Assembly: GCA_963667175.2 (NCBI GenBank)
Contig: CAXXXF010000016.1
Span: 352,001-416,000, forward strand
Length of the DNA: 64,000 nt
Source of the DNA: Candidatus Latescibacterota bacterium
GTDB taxonomy: Bacteria; Latescibacterota; UBA2968; GCA-2709665
Reading direction: 5' to 3'
Shown: positions 1 through 64,000 of the stretch, in pieces
Layout of the letters: each line of letters begins with the position of its first letter
Numbering within the stretch: position 1 is the stretch's first letter
Made by a program: the position numbers and the translations under genes
The notes under the pieces: model-generated
Database searches by the model: none
What the model was told of the DNA's origin: nothing
The model's input: only the letters and a program-made list of their open reading frames with translations

Positions 1-360
1 CGCTTCGTACGCGATTTCCGGCGAATTGATCCAGATCAGATCGTGCAGGGTGAGGACAATCCGCCTGGCGCGGACGCCGATGGGAAGAAGGTGAAAGAGA
101 CAATGATATATGTCGGCCCGGAGCGGGTTCACGACCCTTGCGCCCCCCAGGAGGTTCCGGCCCGTTGAAATCCCGTACGGAACCGCTATATCCGTGAAAT
201 TCGGCTGGTTCACGAGCGGGCGCCGGTAGGCGGCCCGTCTCAGCAGCAGGTATTCGTTTTCCCGGTCCAGGCCGGCGATCGCACGGACCAGGCTGAACGC
301 ATACCGGCCGACGCCGGTCTCGACGTTCCTGACCTCTCGCGCGTCGATACAGATTCTCAC
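1..360 (-). CDS. Glycosyltransferase family 4 protein, N-terminal part (runs off the window edge)
   Basis: Manual translation from GTG at 360: MRICIDAREVRNVETGVGRYAFSLVRAIA...VLTLHDLIW, a typical GT4 N-terminus (IDAR..TGVGRY, T-x-HDL). AGGGGG RBS upstream. Not in the ORF track because it is truncated. Confidence 0.8.
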   Translation of the reverse strand, partial: MRICIDAREVRNVETGVGRYAFSLVRAIAGLDRENEYLLLRRAAYRRPLVNQPNFTDIAVPYGISTGRNLLGGARVVNPLRADIYHCLFHLLPIGVRARRIVLTLHDLIWINSPEIAYEA

Positions 361-373
361 CGTCCCCCCTTTC

Positions 374-1894
374 TCACCCGAAGAACCGTCTGATCCGGCG
401 ATAGACCCGCAGTCCGAACTGCTTTTCCTCGTCCTCCACGCCCAGCAGACAGAGGAATCCCCCGAAACACAGAAATACCAGCGCCGCCCGCCCCAGCACG
501 TCCCATAGAGGCGCCGCCGGAGCGGCAGGTCCTGACAACCACGTCAGAACCGCGGTCGCGCAGCCGGCGATCAGTGGCTTGCAAAGCTTTATCGAAAACG
601 CATGTACCTTCAGCTGTCGAAATACCTGCCAGGACGAGAGTCCCTGTGCAAGAACCGCCGTGGAAGCAGCGCCGATTGCGGCCCCCGTCGGGCCAAACCG
701 GCGAACCAGAACAAGCGTACCGATCCCCCCGATCACCAGCGTGACACTTCTGATACCCAGGAGCGCGTCGGGATGCCCGGTCATCACCAGCACGTAGCCG
801 GACAATCCCAATACAGCCGTTGCGGCGGCGCCGAGGAGCAGAATCAGCAGCCAGGAATACCCGGCCGAAAACTCCGATCCCACGAATGCGGCAATCTGGC
901 TCCCATAGAAGGCGGAAACGAGGATGACGGGAATGGTTCCCAGTACAACCCAGCGGGTCACGAGCTTGAAGACTTCACCCAGTCGCGCGATTTCTCCACG
1001 GGCATGATATTCGGCAAAGAAGGGATTCGCGATTGGATCGAAGGCGCCGGGCACGGCCCGTACGATCCCGGCCAACTGAATCATCACGCCATATACCGCG
1101 ATGGTCTCGGGATCGACAAACGACCCGACAATTACAACGTCCAGCCGTCCGTTGAGTTCCGCGATCAGATCGATGAGGAACATCGAAAATGAAAAACGAA
1201 AGAGCTTTCGCTCAACGCCGGCCGCCCCTTCGGACCATGTACGCCGGGGATAAAACCTGAAGACCGGCAGGATGGAACAACAGAACACGATACCCGTGGC
1301 CGTCAGATAGGCCGCGGGTATCCCCGTCAGATCCATCTGCAGGAAGTAGAACAGGACCGCGAAACCGATCAATAGGCCGGGCTCGGCGAGCCCTTTGAGG
1401 TACAGCTGATACTCCATCACCTTGTGGGCGATCGGAACCTGCAACAGCAACCCGCCCGCGGTCTGAAAGAAGACGACGAATGCCATCCACCGCAGTGCGT
1501 CCTCCACACCGTCGCGACCGATTAAACCACCCAGCGCGTCAGAAAAGAGAGCACACACCAGGCTGACCGCGAGGCTCAGGATTCCCCCGGCGAAAAAAGC
1601 TGTCTTGACACCGCCGAGAGCCCGATGGGTCTCGCCCCGCGAGTGATGGTGGGCGACGTGCCGGAGCAATGCCTTGTCGAGACCGAAAAACGCAAACCGG
1701 GAAAACAGATTCACCCAGGTCCAGCCGAGAAAAAAGAGCCCGTAAGAAGCCGTGGAATAAAGACGCGCGGCGAGGAGATAGAATACCGGACGTCCCAGCC
1801 GGGAAAAGAGGGTCAGAATATTGACGCCGACGCCACGGGACAGCGTTGCCAAGTCCGATTCGCTACGCGCCTCTTCCGTGACTTCATCCGCCAT
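374..1894 (-). CDS. Oligosaccharide flippase (Wzx/MOP superfamily)
   Basis: 506 aa, about 12-14 hydrophobic segments, YGLF...FGLDKALLRHVA pattern; lies between two glycosyltransferases. Confidence 0.8.
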   Translation of the reverse strand: MADEVTEEARSESDLATLSRGVGVNILTLFSRLGRPVFYLLAARLYSTASYGLFFLGWTWVNLFSRFAFFGLDKALLRHVAHHHSRGETHRALGGVKTAFFAGGILSLAVSLVCALFSDALGGLIGRDGVEDALRWMAFVVFFQTAGGLLLQVPIAHKVMEYQLYLKGLAEPGLLIGFAVLFYFLQMDLTGIPAAYLTATGIVFCCSILPVFRFYPRRTWSEGAAGVERKLFRFSFSMFLIDLIAELNGRLDVVIVGSFVDPETIAVYGVMIQLAGIVRAVPGAFDPIANPFFAEYHARGEIARLGEVFKLVTRWVVLGTIPVILVSAFYGSQIAAFVGSEFSAGYSWLLILLLGAAATAVLGLSGYVLVMTGHPDALLGIRSVTLVIGGIGTLVLVRRFGPTGAAIGAASTAVLAQGLSSWQVFRQLKVHAFSIKLCKPLIAGCATAVLTWLSGPAAPAAPLWDVLGRAALVFLCFGGFLCLLGVEDEEKQFGLRVYRRIRRFFG

Positions 1895-2804
1895 GCCGCC
1901 TCACCGTTCCGGTTCTCCAGCGGGTGTTCCGATACAGACCGATACCCATCCGGATACCCCGTGCCATCGCCTGCAGTTTCCGCGGTATCGTCCACCAGTA
2001 ATCGAATGCGCCAAATCGGCCGCGAAGGATGAAGAATCGAACGAACAGATTCAGGACAAAATACGGTGAAAGCCGCACGTCGCAGTGTTTCAGCCAGAAG
2101 TACAGTTCGTTGGCATAGGTCAGCGGATCGGCCGCCTGATCCGGAACGCGGCAGCCTCCGGCGGGCGCCGCATGGTGGAAGACCACGGCTTCCGGTTCGA
2201 ATACCATCCGGCCGTCCCCTGCCTTGAGATAGCGGAGACAGAAATCCGTCTCCTCCCGAAGCTGGCTGCCGGCGAACTGCTCATCGAAGCCCCCGCAGCG
2301 CACCGCCTGTTTCCGGAGAAAGGAAAGATTGCCCCCCCCGCCATGCGAAACGCTTCTGCGACGCGTCGCGTAGAAATTCGAAATCACATGGCCACACCGT
2401 GTCACCACGCCGCAGCGCCTCGGTTCCCGGCGGCCTCGGCTTCGCGAACTTATGATTCGGCCGGCCACAGCGCTGACGCCTTCCGCGTCGTAATTGCGCA
2501 TATGATTTGAGATGAAATCGCCCGACAGGTCAACGTCGTCGTCAATACAGAGAATCACCTCTCCGCAGGCGATGTTCATTCCCAGGTTCTTCGCTCGGGT
2601 CCCGCTCGCCGTCTCCGTACGAACATACCGTATGCGCGCGCGGATGGACGCCAGGAACTCCGCTATCGCGGGCGGATGGACGTCCGTCTGGTCGATGACG
2701 ATGACTTCGAACGAGGCGTAGGACTGACGCAATACCTGCTCCAGCGTCCTCTTCAGAAACACCGAGCGGTTGTAAGTCGGGATAATGACCGAAACGTGTT
2801 TCAT
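1884..2804 (-). CDS. Glycosyltransferase family 2
   Basis: VSVIIPTYNR, EVIVIDQ, IDDD (DxD), GGFDE motifs; start placed at MKHVSV. Confidence 0.88.
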   Translation of the reverse strand: MKHVSVIIPTYNRSVFLKRTLEQVLRQSYASFEVIVIDQTDVHPPAIAEFLASIRARIRYVRTETASGTRAKNLGMNIACGEVILCIDDDVDLSGDFISNHMRNYDAEGVSAVAGRIISSRSRGRREPRRCGVVTRCGHVISNFYATRRRSVSHGGGGNLSFLRKQAVRCGGFDEQFAGSQLREETDFCLRYLKAGDGRMVFEPEAVVFHHAAPAGGCRVPDQAADPLTYANELYFWLKHCDVRLSPYFVLNLFVRFFILRGRFGAFDYWWTIPRKLQAMARGIRMGIGLYRNTRWRTGTVRRHGG

Positions 2805-2866
2805 TCCGGGAGGCAATCCGAATGGGGTATGGGAACCGAGAGGGTACGGTTTGACGTGACCGCGTT

Positions 2867-3823
2867 CTAGCGGTCCAGCACCGGCAGCTCCGCGGACGGC
2901 TCGGCAGAAGCGCAGAACGAGACGACGCGGTCGTGCAGTGCCGGGCCGTTCAACTCTCTATAGTAAATAAACAGGTACTCGTTCGCGTATCCGGCGTACC
3001 TCCCGCCCCGCGCCTCGGCCCACTCGCAGACCTTCCTGTCCGACCCCGCAACATTGTACCATTCCCGGGCCAATTTGAGCACCCACGTATCCACGGGCAC
3101 GGCATCCAACCGTTCTAGCGCGAACAGGTCGATACATTTTCCGACCTTCAGACCGACGCCCGTACCCGCCCTTGCTTTCAACGCGTCCACGACTTCACGC
3201 CAGTCATCCAGCGACAATCTCCCCGGATCGCCGCCCGCGCGCTCTGAGACGAACCGGGCCGATTCAGCCACGCGTTCCGACCGCCAACCGAATCGTTTGG
3301 ACCTGAAATACGGACCGTTCAGCCGGGCCAATGCATCGGGTTCGGGAAACGTACAGTATCTCCTTCCCATAAACTCGATTTCCCGGCCCCACGATTCAGC
3401 CAGGAAATTGATCCGCCGTTTGGTGAGGTCCATATGGGCCTGCACCGACAGGATATACGAAATCACACACTCGAAGGGCATTTGGCGTACGAACCGGAAT
3501 CCCTTCAACAGATCCCGCGCCCGGCGCAGGCGCCCGTCTCCGCGCGGGACCCGAACGCGTGGTCTTTCATTCAGCCTCAGGTACCATTCGAGAAACCCGG
3601 TCACGGACATCTCGCCCAGATACGTGGCGATGCCTGACGCCCCCGCGCGAAATTGGAGTGTATCGCCTTCCTGACGCAGATGGAACACGGTGTCGTACGC
3701 AACGCCCTTCCACCATCCGTCCACGTCGCGGCCCCACCGGAATACCTGTCCTCCGGCCAGTGTATATCCCAGGTTGAAATCCCGGGTTTCGATCCTGCCG
3801 GTTACAGGCTGTCCGGAGGACAC
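2867..3823 (-). CDS. 8-oxoguanine DNA glycosylase / HhH-GPD DNA glycosylase (OGG1-like)
   Basis: TLAGGQVFRW N-terminal motif, RQMPFECVISYILS, HhH motif GVGLKVGKC and PVDTW; GTG start at 3823 after a G-rich RBS. Confidence 0.8.
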   Translation of the reverse strand: MSSGQPVTGRIETRDFNLGYTLAGGQVFRWGRDVDGWWKGVAYDTVFHLRQEGDTLQFRAGASGIATYLGEMSVTGFLEWYLRLNERPRVRVPRGDGRLRRARDLLKGFRFVRQMPFECVISYILSVQAHMDLTKRRINFLAESWGREIEFMGRRYCTFPEPDALARLNGPYFRSKRFGWRSERVAESARFVSERAGGDPGRLSLDDWREVVDALKARAGTGVGLKVGKCIDLFALERLDAVPVDTWVLKLAREWYNVAGSDRKVCEWAEARGGRYAGYANEYLFIYYRELNGPALHDRVVSFCASAEPSAELPVLDR

Positions 3824-4200
3824 ACGGTTCCCCCCCGGGCCCGGATGTCCCGCGCTCGTTGACGGGCCGGCAGGACCGGCCGAACGGACCTTGTGGGCAG
3901 TTCTGCCATATCGCTTTCCATTATAGGTATTTTGACGGCATGCGGCAAGTTCCCAGTCTTCCCCGCGATTTCCGGCCGGTTGGCCCGTCATCGCGCCGTG
4001 GATACGCAGTCGCCGGAGACCATCCACGCCAGGGCACAGGCATGACTTGCATTGCGCAATCCCTGCGCCGGCAACGCAGGTTTGCCATTAAACGAACGGC
4101 ATCCGCACGGAACGAAATACCGCAGCGCCGCCATTTGAACCAGCACGGATTCCTTCCGGCGAGCAGCGCCGACGGCAAGGAGTCAAGGCCTTACTTGGGC

Positions 4201-4229
4201 TTGACTCCGATATCCCGCATGTTTATTTT
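4201..4229 (+). promoter_or_regulatory. Putative sigma70 promoter for the ABC transporter operon
   Basis: TTGACT-17 bp-TATTTT about 70 bp upstream of the start at 4301. Confidence 0.4.
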
Positions 4230-4300
4230 TGTATAAGCACCTGCTCTCATGTCCGTTCCGCCCGATTCACATCCCTTGTCTCGCACGGGCAGGATAACAC

Positions 4301-6664
4301 GTGGCGACCTCACCGTATCCGGCATCCGGCGCGCTCATCCGCGACGAACTACCGGAAGCCGTTCTTTCTCACCTGAACAATCTCCTCGGTCCGAGAGAGG
4401 AACTCCTGCTCTCCGCCACGACAGATCTGAGGTTCGACGGTTCCTACGGCCCGGCATGGCTGGTGGCGACCGGTCAACGTCTGATAGGCATCAGCCCGTC
4501 CGAAAGCGGGCGCTACGAGACCCTCGGTATTCCCCTCGCCGAGGTTACCCGCGTGGAAGTCAGGGAGCTTTTCGGCAGCGGGGTGCTCAAAATACGAACC
4601 AAAAAAAGCGGCGCCTCTCTGGCCTTCTTCACGAAGACCCTCCTTTCCAAGTTTTCGCCGGTTCCCTCGCAGATCGAACGTCTTATCCGCCAAGCCAAAC
4701 CTGTTCCCGAGGACGCGCAGATTTCCGACTCGAGCGTGGACGGATTTGCCGGCCGCAAGAAGCGGTGTGAACGTTGCCAGCAGGTAATTCCGCACTGGAT
4801 GGGTGTCTGTCCGATGTGCCTGGATTCCCGCAGGTTGCTTTTCCGGCTGCTGGGATACGCGAAGCCTTATTGGCAGATGGCGGTCGGTAGCCTTCTCCTT
4901 CTCCTTACGGCGACGTTTATCGGCCTGACGCCGCCCCTGCTGATGCGCACCCTCATCGATGACGTCCTGGTCGCCGACACGGGCGGCTCGTTACCGGCAG
5001 CGTCCCTGATCCCCGCCGAACCGCGTTCTTCCGTTCCCAGAAGCCAGGCTCCGGCGCCGCCTTCGGGGATGGACAAACCCACCATGCTCGCCGTTCTGGT
5101 GCTGCTCCTTCTGCTGGTCAACGTATCCCGAAACGGGCTCAGCGCCGTACGAACCTACCTGCTGGCAAAACTCGGCCAGCGTATCACTTTCGATCTTCGC
5201 AAGGAGGTCTATCGACACCTCCACCATCTCTCGCTCAGTTTCTATAACGAGCGGGAGACAGGGCGCATCATGTCGAACGTCACCCAGGACGTCAGCCGAC
5301 TTCAGGACTTCATCTCAGACGGCCTCCAGGAGATCATCCGGGACATCGCCACGATCGTCATCATCTGCATCATCCTCTTCTCGCTCAATCCCGCTCTCGC
5401 TGCCTTCGTCCTGATGCCCACTCCCCTGCTGATCCTGTTTACGCGTTACTTCGGAAGAAGGCTGCATGACCTCTATCATGGGCTCTGGCGCCGCTGGGCG
5501 GATATCCACGCTTTGCTGGCGGATACAATTCCCGGGGTGCGCGTGGTCAAGGCCTTCGCCCAAGAAAAGCGAGAGGTGAGCAAGTTCGAGAACAGGAGCT
5601 GGGGCCTGCTCTCGGGTGAAATCAGAGTGGCGAGAGTTCGCAGCACGTTTACGCCCATCATGACGTTCCTCACCTCTCTGGGCACACTCATCATCTGGTG
5701 GATGGGCGGCAACAAAGTCCTTGGCGGCACCCTTTCGCTCGGCGAATTCGTCGCATTCACGGGATACATGTGGCAATTCTACGGGCCGGTGGAGAGCCTG
5801 TGTCGTCTCAATCACCGATTCCAGCGCGCGGCTACGTCGGCCGAGCGTATTTTCGAGGTCCTCGACACACAGTCCGACGTCGCGGAGCGGCCGGGCGCCA
5901 ACGCCATGCCGCGCATCTCGGGTTCCGTGGAGTTCGCGGGGGTCACGTTTTCGTACGAGCCGGGCAAACCCATTCTCAAGGATCTGAATTTCAGAGTGGA
6001 ACCGGGGGAAATGATCGGACTCGCCGGTCATAGCGGCGCAGGCAAGAGCACCCTCATCAACCTGATCTGCCGGTTTTACGATATCCAGGAAGGGGACATC
6101 CTGGTCGACGACCGGGACATCCGGGACGTCTCACTCAAGTCCCTGAGGGCGCAGATCGGCGTGGTGCTGCAGGATCCGTTTCTCTTTAACGGATCCGTCG
6201 CGGAGAACATCGCCTATGGCAAACCCGGCGCAACGCTGGACGAGATCGTCGCGGCCGCGAAGGCGGCAAACGCGCACGATTTCATACTGGACTTTCCCGA
6301 AGGATACGACACGCCCGTGGGCGAACGTGGCCTGCGCGTCTCGGGCGGCGAACGCCAGCGACTTTCCATTGCGCGCGCGATCCTGCGGAATCCCCGCATT
6401 CTGATCCTCGACGAAGCGACCGCCAGCGTGGACACGGAAACCGAGGCTCAGATCCAGGACGCCATTGCGCGTCTGATCGAGGGTCGGACCACTTTTGCAA
6501 TTGCCCACCGTCTGTCGACACTCAAGAATGCCAACCGCCTGCTGATCCTCGACAAGGGCGAACTGGCCGAGATCGGCACGCACGACGAACTCATTCAACG
6601 GGATGGTATCTACGCCCGGCTGTGCCGCATGCAGACCGAAATGTCCAGATTACGCGCCTGGTAG
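4301..6664 (+). CDS. ABC exporter, fused permease/ATP-binding, with long N-terminal extension
   Basis: TM domain, Walker A GHSGAGKST, signature VSGGERQR, Walker B ILILDEAT; N-terminal extension of about 175 aa with CxxC-x9-CxxC. Confidence 0.9.
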   Translation: MATSPYPASGALIRDELPEAVLSHLNNLLGPREELLLSATTDLRFDGSYGPAWLVATGQRLIGISPSESGRYETLGIPLAEVTRVEVRELFGSGVLKIRTKKSGASLAFFTKTLLSKFSPVPSQIERLIRQAKPVPEDAQISDSSVDGFAGRKKRCERCQQVIPHWMGVCPMCLDSRRLLFRLLGYAKPYWQMAVGSLLLLLTATFIGLTPPLLMRTLIDDVLVADTGGSLPAASLIPAEPRSSVPRSQAPAPPSGMDKPTMLAVLVLLLLLVNVSRNGLSAVRTYLLAKLGQRITFDLRKEVYRHLHHLSLSFYNERETGRIMSNVTQDVSRLQDFISDGLQEIIRDIATIVIICIILFSLNPALAAFVLMPTPLLILFTRYFGRRLHDLYHGLWRRWADIHALLADTIPGVRVVKAFAQEKREVSKFENRSWGLLSGEIRVARVRSTFTPIMTFLTSLGTLIIWWMGGNKVLGGTLSLGEFVAFTGYMWQFYGPVESLCRLNHRFQRAATSAERIFEVLDTQSDVAERPGANAMPRISGSVEFAGVTFSYEPGKPILKDLNFRVEPGEMIGLAGHSGAGKSTLINLICRFYDIQEGDILVDDRDIRDVSLKSLRAQIGVVLQDPFLFNGSVAENIAYGKPGATLDEIVAAAKAANAHDFILDFPEGYDTPVGERGLRVSGGERQRLSIARAILRNPRILILDEATASVDTETEAQIQDAIARLIEGRTTFAIAHRLSTLKNANRLLILDKGELAEIGTHDELIQRDGIYARLCRMQTEMSRLRAW

Positions 6665-6705
6665 TCGCAAGTCGGCCGGTCGCTTCATGGAATCCTGATT
6701 CTGTT

Positions 6706-7212
6706 ATGCAGCAAGCGTATCATCTCGAGCAGGAACTGACGCTGCTGGACCCTGGCCGCATACGCCTGATTCGGGACGAACTCACCGACCTGATCCTGGA
6801 ATACCGCGGGGAGCGGCAGACGGTTACGGCGCATCGCGCCTTTCCGCTCACGGCGACCGGTCAATTCATCGTCCTCAAGAACGTCGACGGCGTTGAGATC
6901 GGTGCGATCCGCGACATTGCGACTCTGGATGAAGAAAGCCGCGACGTCCTGGAGACCGACCTCGAACGCACCTATTTCGCACCGGTCATTCTTCAGGTGA
7001 ACAGGCTCGAGGAAAACTTCCACGTCCCGAAATGGGACGTGGAAACCGACAGGGGGCACCGCGTGTTCGAGGTCCGCAGCCGCAGACGCGACATTCGCGT
7101 CATGTCAGAGGGCCGCATTCTGCTGAGAGACGCGGACGGCAACCGATACGAGATTCCGGATTACAGAAAACTGGATCCGGTCAGCCGTGCGTTTGTGGAG
7201 ACGCTGATCTGA
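6706..7212 (+). CDS. DUF1854 domain protein
   Basis: RAFPLT...EIG.I...YF.P.I...WDVETDRG...DADGNRY.IPD...LD pattern; this family is typically adjacent to such ABC exporters. Confidence 0.75.
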   Translation: MQQAYHLEQELTLLDPGRIRLIRDELTDLILEYRGERQTVTAHRAFPLTATGQFIVLKNVDGVEIGAIRDIATLDEESRDVLETDLERTYFAPVILQVNRLEENFHVPKWDVETDRGHRVFEVRSRRRDIRVMSEGRILLRDADGNRYEIPDYRKLDPVSRAFVETLI

Positions 7213-7377
7213 GATCCGGGGGCACACCCGATCGACGGAAACAGATGCGCCCGGACCGGGCGGGGCTTCCGCCGGGGTCAGCCGGAACGGCTGTTGCAGG
7301 TTGTCAACCACCGCCTTCCATCGTATATTGTGTACACACGCCCCCAATCGCCACGCAGAACCACAGGAGACGTTCCG

Positions 7378-9228
7378 ATGAACACCACCGGACACACCAC
7401 AACGCCCGCCTCCCTCGACGGCGAAATGATCCCTCAGCCTCCCGGCGAGGAGATCAACGTCGGCAGCCTCGTCCACCATCGGCTCTGCCGGGCGGATGAA
7501 TTCAGCGAGGGCGAAGGCAAACCGTTTACCGTCAGCGGGTCCCATATTGCCGTCTTCCTGTACAACGGCGAGTTCCAGGCCGTCGACAACCGCTGTCCGC
7601 ACATGGGCTATCCCATGTCGAAAGGGAGCGTCCGGGACGGGGTGCTGATCTGCCACTGGCATCACTGGGAGTTCGACCTGAAAACAGGAGGTTGTTTCGA
7701 AACGTCCGGTTCCGGAAACGATCTGAAGAGTTTTCCTGTCGAAGTTAGAGACGACGGTTATCTCTATATCGGTATGGCCGCGGACGAACGGCAGGCGGCA
7801 CGCAGGCGAATGATCGACCGGGGGCGGTATATCCTGGAACAGGGGCTGAAAGATCGAAGTTCGCTCATCATCGCCAAGGGGGTGACCGCCCTGCGCCACG
7901 CCGGCGCGTCGCCGCAGGAAATCATCCAGCAGGGCCTGTTTTACGGATCCTACAAGACCACCGAAGGTTTCTCCTCGGGCCTGGCCATCCTGACGCTCTG
8001 CGCCAACCTCTGGGACGACGTCGCGGACCGCGACCACAACCTGTTCCTCGTCCACGGCCTCGTACAGATCTCCCGGCGGACGACCGGCGGCTCCCGGAGA
8101 CAGGGCTTTCCCTTTCCGAAGGCGACAGACGAGCCCGACCTGGCAACCCACAAACGCTGGTTCCGGCGCCTGGTGGAACAGCGCAACAACAACGCGGCCC
8201 AGCGGATTCTGATCACGCTGAACGACCGCGGTTTTCCGAAGTCGGCCATTGCCGACACGGTCTTCACGGCCGCAACCGACTTCTATTTCACGGGCGATGG
8301 ACATGCGCTGGACTTCGCCAACAAACTATTCGAAGCTCTGGACTACGTCGACTGGGAAGGCGCCAGCGAAATCCTGCGCCCCATTGTCGTCGACCTCATC
8401 ACCCGCACGCGTCACGAGGAAACGGCCCGGTGGCAGGACAGCGTGCCGATCCTCGAGGATGTGTTCACCCGTCTGGACGACATCTGGAATGAAAACCAGC
8501 AGAACGAAGCTCCGCTGGACACGTCGGCCTTCGCCCGGGTGCTTCTGGGCGAAAAGGTCACGCCGATCGTTTCGGAAATCGAATCCCTCCTTCGGCGAGG
8601 CGTCGATCCCAGGGAAATCTGCCGATCCATGGTCTACGCCAGCGCCATCCGTACCACGCGCTTCCATCTGAAAAACGAAGGCGATTGGCACGACGTGGCC
8701 AACGTCTACTCCTATGCACACGCGCTCTATCAGGCATTCCAACGCGCGCCGTCCGGCAGCCTTCTGCGCGGCATCTTCCACGGCGCCGTATTTCTGACCT
8801 ATCTGCGCTGGCTCAATATGCCGGCGGCGCGGGTGCCGAAACAGGGCCAGCGTCTGAACGGCACATTCGAGTCCGACGCCGAGATGCTTGCACGCCTGCA
8901 GGAATTCGCCGATTTCCAGAAGGTCTACGAAGCGGAAATACTCGTGAATCAGTACTTCGAGGAAAAGCGCAACGTCGCCCTGCTCAAGCACGCCCTCGCC
9001 CACGTCATGTTACGGGAAGACGCCGAACTGCATATGTTTCAGGTTCTGGAAGTGGCCTTCCGCCACTTCGACGTCACCGACGATCCCGAAGAAAAACGAA
9101 TGCATCTGCTCGCGGCCACCAGGTACATCACCGCACAGAAGGTGATGAAAGCCATCCTCTGGTCGACCGAAAACGCGGAACGGCTGCAGCGCGGGGAACT
9201 GCTAAGCGAACGGGAAGACGACAATTAG
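7378..9228 (+). CDS. Rieske [2Fe-2S] domain protein with long helical C-terminal region
   Basis: CPH...CHWH Rieske motif; AGGAG RBS before MNTTGH; C-terminal region contains a repeated GHALDF/HDVANVYSY motif. Confidence 0.75.
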   Translation: MNTTGHTTTPASLDGEMIPQPPGEEINVGSLVHHRLCRADEFSEGEGKPFTVSGSHIAVFLYNGEFQAVDNRCPHMGYPMSKGSVRDGVLICHWHHWEFDLKTGGCFETSGSGNDLKSFPVEVRDDGYLYIGMAADERQAARRRMIDRGRYILEQGLKDRSSLIIAKGVTALRHAGASPQEIIQQGLFYGSYKTTEGFSSGLAILTLCANLWDDVADRDHNLFLVHGLVQISRRTTGGSRRQGFPFPKATDEPDLATHKRWFRRLVEQRNNNAAQRILITLNDRGFPKSAIADTVFTAATDFYFTGDGHALDFANKLFEALDYVDWEGASEILRPIVVDLITRTRHEETARWQDSVPILEDVFTRLDDIWNENQQNEAPLDTSAFARVLLGEKVTPIVSEIESLLRRGVDPREICRSMVYASAIRTTRFHLKNEGDWHDVANVYSYAHALYQAFQRAPSGSLLRGIFHGAVFLTYLRWLNMPAARVPKQGQRLNGTFESDAEMLARLQEFADFQKVYEAEILVNQYFEEKRNVALLKHALAHVMLREDAELHMFQVLEVAFRHFDVTDDPEEKRMHLLAATRYITAQKVMKAILWSTENAERLQRGELLSEREDDN

Positions 9229-9366
9229 ACCGGCGATGACCCGCGTCTACAGGACGTGACGTTGCGCAAGCGCATTATTGCAGATTGAACGGATGCTCGA
9301 TTCCGATCCCGCTCCGTTTGCACGCGTCCATCGCAACGTCATTGCATTCAAGGAATCCTCAAACTT

Positions 9367-12300
9367 GTGAAAATCTCGGAAGTTGCCATTCACAAGCCCA
9401 TCACGACGGTGATGGTGGCCATCAGTGTCGTGGTCCTCGGGGTCATCTCTCTCTTCCGGCTGCCCCTCGAGTACCTGCCGGACATCACGTTCCCCGTGAT
9501 GTACGTCAACGTCGACTACCCGTCTTCTTCACCCGAGGAAATCGAGACGGAAATTGTCCGGCCGCTGGAAGAGGTGATGGGGACCCTCTCCCACGTGAAG
9601 ACCCTTAGCTCGCGGTCGTACGCCAATCGGGGCTACGTGCGGCTGGAATTCGAACTCAATACCGACATGGACCTTATGGCGGTCCACGTAAGGGATCGTC
9701 TCGATCAGGTCAGAAACGACCTTCCCGACGACGTCGAGCGCATCACGATACGGCGGTGGAACACGGAAGACTTCCCCGTGCTGACCTACGCGCTTAGTTG
9801 GCAGGGACAGGATGCATCGGAATTGGCAAGTGTCTACGAATACACCATTCTTCCACGCTTGCAGCGTCTGGAAGGGGTTGGCAGCGTGGAGGTTCGGGGC
9901 CTGCGCGAGAAAGACCTGCTCATCGAGGTCGACCAGAACCTGTTGCACGCGCATCGTCTGGACATTCGCTCGCTCAACCGAGCGATCAGCGCCAACAACG
10001 TCAATATTTCCGCGGGTTACGTCAACGAAGCCGGGAAGCGCCTGACCACGCGAACGATCGGTGAATTCGAGAACGTCGACCAGATCCGCCGCCTCCCGTT
10101 GCGCGCCGGCGTTGACGTTGGCGACGTTGCGGACGTCACCTACGACTTTCCGGAAGAGAAGGACTTCGAACGCCTCGACGGAAGGGACGCGGTGACGGTT
10201 GACATCCGTAAGGCCTCCTCTGCCAACCTGGTGGCGACCGCGGACCGCGTGAAGGCGGAATTCGAGCGAATCCGGCAGGACGTCGGCGGTGACAAGCTCC
10301 GCATGCAGGCCATCCGGGACCGTTCGCTGGACGTCACCTCGGGGATCAGGAGTCTCACGCAGTCCGCCATCATGGGTGGTCTGCTGGCCATCTGCGTCAT
10401 CTTCGTCTTTCTGCGAAATTTCCGCAGCACCCTCATCATCGGTTCCGCGATCCCGATCTCGGCTGTCACCGTATTTGTGGTCATGTACGTGAGCCGCCAG
10501 GTCTTCGGCTCCAATATCACCCTTAATCTGATGTCGATGATGGGCCTCATGGTCGCGATCGGAATGCTCGTCGATCCCGCCGTCGTCGCACTGGAGAACA
10601 TCTTCAGAAAACGGTACGACCAGGGCCAGGATGCCCGCGCCGCTGCTCTCGACGGCAGCCGCGAAATCGGGATTCCCGTGCTCGCCGCGTCGCTGACGAC
10701 CATATGCGTCTTCGTGCCCATCATATTTGTGACCGACTCCCGCAGCGCGCTCTTTATGCGTGATTTCGCCCTTACAGTGTGCATTTCGGTCGGCGCGTCC
10801 TTCTGCGTGGCGCTTTCCCTTATCCCCCTCGCGGCATCCCGGGCCTTTAACGACAACCGGTCCCGTCTGGACCGCTGGCTGAAGATCGCGCTTATTCTGC
10901 TGGCGATGAGCTTTGCGGCCTATAAGGTCTACGGCGAAGGTCCCGCGGCAATCGCCGCGTGGATGTGGGATGGCGCAAACGGCATGATCGCCGGTCTCTC
11001 CGGTATACCAACCCTGGCATGGCTGCTGCTCGCGCTCGTGGCCGCGGGCGTCGCGGGCCTGATTTATACGGCCCGTGCGGCCGGCGGAATCAAGATCCTC
11101 TACTCCGGCCTCGTCGTCGCCACGCTGCGTTATCGATGGAGCACGGTTGTCACCGCCTGCGCGTTGTTGGGCGTGGGCGTCTATTTCTATACGCTGATCG
11201 AAAAGCAGCCCTATCGCTGGCAACCCACGCGAAGGGTTGACGTTTCGGTCGAATTGCCGCGAAGCTACGATATTCACGACGCGCTGGCTCTCTTCGAACG
11301 GATCGAGGGCCTTCTGTTGCCGTTGAAGGAGAATCTGGACATCGCGGCCATGAGCAGCCGGTACAGCGACCGGAGGAGCAATCGCATCACCCTTTACCTG
11401 GTGCCCGCCGACGAGGGGCGTCTCTCCACCGACGAAGTAACACGCAAGGTCAAAGCCATGCTGCCGAAAGACATCCCCGGGGTGCGTTTCAAGTCCGGCC
11501 GGACCTGGGGAAGCAGTTCCACGGGCGCCGGCGTTGAAATCAAGGGCCGGAACCCGGATGTGCTCGCCATGCTGGCAGAGGACGTCCGCCTCCGGCTGCA
11601 GGATATCCGCGGGGTCCACGAAGTCGAAACCAGTCTGGAATCCGGAAACGAGGAAATCCAGGTTTCCATCAACCGGCGCCGCGCCCGGCGGTACGGGCTC
11701 ACGCCGTGGCAGGTTGCCACCACCGTTGCCAGCGCGCTGGGAACCAGGGGAAACAGCAAGTTCAAGACTGAGAACGGGGAAATCGACATCGCCGTTCAAC
11801 TGAAAGAAGAGGACCGGGCCACCCTCGAGCAACTCAGGAACACGTACTTCGAGAGCGACACGGGAAACATGGTCTCGTTCGCCAGCCTCGCGGATTTCCG
11901 CGTCAGAAAGGGTCCTCAGGCGCTCGAACGCGAGAACCGGATGTCCACGCTGACCGTGTTCGCCAACACGGAACAGCAGGCCGTCTACTCAGTTGGCCGG
12001 GAAATGATGAGGCGGATGCGGATGATTCCGTTACCGGCCGGATACTCGTGGCAGATGGACCGCCGCTTCCGCTGGATGAACCAGGAACAGGGAGAAACCA
12101 ACTTTACCATGATCTTCGCGGCGCTTCTTGTCTACATGATCATGGCCGCCCTGTTCGAGTCCTACGCGCACCCGTTTACCATCATGTTTTCCATTTGCTT
12201 CGCCTTCATCGGCGTCTCGTTCGGTCTGTACGCCTTCAACATTCCCCTGGACAGCAACGCCACCTATGGTCTGCTCATCCTGTTCGGCATTGTTGTCAAC

Positions 12301-12633
12301 AACGGCATTGTCCTGGTAGACCACGTCAACCGCTATCGGAAACAGGGCCTCTACCGCCGCGACGCCATTATCCGGGGCGGGCAGGACCGACTGCGTCCCA
12401 TCCTGATGACGGCGACCACCACGATTCTGGGCCTGACTCCCCTGGTCCTGCCGATGATCTACGGTACCGCGGAAGGGACCGCCCGCCGCTGGGGCCCGAT
12501 CGGCTTTGTGGTGATCGCGGGACTGATGGTGTCGACCATCCTGACGCTGGTCCTCCTGCCAACCGTGTACTCCCTGATCGACGACCTGGCGGCTTACGTG
12601 AAGCGCACGGCCGCAACCGTGAGACGCGCGTGA
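9367..12633 (+). CDS. RND efflux transporter permease (AcrB/AcrD/AcrF family)
   Basis: 1088 aa; GMLVD..VV.LENI, GIVVNNGIVLVD and RLRPILMT motifs. Confidence 0.92.
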   Translation: MKISEVAIHKPITTVMVAISVVVLGVISLFRLPLEYLPDITFPVMYVNVDYPSSSPEEIETEIVRPLEEVMGTLSHVKTLSSRSYANRGYVRLEFELNTDMDLMAVHVRDRLDQVRNDLPDDVERITIRRWNTEDFPVLTYALSWQGQDASELASVYEYTILPRLQRLEGVGSVEVRGLREKDLLIEVDQNLLHAHRLDIRSLNRAISANNVNISAGYVNEAGKRLTTRTIGEFENVDQIRRLPLRAGVDVGDVADVTYDFPEEKDFERLDGRDAVTVDIRKASSANLVATADRVKAEFERIRQDVGGDKLRMQAIRDRSLDVTSGIRSLTQSAIMGGLLAICVIFVFLRNFRSTLIIGSAIPISAVTVFVVMYVSRQVFGSNITLNLMSMMGLMVAIGMLVDPAVVALENIFRKRYDQGQDARAAALDGSREIGIPVLAASLTTICVFVPIIFVTDSRSALFMRDFALTVCISVGASFCVALSLIPLAASRAFNDNRSRLDRWLKIALILLAMSFAAYKVYGEGPAAIAAWMWDGANGMIAGLSGIPTLAWLLLALVAAGVAGLIYTARAAGGIKILYSGLVVATLRYRWSTVVTACALLGVGVYFYTLIEKQPYRWQPTRRVDVSVELPRSYDIHDALALFERIEGLLLPLKENLDIAAMSSRYSDRRSNRITLYLVPADEGRLSTDEVTRKVKAMLPKDIPGVRFKSGRTWGSSSTGAGVEIKGRNPDVLAMLAEDVRLRLQDIRGVHEVETSLESGNEEIQVSINRRRARRYGLTPWQVATTVASALGTRGNSKFKTENGEIDIAVQLKEEDRATLEQLRNTYFESDTGNMVSFASLADFRVRKGPQALERENRMSTLTVFANTEQQAVYSVGREMMRRMRMIPLPAGYSWQMDRRFRWMNQEQGETNFTMIFAALLVYMIMAALFESYAHPFTIMFSICFAFIGVSFGLYAFNIPLDSNATYGLLILFGIVVNNGIVLVDHVNRYRKQGLYRRDAIIRGGQDRLRPILMTATTTILGLTPLVLPMIYGTAEGTARRWGPIGFVVIAGLMVSTILTLVLLPTVYSLIDDLAAYVKRTAATVRRA

Positions 12634-13304
12634 ACCGTCTTGCCGTTGTCCTGCTCAGCGGAGGGCTGGACAGTTGCGTTACCGCCGCTGTCGCCCGTCA
12701 GAACGACGACCTTGCCCTCCTCTTTCTCGACTACGGCCAACGCACAAGCGCACGTGAACGCCGTGCATTCCTGGACATCGCCGACCATTACGAAGTGCCC
12801 GCGAGCCGCCGCCTGACCGCACGGACCGACGCATTCCTGCGGATCGGCGGTTCCGCGCTGACGGATCCGAAGGTTCCCGTGCCCGACGCCAACTTCAACG
12901 GAAACGACGTCCCCCTCACGTATGTGCCCTTCAGGAATGCCCTTCTTCTCTGCATAGGCGTTTCCTGGGCCGAGTCCGTTGGCGCTGCCAGCGTCTACCT
13001 GGGCGCTGTCGAAGAAGACGGTTCCGGGTACCCCGACTGTACGCAGGCATTTTGCGACGCGTTCGCCCGGGCGGCGGATACCGGTACCCGCCCTGAGTCG
13101 CGCATCAGAATCCTCGCCCCTGTTATCCACCTCAACAAGCGCCAGATCATTCGGCTGGGTCTGGAGTTGGGCGCCCCGCTCCATCTCACCTGGTCGTGCT
13201 ACAGAAACAGCGACCGCGCCTGCGGTCGCTGCGATAGCTGCATCCTCCGTCGGAGGGCTTTCAAAGGCGCCGGTATCCCCGACCCCATCCTCGCTGAATC
13301 CTGA
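12630..13304 (+). CDS. queC: 7-cyano-7-deazaguanine synthase
   Basis: VLLSGGLDS, DYGQR, TYVPFRN, YPDC, TWSCY...CGRCDSC; GTG start overlaps the RND stop (GTGA). Confidence 0.95.
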   Translation: MNRLAVVLLSGGLDSCVTAAVARQNDDLALLFLDYGQRTSARERRAFLDIADHYEVPASRRLTARTDAFLRIGGSALTDPKVPVPDANFNGNDVPLTYVPFRNALLLCIGVSWAESVGAASVYLGAVEEDGSGYPDCTQAFCDAFARAADTGTRPESRIRILAPVIHLNKRQIIRLGLELGAPLHLTWSCYRNSDRACGRCDSCILRRRAFKGAGIPDPILAES

Positions 13305-13367
13305 AATTTTCCGGCGACGGGCGCTGTACCGCCTCGGACGGCGAACATCCGACATCATCAGGATCGG

Positions 13368-14795
13368 TCAGGCGTGTGCGTGAACCTGATCGTGTCCGGC
13401 GCGAACCGCCCCGGCGAGCGCTTCGTCCATCATCGACTGTCTCTCATCAGGAATCGTCCAGCGCCGCTGAATATCGGGTGACAGACAGTCGATGGGATCG
13501 AAATAGAGAAAGTGCTTACCGGGCCGCACCACAGGGCTTGCAAACACCGCGACTCCTGTTTCTTCGTTATAATATTCGAAGGAATGACCGTCTCGCTTTC
13601 CGCCGCCGCCGAGTGTGTCCACGATGAAGGTCGGCGTGTTGAACCCGGCCGTGGCGCCGCGCAGGCTCTTTTCGAGTTCGAGACCGGCTCGCAGCGTGGT
13701 TCTGAGATCCTCAACCCCCTGCACCAGATCGTGGAAGAATACATAGTACGGCTGGACGTTGAGGAAGCTCAATTGCTTCACCAGATGCTTCATCGTCTGC
13801 GCGCTGTCGTTCACGCCTCGCTGTAGAACGGCCTGATTACGAACCTTGACACCCCGTTCCATCAGCAGGTTCATCGCATCCTGCGTGATTCCGGTTATTT
13901 CGTTGGGATGGTTGAAGTGGGTATGCAATACCACGTCCTTGTGCAAGCTGCGGCCCCGCTCGACGACCCCCACCAGCGCATCCACCCAATCTACGTCGCT
14001 CAGGATCTTCCCGGGCATGACCGCAGGCCCCTTGGTCGCAAAACGAAACCGCCGAATATGCGGGATGTCCAGCAGGGAAAAGCCCACCTCTCTGATCTGT
14101 GCCGCCCTGAGGTTGTAGACGTCGCCGCCGCTCACCACCACGTCTTCAACTTCGGGGCGCGATCTCAAGTAATCGAACACCTGACTCCAGCGTCTCCTGT
14201 TTGCGCTCAGGCGCACCTTTTCCACGCCATCCGTATCGAGCCCCACGGCGTAACTGCGGGTACAGAAGCGGCAGTAGACCGGACAGGTATCCAGCGTAAG
14301 AAAAAGCGCCCTGTCCGGATACCGGTGGGTCAGTCCGGGAACGGGAGAATCGCCCTGCTCGTTCAGTGAATCCAGGTGGAGTTCCGGGTGGTCCGGCAAC
14401 TGTTGCGAGGCCAATGGCAGGAACTGGGTCCGTAGCGGATCTCCGTACGGATCGTCCCAGTTGATCAGACTCAGGATATAAGGCGAGATCCGTATGCTCA
14501 TCGGGGCCCGGCGCAACCCTTCGCGCAGGTCGTCGTAGAAGCCCGGCCCGGCGAGTCCGCCCATGACTTCCTGCAGACTCTCCACACTCGTCGGGGAATT
14601 GCGGGACTGGAAGACGTGGGAGTGGAAGGTTTCCGCGTTCACATTCTCGAACGCCGGAATCGTCTTCCAGAATGCATCCCGTCGGAACCGGCGATGCAAA
14701 TGGGCTTCCTCCTGTACGGCTGCGATAGCGCCGTCGATGACATCGACGCCTGCGGCTTTCATGTCTTCTAGATCCCTCCCGATGTGATGATTCAA
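13368..14795 (-). CDS. KamA-family radical SAM enzyme (lysine 2,3-aminomutase-like)
   Basis: HRYPDR, CPVYCRFCTR (CxxxCxxC), SGGD, HFNHPNE, NQAVL.RGVND, GGGKR. Confidence 0.88.
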   Translation of the reverse strand: MNHHIGRDLEDMKAAGVDVIDGAIAAVQEEAHLHRRFRRDAFWKTIPAFENVNAETFHSHVFQSRNSPTSVESLQEVMGGLAGPGFYDDLREGLRRAPMSIRISPYILSLINWDDPYGDPLRTQFLPLASQQLPDHPELHLDSLNEQGDSPVPGLTHRYPDRALFLTLDTCPVYCRFCTRSYAVGLDTDGVEKVRLSANRRRWSQVFDYLRSRPEVEDVVVSGGDVYNLRAAQIREVGFSLLDIPHIRRFRFATKGPAVMPGKILSDVDWVDALVGVVERGRSLHKDVVLHTHFNHPNEITGITQDAMNLLMERGVKVRNQAVLQRGVNDSAQTMKHLVKQLSFLNVQPYYVFFHDLVQGVEDLRTTLRAGLELEKSLRGATAGFNTPTFIVDTLGGGGKRDGHSFEYYNEETGVAVFASPVVRPGKHFLYFDPIDCLSPDIQRRWTIPDERQSMMDEALAGAVRAGHDQVHAHA

Positions 14796-15088
14796 CGTTC
14801 ACACCGGACCTGCGGTTTCTTCTTCGGCGACGTCGCGACACACTCAGGCGACAGTCGTCGCCCGATCGCCCTTCAAAGCAACTCTGACCTGCGGACGTCG
14901 TTCCGCGAGGGACGCGCATCGCGAGGCATACGAAGCATCATATGATATCATACTCGCGAAAATTGTCAAGGCTTTTCCGGAGTCGGCCCGGTTTTCCGGG
15001 AGAATCCGCTTGTTCGGATCATTTATCTTGCTTATATTTCGCAAGTTAGAGAAAGTCTCCACCTGAACGACGAGACAACTCCAAAACC

Positions 15089-17851
15089 ATGTCAAAACGT
15101 GCGCTCAAGTTTGTATTTGCCGCGGTCGGCTTGCTTCTGGGATACACGGGCCTTCGGCTGATCGTCTTCTTTTACACCGACTGGCTCTGGTTTCAAAATC
15201 TCGGCTACGGATCCGTTCTCGTCACCACAGCCCTCGCCCGCCTCGTCGCCTTTTGCGCCTTCGGCGCCGCCTTCGCCGCGACCGCGGGCGTCAATGTCTT
15301 TGTTGCGCACAGGTATGGCCGGCACACCCGCGAAACGCCGCTCGAGGTCATCGTGGCCGACGCCGAACCCGTGCTGCCCGAACGACGCAAGCGCCAGTTT
15401 CTCCTGTGGTCCGGCGCCATCGCGCTGCTGGCCTGTGCGACCGGCCTGATCGGCGCCTCGGCCTGGGCGCCGCTGCTGCGTTTCTTTCATCCCACCCCGT
15501 TCGGACTCACCGACCCTGTCTTCAACAACGACCTCGGCTTTTACTTCTTCAGCCTTCCCGCTTACAACTTCGTGCAGGGGTGGCTGGCATTCGCCGTAAT
15601 CCTCACCGTCATTCTCGTCTGCTTCACCTATCACCGGGACCGTGCCCTGCGCAGAGAGAGACGAGGCTGGTCATCCACTCCCCACGTCCGCGCCCATCTC
15701 TCCGTACTTGCGGCGGTTCTCTCCCTGATCGGCGCCTGGTGGTACTGGCTAAAGGAATACGAGATCCTCTATTCCTTCCGCAAAGACGCCTTTTTCGGCG
15801 CCGGATATACCGACGTCCACGTTCAGGTTTTCGCCTACCGGCTCATGTTGGTCCTCTCCATCCTTCTCGGCGCTTTGCTGGTATACAACGTCCGCGCCCG
15901 GAAGTGGTGGCCGATCGCTTATGGCGGCGGCGGCTATTTTTCGGCAATTCTTCTGCTCAGCTGGATTTTTCCGATTCTATTCGATCAGTTCGTGGTCAAG
16001 CCCGACGAATTACGGCTTGAAGAACCCTACATTCGAAGGACCATCGAACACACGCAGCGGGCGTACGGCCTGGATCGAATTGAGGAAGTTCCGTTTCCGG
16101 CGGAATCCGATCTGGACGTCGAGGATATCCGGAACAATCTGCCCACCATCAGGAGCATTCCGCTTTGGGACCGCCGACCTCTGATCGCAACCTACAGCCA
16201 GCTGCAGGAAATTCGGTCTTATTACCGCTTCGGCAGCATCGACGTAGACCGGTATTCGATCAACGGCGATTACAAGCAGGTGATGGTGGCCGCCCGCGAA
16301 TTCTCGCGGGAACAGTTGGCCACTCAGGGGGAAACCTGGGTCAACCGCCACCTGGTCTACACCCACGGGTACGGCTTCTGCATGAGCCCCGCCAACGAAG
16401 TTGGCGAGGAGGGTCTGCCGGAATTTTACGTTAAAGATATTCCGCCCATCGCGTCGGTGGACATCCGCGTGGATCGCCCGGAGATCTATTATGGCGAAGC
16501 CATGCAGGACTACGTGATTGTCAACACCAGAACGGAGGAATTCGACTACCCCCGAGGCGACGAAAACGCCTACACCACCTACCGCGGTACAGGCGGGGTA
16601 CCGGTCAACTCGTTCTGGCGGCGGCTCCTGTTCGCCCTGCGGTTCGGTGATCCGTATCTACTGGTCACGCAGAACCTGAAACCCGAAAGCAGAATACAAT
16701 TCGACCGGCACATCGGTCGTCGTTTTCGGGACGAGGGCCCCAGGCGGTTCCAGAAACTCGCGCCGTATCTCCGCTTCGACAAAGACCCATACATGGTCGC
16801 GGTGAACGGAAGGCTCACGTGGATACAGGACGCCTACACCGAAAGCAACATGTATCCTTACGCGGAACCTTACGGCAGGCCCTACGTACGCGAAGCCAAC
16901 TACATCCGCAACGCCGTCAAGGCCACGCTCGATGCCTACGACGGGACGGTCACGTTCTACGTGTGGGATCCGGACGACCCGCTCATTCGATCCTACATGA
17001 AAATCTTCCCGGATCTCTTTCGGCCGAAGGAAGACATGCCGGAGGTGCTGCGCGCCCACGTCCGTTACCCTGCAGACCTCTTTGAGATCCAGTCGTCGCT
17101 CTACAACACGTACCATATGGCCTCACCCCAGGTCTTCTACAATCGCGAGGACGTCTGGGAACCGGCCATGGAAATTTACGGGGTTTCGGAACGCCCGCGG
17201 GTCATGGCGCCATATTACATCATCGTTAAACTGCCGGACGCCGTACGGGAGGAGTTCGTCTTGATGCTGCCGGCCACACCGGCGGGAAAGGCCAACATGA
17301 TCGCCTGGCTTCTCGCCCGATGCGACGGTCCCAACTATGGCCGGCTTATGGTCTACAAGCTGCCCAAGAAAAAACTCATCTACGGGCCGATGTTGATCGA
17401 ACGCCGAATCGATCAGGATACGGATGTGTCGCGGGAGATCACACTATGGAGCCAGAGGGGTTCCGACGTGCTTCGCGGCAACCTGCTCGTCGTTCCCATC
17501 GAAAACGGCTTCATATACGTTGAACCTCTCTATTTGAGGGCCACCCAGAGCGGCATGCCCGAGCTGAAACGGGTTCTCGTTGCGCACGGCGACAGACTTG
17601 CGATGGCCGAAGACCTTGAACAGGCATTGGGTCGAGCCTTCGAAACGCGCGAAGCCGATCCGGTATTCCGACACCGACCCGCGAGGGAATCAACGGGGTT
17701 TCGTATCCTGACCCAAGCCGCCCTGGCGCAGTTCGACACGGCGCAATCCCGCCTGCGGACGGGTGATTTCGCGGGGTACGGAGAAGCGGTACAAAGCCTG
17801 CGAAAGACACTTCAGCAGTTGCGTGACGAGGCGGACGCAGCGGAAGAATGA
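15089..17851 (+). CDS. UPF0182 family membrane protein
   Basis: DWLWFQNLGY, DPVFNNDLGFYFF, GAGYTD, YTHGYG, NYIRNAVKA, YVEPLY motifs. Confidence 0.92.
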   Translation: MSKRALKFVFAAVGLLLGYTGLRLIVFFYTDWLWFQNLGYGSVLVTTALARLVAFCAFGAAFAATAGVNVFVAHRYGRHTRETPLEVIVADAEPVLPERRKRQFLLWSGAIALLACATGLIGASAWAPLLRFFHPTPFGLTDPVFNNDLGFYFFSLPAYNFVQGWLAFAVILTVILVCFTYHRDRALRRERRGWSSTPHVRAHLSVLAAVLSLIGAWWYWLKEYEILYSFRKDAFFGAGYTDVHVQVFAYRLMLVLSILLGALLVYNVRARKWWPIAYGGGGYFSAILLLSWIFPILFDQFVVKPDELRLEEPYIRRTIEHTQRAYGLDRIEEVPFPAESDLDVEDIRNNLPTIRSIPLWDRRPLIATYSQLQEIRSYYRFGSIDVDRYSINGDYKQVMVAAREFSREQLATQGETWVNRHLVYTHGYGFCMSPANEVGEEGLPEFYVKDIPPIASVDIRVDRPEIYYGEAMQDYVIVNTRTEEFDYPRGDENAYTTYRGTGGVPVNSFWRRLLFALRFGDPYLLVTQNLKPESRIQFDRHIGRRFRDEGPRRFQKLAPYLRFDKDPYMVAVNGRLTWIQDAYTESNMYPYAEPYGRPYVREANYIRNAVKATLDAYDGTVTFYVWDPDDPLIRSYMKIFPDLFRPKEDMPEVLRAHVRYPADLFEIQSSLYNTYHMASPQVFYNREDVWEPAMEIYGVSERPRVMAPYYIIVKLPDAVREEFVLMLPATPAGKANMIAWLLARCDGPNYGRLMVYKLPKKKLIYGPMLIERRIDQDTDVSREITLWSQRGSDVLRGNLLVVPIENGFIYVEPLYLRATQSGMPELKRVLVAHGDRLAMAEDLEQALGRAFETREADPVFRHRPARESTGFRILTQAALAQFDTAQSRLRTGDFAGYGEAVQSLRKTLQQLRDEADAAEE

Positions 17852-17863
17852 GGGGACGGTTAC

Positions 17864-18769
17864 GTGAACACATCAAAATGGGCGTTGCTGTCAACAGAAC
17901 AACGAAATCCCGCCAGCGCGCACATCGACGAGGCGTCAACGCTCCGGATTCTCGAGCTTCTCAACCAGGAAGACCGCAAGGTCCCGCGGGCCGTGAATGC
18001 CGTTCTGCCGCAGGTCGCGGAGGCCGTCGACCTCGTGGCGGGCGCGTTGAGGAGCGGCGGCCGGCTCTTCTACGCGGGCGCCGGGACGAGCGGGCGCCTG
18101 GGTGTCCTGGACGCTGCGGAGTGCCCGCCCACGTTCGGGACCGCTCCTGAAACGGTACAGGGCATTATCGCGGGGGGCGAAGGCGCGCTGCTGTGCGCGG
18201 CCGAACGCGCCGAGGACCGTCCGGAAGACGGCGCGACAGAGCTCCGGCGCCGGCGCCTGTCGGCGCGGGACATCGTGATGGGTATCGCTGCCAGCGGTGT
18301 GACGCCGTTCGTCCTCGGAGCTCTCGCTTACGCCCGCCGCACGGGCGCATCCACCGTCTTTTTCACTTGCAACCGGCAAGCGGCGGAGCGGGTCGACGCG
18401 GACATCAGGATCGTGCCCCACGTCGGCCCGGAAGCCATCACCGGTTCCACGCGCCTGAAGGCCGGCACCGCGACCAAACTCGTATTGAACATGATCACGA
18501 CGGCGGCCATGGTCAGGCTGGGCAAGGTGTACGGCAATCTGATGGTGGACCTGACGCCCACGTGCGAAAAACTCAACGACCGCGCCCGGCGAATCCTGAT
18601 GGAAACGACAGGACGCTCACGCGACGACTGCGGCCGGATGCTCGCCGAGGCAGGCGACCTCAAGACGGCCATCGTGATGTCAAAACGGGCCGTCTCGATG
18701 GAGACGGCCCGTCAGTTGCTCGTGAAGAACGATGGCGTCGTCAGGCTGGCGCTGGCAGACAGACTCTGA
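17864..18769 (+). CDS. murQ: N-acetylmuramic acid 6-phosphate etherase
   Basis: TEQRNP, GAGTSGRLGVLDAAECPPTFG, GPEAITGSTRLKAGTA, GKVYGNLMVD. Confidence 0.95.
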   Translation: MNTSKWALLSTEQRNPASAHIDEASTLRILELLNQEDRKVPRAVNAVLPQVAEAVDLVAGALRSGGRLFYAGAGTSGRLGVLDAAECPPTFGTAPETVQGIIAGGEGALLCAAERAEDRPEDGATELRRRRLSARDIVMGIAASGVTPFVLGALAYARRTGASTVFFTCNRQAAERVDADIRIVPHVGPEAITGSTRLKAGTATKLVLNMITTAAMVRLGKVYGNLMVDLTPTCEKLNDRARRILMETTGRSRDDCGRMLAEAGDLKTAIVMSKRAVSMETARQLLVKNDGVVRLALADRL

Positions 18770-18773
18770 TCAG

Positions 18774-20321
18774 CTATTGCGCGCGCGCCGGTTTTTCTCC
18801 GAGGGCGCCGTAGAAGGCCTTGACCATCCGGTCCAGATGCACTTTCGCATCTTCCGCCGCGTCCCTTTCAATTGTATACTCGGACTTGCCCACGAGCTTC
18901 AGACCGTGACCGTAGTCGTCGAACAGTGACTGGCACAGCGCCTCGACTGACACGCCGTCGCGCGCGGCGGTCCCGGCCAGGGCGGACTTTGCAGCATCCG
19001 AAAACGTCAATGAAATTCCGTACGCATTCAGAAAATGCGCCGTGTACGACGATATATCCCGGTTCACCAACAACTTTTGCAGTTCAAGCGACGGATTTTT
19101 TACAACGCCGGCGGTAACGGAAAAGGAACGGATATCGGTTGAAGGAAGCGCTTTTTCGAATTTCAGCAGCGCCCGTTCACAAACACTCACCAGCGCTCTC
19201 GCCCCGGTCTGTTCGGTGGACGCCTGTTCCGCCAGTCGGCGCAGGGCGGCGTCGTCGAAGCTCAATTCAATATCGTAGGCCAGGAAGTCCCGCTTCTTTC
19301 CAAGAATGACCGAACTGGTCGGACTCTTAAGAATCTGATACAAATCCTCGACGGAAAGCGGTTCCAGCACGGCCACCACCGGCAGACGTCCGACGAATTC
19401 GGACTCGAAGCCGAACGCGATGAGGTCTTCGGTGATCGCCTGCTTCAGAAAGGATACGCGGTCCGCTTCATGGTTCTGCGACCGTTCCGTTTCGGCTTTG
19501 AATCCCAGGCTGTTTCGATTGAGACGGCTCTTGATCAGATCCTCGAATCCGTTGAACGCGCCGCTGACGATGAAGAGGATGTTTCGCGTGTTGATTTTCT
19601 TTCGCTCCATCTTTCCGCTTTGCTGGTATTGCATCATGGCTTCCATCTGTGAAGCCAGATCATGCGGCGCCTTGAGGTCCACCTCAGTCTCTTCCATCAG
19701 CTTGAGCAGGTTGCGCTGGACGCCGCTCCGGGAAACGTCCGGACCCACCAGATTGGGGGTTGAAGCGATCTTGTCGATCTCGTCCACGTAGATGATGCCG
19801 TACTGGGCCTTCTCAATGCTGCCGCCGGCCTCCCGTACCAGTTCGCGCACCAGGTCTTCGACGTCGCCGCCGACGTATCCGGTTTCACTGAACTTGGTTG
19901 CGTCGCCCTTCACAAAAGGAACGCCGATTCGATGGGCGATCAATTTGATGAGATAGGTCTTGCCCACGCCCGTCGGACCGATCAGCAGGATGTTGTTTTT
20001 GATGTTTCCGACGGAACGGTGTTCGAATTCGGGATCTTCGCGGTCGAGCTTCATCCGGTTGAAGTGGGTGCAGATCTTGGTAGCGAGCACTTCCTTCGCC
20101 TCGTCCTGTTTGATCACGTACTCATCCAGAAAGGCCTCGAGTTCCTCCGGCTTCAGATCGAAATCAATCGACTCATCCTGCGGTTCCGGCGTGCGCGGGC
20201 CTTCGCTGCTCCCCTCGGCCTCCGCCTGCGGAAACACAACCTGGGCGCCGTACTTCTGCTCGATAAGTTCCTTCAGGTCTTTCTGCAGTTCCTTGGGATC
20301 CACGGGTCGCTGCTCCGGCAT
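18774..20321 (-). CDS. clpX: ClpX-family AAA+ ATPase lacking the N-terminal zinc-binding domain
   Basis: GPTGVGKT, DATKFSETGYVGGDVE, DEIDKI, DVSRSGVQ, LGF loop, GARAL; no CxxC N-domain. Confidence 0.75.
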   Translation of the reverse strand: MPEQRPVDPKELQKDLKELIEQKYGAQVVFPQAEAEGSSEGPRTPEPQDESIDFDLKPEELEAFLDEYVIKQDEAKEVLATKICTHFNRMKLDREDPEFEHRSVGNIKNNILLIGPTGVGKTYLIKLIAHRIGVPFVKGDATKFSETGYVGGDVEDLVRELVREAGGSIEKAQYGIIYVDEIDKIASTPNLVGPDVSRSGVQRNLLKLMEETEVDLKAPHDLASQMEAMMQYQQSGKMERKKINTRNILFIVSGAFNGFEDLIKSRLNRNSLGFKAETERSQNHEADRVSFLKQAITEDLIAFGFESEFVGRLPVVAVLEPLSVEDLYQILKSPTSSVILGKKRDFLAYDIELSFDDAALRRLAEQASTEQTGARALVSVCERALLKFEKALPSTDIRSFSVTAGVVKNPSLELQKLLVNRDISSYTAHFLNAYGISLTFSDAAKSALAGTAARDGVSVEALCQSLFDDYGHGLKLVGKSEYTIERDAAEDAKVHLDRMVKAFYGALGEKPARAQ

Positions 20322-20385
20322 CGATCTTCATCTCCACGTGTGGGCCGCTTAAAAAGGCATCCGACTCACGGCAATGGCCGCCTGA

Positions 20386-20530
20386 CAGTCCGTTGTAAAA
20401 GTCGCTCTGCAGGCGAGGTATGGTGTCCCGTCCCGGAAATAGTTCGCCGTAATTCGGTCACAAGGGCCGGACGCCTGTCTGCGTGCGAACGCACAGGCAG
20501 GCAGCCCGGATGGACTTTATCAACGGGTTG
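20386..20530. mobile_element. MITE copy (same family as 43519-43678, opposite orientation)
   Basis: Ends CAGTCCGTTGTAAAAGTC and GACTTTATCAACGGGTTG; internal segments match the reverse complement of 43519-43678; carries a 28-bp hairpin insert at 20474-20501. Confidence 0.75.
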
Positions 20531-20703
20531 CTAAGGATACCAGGTACCGTAAGGATTGTCAAGAAATTCAACCTTCATCCTTCCCTCAACCCTTGCCGAG
20601 TCCGGGCCTGTGTTCCGGTTCGCGATCCGGCCGCGTCCCCGGTCCGGCCGTCAGGTGAAGGCCGCAAGCGCGCATTACCGACCTCAAATTCGGATATTCG
20701 GGT

Positions 20704-22431
20704 ATGAACCTCAGCTACTTTACGCTTCGGCGCCTGCGTCACGAACTGAACGAGACCCTGCCGGGTAAACGCGTCATGCGCGCCGTCCTATCAGGCACGC
20801 ACGAGCTCGTTGTCGAAACAGACCACGAGATACACCTGCTGCTTTCCGCCTCGCCCGCGACAGGCCGCCTCCAGCGGGTGGACCGCCTTCCCGAGCCCGC
20901 GCACCCCACGCCGCCCTGGGTCGAACACCACCTTTGCAACAGTGAGATCCTGGAGATCGCGCAGCTTCCGCTGGAGCGCATCCTCTCATTCGATCTGCGA
21001 AAACGCGACCGTATGGGTGGAGAACGCAGATATCGCCTGTACGTGGAACTGATCCACCGGTACAACAACGTCATCCTGACTTCTGAACCGGACGCGCGAA
21101 TATTGGGCGCACTTCGGCACGTCGGCGGGAAGAGGGACCGCCAGCGGCGTATTCTGCCGGGCGAACCCTATCGTCCTCCGCCCTCTCAGGATCGGATCTC
21201 ACCTCACGATCTCACGCCGGCCGATCTCGACGGCGCGATCCGGGAGCGCCAGGATCAGCCCGCCCGGACCCTGGCATCGGCCGTTGCCGGACTGGACGTC
21301 TCCACGGCCGAATCGCTGATTGCGGAAGCGGGCATTGAACCGAACACGGAAATGAACACCGATACCGTCGAACATCTGGTAGGCCGTATACGTGGCCTGT
21401 TCGAAAGGCCGCCCTTTCTGAATCGACCGCAGATACTGCGCTTGAAAGGTCACCCGGCAACCATCCGAACGCTGCTTCTTCCCCGCTGGCCGGGCGAGGT
21501 GGAACACGTGTGCGCCTCCGTCAGCGAAGCGATCGAACGCCTCGCCGCGATGGCGGAAAACCGGCAGCACCACGACGCAGGCCGGAAAGAGACCGTCGTG
21601 GCGCTGAACCGACGACGCGCAACTCTCGAGAGAAAGGTCGCGCGCATCCGGGCCGATCTGGACGACGCCGGTAATGCCGACCGCTACAGAAAGTACGGCC
21701 ATATCCTTATGGCCGGGCTTCACAGGATCCGCCCCGGAGACGCATCCGTTACCCTGCCCGACGTGTACGATCCGGCCGGGCCTCCCGCGACCATTCCCCT
21801 CAAGGCCAACAAACTGCCGCACGAGAATGCGGCCGCGTACCTGAAACGGAGCCGCAAGGCGGAGAAGGCACGCCCCATCCTTGCGCGACGCCTGGAATCC
21901 GCACAGGCGGAACTTGCAAGCGTGGAAGGCTTCCTGAAGCGGATGAAACAAGCCGGCGATCGGGACGAGGTGATGACGATTCGAAACGAACTGGCGGCGT
22001 CCGGGTGGCTCACAGAGCGCAGGCAGAAACCGTCGGCAGGCAGAAACGCGTCTGCGGAAGCGCATCCCAGAAGGTACCTGACCTCGGACGGCTGGACAAT
22101 TCTGGTGGGGCGAAACAACGCCGAGAACGATCGACTTACGAAAGGATCTGCGAAAGACGACCTTTTTTTCCATGCCCAGGGATGCCCGGGCTCACACGTT
22201 ATCCTCAAGCGTGACGGACGGCGACAGAAGCCATCTGACGCTGCATTGAAGGAAGCCGCGAGCCTGGCGGCCTACTGGAGCAAAGCGCGGCATTCGCGGA
22301 CGGTACCGGTGAATTGCACGGAGGTCCGATACGTGAGAAAACCCCGAGGCGCCTCCCCGGGGCTCGTCACAATCCAAAACGAAGTCACGCTGTTTGTCGC
22401 CCCCCGTCAGCTCAAGCGTACCGAGACGTAG
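20704..22431 (+). CDS. rqcH: Ribosome quality control protein RqcH / NFACT (FbpA-like)
   Basis: LERI...ELI...NVILT N-domain, coiled coil, VGRNNAEND, FHAQGCPGSHVI, VRKPRGASPGLV. Confidence 0.88.
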   Translation: MNLSYFTLRRLRHELNETLPGKRVMRAVLSGTHELVVETDHEIHLLLSASPATGRLQRVDRLPEPAHPTPPWVEHHLCNSEILEIAQLPLERILSFDLRKRDRMGGERRYRLYVELIHRYNNVILTSEPDARILGALRHVGGKRDRQRRILPGEPYRPPPSQDRISPHDLTPADLDGAIRERQDQPARTLASAVAGLDVSTAESLIAEAGIEPNTEMNTDTVEHLVGRIRGLFERPPFLNRPQILRLKGHPATIRTLLLPRWPGEVEHVCASVSEAIERLAAMAENRQHHDAGRKETVVALNRRRATLERKVARIRADLDDAGNADRYRKYGHILMAGLHRIRPGDASVTLPDVYDPAGPPATIPLKANKLPHENAAAYLKRSRKAEKARPILARRLESAQAELASVEGFLKRMKQAGDRDEVMTIRNELAASGWLTERRQKPSAGRNASAEAHPRRYLTSDGWTILVGRNNAENDRLTKGSAKDDLFFHAQGCPGSHVILKRDGRRQKPSDAALKEAASLAAYWSKARHSRTVPVNCTEVRYVRKPRGASPGLVTIQNEVTLFVAPRQLKRTET

Positions 22432-22449
22432 TGCCGTTCGCGAGGATTC

Positions 22450-23214
22450 CTACCAGACTTTCGTATAATATACCAGCCGGATCTGGCGATCGATTCCTTC
22501 CGACCGCTTGCCGTCTCGAAACAGATTCTTGACGTCCACTTCGAGATTCAGCCGCTCGGAGGGCATCCACCGTCCACCTACGTTCAATCTCCCTCTGCCC
22601 GAACCCAGCGAGTTGTCTTCGTTGTCATTGATCGCAAAGTCGTATTCCATCAATACGGCGAAAACGCGTTTCAGTTCGACGTCGGCGCCCACAAACCCCG
22701 AAATATCCCCATCTCCGTCTCCATCCTCGAGGCTACGATTCAATCCGGCGTGCAGTCCCATATCTCCTAGAGGAAATCCGTAGTTCTTGCTCGCCACCGC
22801 ATAGACGCCCTTGGACTTGACCGCATACCGTTTCAGTCCTTCGTCGTACTCCCCGTATCCCTGGGAGTGATACCCCATGGCAACAGCGGGAATCTTCATT
22901 TCCTCCTCGATCACCCGGACGCGTCCGGCCACCTCCAGGCGCGGATTCCACGCGGCCTCACGGCTGCCCACAAGATGCTGCCCCCCGAACGATACCCCGA
23001 TGCTGATCCGGTTGTGTGCGCCGATTTCGATCTGCGAGAGAATTCCGCTGTCGCCATACAATCGGAGATCCGCTGAAAGTCGGCCGGCCCGCAGCATGCC
23101 GGCAGTTGGCGCGTCCACCAGCCATCGGGGTACATTGCCCTGGGCATGCGCAGGAACGGAATACCCCCACCAGACGGCAATCAACAGCGACATCCACCCC
23201 GCGTGCCGTGTCAT
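22450..23214 (-). CDS. Secreted/outer-membrane beta-barrel-like hypothetical protein (YjbH-like)
   Basis: Signal peptide ending AHA, LVDAPTAGML motif, alternating beta-strand pattern, aromatic C-terminus. Confidence 0.55.
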   Translation of the reverse strand: MTRHAGWMSLLIAVWWGYSVPAHAQGNVPRWLVDAPTAGMLRAGRLSADLRLYGDSGILSQIEIGAHNRISIGVSFGGQHLVGSREAAWNPRLEVAGRVRVIEEEMKIPAVAMGYHSQGYGEYDEGLKRYAVKSKGVYAVASKNYGFPLGDMGLHAGLNRSLEDGDGDGDISGFVGADVELKRVFAVLMEYDFAINDNEDNSLGSGRGRLNVGGRWMPSERLNLEVDVKNLFRDGKRSEGIDRQIRLVYYTKVW

Positions 23215-23699
23215 GTGTCTTCTCCGTGGTCAAGCTTGAATCTGCGTAGACCGGATTCCGGTACGTCTATCCGGATGCTCAACGCCCGCGGAGGCAGCAG
23301 GGATCCCGCGCGCTCCGCCCATTCGATCAGGCAGATGCCGTTACCTGAAAGATAGTCGTCCCACCCGAGGTCGATGAGCGACTCGACGTCCGGCAGCCTG
23401 TACAGATCGAAGTGGTAGACGGATATCGGACGCAATGCGGCGTCGTGGCCGCGGTACTCATTCACCAGAATAAACGTGGGACTGGTCACCCGGTCCGAGA
23501 CTTTCAACCCTTCACAGATGCCCTGCGCAAGGCAGGTCTTGCCGCTGCCGAGTTCTCCGATCAGTCCGACACAGTCACCCCGGCGCAAACGTACGGACAA
23601 CTCCCTTCCGAACGCTCGTGTCTGGTCCGGCGACGCGGACTTGAACTCTTCGCCAGGGTCCCGTCCCAAAATTACCTCACCATTCTTCCGCCGATTCAT
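23211..23699 (-). CDS. tsaE: tRNA threonylcarbamoyladenosine biosynthesis ATPase
   Basis: GELGSGKT, VTSPTF, HFDLYRL, IEWAE. Confidence 0.95.
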   Translation of the reverse strand: MNRRKNGEVILGRDPGEEFKSASPDQTRAFGRELSVRLRRGDCVGLIGELGSGKTCLAQGICEGLKVSDRVTSPTFILVNEYRGHDAALRPISVYHFDLYRLPDVESLIDLGWDDYLSGNGICLIEWAERAGSLLPPRALSIRIDVPESGLRRFKLDHGEDT

Positions 23700-23890
23700 C
23701 CCGTCTGTTGACGTTGCTCGCGCTGAGCTTGTCGAAGTGCCATTGCTCGCCGACCTGACACAGGTCGGTGGCGCCTTGCGAGCCGGGCGACTCGACGGCC
23801 GTCTTCAGGCAACTCATTTCCGGGGCGGAACACTTGAGTTCTGCATCCGGATATTCTGGGACGGCGGGGATTCCGGGCAGGCGCCTCCGG

Positions 23891-25456
23891 CTATTTGCCC
23901 CTCAGAACCGCAACCGGCAGGACCATCTCTTCGAGGGATATGCCGCCGTGCTGGAAACTGTTCGCGTAATATCGCTGGTATTCGTTGAATTTCGTGGGAT
24001 AGACGAAATAGTAGTCCTCCCGCGAAATGATGTACGTGGTACCCATCCCCAGATCAGGCAGGCGATAGACATGCGGATCCGCGACGTAAACCGCGTGCCG
24101 GGCGTCGCACCGAAGGTGTTTGCCGTATTTGTATCGGAGATTGGTGGACGTATCGCGGTTTCCGTGCGCGACGGTCGCCCGGGTACTCATCACGCAGCCG
24201 TGGTCGGTTGTCAAGACCACGGTGGTATCTGTTTCGGCCAGCTTTCGCAACATTTCAAACAACGATGAATGGGAAAACCAGGACCGGCTCAACGACCGAT
24301 AGGCGGACTCGTTTGGCGCCATTTCTTTCAGAATATCCGATTCCGACCTCCCATGCGCCAGAATATCCAGGAAATTGAACACCACCGACATCAGGGGAAA
24401 GGACCGGTACGAATGCACCTTTTTGACGAGATGATTGCCCTCCGCGATGTCCAGCACCTTCACGTACCGGGTGTCCAGCGTCAGCGTGGGATCGAGTTCC
24501 TGAATCTGGTGATCGAGGAGCTGGTGCTCGTGCCGGTTTCGGCTGTTGTCGTCGTCCCAGCCCGAACGCCACTCCTGCGGATACAACCTGGCGACGTCGC
24601 TGGGGAAAAGACCGCTGAAAATGGCGTTTCTCGAATAGGGCGTGGCCGTAGGGAGAATGGAGTAATGGTAATGTTGCTCAATATTGAATAGTTCGGACAG
24701 GAGTGGTGCGATTGCCAGCCAGTGATCCAGTCTCATACAGTCCACAACCACGAAGAATACCTGATGACCCTCCTGAAGCGCGGGCAATACGAACTCGCTC
24801 ACCACGTCGACGGATAACACGGGAGAATCCATATCGTCCTGGAGCCAATTGGGATAATTGGCTTCCACGAAGCGTCCGAACGCCCGGTTGCACGCCCGCC
24901 GCAAGTCCTCATGCATCTTTCTCAGCCCGGCGTCGTAAAACCGGTCCAATTCCAGGTCCCACTCGGATAGCTTCACATGGATATCGATCCAATCCTGCCA
25001 GGTCGATTCGCCTGCCATCAAGGCACGGATTCGATTCGACACGGCGGCGTAATCCAGCCCCATTCGCCCCGTCACAATCTGGCGTGCATCGAGCAGCTTT
25101 TTGCAAGCCGAAAGAATCTGGCTGGGATTCACAGGTTTGGTCAGATAATCGTCGATCCGGTGGCCCAGCGCTTCCTCCATCAGGCGCTCCTCTTCATTCT
25201 TCGTTATCATGATGACGGGGATGTCGGGGTTGATTTCCTTGATCATTGCAAGCGTGGAAAGCCCGCCTCGACCCGCCATCATTTCATCCAGAAGGACGAT
25301 GTCGAAACCCCGTTGCTTCACCATAGCGATGGCGTCGTCCCCGTTCGTCACAGGCGTGACTTTATAGCCGCGTGAACCGAGAAACATCGTATGCGACCTC
25401 AAGAGGTCGATTTCGTCGTCTGCCCACAGAACCTGCTTTTCTTTCATGGCGTTCAT
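23891..25456 (-). CDS. PorX-like response regulator (REC + PglZ/alkaline-phosphatase domain)
   Basis: WADDEIDLL, LLDEMM, MITKNEEE, DYLTKPVNPSQI, SILPTATPYSRNAIFSG, TTDHG, FQHGGISLEEM. Confidence 0.88.
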   Translation of the reverse strand: MNAMKEKQVLWADDEIDLLRSHTMFLGSRGYKVTPVTNGDDAIAMVKQRGFDIVLLDEMMAGRGGLSTLAMIKEINPDIPVIMITKNEEERLMEEALGHRIDDYLTKPVNPSQILSACKKLLDARQIVTGRMGLDYAAVSNRIRALMAGESTWQDWIDIHVKLSEWDLELDRFYDAGLRKMHEDLRRACNRAFGRFVEANYPNWLQDDMDSPVLSVDVVSEFVLPALQEGHQVFFVVVDCMRLDHWLAIAPLLSELFNIEQHYHYSILPTATPYSRNAIFSGLFPSDVARLYPQEWRSGWDDDNSRNRHEHQLLDHQIQELDPTLTLDTRYVKVLDIAEGNHLVKKVHSYRSFPLMSVVFNFLDILAHGRSESDILKEMAPNESAYRSLSRSWFSHSSLFEMLRKLAETDTTVVLTTDHGCVMSTRATVAHGNRDTSTNLRYKYGKHLRCDARHAVYVADPHVYRLPDLGMGTTYIISREDYYFVYPTKFNEYQRYYANSFQHGGISLEEMVLPVAVLRGK

Positions 25457-26808
25457 GCTCCGGGCCGTTGAGACGCCTTCCGATCATCCTCCGGCCTCAC
25501 GGGTAGTGAGATGAGGAACGTAGTACCCATTCCCGGCAGACTTTCCTGTACGGAAATCCTGCCGCGGTGATAGTCTTCGACAATCCGCTTGACGAAGGCC
25601 AGCCCCAGTCCCCAACCCCGGTCCTTCGTACTGTAGCCGGGGAGAAAGACCTGCTTGATCAGATGGGGCTGAATCCCTTTGCCATTGTCCCGAACCCGGA
25701 CGTCCACCCACTCGCCCTCCGACCGGACGTCCGCTGAGATTTCGATCTTCCCGCCCTTGCCTTCCATGGCGTCAGCGGCGTTCTTGAACAGGTTTTCGAA
25801 TGCCCAGCCCAACAACTGCCGATTCAACGGAACCGGTGGAACGTCGTAGTCGCGCTGTACGATCTGAACCTCCCGCGAGAGCCGGCCGCGCAGATAGGAT
25901 GCCGTCTCCTCGACCACGCGGCGAAGGTCCTCGAGACGAAGCTCGGGAGTGGAGCCGATCAGGCTGAAACGGGAGACGATCTTGTTCAACCGGCTGGTAT
26001 CCTCCTCCATCGCGACCACGATCTGGTCGAACCGCCTGCGCGTGTCATCATCCACCGGACCCGACGAATGCTCGAGTTCCGTTTTCATCAACTCGATCCA
26101 GCCGTAAAGCGAGGAGAGCGGCGTGCCGAGCTGGTGGGCGGTCTCGCGGGCCATCCCGATCCAGATCGACCGCTGCTCGCTGTTTTTCAGATTGCGAAAA
26201 CCGAGATAGCCCACGCCGACAAAGAGCGCCGTTACGCAAAGCGCAACCCAGGGAAGCCACGCCAACCGCCGTACCAGGGGTGAGTCGCCATAGTGCAGCA
26301 CGCGCGGGCCGATCTGCGGGATTTCAAACGAATACGGCGGATTCTCGTTATCCAGGCGCCGAACGATCCGTTCCATCTGTTTCCGGTCGTCGGGACCGAG
26401 GTCGCCCGGGTTGCCCTGCGGTATCTCGATCGCTTTCCACATATGGGGTTCGCCGTTCTCACCGGTAATGACCACGGGGAAATTGGCGTTCTTTATGGTC
26501 TGAAAGATAGAATTGACGTCAAGGTCTCTGACAACCACGGTATCCTGGGTGGCCATCCCGTAGAAGAAAGCCAGCCGCTTGATAATGTCGCGCGAATCCC
26601 GACGCATCGGATCCACAACGAAGATCTGCATATAGACCAGAAACGCCAGGATTATGACCGTTGCGGCCAGAAACAGATAAGCTCCCAGGCTGTACGAACT
26701 CTGAAGGCCCACCCTCAGCCGGCCCTTTCGTACCACCGGCGCGCCCATGGGCCCCAGGTACAACGGACCTCCTGTTCGACCTGTGAGATCCCTTGTTTCC
26801 GCGCCCAT
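25453..26808 (-). CDS. Membrane sensor histidine kinase (PorY-like partner)
   Basis: Two TM segments, W.GMARETAHQLGTPLSSL H-box, ENLFKNA, DNGKG, GWGLGL; start uncertain. Confidence 0.88.
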   Translation of the reverse strand: MGAETRDLTGRTGGPLYLGPMGAPVVRKGRLRVGLQSSYSLGAYLFLAATVIILAFLVYMQIFVVDPMRRDSRDIIKRLAFFYGMATQDTVVVRDLDVNSIFQTIKNANFPVVITGENGEPHMWKAIEIPQGNPGDLGPDDRKQMERIVRRLDNENPPYSFEIPQIGPRVLHYGDSPLVRRLAWLPWVALCVTALFVGVGYLGFRNLKNSEQRSIWIGMARETAHQLGTPLSSLYGWIELMKTELEHSSGPVDDDTRRRFDQIVVAMEEDTSRLNKIVSRFSLIGSTPELRLEDLRRVVEETASYLRGRLSREVQIVQRDYDVPPVPLNRQLLGWAFENLFKNAADAMEGKGGKIEISADVRSEGEWVDVRVRDNGKGIQPHLIKQVFLPGYSTKDRGWGLGLAFVKRIVEDYHRGRISVQESLPGMGTTFLISLPVRPEDDRKASQRPGA

Positions 26809-27228
26809 CGCCGGAGCTCCCTTCTCATAACTCAACGTCTTGGGTATCGTTAAGTTCCGTACCATTCCCCGGACGCCGGCAGCGGATCCGAACTCGCGCG
26901 AACCGGCATATGAACCGCCGGTTTCGATCTTCCGTGGCGGAACCAAATGGAAAGTATCTATAACCGGCCATTCACACAGGAGAATTGCGTCTGTAGAGCG
27001 GTACGGAACGGCAAACGGACGCACAGAGAGTATACGTATTTTGCAAGCATCCAGTCAACCAAAGAAAAAGCGTTTGCATTATCTCTTTCGTATATATATA
27101 TTTGGAATCACTAATTTCCTGGAAGACGCGGCAGGCGCACGGGAACCCGGGTCGGCGTTCGGTCGTCGGATCCTTCGGCGTGGCACTGCCGGTTTGTACA
27201 GGAATACGGAAAGGAGGGAGTCCAGCTT

Positions 27229-27426
27229 ATGGCCAGGGTTGTGGTGAGAGATGACGAGCCCTTTGAAAAAGCACTGAAGAGGTTCAAGAAGACCTGCGAA
27301 AAAGCAGGAATAATGACGGAGATGAAAAAGCATCAGCATTTCGAGAAACCCAGCGAGCGCAGGAAGCGAAAAATCGCGGCCGCAAAGCGGAAGCGCATGA
27401 AATTCGAAACGCGATTCAACCAATAA
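27229..27426 (+). CDS. rpsU: 30S ribosomal protein S21
   Basis: EPFEKALKRFKK...HFEKPSERRKRK; strong RBS. Confidence 0.96.
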   Translation: MARVVVRDDEPFEKALKRFKKTCEKAGIMTEMKKHQHFEKPSERRKRKIAAAKRKRMKFETRFNQ

Positions 27427-27575
27427 TTCAAATCTATGGGTACAGCAACGACAACCGCACCGATTCGCCTTCGGATGCGGTTGTATTTTTTCCGTCTCAT
27501 CACTGAGGTCGATGTTTTCTGTTAAAGACATCCCCGGACACCAGGTTTTTTCTTCCGGGCAAGCGGGAGGATCGA

Positions 27576-28214
27576 ATGAACACGGTCGACATGATCTTGC
27601 TGGTTGCGCTCGGCTGGATGGTTATCAGAGGGTGCGGCATGGGCTTGGTTCGCAGCCTGATCGGCCTGCTAAGCTTCGTGCTGGCGTTCGGACTTGCCCT
27701 GGCTTACGGCGGTACGGTATCGCATTGGATTGCGGGTGAGAACGCCGGCCCTGGCCCGGTCATGCTCGGTTTCTTCGGAGTATTTGTATCCATCCTTATC
27801 GCCTGCCACCACGTCGGACGCATTCTGGACAGCCTGCTTGAAGCCACGCCGTTCGGCATTTTGAATACCCTTGGCGGCGGTGCGCTCGGACTGGGGCGAG
27901 GGCTGCTTGTTCTCGGTTTGCTGGTCACGTTGCTGCAGGCCTATCCCTTTCACGCCACGGTAAAAACGCAATTGGACGATTCCGCGCTCGCTCGACCCGT
28001 AAAACAGGCCTTCGTCGTCTTGATGGACGTCGTGAAAGCCGGAGTACCTCAGGCAACCAAGTTGTACCGTTACCTCCTTCCGCAAAGTCCCGAGTCGTCA
28101 ATCCATCCGCTCGTCGACGATGTGACCGAGAAGGCGGGCAGGGCCGGATCCAAGTTGAAGGGACTCATTGAGGACGCTCGTGAGAGAGAGAAGGAAAACC
28201 ATACGGCCCCATAG
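27576..28214 (+). CDS. cvpA: CvpA (colicin V production) family membrane protein
   Basis: MNTVDMILL...G..MGLVR, LGGGALGLGRG, SAL.P; typically upstream of mutS2. Confidence 0.8.
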   Translation: MNTVDMILLVALGWMVIRGCGMGLVRSLIGLLSFVLAFGLALAYGGTVSHWIAGENAGPGPVMLGFFGVFVSILIACHHVGRILDSLLEATPFGILNTLGGGALGLGRGLLVLGLLVTLLQAYPFHATVKTQLDDSALARPVKQAFVVLMDVVKAGVPQATKLYRYLLPQSPESSIHPLVDDVTEKAGRAGSKLKGLIEDAREREKENHTAP

Positions 28215-28499
28215 TCGGACGCGCAAACCGTAAGACACGCCCGTCGGCAGCACCATGCCGTGGCGCGGTCGGATGGACGAATCGGTCCCCGCGCAGACAC
28301 AACGCGCGCGAGCGTTGCGCAGACCTCCGGATCTGTATTCCACGTCGCGTCTCCGATTTGCACGGATATCTTCGCTTCGCCAGGTAATGCATCCGTGTTT
28401 GACGGTCGATTCGATGAAAACGGAATTCAGGGACCTGCCCGCCCACACCGCCCCCTCCCGGATGACCTGAATCCGATTTTCGATCCGCGATCCCACCCC

Positions 28500-30872
28500 A
28501 TGACCGTTTCCACGAAGACGCTTCAGAACCTCGAGTTCGATAAGATTCTCGGCCTTATCACAAAACGTGCCGTTTCCGTTTCGGGTCGAGACGAGGTCGA
28601 AAGTCTCGCTCCGACTGACAATCCTGATCACATTGAAGGCCGGGTCCGTCCTGTAATCGAAGCCATGAACCTGATCGCCTATGACGATCCCGTACCAATC
28701 GGGCGCATGCCCGACATTCGCGCCGCGGCGAATAACGCCTCCGTACCGGGTACGACGCTCGCCGTCACCGAATTGATTCAGATCGATGAAATCGCCCGCA
28801 TGTCCCGCCGCCTTCTCGGATATTTTCTCAAGCGGAAGGCGAAATATCCCCGGCTCCACGCACTCGCGACAGGGTTGTCCACCCACCCCGAACTGGAAGC
28901 CCGCATTCACCGCGCCATCGACCCCGCTACGGAAACCGTCAAGGATTCCGCAAGTACGGAATTGAGGCGGCTCCGACGAAGCCTGGAAAGAACCCGGTCG
29001 GGCATCCGCAGTTCCGTTGAGAGCATCCTTAACCGGCTCCCCGACGACGTGTTGCAGGAACGACTGATTACGATCCGGAACGGCCGCTTCGTCATCCCGG
29101 TTCGGGAAAACCAGAAACACCGGATGGATGGCCTCGTGCATGATCAGTCGGCCAGCGGCGCCACGCTCTTCGTCGAACCTATGGCCACGCTGGCGCTCAA
29201 CAACCGGCTGCGGCAACTCGAACTGGCCGAACAACAGGAGGTAAAACGCGTCCTTCAGGAACTTACCCGCGGCGTGGGCGAGGTCAGCGGGAGCCTTTTG
29301 GAAAACCTGCGTATTCTGGGAAGATTCGATGCCGTATTCGCGAAGGCCGGCTTTTCACGCGAACTGAAGTGCAGTGAGCCCGTATTCAACCGGGATGGAC
29401 GCCTCGAACTCCACGAGGCACGGCATCCCCTTCTCGTCGACCGCCTGCGCGACGAGAACCGGTCCGATGCCATCGTCCCGCTCGGCCTCGCAATGGACAA
29501 CGACGGCATTCGCACGCTCGTGCTGACCGGGCCGAACGCAGGCGGCAAGACCGTGGCCCTGAAGACCGTCGGCCTGCTTGCGCTGATGGCACAGGCCGGC
29601 CTGCCCGTGCCGACAGCTGAACATTCGCAGTTTCCGATCTTCAACGGCGTCTTTTCGGACATTGGCGATGCTCAGTCCATCGAGAACGATCTCAGCACGT
29701 TCTCCTCTCACGTGTCGAATCTGGTTGAGGTTACGAATCACGCCGAAGCCCGCTCCCTCGTCCTTCTCGACGAAGTCGGCGCCAGTACCGATCCCGACCA
29801 GGGCGCCGCCCTGGCAATGGCCCTCCTGAGTACACTCACCAGACGGGGCTGCCTTACGGTGGCGACAACCCATCACGGCGCCCTCAAGGCCTTTGCCCAC
29901 CGCACGGACGGGATGGCCAACGGCTCGATGGCGTTCGACGCGGCCACCCTGACCCCGACCTTCCAGCTTCGTCTCAATACGCCCGGAAGCAGTTACGCCT
30001 TTGAAATCGCCCGCCGGCTTCAGATGCCGTCCGACGTCGTCGACGAAGCCCGGCGCATCGCGGGAAGCGATATCGGCCGTCTGGAAGCCCTCATCGCGGA
30101 TCTCGACGATACGTACCACCATTATAACGAAGAACTGGAACGAGCGCAGTCCATCCGGGGTGAAGTGGAACGCATGAAGGCGGAATACAGCAGCCGCCTC
30201 GAGGACGTGGACCGGCGTGAACGCGCGCTCAAACGCAACGCGGAGGAGGAAGCCGGACGGATTCTGGACGGCGCCAACGCCCTGATCGAACGCACCGTTT
30301 CCGAACTCAGGCGGCGCAACGCGGACAGGGACTCGATCAAGAAAGCCCGGGCTGAAGTGGCGCAGGCCAGACGCGACCTGACCGATCCGGTCGAGGCGCC
30401 GGCAGCGGCTCTGCCGACGCTCGAACCCGGAAGCCGGGTGCGAGTGCGCAGTCTCGGAAAAGAGGGGACCGTGGCGGCCGGACGGAACGAAGGCTCGCGG
30501 GTATCGGTCGAAGTCGGGAACGTGCGCCTGCAGGTGCAGCGGACGGACCTCGAACCCCTGGAATCCGCCGGCGAGCCGCCTTCCGTGGCAGCCCGCTACG
30601 GACTCACCGCGCCGGACCGTGTCGCCGCCGAAGTGGACTTGAGAGGCATGACCGTGGAAGAGGCCGTTGAAGCCGTCGACAAATACGTCGACGAACTCTA
30701 CCTGGCCGGAATGGAACACGCTAAGGTGATTCACGGGAAAGGCACGGGCGCCCTGCGCAGGGCCATCGGTATCCACCTCCGGCGCCACGAACTCGTCAAG
30801 TCACAGCGTCTCGGACTGCACAACGAGGGCGGCGCCGGCGTCACGGTCATCACGCTCGAGCTGGATTCCTGA
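28500..30872 (+). CDS. mutS2: Endonuclease MutS2 (RqcU)
   Basis: LEFDKI start, HDQSASGATLFVEP, TGPNAGGKT, DIGDAQSI, LDEVGASTDP, C-terminal Smr domain IHGKGTGAL. Confidence 0.95.
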   Translation: MTVSTKTLQNLEFDKILGLITKRAVSVSGRDEVESLAPTDNPDHIEGRVRPVIEAMNLIAYDDPVPIGRMPDIRAAANNASVPGTTLAVTELIQIDEIARMSRRLLGYFLKRKAKYPRLHALATGLSTHPELEARIHRAIDPATETVKDSASTELRRLRRSLERTRSGIRSSVESILNRLPDDVLQERLITIRNGRFVIPVRENQKHRMDGLVHDQSASGATLFVEPMATLALNNRLRQLELAEQQEVKRVLQELTRGVGEVSGSLLENLRILGRFDAVFAKAGFSRELKCSEPVFNRDGRLELHEARHPLLVDRLRDENRSDAIVPLGLAMDNDGIRTLVLTGPNAGGKTVALKTVGLLALMAQAGLPVPTAEHSQFPIFNGVFSDIGDAQSIENDLSTFSSHVSNLVEVTNHAEARSLVLLDEVGASTDPDQGAALAMALLSTLTRRGCLTVATTHHGALKAFAHRTDGMANGSMAFDAATLTPTFQLRLNTPGSSYAFEIARRLQMPSDVVDEARRIAGSDIGRLEALIADLDDTYHHYNEELERAQSIRGEVERMKAEYSSRLEDVDRRERALKRNAEEEAGRILDGANALIERTVSELRRRNADRDSIKKARAEVAQARRDLTDPVEAPAAALPTLEPGSRVRVRSLGKEGTVAAGRNEGSRVSVEVGNVRLQVQRTDLEPLESAGEPPSVAARYGLTAPDRVAAEVDLRGMTVEEAVEAVDKYVDELYLAGMEHAKVIHGKGTGALRRAIGIHLRRHELVKSQRLGLHNEGGAGVTVITLELDS

Positions 30873-30923
30873 GTGTGAACGCGGACGTCATACGCCAGTA
30901 CGCGGCAACCGCGCCCGAGCCGT

Positions 30924-30952
30924 TTGACACCTCATCCAGATTCGTCTATATT
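30924..30952 (+). promoter_or_regulatory. Near-consensus sigma70 promoter for ispG
   Basis: TTGACA-17 bp-TATATT, 58 bp before the ispG start. Confidence 0.6.
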
Positions 30953-31009
30953 AAAACCGATCCCAATACAAGCTCCTTTCCTTATTCTCCTTTCGCCTGA
31001 ATCCGTCCC

Positions 31010-32950
<1,941 letters not shown>

Positions 32951-33064
32951 ACGCCGGACGCGCTCCAGCTGACGATCCACGTTTCCTCCAACCCGCGTTC
33001 GCGCATCAACCATCGCGTTGCGTCTCCGACACCCCCGATTTTCTAGCCGCTCGGGAAACCGGCG

Positions 33065-34873
33065 ATGGCTCGAATCCCTGAAGATACCGTCGAACAGGTC
33101 CGCGACTCGGTGGATATCGTCGACGTCATTTCCGAATCTGTCGCGCTCACCAGACGCGGCAAGAGCTATCTGGGCCTGTGTCCCTTTCACGACGACCGGA
33201 CGCCGTCCCTGAATGTTTCCCAGGAGAAGCAGATCTACAAGTGTTTCTCCTGCGGCGCGGGCGGAAACGCGTTCAGATTCCTGATGGACCTCGAACGCAT
33301 CAGTTTTGTGGAATCCGTGCGCAAGCTCGCGGACCGGGTCGGCATCGTCCTGCCGGAATTCGAGTCCCGGAGTCCGGCGGAAAAGGACCACAACGACGAG
33401 CTCTACCGGACGGTCGAATTCGCGAAGAAATACTTCCGCCATATGCTGATGCGCCATGCGTCCGGCCAAGGCGCGCGCGATTACCTCCTCGGCCGGGGCG
33501 TTACGGAATCGATGATGGACGCCTACGCTCTTGGCTACGCCGCGAAAGCCTGGGACGGTCTGCTCAGCGTGGCCGGCAGGCGAGGATTCAGCGCGCAGAT
33601 GCTTGAACGGGCGGGCCTGGTTGTGCCCCGAGAGAACGGAGGTCATTACGACCGTTTCCGCGACCGGGTCATCTTTCCCATCGAGTCACACACGGGCCGG
33701 ACCGTGGCTTTCGGCGCCCGCGCCCTCGATCCGGAACAACAGCCCAAATACCTGAACTCTCCCGAGACCGCCATCTACAACAAGAGCGCCACGCTCTACG
33801 GCCTCTGGAAGAACCGCGAACCCATCCGTTCAACCCGGTCGGCGGTGATCGTCGAAGGGTATATGGACCTCGTTGCCCTGGCGCAATTCGATTTCCACAA
33901 CGCCGTCGCCTCATCGGGGACCGCGCTTACGCCTGAACATGCCCGAATGCTCAAACGGTACGCCGACGTGGCCGTGCTTGTCTTCGACGGCGATGCCGCG
34001 GGTACCGCCGCCACCGTGCGCGGCATCGGCGCGATGATGGCGTCCGAACTGGAAATCCGTGTGGTCACGTTGGAAGGCGGCCACGACCCGGACAGCCTCA
34101 TCCGGCAGCGGGGCTCGGACGGCTTTAGCGAACTGATCGAAAACGCCGCACCCGTCATGGAATTTCTATTCAGCTGGGTACGGTCGCACGAAGACCTGTC
34201 CACGTCCGACGGCAAGACCCGCGCCGTCAAGACCCTATCGGAAATCGTCTCGCACGCGAAAGACAGCGCGCGCAGGCGTTTTCTCACGCAGGAAACCGCG
34301 CAGAAGCTGGGCATTGACGAGACCATCGTGATCGACGCGGTGCAGCGGGCCGCGCGATACCGGCGGAGCGGACGGTCGAAGACCGAATCGGAGTCAGGCG
34401 CGGCATCGTTCGAGCCGGGCCCGCGCATGGAACGGGAACTGATCACGATGATGATGGCGGACGACAACACGGCCGATACCGTATTGAAGCAGGTTGACGC
34501 CGATCACTTTACCAACAGTGTATACAGGCGGATTTCGGGCATGATTGCCGCGGCCCGCAAGGAGGGCCGGACCGCGGCGGCCGCATCGCTGCTGAATCGT
34601 TGCGAGGACGCCGGTCTGGCCGGTGTCGTCTCCGCGCTGTCCATGGAGACGGGCATCCTCAACCCCGACGCAAAGATTCCGCTGCATGACTATCTCAGCA
34701 GAATGCGGCTCAAGGCGCTGGACGCCCGCATCGATGCCCTGGAGGCGAAACTACGCACGGACGGCGGCGGAACGGATCCGATGGCGCTGATGACGGAACA
34801 CAAGAATCTGACCCGGAAGCGCAAGGCGCTGTTCGCCGGCCGGCACGGTTCGCCCGAAACGGCGACGCCTTGA
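33065..34873 (+). CDS. dnaG: DNA primase
   Basis: CPFH...CFSC zinc finger, KYLNSPET, VEGYMD, FDGDAAG, DPDS. Confidence 0.96.
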   Translation: MARIPEDTVEQVRDSVDIVDVISESVALTRRGKSYLGLCPFHDDRTPSLNVSQEKQIYKCFSCGAGGNAFRFLMDLERISFVESVRKLADRVGIVLPEFESRSPAEKDHNDELYRTVEFAKKYFRHMLMRHASGQGARDYLLGRGVTESMMDAYALGYAAKAWDGLLSVAGRRGFSAQMLERAGLVVPRENGGHYDRFRDRVIFPIESHTGRTVAFGARALDPEQQPKYLNSPETAIYNKSATLYGLWKNREPIRSTRSAVIVEGYMDLVALAQFDFHNAVASSGTALTPEHARMLKRYADVAVLVFDGDAAGTAATVRGIGAMMASELEIRVVTLEGGHDPDSLIRQRGSDGFSELIENAAPVMEFLFSWVRSHEDLSTSDGKTRAVKTLSEIVSHAKDSARRRFLTQETAQKLGIDETIVIDAVQRAARYRRSGRSKTESESGAASFEPGPRMERELITMMMADDNTADTVLKQVDADHFTNSVYRRISGMIAAARKEGRTAAAASLLNRCEDAGLAGVVSALSMETGILNPDAKIPLHDYLSRMRLKALDARIDALEAKLRTDGGGTDPMALMTEHKNLTRKRKALFAGRHGSPETATP

Positions 34874-34922
34874 TCATAAAAAGCTTGTCCTTTCCGCCGT
34901 AACGCGTACATTTTACCATTGC

Positions 34923-34999
34923 GGGCCCTTAGCTCAGCTGGTTAGAGCGGCGGACTCATAATCCGTTGGTCGCAGGTTCGAGTCCTGCAGGGCCCACCA
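34923..34999 (+). tRNA. tRNA-Ile2 (anticodon CAT, lysidine-modified)
   Basis: Cloverleaf GGGCCCT...AGGGCCC-A-CCA, anticodon loop CTCATAA, T-loop TTCGAGT; paired 1:72 and no three-GC anticodon stem, so not the initiator; resembles ileX-type tRNAs. Confidence 0.9.
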
Positions 35000-35006
35000 G
35001 AACAGC

Positions 35007-35040
35007 AACAGGGAGCCGCTAACTACATCGGCTCCCTGTT
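35007..35040. terminator. Intrinsic terminator hairpin between the tRNA and the island
   Basis: Perfect 12-bp inverted repeat AACAGGGAGCCG-10 nt-CGGCTCCCTGTT. Confidence 0.7.
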
Positions 35041-35085
35041 TGATTATTGGCTCGAAGATTCCTGACTCGACGGCATTTTCCCCGG

Positions 35086-35742
35086 TCAAAAGTCATCAAC
35101 GGCTGCAGAAGATGAGTCTTTGTCCACGCGATCCGGACATTCGCTCTCGGGAATCTTACAAAACGTACATTCCCCGTAACTCGGCACTCTTCTGGACGGT
35201 TCATTCGATGCCAGTTTGCGTATCAACTCCGCAAATCGCTCGACGAATTTACCGTCAATGGCCGATGAAGGGACCGGGACCTCCCTCTCTCCGTAAACAA
35301 CCCGTCCTTCGAAAACAACGTCTTTGTATTTCTCGGGAAAGGCTTTGGGAACGGCATACATGTAAAGCATGACCTGAACGTGATCAGATGACCTTGGTTG
35401 ACCCGTCTTGATATCTACGATGATGCCGCGATTTTCCTTCCTTGCGATCAAATCGGGCTTTCCCCCAACCGTCGCCGTCCTTCCCTTGAGGTGGAAGTAA
35501 TTCTGAGTCTCGGTCGACACCTCAAAGCCTCTATCTTCCAGTATTTCCTGATATTTATTTCTCGCTGCCGTATGTTCGATCTGCCAGGTGGTCGAATCGA
35601 AATCACCCGGCAAAGCCGTCCAGCTCTTCCTGTCGTGTTGGGCTTGAAACCAGCCGGCCCACTCACATGACGCTTCTCCGGTCAGCAACTTCGTCAACCA
35701 CGTCACCCAGAAATACGGTAGACCAGGTCTTCTCTCTGCCAT
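35086..35742 (-). CDS. PD-(D/E)XK nuclease, Cas4/AddB-like with four Cys
   Basis: KPDL...VDIKTG...QVMLY nuclease motifs; one N-terminal Cys plus C-terminal CxxC-x6-C. Confidence 0.7.
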   Translation of the reverse strand: MAERRPGLPYFWVTWLTKLLTGEASCEWAGWFQAQHDRKSWTALPGDFDSTTWQIEHTAARNKYQEILEDRGFEVSTETQNYFHLKGRTATVGGKPDLIARKENRGIIVDIKTGQPRSSDHVQVMLYMYAVPKAFPEKYKDVVFEGRVVYGEREVPVPSSAIDGKFVERFAELIRKLASNEPSRRVPSYGECTFCKIPESECPDRVDKDSSSAAVDDF

Positions 35743-35887
35743 CTTCCTCTCACTTTCGAGGCCAGTTATCAAACTGCACATTGCATCCGGATTATTGAGA
35801 CAATTCCCTCTTCCACCGTGTCTACGCACCGAGGTCATCCAGGAATTCGGAACCCGGCAGGCGCCAGACAGTGTGGAACTATGAGAT

Positions 35888-37591
35888 TCAATCAAGGGCT
35901 GACTCTCGCCAGATGCCTGTAGCCTGTTTCGCCATCCAAGCCTGGCGCGTCCGGGTCTTTTCCACTGACCATGAGTCGTAGTCTTCCGCCAACTTGCGGG
36001 TGATGGCGAAGTTACTCAGCTGGTAGACTGGACGTTTTTCTGCGAATCCCGCGTTTCCCAAGTTGCGGTTGTCCGTGGTCGCCAACAACGTCATGTTTCC
36101 GAGACGGTAGGTGGACGCCTCTTGCTGCTGGTCGTCAAACTCCTCCCAGCCCTCGCCGGGATTCTCCGGTAACACATGCTCGATGCTGTATCTCGCGCTC
36201 TCGTATTCGAAACTCTGTCCTGATAACTGAGCTTCCAGTCGAAACAGCATAAAGCGCACGACCTTATTGTTGCGACTACTGGTTGTTCTTAACACCTTGT
36301 CCGCAAACGCCGCCCTGAATTCGGGATCATCGGGATAGACGGGCCGAAGCTCGGAAATTGCCGCGGCGATGGTGTGTATACGGCCTACCGAAATTCCCCG
36401 GGCGATCTGGTTGTAAACAACCTCTTGCTCATTGCTCTGGCGACTGCAAATCACGTTGTATCGAAATGATAAAACCGCCACTGCGCGCAAAAAACGCCCG
36501 AAGCCGACTCGGTCTTCTTCGCCGAATTGCTCAAATGCTGCCAAGAGTAATGCCAGGGGCTGACGCACGTTAAACATCTGCAGCTGACCGAGACTGGCAC
36601 GTTCTTCTGCTGTCCAGGCGTCGTCCTCAGGGCTCCGAAGGGCTGCATACACCCGGGCGCTCCTGTCCAGGTCGCGGACCAGTTCGAACGCTTTGGACCG
36701 ATCGCAAATCGCGTTCCGAATAACTTTAAACAAGTCTGCCTTGCGCACCAGCTGGTTTCGGCTGTTCCAGAACACACGCAAAAACTCGGGAAGACTCTCA
36801 CTGCCCAGCAAACCTACGATACCCTCCCAACGTTCTTCCAGATTGGCAATCTCGGATTTATGCGGATTTCCGCGTGAGACAACCGAAAACAGGTAATTCT
36901 TGAGCAAATCAGTAGCGGACAAGCGCACGCCTCGAGCATTTAGTGTCTCGAACACCTTAAAGGCATTCAATTCGTCAGTCACGGTTATGATTGTAAAGAA
37001 CAGCTTATCCACCGCGACGTCAACGAAGCGAGCAACTGACTCACCGTCATTGCCGCATCTTCCCTTGATGCGCTCCTTGAACCAGATGAACGCGCGACGC
37101 ATAAGATGTTCCGAGGCATTCAGGCCCCTTTGCGGCAGGCGCTCCAGCGGCACCAGGTAATTCTGGTAAAATCGATCGTTATGCCGATTCAGCGTGAGCT
37201 TGGAGCGCGATATCAGACTGACAGGATCCAGGTAGCCGATGTAGTTGCTGCGCAATTGCTCAGCGCGTCGCCGTTGTGGATGGTCCGAATCGCCCGACGG
37301 CGCCAGGTCCACCAGATGCGCTACCGCCGCGAGCATCAACAAGCTCAGCGTAGTCATGCGCTGTTGTCCGTCGATAATGTCAAATGACCGGTTGTCCCCC
37401 GACTGCAGAACCAAATAGCCCATGTAATGAGCAGGCTCCGGATCGTCACCGAATAATGCAACAATGTCCTGCCACAGGTCGTCCCATTCGTCAAGACCCC
37501 ATGAGTAATCACGCTGAAATTTTGGGACACGATAACTCAGCCCATTTGCCATTAGCTGACGGAAAGTGTTGTTGGTCGTGTTAAAATTCAT
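35888..37591 (-). CDS. DUF262 + DUF1524 (HNH) protein, GmrSD-like modification-dependent nuclease
   Basis: VPKFQRDYSW, DGQQR, FETLNARG, SIEHVLP, LGNMTLL...N. Confidence 0.88.
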   Translation of the reverse strand: MNFNTTNNTFRQLMANGLSYRVPKFQRDYSWGLDEWDDLWQDIVALFGDDPEPAHYMGYLVLQSGDNRSFDIIDGQQRMTTLSLLMLAAVAHLVDLAPSGDSDHPQRRRAEQLRSNYIGYLDPVSLISRSKLTLNRHNDRFYQNYLVPLERLPQRGLNASEHLMRRAFIWFKERIKGRCGNDGESVARFVDVAVDKLFFTIITVTDELNAFKVFETLNARGVRLSATDLLKNYLFSVVSRGNPHKSEIANLEERWEGIVGLLGSESLPEFLRVFWNSRNQLVRKADLFKVIRNAICDRSKAFELVRDLDRSARVYAALRSPEDDAWTAEERASLGQLQMFNVRQPLALLLAAFEQFGEEDRVGFGRFLRAVAVLSFRYNVICSRQSNEQEVVYNQIARGISVGRIHTIAAAISELRPVYPDDPEFRAAFADKVLRTTSSRNNKVVRFMLFRLEAQLSGQSFEYESARYSIEHVLPENPGEGWEEFDDQQQEASTYRLGNMTLLATTDNRNLGNAGFAEKRPVYQLSNFAITRKLAEDYDSWSVEKTRTRQAWMAKQATGIWRESALD

Positions 37592-37727
37592 TATCGAATC
37601 ACCTCCGGGACGGGTATCGTCTGATCCCCAGGCTAACCCTTCGAAATGTCACTTCACGTTCCACTCTCATCATTACAAAATACACCATACTCGAAGCGGA
37701 TGCGGCTTTGTATGTTGACGTATACAA

Positions 37728-38012
37728 TCACACCCGAGACATTGTCAAATGTTGTGGATAGCGTGGAATCGCGGAACGCCGTCCCCCTCGGTCGCTGCGC
37801 CACCTTGAGTGCCGTCTACCTTCACGGATCATTTCGCACCCGTGCCGCCGAAGGTTTTTCAGCAGTTCAACCCGCTTCAAGTTATCACGACCTTCTCCTC
37901 GATGATAGTCCTCGCCCGCCGCCTCCAAAGCTTCACGCCGGTTATATTCCAATGCTTCGGAGAGGGTTTCCGTGAGGCTGACAGTGAATGCGTCGGCCAT
38001 TCGGAAGTTCAT
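37728..38012 (-). pseudogene. Chimeric remnant: first 13 codons of the UvrD-like helicase fused to the 3' half of hicB, followed by truncated hicA
   Basis: MNFRMADAFTVSL matches helicase MNFRIADTFTDSL; ETLSEALEYNRREALEAAGEDYH matches HicB at 62103-62312; KRVELLKNLRRHGCEMIREGRRHS is HicA-like. Confidence 0.8.
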
Positions 38013-38049
38013 CTATGTGCTCACCGAAGGTCTATATCCCTGTACAGTT

Positions 38050-38712
38050 TCAGGTTGCAAGCAGGTTTCTGGAGGATTGACGTTCGAAAGACCCCCACGA
38101 ACAATAACAGCGCAAAGATACCTTGCGGAATTTTGGTGCAACCTTGGAGACGATGAGTTTCTCACGGGCCTGCCACATAGTATCGTGCAGGTTCTTGCTG
38201 TCATATCCGCCAAAAGTTGGAATCATCTTTAAATCCAGAAATCCTCGCGAAATTTGACTGCGTCCTCTCAGCTTGTTTTCTATCCAATAACCCTCCTCGG
38301 TAGGATGCCTAGGTAATATATGTCCGTTTCTAAAGTCCGAGTTCCAGCGAAAAAAGTCACTGGATATGCACTGAAACAGGCCTTCTGATACAGCAAAGAG
38401 ATCCAGGTCAGAACTTCGACCAAATGGAGCACCGAGTTTATACGGCGCCAATGACGATCCTAGGCGTGCGCTACCGACCAAGCTAATGTCTTTGGCGACA
38501 ACGCCAAGTTTCCAACCGAGCCACGTCCGCATCGACTCATATATTGCCGGACATTCTTGAAACGCATAGGGGATACCCTCGGAGAGCCATTGACGTGCTA
38601 TAGCGACTCGGTCGCGAAACTCACTCTGGCGCGAAACCGATTTCAATCGTTCCGCGGGCGGATAGCGATCAGATATTCCTGCCAATGATGAAGAGACCTC
38701 AAACGGCTTCAT
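38050..38712 (-). CDS. Putative Pol-beta-superfamily nucleotidyltransferase
   Basis: LVGSARLG...SDLDLFAVS (GS...DxD); start overlaps the transglycosylase stop by 14 bp. Confidence 0.6.
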   Translation of the reverse strand: MKPFEVSSSLAGISDRYPPAERLKSVSRQSEFRDRVAIARQWLSEGIPYAFQECPAIYESMRTWLGWKLGVVAKDISLVGSARLGSSLAPYKLGAPFGRSSDLDLFAVSEGLFQCISSDFFRWNSDFRNGHILPRHPTEEGYWIENKLRGRSQISRGFLDLKMIPTFGGYDSKNLHDTMWQAREKLIVSKVAPKFRKVSLRCYCSWGSFERQSSRNLLAT

Positions 38713-39304
38713 TGCACACTTCGGGAGTCAAGTAGCGCTTTCCCTCTGATCGATAATATCGCGCCAAAAGGTAGGCACTTCTTTGTTCTATTATGGTTAG
38801 CCGTTCGGCAGAGGCTTGCCTCGGCTCCGGATATTTTAGACGTGCGACTAAGTGTGCTGCACTGTACAAATCTGTCGATGAGGGGTTGATTTCCAGCAGG
38901 TTGCACGCCTGACGGAGGTTGTTCATTCTCCATCCGTAGTAAGCCACCCACAGATATAGGCCCGGAAGATCTTCTCGTGGGACGTAACGAGTTACCCGGA
39001 AAGCGAGTGCTATCTCGCGAGTTTTTCTCATGATGGTCGCGTCGTATCTCTTTGTAAGGACCCTGACAAGCTGCATTGCAATGGTGGAGCCCCCTTCCCG
39101 ACGCCCGCAGACGAAGGTCCGCCAAGCCGCGCGACCAAGCGCGATCGGATCGAACCCCGGATGGAAACGAAATCGGTGGTCTTCTCCCAGAATAAGCAAT
39201 GTGCACATCTGTCGGTTTGGCTGACCGACAGGATGGCTGTAGTATTCGCTCCGAACGAGGTCGATTTCCTTCTTCAGTTTCTTCCAATCACCATTGAAAT
39301 TCAT
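38699..39304 (-). CDS. Stand-alone GT51 (PBP transglycosylase) domain protein without membrane anchor
   Basis: EDHRFRFHPG, GGSTIAMQL, RKTRE, YLWVAYYG motifs; ATG 5 bp after the stop of the mod remnant. Confidence 0.75.
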   Translation of the reverse strand: MNFNGDWKKLKKEIDLVRSEYYSHPVGQPNRQMCTLLILGEDHRFRFHPGFDPIALGRAAWRTFVCGRREGGSTIAMQLVRVLTKRYDATIMRKTREIALAFRVTRYVPREDLPGLYLWVAYYGWRMNNLRQACNLLEINPSSTDLYSAAHLVARLKYPEPRQASAERLTIIEQRSAYLLARYYRSEGKRYLTPEVCNEAV

Positions 39305-39309
39305 TCCAA

Positions 39310-39519
39310 TCACATCCTGGACACCTTCATTACCTCGTCCCCAAGGTAAATCTACAGCCTTTACGGCAATCCGTCCTGATGACGGTTTGGGGAATTGTCG
39401 TGAGGTGTCGCTGTGACACGTATCCAACGTTTACCTGTTGATCTCGGCTTCGAGGGCGGTCTTGAGAGATTTATACGGTTCGATTGCGCCGAAGAAGTAT
39501 GCCTGGAGAACGAAGAAGC
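39310..39519 (-). pseudogene. Degenerate copy of the 3' end of the DNA methyltransferase gene
   Basis: Aligns to 57581-57789 (HSDTSRQFPKPSSGRIAVK...GDEVMKV); contains frameshifts. Confidence 0.88.
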
Positions 39520-39549
39520 AGGTTGGGTGACTATTGGATGCAACCCGTT

Positions 39550-40737
39550 CTATGCTTCGGTCGAGCGCATATCAAACGTCAACCTGACGTACCCACCCTT
39601 GTCGTCCTGAAAGAGATCAGGCTCGGTTCCATTAATGTCGAACATTGATTCTCGCATCACGGGCCACCCCCTACCCCGTTTCTCCATCAATCCTTTGACG
39701 ACCATGTTGTTCGCCATAGATTCGTTCCGGGATCGGGGATGGGCGCCAGCGCGAACACGCTCAACCGTCATGTGGTTTGGAAGCGTACCGGTACTCGTAA
39801 CGTCGACATGATCATCGTAAACCTCTAACAGGACATTCGAGCCGGTGATGGCATAGTCCCTGTGCACGACCGCGTTGACCAGCGCCTCCCTCAGTGCCGC
39901 TTCCGGTAAAGGGCCTCGGTCTTCTCGAAACAGATTTCTATAGGTCTCAAATCGCCCAAGCCCTTGGAACCATCCGACGGCACGTTGAACCTGCTCGTCC
40001 AAACGACCTTTGACATCAGCCACTTGTAACGTATTAGAAGCCCGGTCGTCACCTTCGTATGCGACGCATTGTATCCGAAAGCCGTGCGTTTGTGGGTAGC
40101 GCTGCGGTTCCTTGCCGAATGCCAGCACACCGTAGAGAGTGGGGTGCAAACCGTCTCCCAATTGTGCCACCACCCCGCGATTGCGGAGATCGTCAAAATT
40201 GTCAGGCTGAGGTTCTCCGAGAATATCGAGCCCGATCGCTTGCAAATACTCGCGAAAGCACTGGATATCGATATCCTCTGGTGTCGCAGCCTGAATCGGG
40301 CGTTCCTCGGTCATAATGTAACCGAAAGCGTTGTAGAGTTCCTGTAATTCGCTGGGTGATGGCTCGACGTTGCTGCGTTCCCGTCGGACCCAAACCCGGC
40401 CATCGTAGCACATCGGTTCGAAACTTCGCTGCCGAGGAATCTCAATCCAGTGTACCCAACCTTTCGGATGCTCATGCCACCCGCGACGTGCGGTTACCGG
40501 CGAGCTGCAACCCATTTTCAGGAAAGATGTCAACCTCTCCTGAACTCTTTCCACATCCTCTTTGACCCCCACAACTCCATGAGAAGGGTCGACGCCCAGC
40601 ATAATAACGCCGCCATCGGTGTTTGCAAATGCGCATATCGCTTTGCCGATCGCAGAAAGGTCGCCAGGGCCGCGTTTGAACTCGCTGTGCCGGTCCTCGC
40701 CAAGTTCGACCCGCTCAAGGGTGTTTAGCCAAACCAT
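39550..40737 (-). CDS. Schlafen/AlbA_2 + HATPase_c_4 (RecG-C-like) protein, copy 2
   Basis: GEDRHSEFKR, ICAFANTDGG, REALVNAVVHRDY, RSRN, MEKRGRG; paralogue of 53553-54731. Confidence 0.85.
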   Translation of the reverse strand: MVWLNTLERVELGEDRHSEFKRGPGDLSAIGKAICAFANTDGGVIMLGVDPSHGVVGVKEDVERVQERLTSFLKMGCSSPVTARRGWHEHPKGWVHWIEIPRQRSFEPMCYDGRVWVRRERSNVEPSPSELQELYNAFGYIMTEERPIQAATPEDIDIQCFREYLQAIGLDILGEPQPDNFDDLRNRGVVAQLGDGLHPTLYGVLAFGKEPQRYPQTHGFRIQCVAYEGDDRASNTLQVADVKGRLDEQVQRAVGWFQGLGRFETYRNLFREDRGPLPEAALREALVNAVVHRDYAITGSNVLLEVYDDHVDVTSTGTLPNHMTVERVRAGAHPRSRNESMANNMVVKGLMEKRGRGWPVMRESMFDINGTEPDLFQDDKGGYVRLTFDMRSTEA

Positions 40738-41024
40738 CAAACTTCCAATTCCTGATAACTCTTCAATGTGCTCATATTTCGCCACCATCCTGCCTCTACT
40801 GGTCACCAGCTACTGACGACTGTAACATCCGGCTCCCCGAAGATGCCAAAGAGTTTTCCCGTGCCGTGTTTTTATTGGCTTCGGCCATATGGAGGTCTAC
40901 GTTCATACGAGTCTTTAGAACCGTGACGCGACCGAAATCTCTGTAATCCAAAGCGTGGGCATCCCAACTAGAGCGCGGGAGATCAACAGGTCGATTTCAG
41001 CGCATGTTTGTTCCTGACCTTGGC

Positions 41025-41732
41025 CTATTGATTAACTTGGGATGGGATGCCTTCCAGTAGTCTTAGCCAGTGTTGAAAATGCGGGCAAGTGGAACAAATC
41101 GTGTTGATGCCGATCTCACTCGCCACAAACGTACCCATCAATGGCTTCTGATACCCAGGTACGAGCGCTTCGATACGCTTGGAAGGTGCTGTGTCTGGCG
41201 AGTCATCAATCTCTTCCGGACCGGCAAATTGGTGTCTGATTTCCTCAAATGCCGTTGTCAGTTCAGGAAACCCTATTCCACGAGCGAACGTGTCACAATC
41301 ACTGAAGAGCATTGCTTCGAACTCGTGCATTGCAACGTAAGGGATAAAACGCCTCCGATCGAAATTTGGGCCCATTCCGATGGCGATGTCATCCAGCAGG
41401 GCATCTTCGACTGTCTTTGCTTTTTCCGACGAAGACTCCTGACCCGTAGCTTGCAGGCGACCCGGCCACGCTTTCGAACGGGTATTGGGCATTGCGTAGT
41501 AGTCCACCATTGTAGTCGCAAAGCTTCCCGGATCTTCTTTCAAGTGTCTTGAAATGTCTCTACGCACACTGTTCCACGGCCTGATTCCACCGCGCCTGTG
41601 CCGTTGGCGGGCGTTTCCAACCAGACGTGCGCTGACTCCGACAAACCCGAAATCGTACAAATGGGGCGCCAGGAGTTCATTGACGAATTGCTCTTCTGAC
41701 TGGCCTTCAACATGGACTAGCAACCGTGTCAT
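41025..41732 (-). CDS. DUF4276 family (TOPRIM-like) protein
   Basis: VHVEGQSEEQF, TTMVDYY, HEFEAMLFSD, PEEIDD...PSKRI, YQK, CPHF..W; ATGA-coupled to the ATPase. Confidence 0.8.
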   Translation of the reverse strand: MTRLLVHVEGQSEEQFVNELLAPHLYDFGFVGVSARLVGNARQRHRRGGIRPWNSVRRDISRHLKEDPGSFATTMVDYYAMPNTRSKAWPGRLQATGQESSSEKAKTVEDALLDDIAIGMGPNFDRRRFIPYVAMHEFEAMLFSDCDTFARGIGFPELTTAFEEIRHQFAGPEEIDDSPDTAPSKRIEALVPGYQKPLMGTFVASEIGINTICSTCPHFQHWLRLLEGIPSQVNQ

Positions 41733-42826
41733 GACGAAGATCCGCGACCCGTGTCCTCCTTTACAGGACGCCCACCGAGTTCGTTCTTTTCCCATAGCTG
41801 ACCGAGGCTGTATTCTTCAAGCCACGCCGCGAGGCTCCTGTTGTCCAATCTCTGGAACGTTGTCGCACGGTTTACGCGATCCGCGACAATTACGTCCCTT
41901 GGATCGAAATGATCCAACAGCACCGGCGACTGTGTTGCAACGATGATTTGGGATTCCACGGATGCCTGCTTCAGCATGGAAGCGAGAAGTGTCGTGGCGT
42001 AAGGATGGAGTCCAAGCTCCGGTTCGTCCAGAAGAACCACGGGCGGCCGCAGCGAAGTCGGCTGAAGAAGAAGCGTGGCAAGGGCCATAAACCGCAGTGT
42101 TCCGTCGGACAGTGAGGACGCGTCGAAGTACGCGTCCGATCCCGAGTGGCGCCACTCAAGACGAATCTTGTCTTCGTTCAATGCCATCGGTTCGAGTGCG
42201 AAGTCTTCGAAAAATGGCGCCGCCAGCTGGATGGCACGTTGAATCTGAGTGTATGAATCGTCGTGTTTGTTTTTCAGTAAGAACAGAAACGCCGAGAGGT
42301 TCGACCCGTCCGTACGAAGACTGCGATTGTCGTTGACATCGGAGGTCGTCTTCAATGGCGACGTGGAGCCTGCATCGTGAAAATGGTAGGTTTGCCAACT
42401 CTCAATTTGCCGGCCAACCTGGTGCGGAAAGGGAAAGTTGGGTGAGTTAGCCCAATTCACATCCTCCGAATTGCCTCTGACTGGGGCTGACGGATGGAAC
42501 ATCAGATTATTTATGTAGAGTCCATCAGAATCGTCACTGCTCAGTTCCATTGCAAATCCGGATCGGTCTCGGTCGAAAGAGACTTGCACATCGAGTGTTG
42601 GGGTGACTTTTGCGCCGAAATGCAGAATCCGGTTTGCTCCGCCCGCCTCTCTGACATAGCGCTCCAACCGTCCTTGGATGCAGGCGCGCAGAAACGAGAA
42701 CACTTCAATAAGGTTTGACTTTCCTGATCCGTTGGCCCCAATCAACACATTTAGAGGACGCAACTGAAGCATGGCATCGGCAATACTCTTAAAGCCTATA
42801 ACGAAGATTCCGTCGAGTTTGGTCAT
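41729..42826 (-). CDS. AAA_21/ABC-type ATPase
   Basis: GFKSI, GANGSGKSN, LSDGTLR, LDEPELGLHP, TQSP. Confidence 0.88.
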   Translation of the reverse strand: MTKLDGIFVIGFKSIADAMLQLRPLNVLIGANGSGKSNLIEVFSFLRACIQGRLERYVREAGGANRILHFGAKVTPTLDVQVSFDRDRSGFAMELSSDDSDGLYINNLMFHPSAPVRGNSEDVNWANSPNFPFPHQVGRQIESWQTYHFHDAGSTSPLKTTSDVNDNRSLRTDGSNLSAFLFLLKNKHDDSYTQIQRAIQLAAPFFEDFALEPMALNEDKIRLEWRHSGSDAYFDASSLSDGTLRFMALATLLLQPTSLRPPVVLLDEPELGLHPYATTLLASMLKQASVESQIIVATQSPVLLDHFDPRDVIVADRVNRATTFQRLDNRSLAAWLEEYSLGQLWEKNELGGRPVKEDTGRGSSS

Positions 42827-42834
42827 GGCTCGCC

Positions 42835-42977
42835 TTATACCCGAAACACCTTCATCACCTCGTCGCCAAGGTGATTTATTACCTTCACAGCAATCCTACC
42901 GGACGTTGGTTTGGCGAAGGGCCGGGATGTGTCGCTATGGAGCGTTTCCCAGGCTTCCTGATTGATTTCGGCCTTAA
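42835..42977 (-). pseudogene. Copy of the 3' end of the DNA methyltransferase gene, truncated by IS1380
   Basis: Translates KAEINQEAWETLHSDTSRPFAKPTSGRIAVKVINHLGDEVMKVFRV*, one residue different from the intact gene despite many synonymous changes. Confidence 0.92.
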
Positions 42978-44122
42978 CCTCAATGTGAAATTAATCAGGC
43001 GGCTTTCTGTAGGGCATTGCAATTTCGCGGTATTGTTTTTCGGTCTGCTTGTTGCGTTGGAGTCGCAGGGTGAGTCGTCCTTTTGGTCGGATGAAGTAGC
43101 CTGCGCGGTTGATGAGTTCGAACCGGAGTTTGCGTATGGATTTGAGGGCCCACCTGCCTGCTGCAGGCAGGTCGGTTGGTACTTTTCAAGGTGCGATTGC
43201 GTTGTGTCAGTCCGGTATCGATTTCGAAGTTGACCAGTCGGAGGGTGTAGGCATCCCCCAAGGTTTCTTCGACCTGGGTAAACACGTCCTTTAGAAACGG
43301 GATGGAGGCGCTGCCGTCATTGACGTTGTCGGGACGGTTGTGCACGCCCAGAAAGTGACCACTGTCGGCCAGGTAGGCGGTAATCGGATAGTAACTGGGC
43401 ACTTTGCGATGGTGCGGATTATAGCCACGACGGGCGCCATCGACGTGCTTTCCCGCGCACAAGACCGTGCCGTCCACGTCGATGGTCAACGTGCGGGAGC
43501 GCAACGCCTTGATCCTATCAGCCCGTTGATAAAGTCCATCCGGTCTACGTCCGGCCCTTGTGACCGAATGACGGCGTTGCGCTCCCTCCCCGAATCCAGG
43601 GATTCGCGTCGGTCGCGCGCCTTGTCTTCGGCCACAATGACTCGGCCTCGCCTGCGGAGCGACTTTTTCAACGGACTGCTATGGGCAACAACGTCGGCGT
43701 TGAGGGCTTTCAGGGCATTGAGACCCTCGTCGGGAAACCGTCTCAGAAACGTGCTCATGCTGCGGGGGGTCGGTAAATCCGTCAGACCGCAAAACCGCGC
43801 CAACGCCCACACTGCCTAGGTGACGGCGCAATTGCCTGTTCCAATCCACGTTTCGCAAATATCGCGTCAACGGTTCCAGACCCGCATACGAGGTGAGGCC
43901 TTCACCGGTGAATTCCATCGTCAAATCGTCATTGACACGCGCGTGCAAATCTGCTTTCTTTCTCACTGTACGTGGCCTTTCGTTTTGGGTTAATTGGGTG
44001 TTTCGTCGCTTCCCAATATACCAAAATGGAAGGCCTTTTCCTATTGAAAAATATAGACTTATTCGCCACTTCGCTTCGTCTTCAATAACCCGAAATCCAT
44101 CAACATTATTTTCGCATTGAGG
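42978..44122 (-). mobile_element. Degraded IS1380-family element
   Basis: Terminal IRs CCTCAATGTGAAATTAAT / CCTCAATGCGAAAATAAT (16/18) flanked by TTAA on both sides; transposase fragments LTSYAGL, LTIDVDGT, GYNPHH...SYYP; internal deletions. Confidence 0.85.
43519..43678. mobile_element. 160-bp MITE inserted in the IS1380 transposase
   Basis: IRs CAGCCCGTTGATAAAGTC / GACTTTTTCAACGGACTG; CTAT target duplication at 43515-43518 and 43679-43682; removal restores the frame ADVVAHRIKALRSRTLTIDVDG. Confidence 0.88.
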
Positions 44123-44529
44123 TTAAACGGCCCTAATTGTCAGAGAAATAATCATCGCACCCATTAGAATATTACCCTATTCCAGAGGCCAAAAATACCT
44201 ACACGGGATTTATGATCCCCTAATCGGCCGGATTTAGACCGCACTTGGATGAGATCCAGGGGTATTCCAAGCCTCTGGGTCTTATTTTTCAGGATCATTA
44301 CTTGAGTCCACTCCGAAAAGTCAAAATCGGCTCCGACAAGGTCGTAAATCACACCTGTCCAAAATCGGTTTCAGTCTTGGACAGCATCTGGTTCACTTCC
44401 GCGAAGCAATCCCTCGACCAAGATTGCCTGAGATTCACAAAGTGCTTATTTCACGGGCTTATTGAGACGGAAACAGCACAATTATGGCCGCTGGAAACGT
44501 CACCTTGTTCTTGGACAGCATTGCGCAGA

Positions 44530-44639
44530 CGATGGCAAACCTGGTTTTCATTATCCGGGTCAAACTCGTCCAAAATCGCCTATTGTAGCCATTTTTCGAA
44601 CCTTATCTCTGGGAATCCGACGGTTCTTGGACAGCAGTG
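44530..44639. repeat. About 110-bp direct repeat, copy 1
   Basis: CGATGGCAA.CCTGGTTTTC.TTATCCG...TTTTCGAACCT.ATCTCTG..AATCC.ACGGTTCTTG.ACAGCAGTG, shared with 45385-45493. Confidence 0.8.
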
Positions 44640-44751
44640 GTCGTAAATGGTGTTTTAGCCAGAAGCAAATCGAAACAAGAATTAATATAAAACTATGATA
44701 ATTAAATATTTATGTGGATATGGATAATTTCGAAAAATGGTCGTACCTGAC

Positions 44752-45138
44752 CTAAATTGGTGGAAATTGCGGAAATCTCACTTTTCGGAGTGGACTCTTA
44801 CTTGCTTTAATAAGGCCCACCACATTTTCAAGTAATTGCGTAATGGAAGCGGTACAGTTCTGCCATGCTATTGAATAGCTAACTTCATGAAATTCTCCTT
44901 CAGGTAACTTAACCTTGTATGAGAATCTGTAGCGTGCCTCACGTCCTTTTATCTCTTCTAACTTGAGACTGACCTCGTGTATCATATCGCGACTCCTTAT
45001 TTTTGGATTTATGTTTCCTGTCCTATTGGCATAAAGCGTCCTTTCCATTATTTCAATCGCAAGGATGATTTGCTTAAACCGTCCCTCTTTTAATGTCCCA
45101 CCTGCACAAAAACGGATTTGATAAAATACGAAATTCAC
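44752..45138 (-). CDS. Small AT-rich hypothetical protein (possibly a fragment)
   Basis: 128-aa ORF in a very AT-rich patch between the direct repeats; no recognised motif. Confidence 0.35.
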   Translation of the reverse strand: MNFVFYQIRFCAGGTLKEGRFKQIILAIEIMERTLYANRTGNINPKIRSRDMIHEVSLKLEEIKGREARYRFSYKVKLPEGEFHEVSYSIAWQNCTASITQLLENVVGLIKASKSPLRKVRFPQFPPI

Positions 45139-45207
45139 GAAATAAATGGCTGGAAAAATCGTCCACAGCCATTGACGAAACGAGTCGGTCCTTCCTTGGC
45201 GAAGACT

Positions 45208-45362
45208 TTCATCCTGAGGAGGCCCTCAGGCCGACGAATGATCTACTGCAGCATCGGATCATCCCAGTGAGATTTGCACGTGTCGATACTTGAGAGGCAG
45301 CACGCCCGCCTGCAGCGCGGGACGGCAGCGGCGAAAGATTCTTAGACTCCGCTCAGAATGAC
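45208..45362. repeat. Palindromic REP/MITE-like element
   Basis: Arms TTCATCCTGAG...GAATGATCT and AGATTCTT...GCTCAGAATGAC are imperfect inverted repeats; internal hairpin CCTGAGG-AGGC-CCTCAGG. Confidence 0.5.
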
Positions 45363-45384
45363 TTGCGTTGCAACAAACACGAAC

Positions 45385-45493
45385 CGATGGCAACCTGGTT
45401 TTCGTTATCCGAGTCAATCCCGTACAAGATCGCGAATTGAAGTCACTTTTCGAACCTCATCTCTGAAAATCCCACGGTTCTTGAACAGCAGTG
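45385..45493. repeat. About 110-bp direct repeat, copy 2
   Basis: Aligns with 44530-44639. Confidence 0.8.
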
Positions 45494-45575
45494 AAATTAC
45501 CTTTTATTTATTGAAATTCTAACCCGCGAGGTTGGGCGATGCATTTACCAATTATGGATGTTCCCAATGATGAGT

Positions 45576-47645
45576 TTATATTCCAAGATCATCCAGGAAT
45601 TCGGAAGCCGGCTTGACCCCAGAAACCATCAGATAGTCACGTGCGCGTGTACAGGCAACATACAGCAGGTGTCTCTCTGTGTCATATACCTCTTCAAGGT
45701 CCGACTCATCCGCGGCAGTCTCAATGCGTTCCTGCCGCGGGATGGCTTCGTCGTCACACGCCATGACGACAGCGGCACGAAACTCCAGCCCCTTGGCCAG
45801 ATGCATCGTGGCTATCGAGACTCGCCCCGCAGCCGGCTCTCCTCCTTCGTCCAGTACCCCGAAACGATACCCTGCTCCATCGGCAGCCTTGCGCGCTCTG
45901 TCCAGTTGGGATTCTGAACGTACGAAAATCGCCATTTCGCCGGTGTCGACACCCTTCTCACTGCACCCCCGAAGCCATGCGCCGACGGCCTCGGTCTCTT
46001 GCCGCGCCGTATCGTACCGTTGGATTTCAGGCGGCTCTCCGTTAAACGCCGATACCGTTCCTCTTCGATCCTCCGTGTAACCATCCACGTCTGCGACTTC
46101 GGAGCCGAGCAGCCTGTCCGCATGCCTCCTGATCTGGTGGGAGGTCCGATAGTTGAGGGTGAGTGTCTCGGATCGGCCCGTTATATCGATGCCCACCGCC
46201 TTCCAGGAAAACGGCGCCTGGAAAATCCGTTGACCGAGATCGCCGGCGAAAAACAGGCTGTTTGCCCGCTGGCCGCCCATGGCTGCAAGAAATCGCAATT
46301 GAGGGACGCTGATTTCCTGCGCTTCATCCACGACAGCAAAGTCGTAAGGCGGATGCCGACGTTCTTTAAGGCCCCCGCCCAGCAAACGATAAATCTCTGC
46401 ACGCGTGACCAGGCCACGTTCACTCAGTTGTCCTCTGACCCTGTCAAATATAGCCCACAACGCCGAACGCTGCTCGAGGGGAAGCCGCGGCTTGCGTCCG
46501 AGTCGTCTGACGTCGCGATAGGCTTCCCATGTGTCCAACTGCCAGGCGTCGACGACGTTCTCCCACTCGTCCATCAGAAACGGGACGGAATAGCGATGTG
46601 GTCCATCCTGTTTGGCGTATTCGGAAAGTAGGCCCCGGACCGTCTCCTTTGGCGCAAATTTCGGGACACCGAATTGCGCCCGATAGAGCCGCTCGCAGAC
46701 CTGATGAATCGCGGTGACTTCCAGGCGCTCCATTAACCGGGGTTCATTTCGAATCAGCCGCCCGACCCTCGTGCGGAGAAAATCTGCCAGGGTGTCCGAA
46801 AACGTCGTAAGGAGGACCCGAGCTTCCGGATTCGTCCGTGCGAGAAACACAGCCCTGTGAATGGCCACGACGGTCTTACCCGTACCGGCCGTCCCGGATA
46901 CACGAAACGGACCGTTATAGTCACCCTCCACGATTTTCCGCTGCGACGGATGCAGAAAAATCGACCATTTATCCCATGGAAAGTCAAGCGCAAGCGCAAG
47001 TTCGTCCTCGTTCGAAATCGCCTGGAAACGACGCTTCGCATCGGGGTGTTCGAACGGGTCTTCGACGACAACAGGCGCTACCGGTTTCGGCATCTCCCCG
47101 ACGGCAATCTGCAGCAACGCCTCCGCTGCTTCATCGGGTAGATGCTCCGACAAATCCAACAGACTGTCTTCGTCGGCATTCCGAACGTCATCGATCCATT
47201 CAGCCGGAACGCCGTAGCTCAGGAGATCCTCTTCGGAGGTCTCGGCGAACAGAAGGGGCTTGACAGGTACTTTCTGTTCTGCTTCCACGTAAACCGGTAC
47301 GACAACTTCCTCAACCGTCTCCTTCACTTCAACCAATTGAGCCGCTCCGGTTGTCGGATGGACTTCCAACTTGCGCTTTTCCGCCCATTTGTAGGCGTCG
47401 TCGTGGTGATCCACGTAGCACATCATCAGACTCTTGGGAGTCCGATGAACGATGACACGTAAATCCCGATTGACGCGAACCGACCAGAAATTCGGGTCCT
47501 TCGCTCTATCAACCCTGTGGAATTTAAATCCGGGCTGAGCGGGGTTCACCTGCAAATCAAAGGCCGTGGTTTTCACGGCCTTTTGTTCGTTTCCCGTCAG
47601 CCTCGCAAGACTGTCTGTGAATGTGTCTGCTATTCGGAAGTTCAT
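45576..47645 (-). CDS. UvrD-like SF1 helicase with N-terminal RelE/ParE-like domain
   Basis: N-terminal FWSVRVNRDLRVIV...YVDHHDDAY; GTAGTGKT, DEAQE, GDLGQRI, NYRT, AKGLEF, LYVACTRAR. Confidence 0.88.
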   Translation of the reverse strand: MNFRIADTFTDSLARLTGNEQKAVKTTAFDLQVNPAQPGFKFHRVDRAKDPNFWSVRVNRDLRVIVHRTPKSLMMCYVDHHDDAYKWAEKRKLEVHPTTGAAQLVEVKETVEEVVVPVYVEAEQKVPVKPLLFAETSEEDLLSYGVPAEWIDDVRNADEDSLLDLSEHLPDEAAEALLQIAVGEMPKPVAPVVVEDPFEHPDAKRRFQAISNEDELALALDFPWDKWSIFLHPSQRKIVEGDYNGPFRVSGTAGTGKTVVAIHRAVFLARTNPEARVLLTTFSDTLADFLRTRVGRLIRNEPRLMERLEVTAIHQVCERLYRAQFGVPKFAPKETVRGLLSEYAKQDGPHRYSVPFLMDEWENVVDAWQLDTWEAYRDVRRLGRKPRLPLEQRSALWAIFDRVRGQLSERGLVTRAEIYRLLGGGLKERRHPPYDFAVVDEAQEISVPQLRFLAAMGGQRANSLFFAGDLGQRIFQAPFSWKAVGIDITGRSETLTLNYRTSHQIRRHADRLLGSEVADVDGYTEDRRGTVSAFNGEPPEIQRYDTARQETEAVGAWLRGCSEKGVDTGEMAIFVRSESQLDRARKAADGAGYRFGVLDEGGEPAAGRVSIATMHLAKGLEFRAAVVMACDDEAIPRQERIETAADESDLEEVYDTERHLLYVACTRARDYLMVSGVKPASEFLDDLGI

Positions 47646-47913
47646 TTCAGATTGCGTTGGGTTCGATCCTTTGCGTGTATGTGATTGCCGTGAAATACAT
47701 CAGCAAGAGCGCGAGACCCCTGGCGATATGAAACCAGGCAATGTGAATGGTAGCTTGGCGACCAGCGACGACGAATTCCAAGAAGTGATCGGTATGGGAA
47801 AATTCCGGGCTGCAGGTACCCGGAATTTGTACACATCTATCCGTTCCACGCAAAGAGTCCACCCTTGCAAAAATCCTATCGATCCTGTTAGCGCCTAACG
47901 GCCATCTACACTA

Positions 47914-48363
47914 TCAGACTACGGCTGGATGCGTGTGAATAATGCAAGCCGCTATCATGTCACCAATGAGAGCGGCTTGATCGGAATCGCCCGGCGGAAG
48001 CCCTACAATTTCACTGTGAGACGGATCGGCATCGTATTCCCCTTCGGCATCCAAGGGCTTATTGACGAAGCGAAGGCTTTCGAGTTCACTCGAGATGTAC
48101 TGTTTTGTTGCGCCGACATTCAATTCTGCAAGGCGACCACGTTTCTTCATATCCAACCGAGAGAGTCGCCTTACCTCTGCAAGTTGGCCGTCCTTAGTGC
48201 AATCGCGAATACACTCAAGCCAGTTAACGGACACGCCGGTATCATCGGGCCGATGTGAGCGCAGCCGGAATTCAGATCCATCCACCTTTCCATCCTCGCG
48301 TATGCTTGTAGGCTTAGCATATCGGACCACGTGATGCCCATCCGGCAGATTGTCGTCAGTCAT
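47914..48363 (-). CDS. Hypothetical protein, possible ADP-ribosyltransferase-like fold
   Basis: VVRY...FRLR...GVSVNW...HSEI pattern; ATGA-coupled to the upstream gene. Confidence 0.55.
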   Translation of the reverse strand: MTDDNLPDGHHVVRYAKPTSIREDGKVDGSEFRLRSHRPDDTGVSVNWLECIRDCTKDGQLAEVRRLSRLDMKKRGRLAELNVGATKQYISSELESLRFVNKPLDAEGEYDADPSHSEIVGLPPGDSDQAALIGDMIAACIIHTHPAVV

Positions 48364-49136
48364 ATTTTCAGGAGTACCTCAAGGTCGAAGTTCCGTACCT
48401 GTTGCTTCACACCTTCGAGTGTATCGCGTCCTGCCACACGCGATACATGTCCGCTTCCCTGACGTCGACGAAAAATGACATACTGCACCATGTGGTCGCC
48501 AAGGAACTGAAAGCCCAAATGGCTGCCATCTCCTCCATCCCAGACAGCGCGTAGATTCCCGTTGTCAACGAGCACCAATTCCGCCTTAGCCGCAAAAGGC
48601 GTCGATTCGACGAACGACCAGAAATCCTGCAATGACTCCGTGTTCACTGTGATACCGTCGAGTTTGCCATCTCTGCGCAGTATTTCAATTCGTTTTCCAT
48701 AGGCAAAGAAGACTTCCCAACTGATCCAACGTCTGTCGGCGTTTGCGGGATTACGCATGCTGAGCAGGTCGATCCAACCTGCCCGGTAATAAGATTCCGT
48801 AAGTGTAGTTGAAGGCTCGTTGGCTATATATCTACGAATGTTGGATGCGACAGAATCGATGACTGCTGCGCTCGGAGACGGACGAGATTCGCCTGCCAAC
48901 AACGTTTGATATACGCCAAATCGGTTCACAGGAGAATGACCTTGCGATATTTCTCTTTTTAATCGATTCAAATTGGGGTACTGCGAATGGCCATGAGGGT
49001 GGTGCCAAGAGAAATGTACACGTGGTTGATTTGTCTCACTAACCAACTCCGGGTCGAACGCATTTGCATTAATCCTCGGGTCCGACTGCGGCAAGTCCAA
49101 TGCGAATACAACAGAAGACGAAGACAAGCTCCTCAT
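48360..49136 (-). CDS. Hypothetical protein (middle gene of TIGR04255 operon)
   Basis: 258 aa; ATGA overlaps at both ends; polar low-complexity N-half, beta-rich C-terminal domain. Confidence 0.6.
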   Translation of the reverse strand: MRSLSSSSVVFALDLPQSDPRINANAFDPELVSETNQPRVHFSWHHPHGHSQYPNLNRLKREISQGHSPVNRFGVYQTLLAGESRPSPSAAVIDSVASNIRRYIANEPSTTLTESYYRAGWIDLLSMRNPANADRRWISWEVFFAYGKRIEILRRDGKLDGITVNTESLQDFWSFVESTPFAAKAELVLVDNGNLRAVWDGGDGSHLGFQFLGDHMVQYVIFRRRQGSGHVSRVAGRDTLEGVKQQVRNFDLEVLLKI

Positions 49137-49924
49137 ACAACGTCCTCCTTGAGATGCCAGAGTCGATCTTGAATTTCCTGGCTGGTCATTCCCACAAAAC
49201 AACTGATGATTGCATCATGGGCACGCTCGAACCATTCATCCGTTCCCGGTTTTGCCAACTGCCCCACTCGGCCGACGGCCTTGATTTCAAAAATTAGCAC
49301 CGGCACGTCCTCCTGCGCTGCCCTAACCCCACTGCGGATGTTGACGTTTACTTGCAGATCGGCCGCGACTATGTATGCGAAATTGCAATTGAAAACTGGT
49401 GAGCCCAAAGAACTTATGCCCGGGTTCACAATGGAGAATGACGGGATTACTTTTTTCGTTTCTTGTGGCCCCGCCCAGAACTCATTATGTTCCAGGACAT
49501 TGATGTAGTTCAACTCACAGAGTTCAATAGACGGTTCGGCAATGTTAATTTCCGTTCTGACAAATTTGCTGAATAGGCTATAGATTCGATCAAACGTCGG
49601 CTTTATATTCTCGTGAAAGCGTGGGTATTCACGGTCTCTACGGCGCCAATTAAACATAAAGGCGCTTTTCTGTATTTGAATGAGGTTGATTTCATCAACT
49701 GCAATGAACCAAAATCTGGGCATTGGAAACGGTTCACTTTCGTTTAGCTCCGGTGCGATTCCCACTGGTGGTTGTTGACGAACCTCAGGAAACTCGTCCT
49801 TGATTCGTTTCCAAAACAGGCCGATGTGCTCGCTGCGCATTTCGGACAATTGCGGGTTGAAATATGTGGATAACACAACTTCGTTTATTGGCGGATTCTC
49901 GAAAGTGATGTCTCGTGGTTTCAT
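49133..49924 (-). CDS. TIGR04255 family protein
   Basis: FENPPINEVV, PRFWF, LIQIQ..AFMFNWR...YPRF, ELNYIN, WFERAH..I...F..MT. Confidence 0.8.
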   Translation of the reverse strand: MKPRDITFENPPINEVVLSTYFNPQLSEMRSEHIGLFWKRIKDEFPEVRQQPPVGIAPELNESEPFPMPRFWFIAVDEINLIQIQKSAFMFNWRRRDREYPRFHENIKPTFDRIYSLFSKFVRTEINIAEPSIELCELNYINVLEHNEFWAGPQETKKVIPSFSIVNPGISSLGSPVFNCNFAYIVAADLQVNVNIRSGVRAAQEDVPVLIFEIKAVGRVGQLAKPGTDEWFERAHDAIISCFVGMTSQEIQDRLWHLKEDVV

Positions 49925-50180
49925 GAAAGTCTATTGCTCCTTAAGTACTCAAATATGTGCAAAGGGCGATGGCTTGAAAAGACCAACCCGACATGCCCGT
50001 ACAAAACTTCGTCTTCCTGATGCTCGACGCAGTGTGATATCATGACGGACTAAGACACAAACAACCTGGCTCGACGCTTTCTCGCGTTCTACGTCATTTC
50101 CGTTACACACCCGCCAAATGTTAGACGGAGATTTGGGTGGTCGTCGTTGTGCAGTCACTGACTCGCGGCTATTTCAAGGA

Positions 50181-53156
50181 TCACCAATCTGGGGGGAGCG
50201 GTCGCCACTCCGACTCGTCCGAACATCCGCCAAAGTGGCCACAATAACGCCATTCACGAAGCGATTCCAAAGGCAAAGTGACAGCAATTACTGCGTTAGT
50301 ATCCCGCTCAACAAGCCGACACAAATCTCTCTCCCAGCGAGTTCTTTTTGGTGCCCAAGCTCTGCAATCGGAATAGTGTCCGTTATTGGCGACACCAACG
50401 ATTGCATTAAGTTGCAAACCTGCCGTTTGTATCAGATGGTCGTAGGATGACGTGTCTTTGTTCCACGCAGGCACAGCGACGAATTCGACCCGCCCTGCAA
50501 GATCAGAGATTCGGTACGCCTCAATCAATTCACTGCAAATCAACACTGAAATGCTGCCGTACTGGCTTTCGACGACCGTACGGGGTCGTGACTCGCGTTT
50601 ATCCCTTTTTTCGAACGAGACGTTTAGTTCATTGAGTTTCGTAAATTCCTCTCTCGCAGGGAATTCCTTTGTCCACGGCCAAGTAGCCGTCGAGTTAAAT
50701 GGACCAGGTATAACCGCGTATACCTGATTGAATACAATTCGATCACTTGGACGATGTAGATATTCGAGTCCGACGATTAGACCAAAGCTACCAAACCTGG
50801 AGACATGGGTAGCAACTTCGCGGAACCAAGCACGGGGAAGCGATAACTCTGGCAGGACAAGCAGGCTTGGAGAGGGATGGTGCCGTTGTGCAAATTCGTT
50901 ACTCTTGGCTAGAATCTCAGTTAAGTCCCGGAGTCGCTCCACAGTCAGTACTGGATCACCAGTGTTCGACGCGGACTTTCGAGTCGCCGCTCGCGTGAAG
51001 AATTCTTCCGACAATACCAGATTACCCAAAATGAGTTGTGGGTTGGCGAAATCATCATCGCCTAATTCGACCCTTCCGGGTATATAGACCGTGTGCTCAT
51101 CGATTACCTCGCCAACGGGATCGGAGTATTGAGTGCCACGAATCGCATTGACCATTTCCAGTAATTCGGTGAATACTTCAGAACGCAGACCAGCCTCGGT
51201 CCGGTACAATACACGACGTGCCACATCAAAGTACGAAGGCGGACGAGTACACAAAAACAAACGAACTGGTGACATTATCCATGGCCTATCGTCAAGCCTT
51301 CGACATATCTCAACGAATTCGTTAACACGACTAAAGCGCTGTATGAGTTCCGCATCATAGCTGCTAAAACCATCGTTCTGTAAGCGTACATTGTTCGAGG
51401 CGTCGTCAAAGGCGTCGTCCTCCCGATCAAACGCCCTGAGGTCTGCGGCCGCAAGTAACCTCGCCCGCGCGAGTAGCGTACTCCACTGAATGGTTCGAGT
51501 CCGATTCAAGACGCCACTGCGAAGCCATCTCGGCGGGGAATCAGGATAATGTGGCGATATCACGCTGCATATCGCCTCGATTCTCATTGTATGTAGATAA
51601 TTTCGAAGCCATACCCAACTGTTGGACAACGTAATTTCTCTGTCTCGATGGAAGAGTTTTACTGCTGCAGCTCGGAGTTTCTCCACATCAATCCAAATAT
51701 CGTCCATGTAGCTATACAGAACATCTGTGTGTTCCCAGTCGCGTGCACGAATCCCTAACTTTAACATCCGAAGAGCCACGTCTAAATTCTCCACCCAATC
51801 GACTTCGCTACTTAAGAAGCGAATGGTCTCATCCAAGGCCCGCTTTACCAATCCACTCGCACTATCTCTCTCAGCAAGAATGGTAGCCCGCTCTAGCGAA
51901 CGTAACCTTGTAGCAAGCTCGAAATGTTCAAGGCGGGTCCGGTCCGCTTCGCGTAAGACTGTCAGAGGACGCCCGGGCGGTCCAACGTGAAGTAGACTTT
52001 GTTGTCCGTTTTCGTGAAAAATCGTCGGATCCAAGAACGCACGGCTGCCACTTACCAGGCGTCCAAAATCCCTGCGGACACTTGCAAGGAAATCACTACC
52101 TGAAACATCAGAAAGGTAGTACGCCTTACACTTTGACCTTTGAATTCGAAATTCAGAACCCGGTCTCTTAATCGCACTCTCGTCGATACGAAACGCTGAA
52201 TTCTCGATATGTAGATGGGGTATATGATCGAGAATGACCTGATCCACATCACGAGACTGATCCCCTTCTACGCGGGCGAGAATCGCGAAGTCATCGACGT
52301 ATCGCTTGTAACATCGCGTGTTCGGCCGCTTTTCAATGGACTGGTCTAAATTGGATAATGCCAGGTTCGCCACTAGGCGACTCGTAAGCGCACCAATCGG
52401 AATACCTGTAGTCCAACTAAGACCTGTCCGGCGTGCGGCGCGATGTTGAAACCTGCGATAGAATCGAAGAAGCGAGGCTGCGGCTGAGCGATACCGTGAG
52501 ATTTGGAGGCTAGAATTCTCCATTGACGAAGACACGGACTCTTCAAGTTCGTCAACAAAGTCATCGTCGAGTAGAAATGATGGGTCCACGGTATCGTAGA
52601 AGCTCGTAAGGTCCGCACAGAGAAGGACAACCGAATGACCCTCCGATATCTCTTTTGTGGCAACGTCGATCGGGTTTGTTCGGAACTCTTCATAGCGCTT
52701 TGGCCAGTATTCGAACAGCCATCTACGGGTCTTACTCATGCGTCCGCTTTGAAGTTCTAGCCGGTAGCCGAGCGCACTTTTGGATAGAAGTGATTCAAGA
52801 ATCGGTCCAAATTGCCACAAAAACAGTACCTCTACAATCGCACACTCAGGGCTCGGCGTGTAGCGAATCTGAACGTCCAATCCTCCAATTGCATCATTTG
52901 ACGGCTTACCACCAATGTAGACAACGTTTTCATCATCATTCAACCTAAGTTTCTTCGGCACGACCCAGACTTCCCCCTCAGGCAGCCCATCGAACCAGCC
53001 GCCGTTGTCCGCCAATCGCGACGCCAACTCGTCAAGCCTTCGTCCCAAATTTCGCTCAAAGCGCGCTAATTCAACTAGCCCAACCCCACGGCGCTCAAAA
53101 AACAGCGCCACTTTCGCTTGTCTGTAGGCTAGGAAGAGTTCATCCGTTGTCGGCAT
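50181..53156 (-). CDS. Reverse transcriptase-nitrilase fusion (DRT1-like; UG1/UG5/UG6 architecture)
   Basis: AYRQAK..FE.NL N-terminus, GYRL, DLTSFYDTV, GIPIGALTSRLVANL, RYVDD; C-terminal nitrilase triad LPELS / K / ICSEL. Confidence 0.88.
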   Translation of the reverse strand: MPTTDELFLAYRQAKVALFFERRGVGLVELARFERNLGRRLDELASRLADNGGWFDGLPEGEVWVVPKKLRLNDDENVVYIGGKPSNDAIGGLDVQIRYTPSPECAIVEVLFLWQFGPILESLLSKSALGYRLELQSGRMSKTRRWLFEYWPKRYEEFRTNPIDVATKEISEGHSVVLLCADLTSFYDTVDPSFLLDDDFVDELEESVSSSMENSSLQISRYRSAAASLLRFYRRFQHRAARRTGLSWTTGIPIGALTSRLVANLALSNLDQSIEKRPNTRCYKRYVDDFAILARVEGDQSRDVDQVILDHIPHLHIENSAFRIDESAIKRPGSEFRIQRSKCKAYYLSDVSGSDFLASVRRDFGRLVSGSRAFLDPTIFHENGQQSLLHVGPPGRPLTVLREADRTRLEHFELATRLRSLERATILAERDSASGLVKRALDETIRFLSSEVDWVENLDVALRMLKLGIRARDWEHTDVLYSYMDDIWIDVEKLRAAAVKLFHRDREITLSNSWVWLRNYLHTMRIEAICSVISPHYPDSPPRWLRSGVLNRTRTIQWSTLLARARLLAAADLRAFDREDDAFDDASNNVRLQNDGFSSYDAELIQRFSRVNEFVEICRRLDDRPWIMSPVRLFLCTRPPSYFDVARRVLYRTEAGLRSEVFTELLEMVNAIRGTQYSDPVGEVIDEHTVYIPGRVELGDDDFANPQLILGNLVLSEEFFTRAATRKSASNTGDPVLTVERLRDLTEILAKSNEFAQRHHPSPSLLVLPELSLPRAWFREVATHVSRFGSFGLIVGLEYLHRPSDRIVFNQVYAVIPGPFNSTATWPWTKEFPAREEFTKLNELNVSFEKRDKRESRPRTVVESQYGSISVLICSELIEAYRISDLAGRVEFVAVPAWNKDTSSYDHLIQTAGLQLNAIVGVANNGHYSDCRAWAPKRTRWERDLCRLVERDTNAVIAVTLPLESLREWRYCGHFGGCSDESEWRPLPPDW

Positions 53157-53258
53157 GGGTCGCGCTATTTTAGTGACAAATGAACCGCTTGCGGCTAGTG
53201 CACCACGTAGCTCGGAAATCCCGATGCATGTGTTCGCCGGTTCCTGTCAGTTATTGGT

Positions 53259-53467
53259 CTATACCCGAAACACCTTCATCACCTCGTCCCCGAGGTGGTC
53301 GATTACCTTTGCCTCAATCTGGCCGGACATTGGTTTGGCGAAAGGCCGGCATGTGTCGCTACGGAGCGGTTACCAGGCTTCTTGGTTTATTTCGGCTTTA
53401 AGGGTGTTCTTGAGCAACTTAAAGGGGTCGTCTGCGTCGAGAGAGTAGGCCTGGCGAACGAAGAAGC
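53259..53467 (-). pseudogene. Degenerate copy of the 3' end of the DNA methyltransferase gene
   Basis: FFVRQAYSLDADDPFKLLKNTLKAEINQEAW*PLRSDTCRPFAKPMSGQIEAKVIDHLGDEVMKVFRV*; colinear with 57581-57789, one internal stop. Confidence 0.92.
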
Positions 53468-53552
53468 AACGCTTGTCTTCGGCGGCATTAACAGAATAGG
53501 GGCCTAAGAAGCAGGTAGGGTGACTGTTGGATGCAATTCTCTTATTCTTCGG

Positions 53553-54731
53553 TCAGGTGCAGAGATCAAACGTCACCCTGACGTACCCACCTTTGTCGTC
53601 TTGCATTAAATCGGGCTCGGTTCCGTTGAAGTCGAGCATAGACTTGCGCATCACGGGCCATCCCCGACCCCGCTGCTCCATGAATCCCTTGGCAACCATA
53701 ATGTTTGCCATCAGTTCGTTCCGCGATCGTGGATGGGCTCCCGCACGGACGCTCTCAACCGTCATATGATTTGGCAGCGTACCGGGACTACTCACGTCGA
53801 TGTGCTCAGAGAAGACTTCAAGAAGCACTCGTGAACCGGTGATCGCGTAATCCCTATGCACAACGGCGTTGACTAACGCTTCCCTGAGCGCTGCTTCAGG
53901 CAAAAGCCAACGGTCTCTCCTGGTCAGTCCTCGATACGACTCGAATCGACCAAGACCGTGGAACCAACCGACGGCACGTCTGACCTGTTCATCCAATCGA
54001 CCAGTCGCGTCTGCTACCTGAAGCGTATTCGAAGCCCGGTCCTTGCCTTCATAAGCGACGCATTCTATCCGAAAACTGTGCGTTTGTGGGTAGCGCTGCG
54101 GTTCCTTGCCGAATGCCAGCACACCGTAGAGGGTGGGGTGCAAACCGTCTCCCAACTGTGCCACCACCCCCCGATTACGGAGGTCGTCCACGTCGTCCGG
54201 CTGAGGCTCTCCCAGAACGTCGAGTCCAATTGCCTGCAAATATTCGCGAAAGCACTGGAGATCAATTTGCTCCGGTGTTGCAGCCTGAATCGGGCGTTCC
54301 TCGGTCATAATGTAGCCGAAAGCGTTGTAGAGTTCCTGTAATTCGCTGGCCGACGGCTCGACGTTGCTGCGTTCGCGTCGGACCCAAACACGGCCATCGT
54401 AGCGCATCGGCTCGAAACTTCGCTGACGGGGCACTTCGATCCAGTGAATCCATCCGTTAGGGTCTTCATGACGTCCACCTTGGGCAGAAACCGGCGTACT
54501 GCATCCGGTTTGGAGAAACGCCGTCAATCGCTCTTGTACCCTTTCCGCATCCTCTTTGACCCCGACGATTTCCTGGGATTTATTTACACCAATGACGATA
54601 AGTCCTCCCTCGGTGTTTGCGAATGCGCACATCGCCCTGCCGATTGGAGACAGGTCGCCAGGGCCGCGTTTGAACTCGGTGTGCCGATCCTCGCCCAATT
54701 CGACTCGCCTAAGGATGTTTAGCCAATCCAT
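53553..54731 (-). CDS. Schlafen/AlbA_2 + HATPase_c_4 (RecG-C-like) protein, copy 1
   Basis: GEDRHTEFKR, CAFANTEGG, REALVNAVVHRDY, SPGTLP, RSRN, MEQRGRG. Confidence 0.85.
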   Translation of the reverse strand: MDWLNILRRVELGEDRHTEFKRGPGDLSPIGRAMCAFANTEGGLIVIGVNKSQEIVGVKEDAERVQERLTAFLQTGCSTPVSAQGGRHEDPNGWIHWIEVPRQRSFEPMRYDGRVWVRRERSNVEPSASELQELYNAFGYIMTEERPIQAATPEQIDLQCFREYLQAIGLDVLGEPQPDDVDDLRNRGVVAQLGDGLHPTLYGVLAFGKEPQRYPQTHSFRIECVAYEGKDRASNTLQVADATGRLDEQVRRAVGWFHGLGRFESYRGLTRRDRWLLPEAALREALVNAVVHRDYAITGSRVLLEVFSEHIDVSSPGTLPNHMTVESVRAGAHPRSRNELMANIMVAKGFMEQRGRGWPVMRKSMLDFNGTEPDLMQDDKGGYVRVTFDLCT

Positions 54732-54742
54732 ATTGAACGACC

Positions 54743-57520
54743 TCAAAAACCGTACTTCAATCGGCGTAGACGAAACGCATCATCGCCTCCATCAACGGTC
54801 CTGACAATAGAGTCCCGGACGGACGGTTCCTCAATGGCCCCCGAATGCACGACACGGCCACGATTTGCAGTAGCGTCAAGTTGAATTACCTGATCCGCGT
54901 CACCATTAACGACAATATCGGCATTGTGCGTTGCGACGATGATTTGTCTTCGACCCTTTAGCCGTTTAAGTGCGGGGAGAACCGTATCAGATAGAAACCG
55001 GTTGTCAAGTTCATCCTCGGGCTGGTCGATAACCAATGGACGTTCATCGCTAGTCTCAAGCAGCAGCGATAGCAGCAAGCTAACTCGCTGCCCTCCTGAG
55101 AGGTCGTCCAAACGCCGATGGCGTCCATCATCCATCCTTAGTTCCAATAAGTAATGGTCGCTGCAGCGAATGGCCGCAAGGTACCTCTGCTTTGTACGCG
55201 TCAACTGTTCTCGGAATGTAGATTGAACAGCGGCACTCATGCCGACTTCATTCAACGTGTCGTCGCTCAAATGACTAAGCAATTCGATCGGAGACGGTCT
55301 GCTCTGATTCTCCAATTCGTTCCACCACCTTGTGATCCCTCTCTTGCTCAAATCTCTTAGAAAGCGGTCCAGTGGCCCGCGACTGCCGTCGTCCACGCGA
55401 CGGGCCGAAATCCGCCCATCGAATTCTGCGAAGATCGTCTCGGTCACCCGGTCAAATGCAGCCCTCTGTTCCCCAACGAGCCCTTCTCTTTCATCGAGTA
55501 GCCCCTGGAAAGTTCGTTCAGCCTCAGAAAGCTCTTTACGTACCTTATTCAGATTCGCCTCGTAACTCTCTCTGAGCGAAGACTGGACGTTTAATGCCTG
55601 CAACTCCTTAATCTGTGACCCGTCAAGTCCACGCTTCGCCAGAGCTCGATCAACCTCGGTGTGAATGCCCTGCTCCTGAAGCTTCAGTGTCTCCAATATC
55701 GACAATGTTTTTGCATCCCAATCTCTCAGTTCAACTTTCGCAGATCTGATGTGTTCTCGGATTCGATTCCATGCTTCCTGCAACTCCTCACTCCTCACTC
55801 CTACGCCCGCGTTATCCACTGATCCTACAAAATAGTCGCCGGATTTGGGCAAACTGAAACCGTCCGTAACTCCTATTGCACGATCGAGATGGGTTCCCAG
55901 ATCTTCAGACACCTCACAGCATTCCTGCCATTGACGAATCGCACGTGCGACTTCGTGCAGCTTCTCTACACCTGCCTCTGAGAATGCTTCAAGTTTATTG
56001 GCGGCGATAACTGTCCGCTCATATGCCTGCTCAGCCTCGGAGAGAACATCATCGAGTTCCGCCAAGTGTTTCGCCTGGCGGTCAAGTTCCTTGTCGATCG
56101 CGCTTAATCGAGTCTGACGCTCCACGATTCTTGACATCTGTGACGGAACAAGCCTCGTGAGAATCTCTTCCACGGCACTTGGTTCTTGTGCGAGCCGATG
56201 CAGTTCATTCTGTGCGTAAAATACCGCGGGCCACCTCTCACGATCCGGTGCGGTAGGATCCTGGCCCGGACAATCGAGTGAGACCTCAGCCGAACCAGCG
56301 AGAAACCTTTCCTTGCCACGTGCTTCTACCTGCTTTCTGATGCCGTCGTCTTGTGGCAATGCCGCATCGGTGTATAGTCGCAGTCCATCCAAAAACGTGC
56401 TCTTGCCCGTCATGCTGCCGCCGATAATGCATGTTAGATCAGGGCTGAGGTGGAAACTCGTGGCTGGCTCATTTTCTGCAGTTGTACCAAAAAACGACGC
56501 CCGCCCGTCGATTGTGACCGTCTTGAGCCAAGGCCGTTGGTTAATGGTGACATCGGGCGGGTTTGCAATCTCAACTAGACCGCCACTTGCGTCGCGTTCG
56601 TAACCGATGCGCACCCGCGAGTCGCTAGCGATAAAGGCCTGTCGAAGAGCCTCGACTCTTGGGCTCGCAAGCTTCAGCCACGTGTGACGCTTACCGATTT
56701 CGTCCACCGAATAGGCGTCGCTTCCGTGAAAAAACGCCAAGTGATTCGCAGCCATCCCTTCGGGCAACCACTCACGGTTTTTCATTGCGTCGTCGGCAAG
56801 TTTTCCGTCGCCAAGTTCAAGCCCAGTCACTTCACTATGGGGGAAGTTCTTTAGAACCTGCGCGTTGAGTGCTCCGAGAAGACCCTTATTGTTATCGATA
56901 TGGGGCGCAAGCGTAATGTAGTTCCATTCAGGCTGCCCACATTCGTCCAAGGGGCACTCTTGACGATGGAATTCACGCAGATCTCGGAAAACCTCGTCGG
57001 CGTTTTTGCTGGAGATTTGTAGGTCCTTGCCCCGCCATGGCGACACGCCACCCATGGCCAAATAAAACGCTTTCATATAACCATCACGACCGACCTCAGG
57101 ATCAAAGAGAAAAATGAGATGCAATCCTCGCTTTCCCTGTTTGAGTGACGGCTCGAAGCCGGGAAAGACAGCATATATCTTCTCCCTGAAGGGTTTTCCG
57201 TCATCGTCAACGCCAACGTTCCACTCATCTACGATTTGCCAGACTGCGCTCGTATCGACTCCTGTTTCAACACACGATGAATGCGGTGTAATGCCCAATA
57301 CTCGTACATCCCGAGCGGCCGCATTCTGTAGAAATATCCTAGCATATGCCTTAAGTGTCTCCTTGGATACGGGTCGACGAAATTTCACGCCGTTAGGAAC
57401 CTTCGCCCTGTCACCATCAATGTCATCTATTGTATGGATATGTAAGTCCGCCTTGAACCACCGTGCGCCCGGGACGTCCCGGTGCCAGTTGTCGGCCTCC
57501 TGCCGTTTAAAGAAATCCAT
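54743..57520 (-). CDS. PHP phosphoesterase + coiled-coil ATPase fusion (Ppl/TrlF-like)
   Basis: WFKADLHIHT, ITPH, GSDAY PHP motifs; GGSMTGKST, LSGGQR, IDQPEDELD, THNA. Confidence 0.85.
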   Translation of the reverse strand: MDFFKRQEADNWHRDVPGARWFKADLHIHTIDDIDGDRAKVPNGVKFRRPVSKETLKAYARIFLQNAAARDVRVLGITPHSSCVETGVDTSAVWQIVDEWNVGVDDDGKPFREKIYAVFPGFEPSLKQGKRGLHLIFLFDPEVGRDGYMKAFYLAMGGVSPWRGKDLQISSKNADEVFRDLREFHRQECPLDECGQPEWNYITLAPHIDNNKGLLGALNAQVLKNFPHSEVTGLELGDGKLADDAMKNREWLPEGMAANHLAFFHGSDAYSVDEIGKRHTWLKLASPRVEALRQAFIASDSRVRIGYERDASGGLVEIANPPDVTINQRPWLKTVTIDGRASFFGTTAENEPATSFHLSPDLTCIIGGSMTGKSTFLDGLRLYTDAALPQDDGIRKQVEARGKERFLAGSAEVSLDCPGQDPTAPDRERWPAVFYAQNELHRLAQEPSAVEEILTRLVPSQMSRIVERQTRLSAIDKELDRQAKHLAELDDVLSEAEQAYERTVIAANKLEAFSEAGVEKLHEVARAIRQWQECCEVSEDLGTHLDRAIGVTDGFSLPKSGDYFVGSVDNAGVGVRSEELQEAWNRIREHIRSAKVELRDWDAKTLSILETLKLQEQGIHTEVDRALAKRGLDGSQIKELQALNVQSSLRESYEANLNKVRKELSEAERTFQGLLDEREGLVGEQRAAFDRVTETIFAEFDGRISARRVDDGSRGPLDRFLRDLSKRGITRWWNELENQSRPSPIELLSHLSDDTLNEVGMSAAVQSTFREQLTRTKQRYLAAIRCSDHYLLELRMDDGRHRRLDDLSGGQRVSLLLSLLLETSDERPLVIDQPEDELDNRFLSDTVLPALKRLKGRRQIIVATHNADIVVNGDADQVIQLDATANRGRVVHSGAIEEPSVRDSIVRTVDGGDDAFRLRRLKYGF

Positions 57521-57580
57521 TGTGCATTCTCCGAGCGGAATTGGCACTCGTGGTTAAGTCGCTTAGCTTGCTGAGAGACA

Positions 57581-60379
57581 TCACACCCGAAACACCTTCA
57601 TCACCTCGTCGCCAAGGTGATTGATTACCTTTACCGCGATTCTGCCTGATTTCGGTTTTGCGAATGGCCGGGATGTGTCGCTGTGAAGGGTTTCCCAAGC
57701 TTCCTGGTTGATTTCGGCCTTGAGGGTTGTCTTGAGAGACTTGTACGGATCGTTCGCACCGAGGAAGTAGGCCTGGCGAACGAAGAAGCTCTCCTCGTTG
57801 TAGTCAGTGTCCACAAACCAGCAGGCGATTCCGTCGGCGTTATCGCTTCGGACCTCGCCGGTGTTGGGGTGGAAAACATCAACTCCATTGACTTTGACCT
57901 TGATTTGACCGTCTTCCGCGTCGAGGATGTCGATGTCCGGCTCCCCGAAGATGACAAATAGATTTCCTTTTCCCGTGTTCTTAAGGTCTTCGGCCATGTG
58001 GAGGTCGGCATTCATGCGCGCTTTGAGAACGGGGATTCGGCCAGCTTTGTTGAAGTCCGATGCGTGAGCATCGTAGTTGAAGGCACAGGCGATCAACACG
58101 TCGAAATCAGCATCGGCGGCCTCCCGGGCGGCCTGTACCAGATCGGGGCGGGAGACCGTACCGAATTCGGGCCCAACAAAGATACCAGCGCGTTTCTCCG
58201 AGCCGTATGACGCGTTGCCTTCAGCATACGTCCCCTCGGCGCAGACGAGGTCACCGGGCCAGGGTCTCATCCCAGAGAAATAAATCCGGTCTTCTTTGTG
58301 CGCCTGCTGGACGCCCGCGTTTTTGAGATTATCCAGGATCACCTCAGCGAAGTCCGGCTTTTCTCCGTAGCCGAGTTTCCCCTCGGCGACATTGTCTATC
58401 AATGCATCGTCTTCGTCGACACCGAGTAGTCGGTGCGGCGAGAGACTCTCGACCGTAAACGGTCCCGCTACCCTCACTTTCTTCTTGTCCTCGTACGGCT
58501 TGTCGTAAAGATACTCGGAATCGGCCTTTGCAGTGATCGAAGCGTCAATTTCCTTCTGCCGTGCGATGCGCTGTTCCCAGAAAGCAGTGAGAATCGGCTT
58601 AGTGGCCGGTGGCCAGTCGGGTGGCAGCTCTCGCGGGACCTCCCATTCTTCGAGCGTCCTCGCCTGGCCACCCGTTGCTGACAGCCGTCCGCGGAGTTTC
58701 GCGAGGTTCTCCTCATGTTTCTCCCAGATTACATCGATTTCGGCGTTGTTGGCGATGGACCTGAGCGTGATGTGAGGAACGCGTTCGTACACGAATCCCT
58801 GGCGAACGTCGTTATAAGTGGGCCGCTCCGGGGGAGCTTTGCGGGAGAGCGCGGCTTCCTTCAATTGCCCTTCTCTACTATCTGCAAGCAAATAATACGG
58901 ATAGCGTGCGCCCATGATGCGGGCGCGGGCCAGTGCCAGGGAGACTCGCGAGGTATCGATGGTGATCCAGCGGCGACCCCACTGCTCGGCGACGTAGGCC
59001 GTGGTGCCGGAGCCACAGGTGGGATCGAGGACTAAATCACCCGGGTCGCTCGTCATAAGTATACAGCGTTGGACTACCTTTCGTAGAGTTTGTACAACAT
59101 ACAGCTTTTCGTCACCGAATCCACTAATCCGTGTATCAAGCCACGTGGCATCAAGGCGAAAATAGGGGGCATCATTGAAATAGCGAATATATTCAGGCGT
59201 GTTGCCAAAACGCATAATTCGATTAGCGTTTTGGAGCCGGCACATGCCAGTGTAGTTTGTCTTCCATCCTCCCTTTCGTGGTGCATTTATCTTATAGCCC
59301 TCCATCTCAAACGGAAATATCGTGGATTCGCTCCCAGTCTGAGATTTCAGGTTGAAATGACCAAAAAGCCGATCTCCATTCAAATCATCAGGGTTAGTGA
59401 TCCTTCTGACCTCGCCCTTATTCGACATAGCGAACTTGTACTGTAGTGCGCCCGCCTCGCCTTGCACCCTTTCGCGAAATAAACGACGAAATTTCAGTCG
59501 TGACTTATCTTTTGCGAACCACAAAATATAATCAAAGGTATCGTCAACATACCTTCCACCAAGTCCAGTTGTCTTGGCGAACTTCAAAACGACAATACAG
59601 TTCTCTTCACCGAAGATCTCGTCCATCAATGCTCGCATCCGATGCACGTTATCGTCACCAATCTGCATAAATAGCGACCCACTGTCTATCAGCAAATCCC
59701 GCGCAACTGTCAGCCGATCCCGCAGATACGTCAAATACGAATGAATCCCATCCCGCCATGTATCCCGAAACGCCTTCACCTGTTCCGGTTCGCGAGTGAT
59801 GTGATCGGCCTTGCCGTCCTTGACGTCGCGGCTGGTCGTTGACCACTGGAAGTTGGAGTTGAACTTGATGCCGTAGGGCGGGTCGATGTAGATGCACTGC
59901 ACCTTGCCGCGCAGCCCCTCCCGCTCCGCCAGCGACGCCATTACCTGCAAGCTGTCGCCGAGAATCATTCGATTCGACCAATTGGCGTCGTGTTGGTAGA
60001 ACTCCGTCTGGGCGTCAGCGCTCGGCAAACCATTGAAATCCGCGAAAAGGTCGGCTTGTGCGCCGTCGCCGTTCTCCTGCTCCGCTTCCGTCTGCCTAGT
60101 GCGCTGCCGCAGGTCGTCGATCAATACCTTCGGTTGTACCTTCTCTTGGATAAAAAGCGGTGGCGCTTGCACGACAAGATCAGACCAATTCTGTTCATCC
60201 TTCCCCCGCCAGACAAGCTGGGGGTCAAGATCCCGGTTGCGACGCGCGTACGCGACCTGGATCGGATTGCGGTCGTCTTCCGCCATCACCGCCTGATACT
60301 CAGCCGTGGGAATATTCTTCCGCGATGCGTCCTGGTGCCGCAGGGTTTCGACAGTCTTGGTCGATTTTCGTTTCGCCAT
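57581..60379 (-). CDS. Site-specific adenine DNA methyltransferase (type III Mod-like, beta class)
   Basis: YIDPPYG catalytic motif precedes LVLDPTCGSGTT SAM-binding motif; 932 aa. Confidence 0.92.
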   Translation of the reverse strand: MAKRKSTKTVETLRHQDASRKNIPTAEYQAVMAEDDRNPIQVAYARRNRDLDPQLVWRGKDEQNWSDLVVQAPPLFIQEKVQPKVLIDDLRQRTRQTEAEQENGDGAQADLFADFNGLPSADAQTEFYQHDANWSNRMILGDSLQVMASLAEREGLRGKVQCIYIDPPYGIKFNSNFQWSTTSRDVKDGKADHITREPEQVKAFRDTWRDGIHSYLTYLRDRLTVARDLLIDSGSLFMQIGDDNVHRMRALMDEIFGEENCIVVLKFAKTTGLGGRYVDDTFDYILWFAKDKSRLKFRRLFRERVQGEAGALQYKFAMSNKGEVRRITNPDDLNGDRLFGHFNLKSQTGSESTIFPFEMEGYKINAPRKGGWKTNYTGMCRLQNANRIMRFGNTPEYIRYFNDAPYFRLDATWLDTRISGFGDEKLYVVQTLRKVVQRCILMTSDPGDLVLDPTCGSGTTAYVAEQWGRRWITIDTSRVSLALARARIMGARYPYYLLADSREGQLKEAALSRKAPPERPTYNDVRQGFVYERVPHITLRSIANNAEIDVIWEKHEENLAKLRGRLSATGGQARTLEEWEVPRELPPDWPPATKPILTAFWEQRIARQKEIDASITAKADSEYLYDKPYEDKKKVRVAGPFTVESLSPHRLLGVDEDDALIDNVAEGKLGYGEKPDFAEVILDNLKNAGVQQAHKEDRIYFSGMRPWPGDLVCAEGTYAEGNASYGSEKRAGIFVGPEFGTVSRPDLVQAAREAADADFDVLIACAFNYDAHASDFNKAGRIPVLKARMNADLHMAEDLKNTGKGNLFVIFGEPDIDILDAEDGQIKVKVNGVDVFHPNTGEVRSDNADGIACWFVDTDYNEESFFVRQAYFLGANDPYKSLKTTLKAEINQEAWETLHSDTSRPFAKPKSGRIAVKVINHLGDEVMKVFRV

Positions 60380-60480
60380 TTATACGGAATCCTCGTTGGT
60401 CGTGTTCAACAGGTTTCGCAACGTCGGCAGGAGGAACGGGATGGCATCTTGGATCATAGCCCAGATCAGATTGTCCCTTC
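60379..60480 (-). pseudogene. C-terminal remnant of a HEPN/DUF86 toxin
   Basis: Manual translation DNLIWAMIQDAIPFLLPTLRNLL...* resembles DUF86 C-termini; lies downstream of an MNT pseudogene. Confidence 0.55.
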
Positions 60481-60533
60481 CACTCAGGTCGGCATCTGAA
60501 CGCGCCGGAGACTCAGGCAAGCACCACCAGTGT

Positions 60534-61307
60534 CTAAATATCCTTTATCATCTTCTCAATAATATCGTAGTCTCGATTGGGTGCAACGAAAGAATAGCCG
60601 GAAAAAATCACTAAAATTAAACGCGATAGGACTTTTTGATCCTCGTCATTCTTGCCCGTCGTTTCGAAGCGTGTAAGATAAGATTCCAATGCCTTGAAGA
60701 AATCGAATACCTCTTGATCTGCGATTGGATAATTCTGAAGGATAAATTTGATTTGGTCCTTTAGTATCTGCAAATTCAAAACAATCTCGCGAAACTCTGG
60801 GACATCTTCATTGATATAGTTGAGAAATGCGTAATATCCTTCATCGGCATTTTCACAGCCATTTAGGAAAACGTCTCGGAAGCCGTCAATTGTCAAGAGT
60901 TTCTGTATAGTTGGGTCATCGTTATGAAGATCTTTCATTCCACCATTGCTGCTAGCAGAAATTATCTCGGATAGAATATCGCGCTTGATCCTTTCGTAAT
61001 GTTTTACAGAGTTAGACCTGATTATATTTCGTTTCCTTCTTTCCGGAATGAAAACCACCATAAAATAGAAAATACATGACACAATGAATCCAACCAGAAA
61101 TTGGGGAAATATCGCATAGAATCCTTCCCACCCAGCTCGATCACTTAACTGTCCTTTGATCCATTTATACTCAATTGAAATAATCAAAACGTACACAATG
61201 AGAATGAAAGAAAACCAGAGCCAAACTCTTGAAAAAGCGCGCGATAAGTAAGTCAATACACGTAGAAGCGTCACACCCATCCTTCGTAACCTTCCTTTAT
61301 CAGACAT
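60534..61307 (-). CDS. AT-rich hypothetical protein with two N-terminal TM helices
   Basis: 257-aa ORF with strongly AT-rich codons; two hydrophobic segments then a soluble helical domain. Confidence 0.65.
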   Translation of the reverse strand: MSDKGRLRRMGVTLLRVLTYLSRAFSRVWLWFSFILIVYVLIISIEYKWIKGQLSDRAGWEGFYAIFPQFLVGFIVSCIFYFMVVFIPERRKRNIIRSNSVKHYERIKRDILSEIISASSNGGMKDLHNDDPTIQKLLTIDGFRDVFLNGCENADEGYYAFLNYINEDVPEFREIVLNLQILKDQIKFILQNYPIADQEVFDFFKALESYLTRFETTGKNDEDQKVLSRLILVIFSGYSFVAPNRDYDIIEKMIKDI

Positions 61308-61589
61308 TGATCACCTCCCGTTCCACGTAGGGGCGTATCTCCATCCGTAGATCCTGGCGGGTTGCCAAATCCACCGGTCGCCCCAACTGATCTTCCAGGT
61401 ATGCCTGAGCGCCGAAATAAGTTCCCAATCTGGCGGCACGCCAAACCGCACCAGGACATCTACGTCGCTGTCCCCTGCGGCCTGGTCTCGGGCAAAGGAG
61501 CCGAAGAGGGCCAGCTCGGTGACGCCAAAACGCTGCCCAAGGGTCGCCTTGTGCGCTCGGAGCACGCCCAGGACTTCATCTCTCGTCAT
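61300..61589 (-). pseudogene. Frameshifted MNT-type nucleotidyltransferase antitoxin
   Basis: LALFGSFARDQA..DSDVDVLV, then YLEDQLGRPVDL...IRPYVERE in another frame; 290 bp, not a multiple of 3. Confidence 0.8.
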
Positions 61590-61721
61590 CGGATCTCTCT
61601 GGGGTCCGGAGGTTCGTATGCCAACAGCGCCGACTTTCGCTGTCGCTATTCCGTGGCATTGCCTCTCCCTCCGGGTACGTCTCAATTGGCCAGCTTCTTC
61701 GCATGTATCCGCTCTCGGATC

Positions 61722-62088
61722 CTATTTTACGGTTCCCTCACCTGGCTGAAACCGACCGATCATCTCACAAAAGGCCGCTTCCACTTTGGACTCGAAGTCC
61801 GCCTGCATTTCATAGACGTCGGTGAACTCTGCGAACGCCCACCGCCCGTAGTTCTCGTGGTTGTTCACGCCAGGCACCCAGTAGGTGTCCATAGTGGACT
61901 TCTTCTGTTTGGCGTCCTCACCACGATAGCCCTTGATTTCCACGATGAGGTGCAGAGGATCATCTTCACCCCGTCCGTCGTCAACCATGACGATAAAGTC
62001 GGGGATGTACGTCCGTGTTGTCGAACCATGTCTGTAGGGTGCTTCGAGCCCAAGATTGTGGTACTTAACGTAGGCTCGGACGCGAGGA
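61722..62088 (-). pseudogene. Duplicate 3' end of the restriction endonuclease gene
   Basis: PRVRAYVK...YIPDFIV...VEIKGYRGEDAK...WVPGVN...ADFESKVEA, near-identical to the 63436 gene with a different tail. Confidence 0.9.
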
Positions 62089-62102
62089 CAGGTCAACCCT
62101 CT

Positions 62103-62312
62103 TCATGTTATCACGACCTTCTCCTCATGATAGTCCTCGCCCGCCGCATCCAAAGCTTCGCGCCGGTTGAATTCCAATGCCTCGGAGAGGGTTTCCACGA
62201 GGCTCTGCCTTAATTCTTCATGGGTACGTTCCTGGCAATTCACGCCAGGCACTTCCTCAATCCAGCCAATCCACCACTCACCTCTGCGTTTCACGACGGC
62301 TGTGTATTCCAT
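62103..62312 (-). CDS. HicB-family antitoxin
   Basis: YTAVVK...WWIGWIEEVPGVNCQERT.EEL; followed by only the first six codons (MKRVDL) of hicA. Confidence 0.82.
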   Translation of the reverse strand: MEYTAVVKRRGEWWIGWIEEVPGVNCQERTHEELRQSLVETLSEALEFNRREALDAAGEDYHEEKVVIT

Positions 62313-62321
62313 GTTCACCTC

Positions 62322-62456
62322 GTTGTCTTGAAGGAAAGGCAACCTTCGACGGCGTCATAGAGGTTTGTCAGAAACTCCCCAAAGGACTCACCTTGCGTCG
62401 CACACCCAGGGCCGGGGGGTACTTGCACCGATGGATCACAAATTTCAATTTCATCG
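62322..62456 (-). pseudogene. Degraded second HicB-family gene
   Basis: MKLKFVIH, then GCATQGESFGEFLTNLYDAVEGCLS after a deletion/frameshift. Confidence 0.55.
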
Positions 62457-62531
62457 TTACCTCATCGACCAGTTGGAGGTCGCTGGTCGCCTCAATCATC
62501 ACGCTACCCCTTCCGCCGAAGGTGCAGCAGT

Positions 62532-63311
62532 TCACGCCGCAACACGTTGCAGGACCTTCCGATTGAAGTCTTCTCGGGAAGCCAGAGATGATATCATATC
62601 GCCGCCGACGTCGGAGAGTCTCGCCAGATCCCTCCTGGGGATCTCCGCCTGATCTTCGAACACGAGAATGGACTCGAAGTGGAGGTCGTGCCGGTGGAAA
62701 TGTGAGAGCATGATCGTCGTTAGACGTGCCTTGTCACGGTTTGGTACACCGTAGAGGAACAAAGGAACGTCCCCCTTGCCCTCGATGCGGTAGTCCACGG
62801 GGTAGACCTCGGCGTTTGGTACCCGCGGTTGGAAGTCCCGTTCGATCTTGGCTTCGTCCACCATGCTGAATAGGAGATCGGTCAAGTCGTCGTAGAACGT
62901 GGAACCGACGTTCGAGCGGGACAGCATCGTCAGGTCGTAGACCCTGGTCAGCGCCTGTCCAAAGGAAAAGATGGCTTCCGGCAGCCGTTCAGGTGACGTC
63001 TCCAGCGAAAAGGCCCCGCCGTCCCATTGAAGTCCGGTTTCACCCATGATGCGCTCAAGGAGCATCCCCCGCGTTCCATCCAGAAATGCGTCCACGTCAT
63101 GCTCGTAGCTGATGTGCATGAGTGTGTGTCCGCGATCCGACAGCCGGAACCCGCCCGACCCCACTTCGGCAAGGTGAATCGGATAGCGGTCTCCATCGGG
63201 AAACTCGAAACGCGTGCGAAGCATTAACGCTCCGTCAGAGCGTTGTTCGACTCCTACGTCTTCGCAGAGACGTTTGCATAATAGCTCTCGAAGCGCGTCG
63301 AGGTCGATCAT
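62532..63311 (-). CDS. DUF1828/DUF1829-like protein
   Basis: TRFEFPDGD...LSDRGHTL pattern; C-terminal nuclease-like VDY.I segment. Confidence 0.7.
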   Translation of the reverse strand: MIDLDALRELLCKRLCEDVGVEQRSDGALMLRTRFEFPDGDRYPIHLAEVGSGGFRLSDRGHTLMHISYEHDVDAFLDGTRGMLLERIMGETGLQWDGGAFSLETSPERLPEAIFSFGQALTRVYDLTMLSRSNVGSTFYDDLTDLLFSMVDEAKIERDFQPRVPNAEVYPVDYRIEGKGDVPLFLYGVPNRDKARLTTIMLSHFHRHDLHFESILVFEDQAEIPRRDLARLSDVGGDMISSLASREDFNRKVLQRVAA

Positions 63312-63435
63312 TAGAGCATCCGCTTCGGCATTGACCGGAGTCCTGCAAGCTCCTCGTCGGTATATAGCTTGGTATTCACGTGCAATCGCCGGCAGGCTCA
63401 TTCGAGTGATGACCCTACCTCGCCTCCCTTTTTGC

Positions 63436-64000
63436 TCAGGCTTCGACCGCCTGCTGGCCGAATCTCAGTATTTCGTTCCGGATCATTTCATCAAACGTCG
63501 CTTCCACTTTGGACTCGAAGTCCGCCTGTATTTCATACACGTCGGTGAACTCCGCGAACGCCCATCGCCCGTAGTTCTCGTGGTTGTTCACGCCAGGGAC
63601 CCAGTAGGTGTCCATAGTGGTCTTCTTCTGCTTGGCGTCCTCGCCTCGGTAGCCTTTGATTTCCACGATGAGGCGCAGGGGATCATCTTCACCCCGTCCG
63701 TCGTCAACGACGACGATAAAGTCTGGGATGTACGTCCGGGTTATCGAACCATGCCTGTAGGGTACTTCGAGTCCCAGATTGTGATTCTTAACGTAGGCTC
63801 GGACGCGCGGATGGGATTCGGCAACGCGGCAGAACTCCGCCTCCCAGTCGCTGTCCAGTACCACCCAATTGATATGGCAACGACGGGGGTCCGTTTGATA
63901 TCGCCTCGTTTTGGTCGTATTGAAATTCACCTGGGCGGTCGAACCGAACGGGTTGTAGGGATCGAGCACGGCCTTTACCGGACGACTGCCGATTTGCGCC
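63436..64000 (-). CDS. Type III-like restriction endonuclease (Res), C-terminal part
   Basis: DSDWEAEF, AYVKNHNLG..VPY, YIPDFIV...VEIKG PD-(D/E)XK motif; ORF open to the window edge; upstream of mod. Confidence 0.85.
   Translation of the reverse strand, partial: AQIGSRPVKAVLDPYNPFGSTAQVNFNTTKTRRYQTDPRRCHINWVVLDSDWEAEFCRVAESHPRVRAYVKNHNLGLEVPYRHGSITRTYIPDFIVVVDDGRGEDDPLRLIVEIKGYRGEDAKQKKTTMDTYWVPGVNNHENYGRWAFAEFTDVYEIQADFESKVEATFDEMIRNEILRFGQQAVEA

Follow-up and report, generated by a model that had tools for sequence, protein, structure and literature searches.

The window, a 64,000-nt stretch of a Candidatus Latescibacterota contig, holds a defence island in which, judging from its gene content, at least nine different candidate defence modules are stacked between the genes of a single operon. 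We consider it somewhat more probable than all other readings together that this loaded res-mod-uvrD operon gained its cargo serially, by homology-facilitated illegitimate recombination with related, differently loaded copies of the operon. Each seam is marked by left-over stubs of the operon's own genes, which suggests that the conserved gene ends are where incoming modules dock.

The scaffold operon and its cargo

Three genes, on the minus strand like all genes and gene fragments below unless marked otherwise, make up the core of the operon. The first, res, enters the window with its 3' part (63436..64000) and extends beyond it to 66516 (1026 aa in full); it carries ResIII and RE_endonuc domains (Pfam) and belongs to NCBIfam NF046055, the BPTD_3080 family (1353 bits versus a cut-off of 800). 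The second, mod (57581..60379, 932 aa), is intact and matches PADLOC MTase_III PDLC03632 with 1366 bits. It is a mosaic, with a 5' end nearest to genome G002 (87%), a 3' end nearest to G009 (90%), and a middle recognition part without a DNA match. The third is an intact UvrD-like helicase (45576..47645, 689 aa), the plasmid orthologue of which is named '3'-5' exonuclease' in RefSeq; the bare res+mod+uvrD trio is present on a conjugative plasmid. A gene for a Cas4-like PD-(D/E)XK nuclease lies at 35086..35895; in G009 and G013 it and the 3' end of uvrD overlap. The trio is a widespread, catalogued, Type III-like restriction-modification/helicase system, which in the source genus is followed by the Cas4-like nuclease. 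The island ends at a tRNA-Met (34923..34999, plus strand), where G+C drops from 0.63 to 0.52. Hma was also tried as host operon and rejected: none of the three scaffold genes matched an Hma model in a library including HmaA (PDLC00659, a SNF2 helicase).

The res|mod joint carries a DUF1828 protein (PADLOC candidate PDC-M24B; 62532..63401) that is 99% identical in amino acids to its counterpart at the same place in G009 and 85% to that of G002, and that also sits in the res|mod joint of loci L016 and L070. Next comes a remnant (62089..62312) of hicB (62312-62103; 96% aa to G009 hicB) and the first 6 hicA codons (62106-62089), truncated by a res stub. The hicBA pair is split between 62312-62089 and 37979-37728; the piece at 37728..37979 is a hicB 3' part with a decayed hicA and matches the 62-kb copy at 91% over 117 nt. 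The joint is completed by a nucleotidyltransferase (PDC-S09-like, with a weak MntA match) and a 257-aa protein of no known family (60534..61685).

Behind mod lies a TrlF-family/Ppl-like PHP-ATPase (54743..57547, 934 aa; NCBIfam TrlF 368 bits versus a cut-off of 350, Ppl match partial), paired with an AlbA_2 + HATPase_c_4 protein, AlbA#1 (53553..54746, 397 aa; 86% aa to the G009 copy). The pair also occurs in G002, and G009 has a 57-aa 3' stub of the PHP-ATPase ahead of its AlbA gene. An RT_UG5-nitrilase of the DRT class (50181..53156, 991 aa; 377 bits) and a three-gene module (47914..49924) of a TIGR04255 protein (263 aa, 72.8 bits), a 280-aa and a 149-aa protein follow. The initial annotation had taken these last two for one operon; they are separate modules, as the three small genes are 92-98% identical (aa) to those of G009, which is without the RT, and are missing from the RT-bearing G007.

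The lower half of the array sits in the uvrD|Cas4-like joint. It opens with an AT-rich debris zone (42995..45575) that contains two direct repeats of 110 nt, an interspersed repeat of ~168 nt (43514-43684) and, at 43504-42995, a DDE transposase fragment. There follow HEC-01A (AAA_21 ATPase) with HEC-01B (DUF4276) at 41025..42826, and a second AlbA_2 + HATPase_c_4 protein, AlbA#2 (39550..40806), which lacks a Ppl-like partner, has a mod-derived start of ~23 codons, and as a gene is 79.6% identical to AlbA#1 over 1227 nt. A transglycosylase-domain protein (probable start 39304) and a 220-aa protein form a pair (38050..39304) that recurs in G013 and G025, and a GmrSD-type enzyme (HEC-06/BrxU-like; 35888..37591, 567 aa) is 89% identical (aa) to homologues in the uvrD|Cas4-like joint of G007 and the mod|uvrD joint of G013. 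Pfam, PADLOC and NCBIfam bear out the original calls for mod, PHP-ATPase, both AlbA/HATPase genes, RT-nitrilase, TIGR04255, AAA+DUF4276 and transglycosylase; the 220-aa gene, called an NTase, has no match in any of the three. A scaffold of mod-[slot1]-AlbA-mod'-[slot2]-uvrD occurring twice had also been proposed and has to be abandoned: AlbA is cargo that travels with the Ppl-like ATPase, and the true scaffold is res-mod-uvrD(-Cas4-like) with three joints.

Gene-end stubs and the origin of the RT cassette

The final 140-230 nt of mod are present in four copies, one belonging to the intact gene (57581-57789) and three to decayed stubs, all of them where they had first been noticed (alignments with E 2e-46 to 1e-37). 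The 53k stub (53262..53492; Mod 854-930, one frame break, TAG stop 53261-53259) aligns with intact mod at 53263-53467 (79.5% over 205 nt, E 2e-46), the 42k stub (42836..42981; Mod 883-930, open frame, TAA stop) at 42836-42977 (87.6% over 137 nt, E 4e-43), and the 39k stub (39310..39523; Mod 861-930, two frame breaks, TGA stop 39312-39310) at 39309-39519 (76.3% over 211 nt, E 1e-37). They were mapped to Mod with a profile from 66 Mod proteins (i-E 1e-9 to 4e-27). Each of them runs through to the stop codon, and the 39k and 53k stubs share the same junction with AlbA. The closest intact mod ends are from the same genus at 92% (the 42k stub, to G009), 85% and 79.5%, which fits stubs of unequal age. 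Cargo begins 33 nt (Ppl-like), 102 nt (RT), 8 nt (HEC-01A) and 5 nt (in-frame ATG of the transglycosylase) past a mod stop; the distances of 5, 8 and about 100 bp given before are thus right, and that of 60 is replaced by 33.

Other scaffold ends are scattered through the island. A res 3' stub (61758..62090, 333 nt; Res profile positions 900-1010, open frame, i-E 9e-59) is 91% identical to the intact gene's own end. Directly upstream of AlbA#2 and fused to its 5' end lies an inner mod fragment (40738..40969, ~230 nt), comprising Mod 766-818 and the beginning of an insert that belongs to a long mod variant, 82% identical to G009 mod at 16115-16348. The uvrD 5' stub (37975..38012, 38 nt; the ATG and 12 codons), reported earlier as 37977-38012, is present though short (84%, blastn E 1.6e-4, profile i-E 0.73); it is joined to the hicB 3' part, the two homologies overlapping by 5 nt. 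Inside the Cas4-like gene region, 35829-35858 is a 30-nt repeat of the uvrD end (45583-45612). The mod, res and uvrD repeats are confined to the island within the 5.52-Mb genome. The res stub, the inner mod fragment, the split hicBA, the 30-nt repeat and the res gene itself are additions to the initial annotation.

In the window, in relatives and in other phyla, such stubs always reach the gene's own end and vary at their inner ends (Mod 819 to 914), as expected from a homologous crossover upstream combined with a random joint downstream. An unseen recombinase or transposase that recognises a DNA site at scaffold-gene ends might also place cargo 5-102 nt past a mod stop codon in 4/4 cases, and a DDE transposase fragment does adjoin the 42k stub. 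We give this very little credence, the least of the readings considered: the 43 ORFs in and beside the island include no integrase and, as sole transposase, that one fragment; the cargo has no flanking inverted repeats; and the inner stub ends vary. Moreover the last 17 Mod residues are invariant across phyla and their third codon positions vary (entropy ~1-1.8 bits), so that no conserved DNA-level site exists. Across phyla the anchor is conserved as protein, not as DNA; within the genus, nearly all copies share an identical block of 26 nt at the mod end.

The RT cassette (53258 down to ~50100) is the one insert for which a crossover can be placed. It matches the block that follows intact mod in G007 at 91-99% identity. 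Identity to G007 is ~80% within the 53k stub, reaches 29/29 nt across the stop codon and stays at 91-99% to 50101, the switch falling ~25 nt ahead of the stub's stop codon; the last ~25 nt of the stub and everything downstream to the cassette end are G007-like. G009 is without the cassette from just past the stub's stop codon, at 53263, and its homology picks up again at 50027. One contig of the public run X12 joins 50027 to 53263, which is the form without the RT cassette, and run X1 has the form with it. The right joint is inexact, 50028-50101 being poorly like either relative (~60% to G009). These alignments support a capture that relied on homology within a conserved gene end and had a non-homologous far joint, and they support the view that a stub is still usable as an anchor. 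That the RT cassette alone has parents near enough for its crossover to be placed counts against our preferred explanation; at the other seams at most 2-5 nt are common to both parents.

Under that explanation, cargo would come from the same operon, differently loaded, in related bacteria, and would enter by recombination. One end of each event would lie in conserved scaffold coding sequence, which supplies the homology, and the other would be a non-homologous or micro-homology joint. The outcome would equal that of 'insertion with long target duplication'. An incoming piece that carries its own complete gene end would leave the operon with a single intact mod, res and uvrD, and the resident's old gene end would be displaced downstream as a stub, its old cargo still behind it. 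Stubs would then decay, serving again as anchors while still similar. The explanation also calls for one or more tandem fusions with a second loaded copy, close to the IS/MITE debris, and for trimming of that copy's scaffold genes; repeated events with fusion and trimming would yield the nine or more stacked modules. The anatomy, its recurrence in relatives, the mosaic origin of segments and one cassette with a homologous left end inside a stub are direct observations; which way each event went (gain or loss), how DNA enters, a dependence on RecA and a selection for intact mod by the restriction enzyme are inferences.

Recurrence in other genomes and integrity of the array

In 80 res-mod-uvrD loci from many phyla the three genes stand in identical order on one strand. 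Cargo occupies 42/71 res|mod joints (29/71 are tight) and 35/43 mod|uvrD joints (8/43 tight), measures 0.16-5.3 kb in non-tight joints, and consists mostly of known or candidate defence genes. A PADLOC match is found in 27 of the 33 loci with mod|uvrD cargo (Hachiman, IetAS, SIR2-HerA, DRT, OLD/PARIS-like, HEC/PDC candidates); res|mod cargo includes Fic, HATPase_c_4, Bro-N, YhcG, GmrSD_N and NTase/HEPN, among others, and distant AlbA-like genes lie in the res|mod joint of other loci. Cargo type is scattered over the mod tree, with 17 changes (minimum 13, shuffled mean 20) and, for IetAS, 4 changes for 4 rows. A test for flank hitch-hiking across phyla gave a weak signal (uvrD 5' identity 0.735 in same-cargo pairs versus 0.699 in others, sd 0.05). 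Detached scaffold-gene stubs occur in 7-8 of these 80 loci; hence most cargo exchange would be scarless, or scars are lost quickly, and this too counts against our explanation. Among relatives, mod stubs are found in 8/13 loci, a rate biased by the choice of the 13 for having mod matches. Where both sides can be named, a stub parts different modules: Hachiman | PDC-S05 (L009), ABC ATPase | transglycosylase pair (G025), HipA_2+DUF3037 | AAA_16 (G017).

In genomes of the same genus the island occupies an identical site and holds different cargo. Both island flanks are common to the window, G007, G009 and G013. Within the window, res, DUF1828, hicB, the three small genes and uvrD are nearest to G009 (92-99%), and the RT block to G007 (94%). 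The earlier idea of conserved gene ends as anchors for cargo exchange is supported by the scatter of cargo types over the mod tree, by the detached stubs of relatives and other phyla, by the switch at the RT cassette and by the lack of that cassette in G009 and in an X12 contig.

A mosaic of this kind could also be a chimera of the locus versions of two or more co-occurring strains, joined by the assembler. The lower block (42981-38012) opens within a mod end and breaks off within the start of uvrD, like an alternative mod|uvrD allele; run X12 contains a 96%-alike strain without the RT, so that mixed-strain assembly is conceivable at seams without a bridging contig, and a contig running from uvrD straight into the Cas4-like gene without the 9.7-kb insert; completeness of the genome is 95% and contamination 4.75%; and at 95% identity or more, public contigs leave 51.5-57.5 kb uncovered save for the stub-holding bin, and so lend the upper half of the array no support. 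We nevertheless regard an artefact as improbable. Contigs of X1, X2 and X12, some of which may be the source sample, bridge uvrD'|hicB', 39k stub/AlbA#2, AlbA#2 5' end/mod fragment, HEC-01A/42k stub, uvrD stop/AT-rich DNA and the RT right end, mostly with 0-10 differences (34 in 733 nt for the X1 contig over the AlbA#2 5' end). Repeats of 88% or less are too diverged to mislead an assembler, unique DNA (transposase fragment, hicB') lies at the seams, and like stubs exist in the single-contig relatives G007, G009, G017, G026 and G034.

The two AlbA+stub units with their identical junction might instead reflect an in-place duplication of the stretch that reaches from the 3' end of mod through AlbA to the 5' end of uvrD, with later replacement of cargo. 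This seems quite improbable, more so than an artefact, as the stubs differ in length (48, 70 and 77 codons) and in closest relatives, and the array halves occupy different scaffold joints. In addition, each AlbA unit stands equally close to the G009 unit (85-86% aa) and to the other one in the window, so the two diverged in different lineages.

The same junction, common to both window copies and G009 despite 18-30% divergence, implies that AlbA and stub travel as one piece. They could do so as a circle: a module with one mod-end copy would be looped out at mod-end repeats and then integrate at a different mod end through one Campbell-type crossover, giving the same end product of intact mod, cargo, stub and older cargo. 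Such a cycle would be truly integrase-free and integron-like, close to what was first proposed for this DNA. A stub-HEC-01-mod fragment unit occurs in G000, G002 and G007 (upstream of res in the latter two), two different positions in all, and G004 carries HEC-01 together with a 3' stub of mod ahead of res. We hold circles to be unlikely, if the foremost of the alternatives. The contigs of four runs, which drop rare forms and therefore weigh little here, contain no mod-end/mod-end joint, circle junction or stub-to-stub deletion; repeats only 76-88% alike over 140-210 nt are poor substrates; and the common junction is equally well explained if one founding event was followed by ordinary transfer of larger blocks.

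Relation to known systems

The proposed serial capture at scaffold-gene ends has several partial precedents. Payne, Hughes, Fineran and Jackson (2024; bioRxiv 10.1101/2024.01.29.577857) describe defence systems embedded inside multi-gene defence systems, and the island likewise has extra defence genes between host operon genes in the same orientation, including HEC-01 and HEC-06, both named there. Its host operon, however, is none of their Hma, BREX, DISARM or Type I R-M hosts. Their main text gives no mechanism, leaves the reason for embedding open and uses neither 'recombination' nor 'remnant'; they kept loci with each host gene present once, none a pseudogene, and at most 3 embedded genes per joint, a filter that excluded stub-bearing arrays such as this one. 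In order, sizes and partner genes, the operon matches the 80 other loci and an annotated plasmid as a BPTD_3080-family (NF046055) system with a ~930-aa methyltransferase. The family is catalogued, a full-text literature search for its name gave no result, and the descriptions found do not include the helicase or the cargo joints.

Insertion with long target duplication (Furuta, Abe, Kobayashi 2010, PMC2853133, which cites Nobusato et al. 2000 as founding paper) involves R-M units flanked by repeats of 46-423 bp with ~90-100% identity. As described there, and as in the island, the direct repeats greatly exceed transposon target duplications in length, stem from the target, often from a gene 3' end, and come without a mobility gene; in the island, in contrast, an R-M operon plays the part of the target and receives other defence modules, events are serial and repeats have diverged to 76-91%.

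The 'integron-like' label stands as a loose analogy, in that a one-directional array of promoter-less defence or accessory cassettes lies behind a fixed point. Unlike integrons, the island has no intI, no attI or attC-like site and no sign of excision, and what serves as its 'site' is plain coding sequence, which decays after detachment.

Homology-facilitated illegitimate recombination is reportedly known from laboratory transformation assays with naturally transformable bacteria, by de Vries and Wackernagel and by Prudhomme et al., both in 2002. Our literature searches found no report of this process building defence arrays. The island resembles it in pairing one homologous anchor with a joint of few shared bases, as in the RT cassette and at the other seams.

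The host operon and its cargo

The island extends from a tRNA-Met gene (34923-34999) to ca. 67.4 kb on the window scale, with all its genes on the minus strand and a G+C content of 0.42-0.59, against ca. 0.60 for the genome. Three genes make up its scaffold: res, which lies beyond the window end (1026 aa; ResIII and RE_endonuc domains); mod (57581-60379; 932 aa), an N6_N4 methyltransferase (PDLC03632, 1366 bits; PF01555); and the gene of a 689-aa UvrD-like helicase (45576-47645). Res scores 1353.3 bits over residues 6-1003 against the NCBIfam equivalog NF046055 (BPTD_3080 family), whose cut-off is 800, and the host system is Type III-like. An Hma identity was rejected: no Hma model matched any of the three genes (the model library includes HmaA, an SNF2 helicase), and among the matches listed for res, mod and uvrD there was none to the Hma, BREX or DISARM models of PADLOC. 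Searches of Pfam, PADLOC and NCBIfam bore out most gene names of the initial annotation, the other genes being named as a TrlF-family/Ppl-like ATPase, two AlbA_2+HATPase_c_4 proteins (AlbA#1 and AlbA#2), an RT_UG5-nitrilase and a TIGR04255 protein, with, further, HEC-01A/B, a transglycosylase-domain protein, a GmrSD enzyme (HEC-06) and a Cas4-like nuclease; the 220-aa protein there called "NTase" had no match in any of the three collections. Between res and the upper island border, upstream of res, lie two or three ORFs of 144-154 aa without family match (66518-67450 on the window scale; 6518-7450 of locus L001).

Over 8000 relatives of Mod were found at E <=1e-50, of which the best 120 are 71-83% identical; scanned at one genome per species, the operon turned up at no fewer than 654 loci. 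In the best 80 of these 654, which span many phyla, the order is res, mod, UvrD-like helicase; res precedes mod in all 71 loci that hold both genes, and a full-length uvrD homologue follows mod in 43 of the 80. Fourteen further loci with 10 kb of downstream DNA showed no full-length uvrD start, one of them (L016) holding a frameshifted full-length copy. Within the best 80 loci the res|mod joint is tight (<=139 nt) in 29 of 71 cases and holds 169-2819 nt of cargo in the other 42, while of 43 mod|uvrD joints 8 are tight (5-46 nt) and the remaining 35 contain 164-5293 nt; cargo ORFs lie on the operon strand in 65 of 71 cases at mod|uvrD and 49 of 64 at res|mod. The bare three genes are carried by a conjugative Pseudomonas avellanae plasmid, where RefSeq names them BPTD_3080 family restriction endonuclease, site-specific DNA-methyltransferase and 3'-5' exonuclease; the mod family is found on 36 plasmid records, 10 of them conjugative, and plasmids are a possible entry route. 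Because the res-mod-uvrD order recurs in the 80 loci and on the plasmid, AlbA, which the initial annotation counted as scaffold, is not part of it; in this genus AlbA pairs behind the Ppl-like ATPase, and distant HATPase_c_4 genes of other phyla are found between res and mod. AlbA homologues in the 80 loci are only 22-36% identical, so that the unit of AlbA and adjoining mod remnant is traceable only within the genus.

From the mod|uvrD joint we submitted 63 ORFs of 33 loci (8 short or opposite-strand ORFs of the 71 were dropped), and in 27 of the 33 at least one cargo ORF matched a PADLOC model at E 1e-5 or better: Hachiman, IetAS (4 loci), SIR2-HerA, RT_UG14, AbiP2, OLD/PARIS-like ATPases, LmuB-like and TIR proteins, PD-T4-3, HEC-01, HEC-07, PDC-M32, PDC-M38 and PDC-S05. 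The res|mod joint, from which 47 of 64 ORFs were submitted, holds Fic (7 loci), HATPase_c_4 (6), Bro-N (4), YhcG, NYN, GmrSD_N, DUF1828 and PIN (2 each), and NTase/HEPN. On a FastTree tree of 28 Mod proteins, 14 cargo labels require 17 changes (minimum 13, shuffled mean 20) and the four IetAS loci four changes; given this scatter, cargo turnover is much faster than scaffold divergence, with the caveat that mod itself is mosaic. A weak result on flank hitch-hiking across phyla was given no weight.

Several cargo units recur in the window's relatives. The transglycosylase protein (glycosyltransferase-51, peptidoglycan transglycosylase) and the 220-aa protein stand together in the mod|uvrD joint of three genomes at 53-64% aa identity (window 38050-39304; relatives G013, L099 14997-16323, and G025, L111 9609-10887), and are a candidate for an unusual defence pair. 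The TrlF/Ppl-like PHP-ATPase and AlbA_2+HATPase_c_4 genes form an overlapping pair (window 53553-57547; G002, L098 1-3082; G026, L094 157-3967) found in several genomes, one such pair being distant at 24-31% aa identity; this suggests a two-gene system and not a single-gene Ppl.

Gene ends and stubs

A repeat scan and self-BLAST found the mod 3' end four times between 30 and 64 kb: at the end of the intact gene (57581-57789) and in three stubs, i.e., detached and decayed scaffold-gene ends, which match the intact end at E 1e-37 to 1e-46. With residues placed by a profile built from 66 Mod proteins, these are 53263-53467 (79.5% identical to the intact end; Mod 854-930), 42836-42977 (87.6%; 883-930) and 39309-39519 (76.3%; 861-930); all three reach the stop codon, and two contain frame breaks. 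A copy of the uvrD start (38 nt, 84%) lies at 37975-38012. The mod-end and uvrD-start repeats noticed in the initial annotation thus exist, and no further copies were found in the rest of the 5.52-Mb genome. The list of the initial annotation lacked a res 3' stub (61758-62090; 91% to the end of res itself), an inner mod fragment (40738-40969), two partial hicBA copies (62312-62089 and 37979-37728) and, within the Cas4-like gene, 30 nt that repeat the end of uvrD. The nearest intact relatives of the three mod stubs belong to the same genus, at 92%, 85% and 79.5% identity, values that fit decaying scars of different ages; in-place duplication of a segment fits the array poorly.

Other loci contain stubs as well. 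Searched with the profiles used above (E <=1e-3), the 80 loci show detached ends in 7-8 cases: of mod in L009, L058, L065 and L070, of res in L051, and of the uvrD start in L005, L009, L037 and perhaps L007; in L009 the uvrD-start stub abuts the mod-end stub, between Hachiman and a PDC-S05 gene. Extra mod-end matches occur in many of 41 genomes of the window's order. Among 13 loci from 12 of these genomes, picked for strong mod-end matches, 8 have mod-end stubs, all running to the stop codon, with inner ends at Mod 819, 852, 883, 886, 894, 894, 902 and 914, and wherever both sides can be named these stubs part different modules.

The mod gene itself varies. A long variant (ca. 1090 aa) carries an in-frame insert of ca. 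80-150 aa at Mod 818/824 and was seen in G009 (L092 15422-18691), G024, G026, L009 and L080; fragment 40738-40969 and the first ca. 23 codons of AlbA#2 derive from it. The intact mod is mosaic, its 5' end nearest to G002 (87%) and its 3' end nearest to G009 (90%), and none of the relatives offers a DNA match to its central recognition part (ca. 59116-59600), as recognition-domain swapping would lead one to expect. Scaffold genes elsewhere are split without duplication by inserts of 1.1-1.9 kb, probably IS or other mobile elements: L020 12601-14459 (mod residue ca. 871), L050 11580-12740 (uvrD ca. 450), G017 (L103 11695-12888; mod ca. 432) and G034 (L096 10458-11545; mod ca. 392).

Seams, relatives and a possible route of capture

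Both island flanks are common to the window and three same-genus genomes, G007, G009 and G013, which differ from it in cargo. G013 has no stubs and reads res, AlbA-like gene, mod, transglycosylase+220-aa+GmrSD, uvrD, Cas4-like gene. G009, the closest relative, reads res, DUF1828, hicBA, the long mod variant, a 57-aa Ppl-like stub, AlbA, a mod stub (852-930), three small genes, uvrD and the Cas4-like gene, with RT absent. In G007 a mod stub, HEC-01 and a mod fragment precede res, an AlbA-like gene, a mod 5' fragment and mod, followed by RT_UG5, uvrD, GmrSD, a uvrD 3' stub and the Cas4-like gene. The res, DUF1828, hicB, small genes and uvrD of the window are 92-99% identical to G009, 50101-53467 (stub end through RT) is 94% identical to G007, and the HEC-01 unit is ca. 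77% identical to G002, G004 and G007; as judged from these alignments, the window is a mosaic of its relatives' versions. Since different relatives match its RT (G007) and its small genes (G009), the RT and the TIGR04255 module are separate cargo, not the single operon proposed in the initial annotation. The latter module (TIGR04255 protein, 280 aa and 149 aa, the last two without family match; window 47914-49924) is a unit of its own, G009 (L092 11384-13394) holding all three genes without RT. In G009 and G013 the end of uvrD and the Cas4-like gene overlap, so the 9.7 kb at 45576-35895, flanked by the 30-nt repeat, occupy a third joint.

The RT cassette offers the one seam placed to within ca. 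25 nt by such comparison. The stub at 53263-53467 is ca. 80% identical to the intact mod end of G007 until ca. 25 nt before the stop codon, after which come 29 identical nt, the TAG stop among them, and the likeness continues at 91-99% to 50101; in G009 the stop codon of the stub is followed by ca. 58 different bases, and homology with the window resumes at 50027. A 26-nt block (53288-53263, equal to 57610-57585) is the same in nearly all copies of the genus. Window 50028-50101 has poor likeness to both genomes, and the other end of the cassette (50027-50108) lacks extended homology. Exact micro-homology at this right joint was rejected, for although GTGTA is common to G007 and G009 at the switch, the next 74 nt resemble neither well. 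Among contigs of public sequencing runs, one from X1 spans this right end in the window's form (49731-50549, 3 differences), and a 96%-alike contig from X12 joins 50027 to 53263; with the seam, these two forms imply that the cassette was gained or lost, one end lying within the conserved last stretch of a mod stub that is itself detached. At other seams, too, extended homology is lacking: the uvrD-stub and hicB homologies have 5 nt in common, and those of hicA and the res stub abut. A contig from X2 follows the HEC-01B end to 40967 and then runs into unrelated AT-rich DNA; its break falls exactly at the start of the inner mod fragment, so 40967 is a seam with another natural arrangement.

The public contigs also bear on whether the array is an assembly chimera of the loci of co-occurring strains, which we consider improbable, although the upper half might be one. 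At >=95% identity no public contig covers 51.5-57.5 kb in the upper half, except in the bin with the stub, and X12 also contains a second strain whose uvrD leads directly into the Cas4-like gene, a loose contig end there reading as window 35806-35835; against this, the right end of the RT and most lower-half seams are spanned by contigs, and stubs of these kinds occur in complete genomes of relatives as well.

The last 17 Mod residues are invariant across phyla, but third codon positions vary (entropy ca. 1-1.8 bits, from those 34 of 73 sequences whose stop codon lay in register). On this ground a recombination site at the level of DNA was rejected for the mod end, the anchor therefore being ordinary protein-constrained coding sequence, and site-specific insertion fits poorly. 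The DNA of this anchor is alike enough to recombine only between fairly closely related carriers.

We propose that differently loaded operon copies would recombine with one end anchored in conserved scaffold sequence and the other illegitimate. The resident's old gene end would become a stub with the old cargo behind it, while one intact mod, res and uvrD would persist because the donor brings a complete gene end; an active restriction enzyme would, we infer, select against products without intact mod. The lower block (42981-38012) has a mod end at one border and a uvrD start at the other, with a transposase fragment and a 168-nt repeat of many copies next to it; it resembles what trimming would leave of another loaded operon copy that had been fused in tandem. 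The copy of this repeat at 43514-43684 (ca. 168 nt, terminal inverted repeats, >100 copies in the genome, depth 30-200x against 3-11x around it) is an insertion polymorphism, since contigs of X2 and X3 skip 43515-43680.

In its wider form our reading is tentative. The conserved ends of mod (the 26 nt identical in the genus), res and uvrD might together be an integrase-free capture system, with enough homology for host recombination to anchor DNA from any carrier of the operon and with the restriction enzyme selecting the rebuilt intact mod; each capture would add cargo and leave a reusable scar, this could be the general route by which defence genes come to be embedded in multi-gene defence operons, and the operons could serve as platforms for immunity-gene exchange across phyla. 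The same product would arise if a module with its mod end looped out as a circle and re-entered at another mod end, and the AlbA+stub and stub-HEC-01-fragment units do travel as pieces. Circles, mod-end to mod-end joints and circle junctions are, however, absent from the public-run contigs, to which rare forms are invisible, and stub-to-stub joints were not seen, so we regard circles as unlikely.

Comparison with known systems

The initial annotation took the array for integron-like, while itself noting the lack of attC sites and integrase. Its anchors are real; its parse of the scaffold is wrong, and integron machinery is absent: Pfam found no integrase domain in 28 + 15 ORFs (small ORFs of the debris zone partly covered), and there are no attC-type repeats, the only two inverted-repeat pairs found lying at no cargo border. 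Unlike in an integron, the borders are coding stubs of mod, res and uvrD, and the anchor is without DNA-level constraint across phyla. Homology-facilitated illegitimate recombination is known from transformation experiments. The RT cassette, as a single case, resembles it, with a homologous left end (the last ca. 25 nt of the mod stub) and a right end (50027-50108) without shared homology. The operon itself is of the BPTD_3080 type, with Res above the family cut-off, a ca. 930-aa N6_N4 methyltransferase directly downstream and a UvrD-like third gene.

Within the search made, whose view stopped at subscription journals and bioRxiv supplements, no publication dealt with this operon family or with the stacking of cargo marked by stubs. 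The island, with same-genus genomes that have other cargo at the same site, provides seam-level evidence for a simple route of embedding, namely recombination anchored in conserved host-gene ends that leaves datable stubs, and so makes the embedding question testable. The uncharacterised and very widespread res-mod-UvrD-like operon (at least 654 loci) is a third kind of place in which to seek new defence genes, candidates being the transglycosylase+220-aa pair, the TIGR04255 three-gene module and the Ppl-like+AlbA pair.

Payne et al. [quoted passage not shown] As in those systems, cargo here lies between the genes of a multi-gene defence system and on the same strand; unlike in them, the host, by the matches listed, is not Hma, BREX, DISARM or Type I R-M. 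Furuta et al. 2010 (PMC2853133) describe R-M units inserted with long target duplications. If such a duplication is defined by flanking direct repeats of >30 bp with one matching copy in a genome that lacks the insert, the window offers three cases: Ppl-like+AlbA#1 between mod 57585-57789 and stub 53263-53467; DUF1828+hicB between the res end and the res stub; and the 9.7-kb block between 45583-45612 and 35829-35858, uvrD being joined straight to the Cas4-like gene in G009 and at the loose end of the X12 contig. The inserted unit described there is an R-M system, whereas here it consists of other defence modules. The array thus extends two known kinds: embedded defence systems, and insertion with long target duplication.

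Follow-up and report, generated by a model that had tools for sequence, protein, structure and literature searches.

The window analysed here, a 64,000-nucleotide stretch of a Candidatus Latescibacterota contig, carries on its minus strand a gene for an anchorless protein of the GT51 (peptidoglycan glycosyltransferase) type that overlaps, by 14 nt, the gene for a nucleotidyltransferase-like partner protein (Table 1). The original prediction had singled out these two overlapping genes, and both open reading frames were confirmed, at the expected positions and on the expected strand. A longer reading of the GT51 gene, which starts from a TTG codon and would give a 242-aa protein (to position 39427), is an artefact, since its first 41 residues come from a frameshifted methyltransferase remnant (3' end). 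A HicA-like open reading frame (37728-38012) was rejected as a member of the unit because its adjacency to the pair is not conserved and its match falls under the Pfam threshold.

Table 1. The gene pair and its flanking features (positions in the window)
Feature	Position	Strand	Details or basis
GT51 (peptidoglycan glycosyltransferase-type) gene, anchorless	38699..39304	-	201 aa, ATG at 39304; Pfam PF00912
Partner gene, family uncharacterised; encodes a probable minimal nucleotidyltransferase, divergent and with a helical insert	38050..38712	-	220 aa; GS...DxD
Overlap of GT51 stop and partner start, 14 nt (translational coupling)	38699..38712	-	sequence
Methyltransferase 3' remnant, upstream boundary of the slot	39313..39544	-	tblastn, alignment of copies
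tRNA-Met, edge of the island	34923..34999	+	ARAGORN

GT51 enzymes are textbook extracytoplasmic polymerases of the cell wall and antibiotic targets; MtgA and the class A penicillin-binding proteins (PBPs) usually possess an N-terminal membrane anchor, with the domain located outside the cytoplasm, and the catalytic signature of the family consists of the Glu in the EDxxFxxHxG motif and a second Glu in RKxxE. The GT51 protein of the window matches the Pfam family Transgly (E-value 1e-22; 80.9 bits, the threshold being 27) over profile positions 24-175 of 178, and its best NCBIfam match is the N-terminal module of PBP_1c. Its motifs read EDHRFRFHPG, GGSTIAMQ and RKTRE; all 47 homologues share E41, D42, H48, G71, S73, T74, Q78, R93, K94 and E97 without variation, and the motifs align to solved GT domains with an E-value of 2e-31, the same motifs being present in A. 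aeolicus PBP1a. The AF2 model (pLDDT 91.6) retrieves with Foldseek 17 PDB matches at E<=1e-3, all of them GT51 among the matches listed, with the GT domain of A. aeolicus PBP1a at the top (3nb6; E-value 9e-7, TM-score 0.68), followed by S. aureus MtgA. Thus, both the profile search and the structure prediction bear out the assignment of this protein to GT51.

No transmembrane helix was detected in the GT51 protein, the top 19-residue Kyte-Doolittle window not exceeding 1.53 in any of the 47 homologues; the same measure reaches 2.1-2.2 in the two ordinary, full-length class A PBPs that are encoded in the same genome. Neither a signal peptide nor a transpeptidase domain, for which the protein is too short, was found. 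In 7 loci, the GT51 open reading frame is 189-192 aa long and upstream extension is impossible, and the form of about 200 aa is retained in hundreds of clusters (831 matches). In L021, L024, L031 and L052, use of a start further upstream could add a hydrophobic helix to the N-terminus of the homologue, in which case the anchorless topology would be less certain. The view of this protein as a catalytic domain devoid of anchor, signal peptide and transpeptidase thus holds for the gene in the window. Given the lack of an anchor and of an export signal, the protein should act on the cytoplasmic side, and we infer that lipid II is its substrate and the cytoplasm the site of its action.

The partner protein is more difficult to classify. 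It has no PADLOC match, no Pfam family at E<=10 (PF01909 included) and no NCBIfam family at E<=1; searches of the PDB sequences with the single sequence and with a profile returned nothing meaningful (best E-value 0.5), and the matches among the PHROGs were weak and limited to families of unknown function. The family itself is large, comprising 1326 clusters at 50% identity (E<=1e-3). Across 63 sequences, G80, G85, S101, D102 and D104 never vary, and the conservation of S81 and D160 is 90% or higher. The motif consists of G80-S81 followed by D102-L103-D104; the most conserved block of the protein lies in the N-terminal WLSEGIP..F..P..YE..R.W region. The signature of minimal nucleotidyltransferases (MNTs) is hG[GS] ... 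[DE]x[DE] with a third carboxylate on a later strand, and the partner displays this arrangement, with G80, S81, D102 and D104 in the motif and D160 in the position of the third carboxylate. The AF2 model (pLDDT 94.3) has the order alpha-beta-alpha-beta-(two-helix insert)-beta-alpha-beta-alpha, which places D102 and D104 on a strand predicted at 103-108 and D160 on another at 158-160. In a VIA-align comparison with 48,161 chains, the top three matches are all minimal nucleotidyltransferases, at low Z-scores (1no5_B, 5.1; 8xeh_E, 4.4; 1wot, 4.3); with Foldseek, no match reached E<=1e-3, and poly(A) polymerase and Pol mu came up only at E>2. When the partner was aligned by hhalign with the 10 MNTs of its own genome, the GS and DxD motifs were in register, at a probability of 34%, and an Atlas cluster at rank 21, in which PF01909 is found on 11% of the members, provides a lead only. 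Taken together, the motifs, the topology and the VIA-align Z-score of 5.1 weakly suggest that the partner is a divergent minimal nucleotidyltransferase. The nucleotidyltransferase label, which had been put forward on the strength of the GS...DxD motif, thus stands as far as the conservation of these residues is concerned but gains little from fold and profile comparisons, there being no match to any Pfam, NCBIfam or PADLOC model and the structural matches, although to the right class, not exceeding a Z of 5.1.

The two genes are closely linked. In 51 of 54 genome loci, GT51 immediately precedes the partner gene in the same orientation, and the remaining three are contig-edge or truncated cases; both viral loci (2/2) have this arrangement as well. 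A metagenome survey that started from GT51 yielded 80 loci, 11 of them with too little sequence to judge, and the partner is directly downstream in 63 of the 69 that could be assessed. Altogether, both genes share a strand in 117 loci. The start of the partner gene could be resolved in 91 loci: the overlap is exactly 14 nt in 54 and 23 nt in 12, and 87 of the 91 junctions are overlaps or fusions. At least 10 database proteins are fusions of GT51 with the partner; the longer homologues of the partner are GT51 fusions without exception (5/5), and so, in a separate listing, are the proteins of at least 400 aa among the top 150 representatives (5/5). Furthermore, the pairwise identities of the GT51 proteins and of the partners are correlated (r=0.80), a value reached in none of 999 Mantel permutations. 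This pairing is far beyond chance, and the two genes, predicted to be neighbours elsewhere if they belong together, indeed co-occur almost invariably and are in part fused; almost certainly, they form an obligate functional pair. A third conserved gene was sought and rejected, the largest cluster of neighbours (DNA methyltransferases) covering only 4 loci.

The pair occurs in many bacterial phyla, but its spread is patchy (54 loci among 185,579 species genomes), and the well-supported clades of the tree mix phyla. Cultured carriers include Vibrio mytili CAIM 528, in which the two genes are naturally fused, Alkalimonas collagenimarina AC40, Alcanivorax sp. 1008 and Pseudomonas sp. Gutcm_11s. 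Close relatives of the GT51 protein with other partners also exist: in two of these (L138 and L149), a hydrophobic N-terminal region of about 235 aa that belongs to no known family takes the place of the nucleotidyltransferase-like partner, and in a third (L144), GT51 is fused to a glucosaminidase and adjoins a CHAP protein, the partner being absent; this last protein ranks 72 among the 80 GT51 matches listed, with 44% identity over residues 33-187.

In the window, the pair resides in an island that adjoins tRNA-Met, the GC content dropping from about 0.62 to about 0.52 at position 35000, and that contains a Cas4-like nuclease, GmrSD/HEC-06, HEC-01A/B, an RT_UG5-nitrilase DRT, a GajB-like helicase and a Ppl-like ATPase. 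The notion of a cassette slot occupied by the pair turned out to be apt in an unexpected sense, the slot being bounded by what remains of a type III-like DNA methyltransferase gene. This 3'-terminal remnant covers aa 856-932 of the enzyme and ends 8 nt before the GT51 start; a tblastn search with the intact methyltransferase (57581-60379) found remnants at 39313-39544, 42838-42978 and 53262-53492, the four copies of the 3' end align with one another, and a 27-nt core is present in 4 copies where 0 would be expected. The equivalent slots behind methyltransferase remnants are occupied by HEC-01, the DRT reverse transcriptase and the Ppl-like ATPase, and the same junction of methyltransferase stop and GT51 start recurs in L001, L002, L004 and L073. 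Apparently, the conserved 3' end of the methyltransferase gene serves here as a point of recombination through which defence cassettes are exchanged.

Beyond the window, a restriction or defence gene lies at most two open reading frames away from the pair in 21 of 51 loci, taken as a raw proportion, and about 30 of the 51 have no recognisable defence neighbour within that distance; in L020, L021 and L036, the pair is found among housekeeping genes. Both viral loci are prophage cargo regions. Homologues in cell-wall operons, the finding that would have spoken against an anti-phage system, were not seen among the loci examined, and the surroundings of the pair are rich in defence genes, in agreement with the role that was originally proposed.

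Comparison with the 5027 models of PADLOC-DB v2.0.0 yielded no family for either protein at E<=0.01, so the pair, initially not recognised as a named system, corresponds to none of the models in that collection. In the literature on defence and abortive infection, searched in openly accessible articles, no description of a GT51-nucleotidyltransferase pair was found; the papers retrieved concern, judging by title and abstract, tRNA or lytic transglycosylases or unrelated systems. With MtgA/SaMGT and the GT module of class A PBPs, the GT51 protein shares the fold (TM-scores of 0.62-0.68 to 3nb6, 2oqo, 3vms and 3hzs), the motifs EDxxFxxHxG, GxST..Q and RKxxE, and the full domain length, the stretch from motif 1 to motif 3 included; it differs from them in lacking the N-terminal anchor and the transpeptidase, in having GGSTIAMQ for TQQ and ARLKYPEP for the PKAP region, and in being obligately coupled or fused to a nucleotidyltransferase-like protein and patchily distributed in defence islands and prophage cargo, whereas the established enzymes are encoded at conserved chromosomal positions.

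Among conflict systems, the closest parallel is offered by the HEPN-MNT (HepT/MntA) type VII modules, in which MNT antitoxins are reported to AMPylate HEPN toxins and the two are sometimes fused (PMC7641770, PMC11586414, PMC13000451). Like these modules, the present pair consists of two genes, is mobile and is sometimes fused, with a probable minimal nucleotidyltransferase as one component, the best structural matches of which are HI0073, an MNT from a HEPN-MNT complex, and 1wot. The other component, however, is a GT51 enzyme in place of a HEPN RNase, and the nucleotidyltransferase gene lies downstream, the opposite of the usual order. The nucleotidyltransferase is also twice the size, with a conserved N-terminal region of 75 aa, a two-helix insert and no PF01909 match. 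The AbiE and MenAT (DUF1814) modules, which are linked to abortive infection, are likewise two-gene modules with a protein of nucleotidyltransferase fold (here, a putative one) encoded downstream; the partner lacks DUF1814 sequence similarity, though, and the upstream gene encodes an enzyme, not a DNA-binding antitoxin. With the CD-NTases of CBASS, signal synthases of the sort that the original prediction brought up, the partner has in common the GS...DxD signature of the Pol-beta superfamily and the setting in two-gene operons of defence islands, but the pair matches no CD-NTase or effector model of PADLOC and the GT51 protein has no recognisable nucleotide-sensor domain. The partner is also far smaller than cGAS-like enzymes, and the frequent fusion of the two proteins favours direct action over a diffusible signal.

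Our verdict is that the pair is a real, hitherto undescribed, self-contained and horizontally mobile two-gene unit and a probable conflict module. That it serves biological conflict, be it anti-phage defence or a function of the toxin-antitoxin kind, and not wall growth, appears reasonably probable; the defence role in this proposal derives from genomic association. The explanation of the pair as a whole, namely that GT51 and an MNT-type nucleotidyltransferase constitute a mobile conflict module the products of which work together, probably in a complex, has in our estimation an even chance of being correct. Complex prediction from both alignments gave a score of 0.00 in two runs performed without controls, an outcome that is uninformative on binding. 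A possible mechanism would start with the nucleotidyltransferase restraining GT51, perhaps through nucleotidylation of the kind that MntA carries out on HepT; the neutralisation of its partner by AMPylation that is reported for MntA serves as the model for this control step, and Y158, an invariant residue specific to the subfamily, is a candidate site for such an adduct. Upon infection or loss of control, GT51 would consume lipid II or another precursor linked to undecaprenyl pyrophosphate at the inner face of the membrane, and this activity would drain the pool of carrier lipid, halt wall synthesis and abort the infection. This particular chain of events is a tentative suggestion, and we would not expect it to be right in its specifics.

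Could the roles of the two proteins be reversed? The nucleotidyltransferase would then be the toxic effector that modifies, for example, tRNA or another nucleic acid, as MenT and AbiEii do, and the GT51-like protein would be the sensor or antitoxin, perhaps reading the state of the wall precursors or binding muropeptides imported during phage entry or lysis. The downstream position of the nucleotidyltransferase gene, the same as that of AbiEii in AbiE, is compatible with this scenario, the conserved N-terminal block of the partner could be a regulatory interface, and nucleotidyltransferase toxins that block growth by acting on tRNA are established (PMC7450476, PMC10435456). There would be little reason, however, for an antitoxin or a passive sensor to preserve both catalytic Glu residues and all GT51 substrate motifs without variation in all 47 homologues; the partner shows no detectable similarity to DUF1814, with no Pfam match at E<=10, and its fold matches are to proteins of the MNT antitoxin type. 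We therefore consider the reversal unlikely. An accessory function in the envelope, with no part in defence, seems more improbable still. Its task would be the synthesis or modification of a lipid-linked glycan, or else protection from antibiotics that target lipid II or GT51, in which a decoy GT51 would bind a phosphoglycolipid of the moenomycin type and the nucleotidyltransferase would inactivate the drug in the manner of ANT and Lnu enzymes. Resistance nucleotidyltransferases do belong to the same superfamily, the neighbours of the pair include a transpeptidase-fold and a metallo-beta-lactamase-fold protein in one locus (L016) and a beta-lactamase and a GNAT protein in another (L033), and the roughly 30 loci without a defence neighbour would also fit. 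Such antibiotics, however, act outside the cytoplasm, and neither protein has an export signal; the resistance-like neighbours are confined to these 2 loci of 51, no glycan-synthesis genes co-occur, and the equivalence of the slot with those of defence cassettes, together with the positions in prophage cargo, points elsewhere.

The GT51 protein might also be a wall-directed weapon or lysis factor that, once released or delivered, operates outside the cytoplasm of the producer, with the partner as its regulator or immunity factor. The GT51-glucosaminidase fusion next to a CHAP protein is a hint that mature peptidoglycan may be acted on outside the cytoplasm, and endolysins and contact-delivered effectors have no signal peptides either. 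Yet that fusion protein is one of the most distant GT51 matches listed and lacks the partner, holin, secretion-system and tail genes are not conserved beside the pair, the natural fusions place both domains in a single compartment, and the partner, unlike periplasmic immunity proteins, has conserved residues of the catalytic type and no signal peptide, all of which makes this possibility very improbable. Finally, the GT51 gene could be taken for an ordinary or decaying cell-wall gene, a class A PBP fragment next to an unrelated gene, and database names of its homologues such as 'penicillin-binding protein 1A', 'PbpC' and 'biosynthetic peptidoglycan transglycosylase' invite this interpretation. 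It is hardly credible, however, considering that the form of about 200 aa is maintained as such with invariant catalytic residues, that the partner is the same throughout, that no remnant of a transpeptidase is present 3' of GT51, and that the pair is patchily distributed in addition to two full-length class A PBPs in this genome.

To return to the mobile conflict module that we favour, a widespread, mobile, anchorless GT51 locked to a nucleotidyltransferase is not described in the sources searched. In its boldest form, which we would put forward only as a speculation against which the chances are considerable, the pair would be the first immune or addiction module to use as its effector a peptidoglycan polymerase on the wrong side of the membrane, where lipid II of the inner leaflet would be polymerised or trapped and the cell starved of undecaprenyl phosphate, with the MNT holding GT51 off by nucleotidylation. 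Should this be the case, the stand-alone GT51 would be a reusable effector that is also wired to a membrane protein or to a glucosaminidase. If the pair is a defence or toxin-antitoxin system, the lipid II and carrier-lipid pathway would join the targets of bacterial immune suicide, and the type VII logic of control by nucleotidylation would reach beyond the HEPN RNases.

The GT51 gene and its partner form an obligate, translationally coupled and repeatedly fused unit. As in the original prediction, two overlapping ORFs are present in the window, sharing 14 nt on the minus strand (table), and the same arrangement recurs elsewhere. A search with the partner in one-genome-per-species collections retrieved 54 loci, in 51 of which a GT51 gene immediately precedes the partner gene on the same strand (at L011 and L022, the contig holds only the GT51 3' end); the other three comprise one at a contig edge (L044) and two with truncated partner genes (L047, L048). 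The pair is also found in both loci retrieved from 2.9 million viral contigs. From the GT51 side, among the best 80 metagenome loci examined, the partner follows directly downstream in 63, fewer than 200 nt remain after the GT51 gene in 11, an opposite-strand gene is inserted between the two genes in one (L139), and five have room after GT51 and no partner. Both genes are present in a total of 117 loci; the partner start can be resolved in 91, where the overlap is exactly 14 nt in 54 and 23 nt in 12, and the genes overlap or are fused in 87. All five longer partner homologues, including a Vibrio mytili protein, are GT51-partner fusions, as are all five proteins of at least 400 aa among the top 150 partner-family representatives. 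Across 42 loci, pairwise identities of the two proteins are correlated (r=0.80; Mantel test, 0/999 permutations as high), and no third conserved gene accompanies the pair.

Members of different phyla share well-supported clades in the partner's maximum-likelihood tree, Chlorobium grouping with Alcanivorax and Binatia with Smithella, for instance; the partner from the window groups with Gemmatimonadota, Latescibacterota and Acidobacteriota, and the distribution of Pseudomonadota requires at least seven changes. This pattern is consistent with horizontal transfer, although most of the records are metagenome bins. Two individual loci deserve mention. The cultured isolate Vibrio mytili CAIM 528 (L015:5440-6654) has the pair as a single 404-aa ORF. 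Its junction falls in an A-rich run and could reflect a sequencing error, but the databases hold at least nine other proteins fused in this manner. A Poribacteria genome carries the partner gene in two pieces, on contigs L047 and L053, with residues 1-84 following GT51 on one and residues 78-217 starting the other, next to a type I restriction-modification system, either through an assembly break or through an insertion.

The closest NCBIfam model of the 201-aa protein is that of the N-terminal module of PBP1c, and its confidently predicted structure (pLDDT 91.6) superposes on the GT domain of A. aeolicus PBP1a and on S. aureus MtgA (Foldseek E 9e-7, TM 0.68). In an alignment of 47 GT51 homologues, E41, D42 and H48 of the EDxxFxxHxG motif, then G71, S73, T74 and Q78, and R93, K94 and E97 of RKxxE are all invariant, and these signature residues line up with the same motifs of solved GT51 domains (E 2e-31). 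A further invariant motif, ARLKYPEP with Y158, is specific to the subfamily and replaces the canonical PKAP region; we would speculate that it is a candidate modification site. None of the 47 sequences has a hydrophobic helix, the top 19-residue Kyte-Doolittle window being at most 1.53 compared with 2.1-2.2 in both full-length class A PBPs that the genome encodes; the description of a motif-bearing, anchorless GT51 is borne out for the window's protein, and neither protein of the pair carries an export signal. The anchorless state is the rule, and seven homologues are ORFs of 189-192 aa without a possible upstream extension; it may not be universal, because starting further upstream would give four homologues (L021, L024, L031, L052) a hydrophobic N-terminus. 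A 242-aa reading of the window's gene from a TTG codon was rejected because the added residues are a frameshifted methyltransferase-gene remnant.

The partner is probably a very divergent minimal nucleotidyltransferase (MNT). It has no match in Pfam, NCBIfam, PADLOC or PDB sequences and belongs to a family with 250 matches in a 90%-identity cluster search and, at 50% identity, 1326, 658 and 290 clusters with E<=1e-3, 1e-10 and 1e-30, respectively. Among 63 sequences, G80, G85, S101, D102 and D104 are invariant and S81 and D160 are at least 90% conserved; an N-terminal block adds invariant W42, E45, G46, P48, F51, P55 and R62, with L43, S44, I47, Y58 and W64 kept in at least 90%. The very confident model (pLDDT 94.3) has the element order alpha-beta-alpha-beta, a two-helix insert and beta-alpha-beta-alpha, in which G80-S81 follows strand 1, strand 2 carries D102/D104 and strand 3 carries D160, the layout of Pol-beta-type nucleotidyltransferases. 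Foldseek returned nothing for this model at E<=1e-3. In an all-against-all VIA-align comparison with 48,161 chains, the top three are MNTs (HI0073, Z 5.1; the MNT of a HEPN-MNT complex, Z 4.4; 1wot, Z 4.3) and a fourth, 5yep, follows at Z 3.6, in a range (Z <8) that can be reached by chance. Profile comparison with ten MNT ORFs of the same genome places GS on GS and SDLDL on SDVDL at a probability of 34%, and 29 of 30 ESM Atlas neighbours are unnamed clusters, the remaining one having PF01909 on 11% of its members. Of the predicted nucleotidyltransferase, then, the conserved GS...DxD residues stand, whereas fold and profile scores are low and Pfam gives no match. The genome itself has an unusually large MNT complement, with 25 PF01909 matches, one of them in the window near 61383-61559.

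At 35000, just past dnaG and tRNA-Met, the GC content of the window drops from ~0.62 to ~0.52, and from there to its end all content is of defence type (table). A 27-nt repeat, present in four copies where none is expected, is part of the last ~230 nt of the methyltransferase gene. The pair fills a slot in which known defence cassettes are found elsewhere, since methyltransferase 3' ends precede the pair, HEC-01A, the DRT and the Ppl-like gene alike; such a shared slot is, in our view, a stronger argument for a link to defence than mere proximity. Because the 3' remnants each directly precede a different defence unit, the conserved 3' end of the methyltransferase gene is suggested to be a recombination site through which cassettes are exchanged. 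The junction between methyltransferase stop and GT51 start recurs with an intact methyltransferase in L002, L004 and L073 and with a remnant in L001.

Features of the pair and of the defence island in the window
Feature	Position	Strand	Remark
GT51 gene, 201 aa	38699-39304	minus	ATG start; Pfam Transgly, E 1e-22
Partner gene, 220 aa	38050-38712	minus	large unnamed family
Methyltransferase 3' remnant	39313-39544		ends 8 nt before GT51 start
Methyltransferase internal piece, aa 769-812	40835-40966		between SLFN-AlbA_2 gene and HEC-01B
Methyltransferase 3' remnant	42838-42978		directly upstream of HEC-01A
Methyltransferase 3' remnant	53262-53492		directly upstream of RT_UG5-nitrilase DRT
Type III-like DNA methyltransferase	57581-60379		intact gene
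Cas4-like nuclease			
GmrSD/HEC-06			E 1e-225
Two SLFN-AlbA_2 proteins			
HEC-01A/B			
GajB-like helicase			
RT_UG5-nitrilase DRT			E 6e-113
Ppl-like ATPase			after intact methyltransferase gene

Other features of the island include paralogous SLFN-AlbA_2 + HATPase_c_4 genes (39550-40806 and 53553-54746), each just upstream of a methyltransferase remnant, with a third homologue preceding the methyltransferase in L004; they may have a regulatory role or belong to the repeated unit. Downstream of the pair, a 94-aa ORF (37728-38012) has a weak, sub-threshold match to HicA_toxin (E 9e-4) and is not conserved beside the pair in other loci. DDE transposase fragments (42995-43812) separate the HEC-01 unit from what comes next in the island, and 22-nt inverted repeats, 91% complementary, are found at 42974-42995 and 44105-44126.

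The context of the pair is both mobile and defence-associated. Surveying the two nearest ORFs per side (169 ORFs, 51 loci), of which 150 were scanned by Pfam and 122 by PADLOC at E<=1e-20 (leaving out 47 with clear Pfam assignments), we found a restriction or defence gene within two ORFs of the pair in 21/51 loci, as a raw count. Seventeen of these come from PADLOC, once hits of ATPase models to an ABC transporter (L022) and an SMC protein (L023) are set aside, and four from Pfam alone, namely Mrr-type (L019, L022, L032) and HSDR_N_2 with DUF4062 (L042); the other loci have housekeeping neighbours or ones of unknown function. Of the two viral loci, one is a P2-like prophage in which the pair follows gpU and gpD, and the other a lambdoid prophage in which it lies between tail-fibre genes and the integrase, both usual sites of prophage cargo. 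No PADLOC v2.0.0 model covers either protein, and the view that this is not a named system holds for that collection; full-text searches of main articles in non-subscription journals found no paper that ties defence islands or abortive infection to GT51 or peptidoglycan glycosyltransferases.

Strong comparative evidence supports the candidate-defence reading, and we consider a role in conflict or defence reasonably probable. The type VII HEPN-MNT toxin-antitoxin system, whose MNT antitoxin is reported to AMPylate the toxin and of which fused versions are also known, offers the nearest working model (PMC7641770, PMC11586414, PMC13000451). In the pair, GT51 would be an active enzyme using, at the cytoplasmic side, an undecaprenyl-pyrophosphate-linked sugar, with lipid II as the simplest candidate, and would be controlled by the partner as nucleotidyltransferase; by analogy, GT51 once unleashed would deplete the carrier-lipid pool and halt wall synthesis, an abortive-infection outcome. 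In this specific form the mechanism is rather unlikely. A reversal of roles, with the nucleotidyltransferase as the toxin and GT51 as the sensor, is a similarly doubtful proposition. An accessory function in the envelope or in antibiotic protection seems quite unlikely; in its favour, a transpeptidase-fold protein beside a metallo-beta-lactamase-fold protein adjoins the pair in L016 and a beta-lactamase in L033. No mur, fts or class A PBP genes occur among the scanned neighbours, and homologues in cell-wall operons were not encountered. The chance that GT51 is simply a decayed PBP is close to negligible. Databases name it PBP or 'biosynthetic peptidoglycan transglycosylase' (the partner being 'hypothetical'), and the genome keeps its two ordinary class A PBPs elsewhere.

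By score, all five partner-less GT51 relatives rank in the bottom third of the best 80 metagenome loci. In L144, a GT51 relative without the nucleotidyltransferase partner is fused to a glucosaminidase domain (PF01832; 2245-3294) next to a CHAP-domain protein (3364-3996), joining a polymerase fold to wall hydrolases; this prompts the idea of GT51 as a wall-directed weapon acting outside the cell, which for the pair we regard as highly improbable. Two others, L138:698-1891 and L149:1081-2283, encode proteins of ~400 aa in which GT51 is fused to an N-terminal hydrophobic stretch (~235 aa) that matches no known family, and an AbiU2-type HEPN gene (HEPN_AbiU2) adjoins L138. These relatives suggest reuse of the stripped GT51 as a module alongside different kinds of partner. 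The pair itself is classed as a two-gene mobile conflict module with a putative minimal nucleotidyltransferase, in which GT51 would be an enzyme partner without precedent among such modules.

Follow-up and report, generated by a model that had tools for sequence, protein, structure and literature searches.

A second, once-functional mod allele persists as a 3′ stump in a probably stacked defence island beside dnaG

The minus-strand segment 42835..42977 of the window, the 64,000-nucleotide stretch of a Candidatus Latescibacterota genome analysed here, is the 3′ stump of a second, once-functional allele (mod″) of the island's type III-like methyltransferase gene, mod. We consider it probable that this stump, which we call rem2, lies in an island built as a stack of overlapping copies of a res–mod–cargo–UvrD locus. 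The island beside dnaG would then hold three or more copies, in partial overlap, of a single mobile locus, res–mod–(cargo)–UvrD–PD-(D/E)XK. In each round of recombination the highly conserved core genes, above all the end of mod, would provide the homologous side, and the other side would be a non-homologous joint or an IS deletion of adjacent DNA. After each round, what is left of the earlier mod, truncated on its 5′ side, would remain joined to the defence cassette that formerly lay behind it. The stump would have no function of its own, and would survive because further deletion would remove the start of HEC-01, the cassette it now precedes.

rem2 comprises the last 46 codons of the gene and a TAA stop codon (mod residues 886/887–932); the minus-strand reading of 42835–42977 is KAEINQEAWETLHSDTSRPFAKPTSGRIAVKVINHLGDEVMKVFRV followed by the stop, with neither a start codon nor a lesion. 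In a tblastn search, 47 of its 47 residues align to mod residues 886–932 (96%, E-value 1e-22), and blastn against the three other copies in the window gives E-values of 6e-45, 4e-41 and 1e-15. The match to the methyltransferase family is thus C-terminal, and a complete gene with an N6_N4_Mtase domain is not present, the catalytic domain of the intact mod lying at residues 160–478 and hence outside the 46 codons. rem2 is a gene remnant, not a member gene of the type III-like Mod family.

rem2 and the end of the intact mod (57581–60379) are 87.6% identical, with 18 of 138 bases different, and these fall 0, 1 and 17 times on codon positions 1, 2 and 3; they amount to 16 synonymous codon differences and one replacement (K in the intact mod, T in rem2), and the stop codon is TAA in rem2 and TGA in the intact gene. 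The NG86 method gives dN 0.009, dS 0.985 and a ratio of 0.010, the ratio being 0.020 by LWL85 and 0.007 by YN00, and dS lies in the range 0.75–0.99. Random placement of the 18 changes, with transitions and transversions in the observed proportion, gave 12.2 amino-acid changes on average, and 0 of 100,000 trials had one or none. The initial annotation of this DNA had described the remnant as differing almost only synonymously, and had argued that it is no decayed local duplicate; both statements stand, as the codon alignment places the ratio at about 0.01, not near 1, and strong purifying selection acted while rem2 and the resident mod diverged. Compared with eight intact mod ends of other genomes, rem2 shows 12–25 nucleotide and 0–4 amino-acid differences, and pairs of intact ends show 5–26 and 0–5; six other remnants carry 4–22 replacements over the same 46 codons. 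Since rem2 falls within the range of pairs of intact ends, the gene that it ended was functional until recently, in keeping with the same annotation. The absence of lesions from 46 codons is, taken alone, weak evidence of recency.

All genes of the island are on the minus strand, and the G+C content drops from about 0.61 to about 0.52 from approximately position 35000 to beyond the end of the window. Its core consists of res (ResIII helicase and RE_endonuc), mod (N6_N4_Mtase), a UvrD-like helicase gene and a gene for a PD-(D/E)XK protein beside dnaG. Read 5′ to 3′ on the minus strand, the order is as follows: an intact res (1,018 amino acids; its 3′ part is at 63463..64000 and the gene extends past the window to 66516 in window numbering), a DUF1828 gene, a 3′ remnant of res, a 257-aa ORF, the intact resident mod, an ABC ATPase gene (934 aa) and a Schlafen-like gene (397 aa) that form a cassette at 53553..57547 between mod and a further mod stump (rem3), then rem3 itself, a reverse transcriptase (RT)–nitrilase gene (UG5), three small ORFs, the UvrD-like core gene (45576..47645), IS and MITE debris, rem2, HEC-01A and HEC-01B, a mod fragment covering residues 735–821, a second Schlafen-like gene, another mod stump (rem1), a transglycosylase-like gene, a 220-aa ORF, and, at the dnaG-proximal end (35086..37591), a GmrSD-like gene (HEC-06) and the PD-(D/E)XK gene, followed by dnaG on the opposite strand. 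The resident mod encodes a 932-aa N6_N4 methyltransferase of the type III kind (Pfam, 1e-29; PADLOC MTase_III PDLC03632, E-value 0, profile positions 74–983 of 983). In minimal loci such as L063 the core genes touch or overlap, and UvrD directly follows mod. The ABC-ATPase and Schlafen-like cassette also follows mod in the genome G005 and at locus L047. Among the 27 island ORFs scanned with Pfam, none has an integrase or recombinase domain.

On its 3′ side, rem2 is closely tied to the defence genes behind it. HEC-01A (41729..42826, minus strand) is an ABC ATPase (AAA_21; Pfam 7e-33, PADLOC HEC-01A 4.1e-129), and HEC-01B (41025..41795, minus strand) is its DUF4276, TOPRIM-like partner (Pfam 8e-49, PADLOC HEC-01B 6.9e-73); the two genes are adjacent, as in HEC-01 systems, and the defence role of this copy is predicted. 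The ATG of HEC-01A lies 8 nt after the stop codon of rem2, and the junction alignment shows the arrangement of stop codon, 8–14-nt spacer and HEC-01A ATG to be common to L046, G012, G005, G004 and G006. At L046 the mod directly before HEC-01 is intact. In a phylum-wide search for HEC-01A, from which the N-terminally truncated L140 was left out, a mod end of 13 to at least 116 codons lies directly upstream in 8 of 8 full-length relatives of at least 70% identity and in 0 of 21 relatives of 64% identity or less. These eight cases are not independent, as G004, G006 and G007 share one junction and the genome of the window (G000) and G012 share the same stop codon and spacer. From the mod end before all eight close relatives it follows that this HEC-01 lineage was once directly behind mod and has retained a piece of it since, so that the physical link between remnant and downstream cargo, already pointed out in the initial annotation, is old and real. 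A scan of 42600–43300 gave 0 promoter-like and 0 terminator-like sites, and Rfam gave 0 matches over 35000–64000. The reading frame of rem2 meets a stop five codons upstream of the first mod codon, and contains no start before an internal GTG and ATG.

The 5′ edge has another character. A degraded IS with a DDE transposase (42978..44064, minus strand; Pfam DDE_Tnp_1), recognized from other copies in the genome and a three-copy alignment, adjoins the first base of rem2 with its terminus; three genome copies start aligning at 42977–42980, at most 2 nt from the first mod base. The element has an internal deletion of 480 nt and a MITE-like insert of 168 nt at 43514–43684. Everything upstream of codon 886 of mod″ is now replaced by the end of this IS, and no mod sequence was found beyond the far side of the element. 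The shortness of rem2 does not mark a capture boundary; it is due solely to the IS end that cuts mod″ at codon 886. Detectable mod homology in the stumps of G011 and G005 also ends near codon ~885 without an IS, and in seven other genomes the DNA before the stumps shows no homology to the IS. It is therefore possible that the IS inserted at a junction that already existed and did not itself cause the truncation. Public sequencing runs provide short contigs only, none of which spans 42977, and no variant with an intact mod″ was seen among them; two joints seen in them, 41812>42839 and 41825>42848, have sides of fewer than 30 letters and were set aside. The 168-nt MITE-like repeat nested in the IS and a second one of 293 nt (44347–44639), which is nested in a further repeat (44301–44349 and 44639–44803), have at least 18 and at least 20 other copies in the genome, at 89–96% and 90–100% identity, respectively.

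Comparison with the two nearest species, G012 and G008, bears on which of the two mod alleles is the older. The dS of dnaG between G000 and these two species is 0.19–0.20, and 0.69–0.79 with respect to G011, G014 and G004. In the sister species G012 the same stump, with the same TAA stop and spacer, lies before HEC-01, and this unit occupies the corresponding chromosomal site, with the serpin flank on one side and dnaG on the other. Its order is the serpin-side left flank, a mod stump from residue 816, HEC-01, a UvrD fragment, PD-(D/E)XK and dnaG, and G000 is colinear with it except for 24.5 kb, from res to the IS, in place of 224 nt of mod. Between the two genomes dS is 0.13 for HEC-01A, 0.28 for HEC-01B and 0.19 for dnaG; because the values for HEC-01 resemble that of dnaG, the stump and HEC-01 look vertically inherited. 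With the same unit at the same site and at a dnaG-like distance, it is more likely that mod″ is the older resident and that the block with the present intact mod arrived later. The proposal that the remnant was imported with its cargo is accordingly not borne out by this comparison.

Changes within the stump also suggest a recent loss. The stumps of G000 and G012 differ at 18 sites, of which 8 changed in the G000 lineage, 8 in the G012 lineage and 2 are ambiguous, in a polarization that is rough given diverse outgroups and fast sites. All 8 changes of the G000 lineage are at third positions, and 3 of the 8 in the G012 lineage are at positions 1 or 2; further upstream, the G012 stump holds three TGA stops. 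The simplest reading is that mod″ and HEC-01 were resident and working in the G000 lineage until recently, after which the first 885 codons were lost; this loss would have occurred when, or after, the block from res to UvrD and the IS came to lie upstream. G000 combines a G008-like block with a G012-like block, a composition that fits the import of one block and differential loss from a longer ancestor alike. In the second case, which may equally be what happened, both blocks were already present in the common ancestor, one of them disappearing in G008 and one in G012. A phylogeny of the stump and mods with the same cargo, proposed earlier as a check, had 138 columns to draw on: of the 81 inner branches in a tree built from the final 46 codons (84 rows), 49 are unresolved, and all four copies of the window fall in one 13-row clade. 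By identity, rem2 is closer to the mods of G008 and G005 (91–92%) than to that of L046 (82%).

Of the other mod remnants in the island, rem1 (39310..39544, minus strand) covers mod residues ~856–932 at 39313–39544 with a frameshift and a stop, and lies before the transglycosylase-like gene; rem3 (53259..53504, minus strand) covers residues ~852–932 at 53262–53504, with one in-frame stop and nine replacements in the last 46 codons. Both are longer than first described, reaching from about residue 852 or 856 to 932. Each is joined to a Schlafen-like gene: the second copy (39550..40806, minus strand, likely start 40737; Pfam Schlafen/AlbA_2 and HATPase_c_4) and the first (53553–54746) encode proteins of 83% amino-acid identity, and 53506–54731 matches 39513–40737 at 79.6% over 1,227 nt. 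As rem1 and rem3 lie in one duplicated block of Schlafen-like gene and stump with the same 5′ junction, a junction also found in G008, they go back to one truncation and not to independent captures. Of the three ages of capture that the window had been thought to record, the ranking by decay holds (42835 least, then 53259, then 39310), but the copies at 53259 and 39310 descend from a single truncation.

At their 3′ ends these stumps lead into different cargo, with parallels in other genomes. In G014 an intact mod is followed by the transglycosylase-like gene, then o220 and GmrSD, and rem1 leads into its transglycosylase-like gene in the same way. rem3 ends in TAG and is separated from the RT gene by a spacer of 100 nt, an arrangement that matches G011, where the mod is intact. 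The internal fragment (40809..41071, minus strand) derives from yet another mod copy; it covers residues 735–821, contains stops, and continues into an alternative ending common to G008 and G006. The sequence after codon 821/822 is common to the G000 fragment (window 40737–40809), the main mod of G008 (L032, ~18080–18190) and a remnant in G006 (L036, ~4400–4680). In G008 and G006 this ending continues for about 450 nt and may encode a product resembling four-helix-bundle proteins of the 23S IVS type. Across remnants the 5′ end varies (residues 603, 735, 798/804, 816, ~852, 886 and ~919), and all reach the mod stop codon except the internal 735–821 fragment.

A remnant of res (61758..62088, minus strand) behind the DUF1828 cassette, covering residues ~903–1010, is 90.9% identical to the end of the resident res over 110 codons, with a dN/dS of 0.125 and no stop, and represents the same phenomenon at the res–mod junction. 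The plus-strand ORF at 61362–62213 is an antisense artefact of this remnant. A direct repeat of 117 nt (90.6%) lies just upstream of the res remnant (62089–62204) and of the GmrSD-like gene (37863–37979), and occurs in G008 (98%) and L044 (80%) as well. At two other loci, 5′ fragments of mod are found upstream of an intact mod, namely at L029 3837–4511 in G011 (residues 1–226) and at L047 4348–4593 (residues 8–89), so partial duplication happens on the 5′ side too, at the res–mod junction.

One exchange of cargo can be followed to within a few codons. In G011 an RT–nitrilase cassette stands behind an intact mod, and relative to it the RT–nitrilase (UG5) cassette of the window (50101..53258 with its spacer, minus strand) has a dS of 0.14; for dnaG the dS between the same two genomes is 0.71, a gap of the kind that import predicts. 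Relative to G008, in which the stump directly precedes the next ORF, the cassette is a 3.2-kb insert after rem3. G000 and G011 are about 82% identical over the stump and 96% (49 of 51) over the spacer; the switch lies inside the last nine codons, with the last mismatch 29 nt before the stop. The right joint of the insert, about 65 nt after the RT stop, is non-homologous. A mosaic within rem3, with a G008-like 5′ part and a G011-like 3′ part, was not visible, the only jump being at the stop codon. These boundaries describe a cassette exchange in which the crossover fell among the invariant final codons of a dead stump, the opposite side being joined without homology.

How widely such stumps occur can be seen from a one-genome-per-species scan, which found 558 relatives of mod. 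The best 80 of these (79 loci), with 83–93% identity over the last 140 residues, span Latescibacterota, Acidobacteriota, Proteobacteria, Chloroflexi and others. mod and UvrD are adjacent in 10 of the 79 loci and separated by 0.16–7.7 kb of other genes in 41, and in 28 no UvrD start lies within the available DNA. In the 41 loci with cargo between the two genes, the 200 nt before UvrD never contain a mod stub, and of the 79 loci, which come from other lineages, only L047 has a downstream mod remnant. We therefore reject a mod stub as a general by-product of embedding. Lone or extra stumps are found within the genus in G004, G005, G006, G008 and G012, and further in G101, of another family, and L047; stacking is a trait of the lineage and not of the system generally. 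At L047 (10471–15504, a Latescibacterota MAG) the ATPase–Schlafen cassette lies between mod direct repeats of 990 nt that are 98.5% identical (dS 0.055), which fits a young insertion of the long-target-duplication type. In G101, locus L161 (10350–15425) has a mod stub followed by residues 1–112 of GmrSD, and a mod remnant (residues 766–932) followed by HEC-01; GmrSD residues 1–64 after HEC-01 and another lone stub are found there as well.

Several other origins of rem2 deserve weighing. The one with most in its favour is that a single segment carrying the end of a foreign, working mod together with HEC-01 entered the genome and came to lie downstream of the resident system by capture, with the stump at the edge of the imported DNA. 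The constant linkage of stump and HEC-01 (8 of 8) and the intact mod before HEC-01 at L046 agree with this, and mod″ is as far from the resident mod (dS 0.75–0.99) as the dnaG genes of distant species of the genus are from each other (0.69–0.79), so that one of the two alleles is foreign. It is nevertheless the orthologous unit that is found at the same site in G012, with HEC-01 dS values (0.13 and 0.28) that bracket that of dnaG; the G012 stump extends further upstream, to residue 816, the edge in G000 is an IS end and not a recombination joint, and the poorly resolved tree does not group rem2 with HEC-01-bearing mods, rem2 being nearer by identity to the mods of G008 and G005 than to that of L046. 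We hold such an import to be unlikely. Much less plausible still is a local origin, in which the insertion of a cassette duplicated a long target at the resident mod end, leaving the downstream copy to drift. Insertions of this kind do occur in the family, as the 990-nt repeats of L047 show, and the mechanism is described for RM genes in the sections drawn on here of Furuta et al. (2010; PMC2853133). A dead copy, however, would drift at all codon positions, and not at third positions in 17 of 18 cases; rem2 is free of lesions at a dS near 1, and several genes, including the core gene UvrD, lie between the two copies.

We also give very little weight to the mod end as an attachment site at which a site-specific recombinase integrates cassettes or systems, with the stumps as attL/attR-type duplications like those at tRNA genes. 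Direct repeats of a gene 3′ end do flank inserted DNA here, and the last 12 codons are kept in every stub. The 27 island ORFs scanned contain no integrase or recombinase domain, however, the 5′ ends of the repeats vary among cases and 0 of 41 cargo-bearing loci has a repeat before UvrD; moreover, a nucleotide-level site in the last 12 codons is not apparent, synonymous sites there being no more conserved than elsewhere among 42 intact ends. Equally improbable is retention of the stump for a function, be it a promoter or RNA element of HEC-01, a small peptide or a silent cassette for the Mod C terminus. The piece of mod kept before HEC-01 in all close relatives might suggest one, but 42600–43300 has no promoter- or terminator-like site and 35000–64000 no Rfam match, the stump has no usable start codon, and its encoded end, one residue different, offers no variation as a silent cassette. 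The lengths kept, 13–116 codons, are as expected if only the start region of HEC-01 is protected. These considerations leave the stump of mod″ in a stack of overlapping locus copies as our preferred reading.

As a pseudogene stump, rem2 belongs to a kind that is known in general; what is unusual is how clearly the stacked defence locus around it can be read. Integrative islands at tRNA and other genes copy the gene 3′ end at their far side (attL/attR) and can form tandem arrays; unlike these, and unlike any island defined by a recombinase gene and a fixed core site, the present one has no integrase found in it, variable repeat lengths and no conserved core site. Homology-facilitated illegitimate recombination, which de Vries and Wackernagel are said to have described in 2002 in naturally transformable bacteria, combines one homologous anchor with one non-homologous joint. 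The boundaries of the RT cassette and the variable truncation points fit this candidate mechanism; the IS-associated deletion at rem2 is a different process. In a phase-variable, shufflon-like RM locus, alternative coding segments alter the protein and are usually inverted, with a recombinase; rem2 is in direct orientation and encodes an end one residue different. We rejected such a silent cassette, as the other copies carry stops or frameshifts and there is no recombinase. Insertion with long target duplication was reportedly first seen in H. pylori.

Among published RM systems, there is a likeness to allelic substitution: as described by Furuta, Abe and Kobayashi (2010; PMC2853133), diverged RM alleles take one another's place at a single chromosomal locus, no genes dedicated to mobility being involved, and parts of genes remain there. 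Here, unlike there, replacement is partial and repeated, and 3′ stumps of mod and res stand in a row, each before its own non-RM cassette. The long target duplications of the same source give direct repeats of tens to hundreds of target bases, near-identical on the two flanks; L047 fits this at 98.5%, whereas rem2, at 87.6% and almost only synonymously different from the resident end, represents two alleles and not a fresh duplication. Embedded defence genes have been described for Hma, BREX, DISARM and type I systems (Payne et al., bioRxiv 10.1101/2024.01.29.577857, in the parts used here), and HEC-01 and the GmrSD-like HEC-06 resemble them in lying between core genes in the same orientation. 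The host system here consists of a ResIII/RE_endonuc res, an N6_N4 type III-like mod and a UvrD-like helicase, unlike Hma, a system of helicase, methyltransferase and ATPase in which the methyltransferase is an m5C enzyme (PMC8565338); membership in Hma is rejected on this ground, and no Hma model is among the PADLOC matches listed (for the mods, the best 25 of 30 and of 49). For the preprint, what embedding signifies 'remains to be explored', and the words 'remnant' and 'recombination' occur 0 times in its main text. The literature searches and the passages of papers covered here contain no account of core-gene stumps that mark or anchor embedded cassettes.

Defence genes commonly lie nested within larger defence systems, and such stumps bear on how this embedded cargo arrived. 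The island forms a readable record in which each cassette is still preceded by the end of the core gene that formerly stood before it. rem2 is well enough preserved to reveal that its parent gene was functional until recently, and the RT–nitrilase exchange is confined by the last nine mod codons at one edge and by a non-homologous joint at the opposite edge. Cassette turnover in this lineage thus seems to be driven by the ends of conserved core genes and not by the enzymes of mobile elements. For annotation, stumps of this kind should be marked as remnants, and they also mark former operon boundaries. More tentatively, the invariant mod end (the last 10–45 codons, the same protein across phyla) might be a portable homology anchor carried by defence cassettes. 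It is conceivable, at about the same modest level, that cassettes recombine in behind an intact mod or a dead stump without a recombinase, the stumps being reusable docking points. If this were true, docking stumps would let the res–mod–UvrD locus stack cassettes in an integron-like manner, giving a mechanism for the 'embedding' of defence systems.

The mod end can also be seen in public sequencing data. Four sponge-metagenome runs of one study contain 0.26–0.56 of the sampled words. In runs X10, X1, X2 and X3 the summed contig depth is 52–81 at 42837–43003 against 0.65–11 at 42670–42836, and four X10 contigs depart from the window below 42839. Given this excess of depth over the mod end and the diverging contigs, the mod end is common to several members of the community that have other genes downstream.
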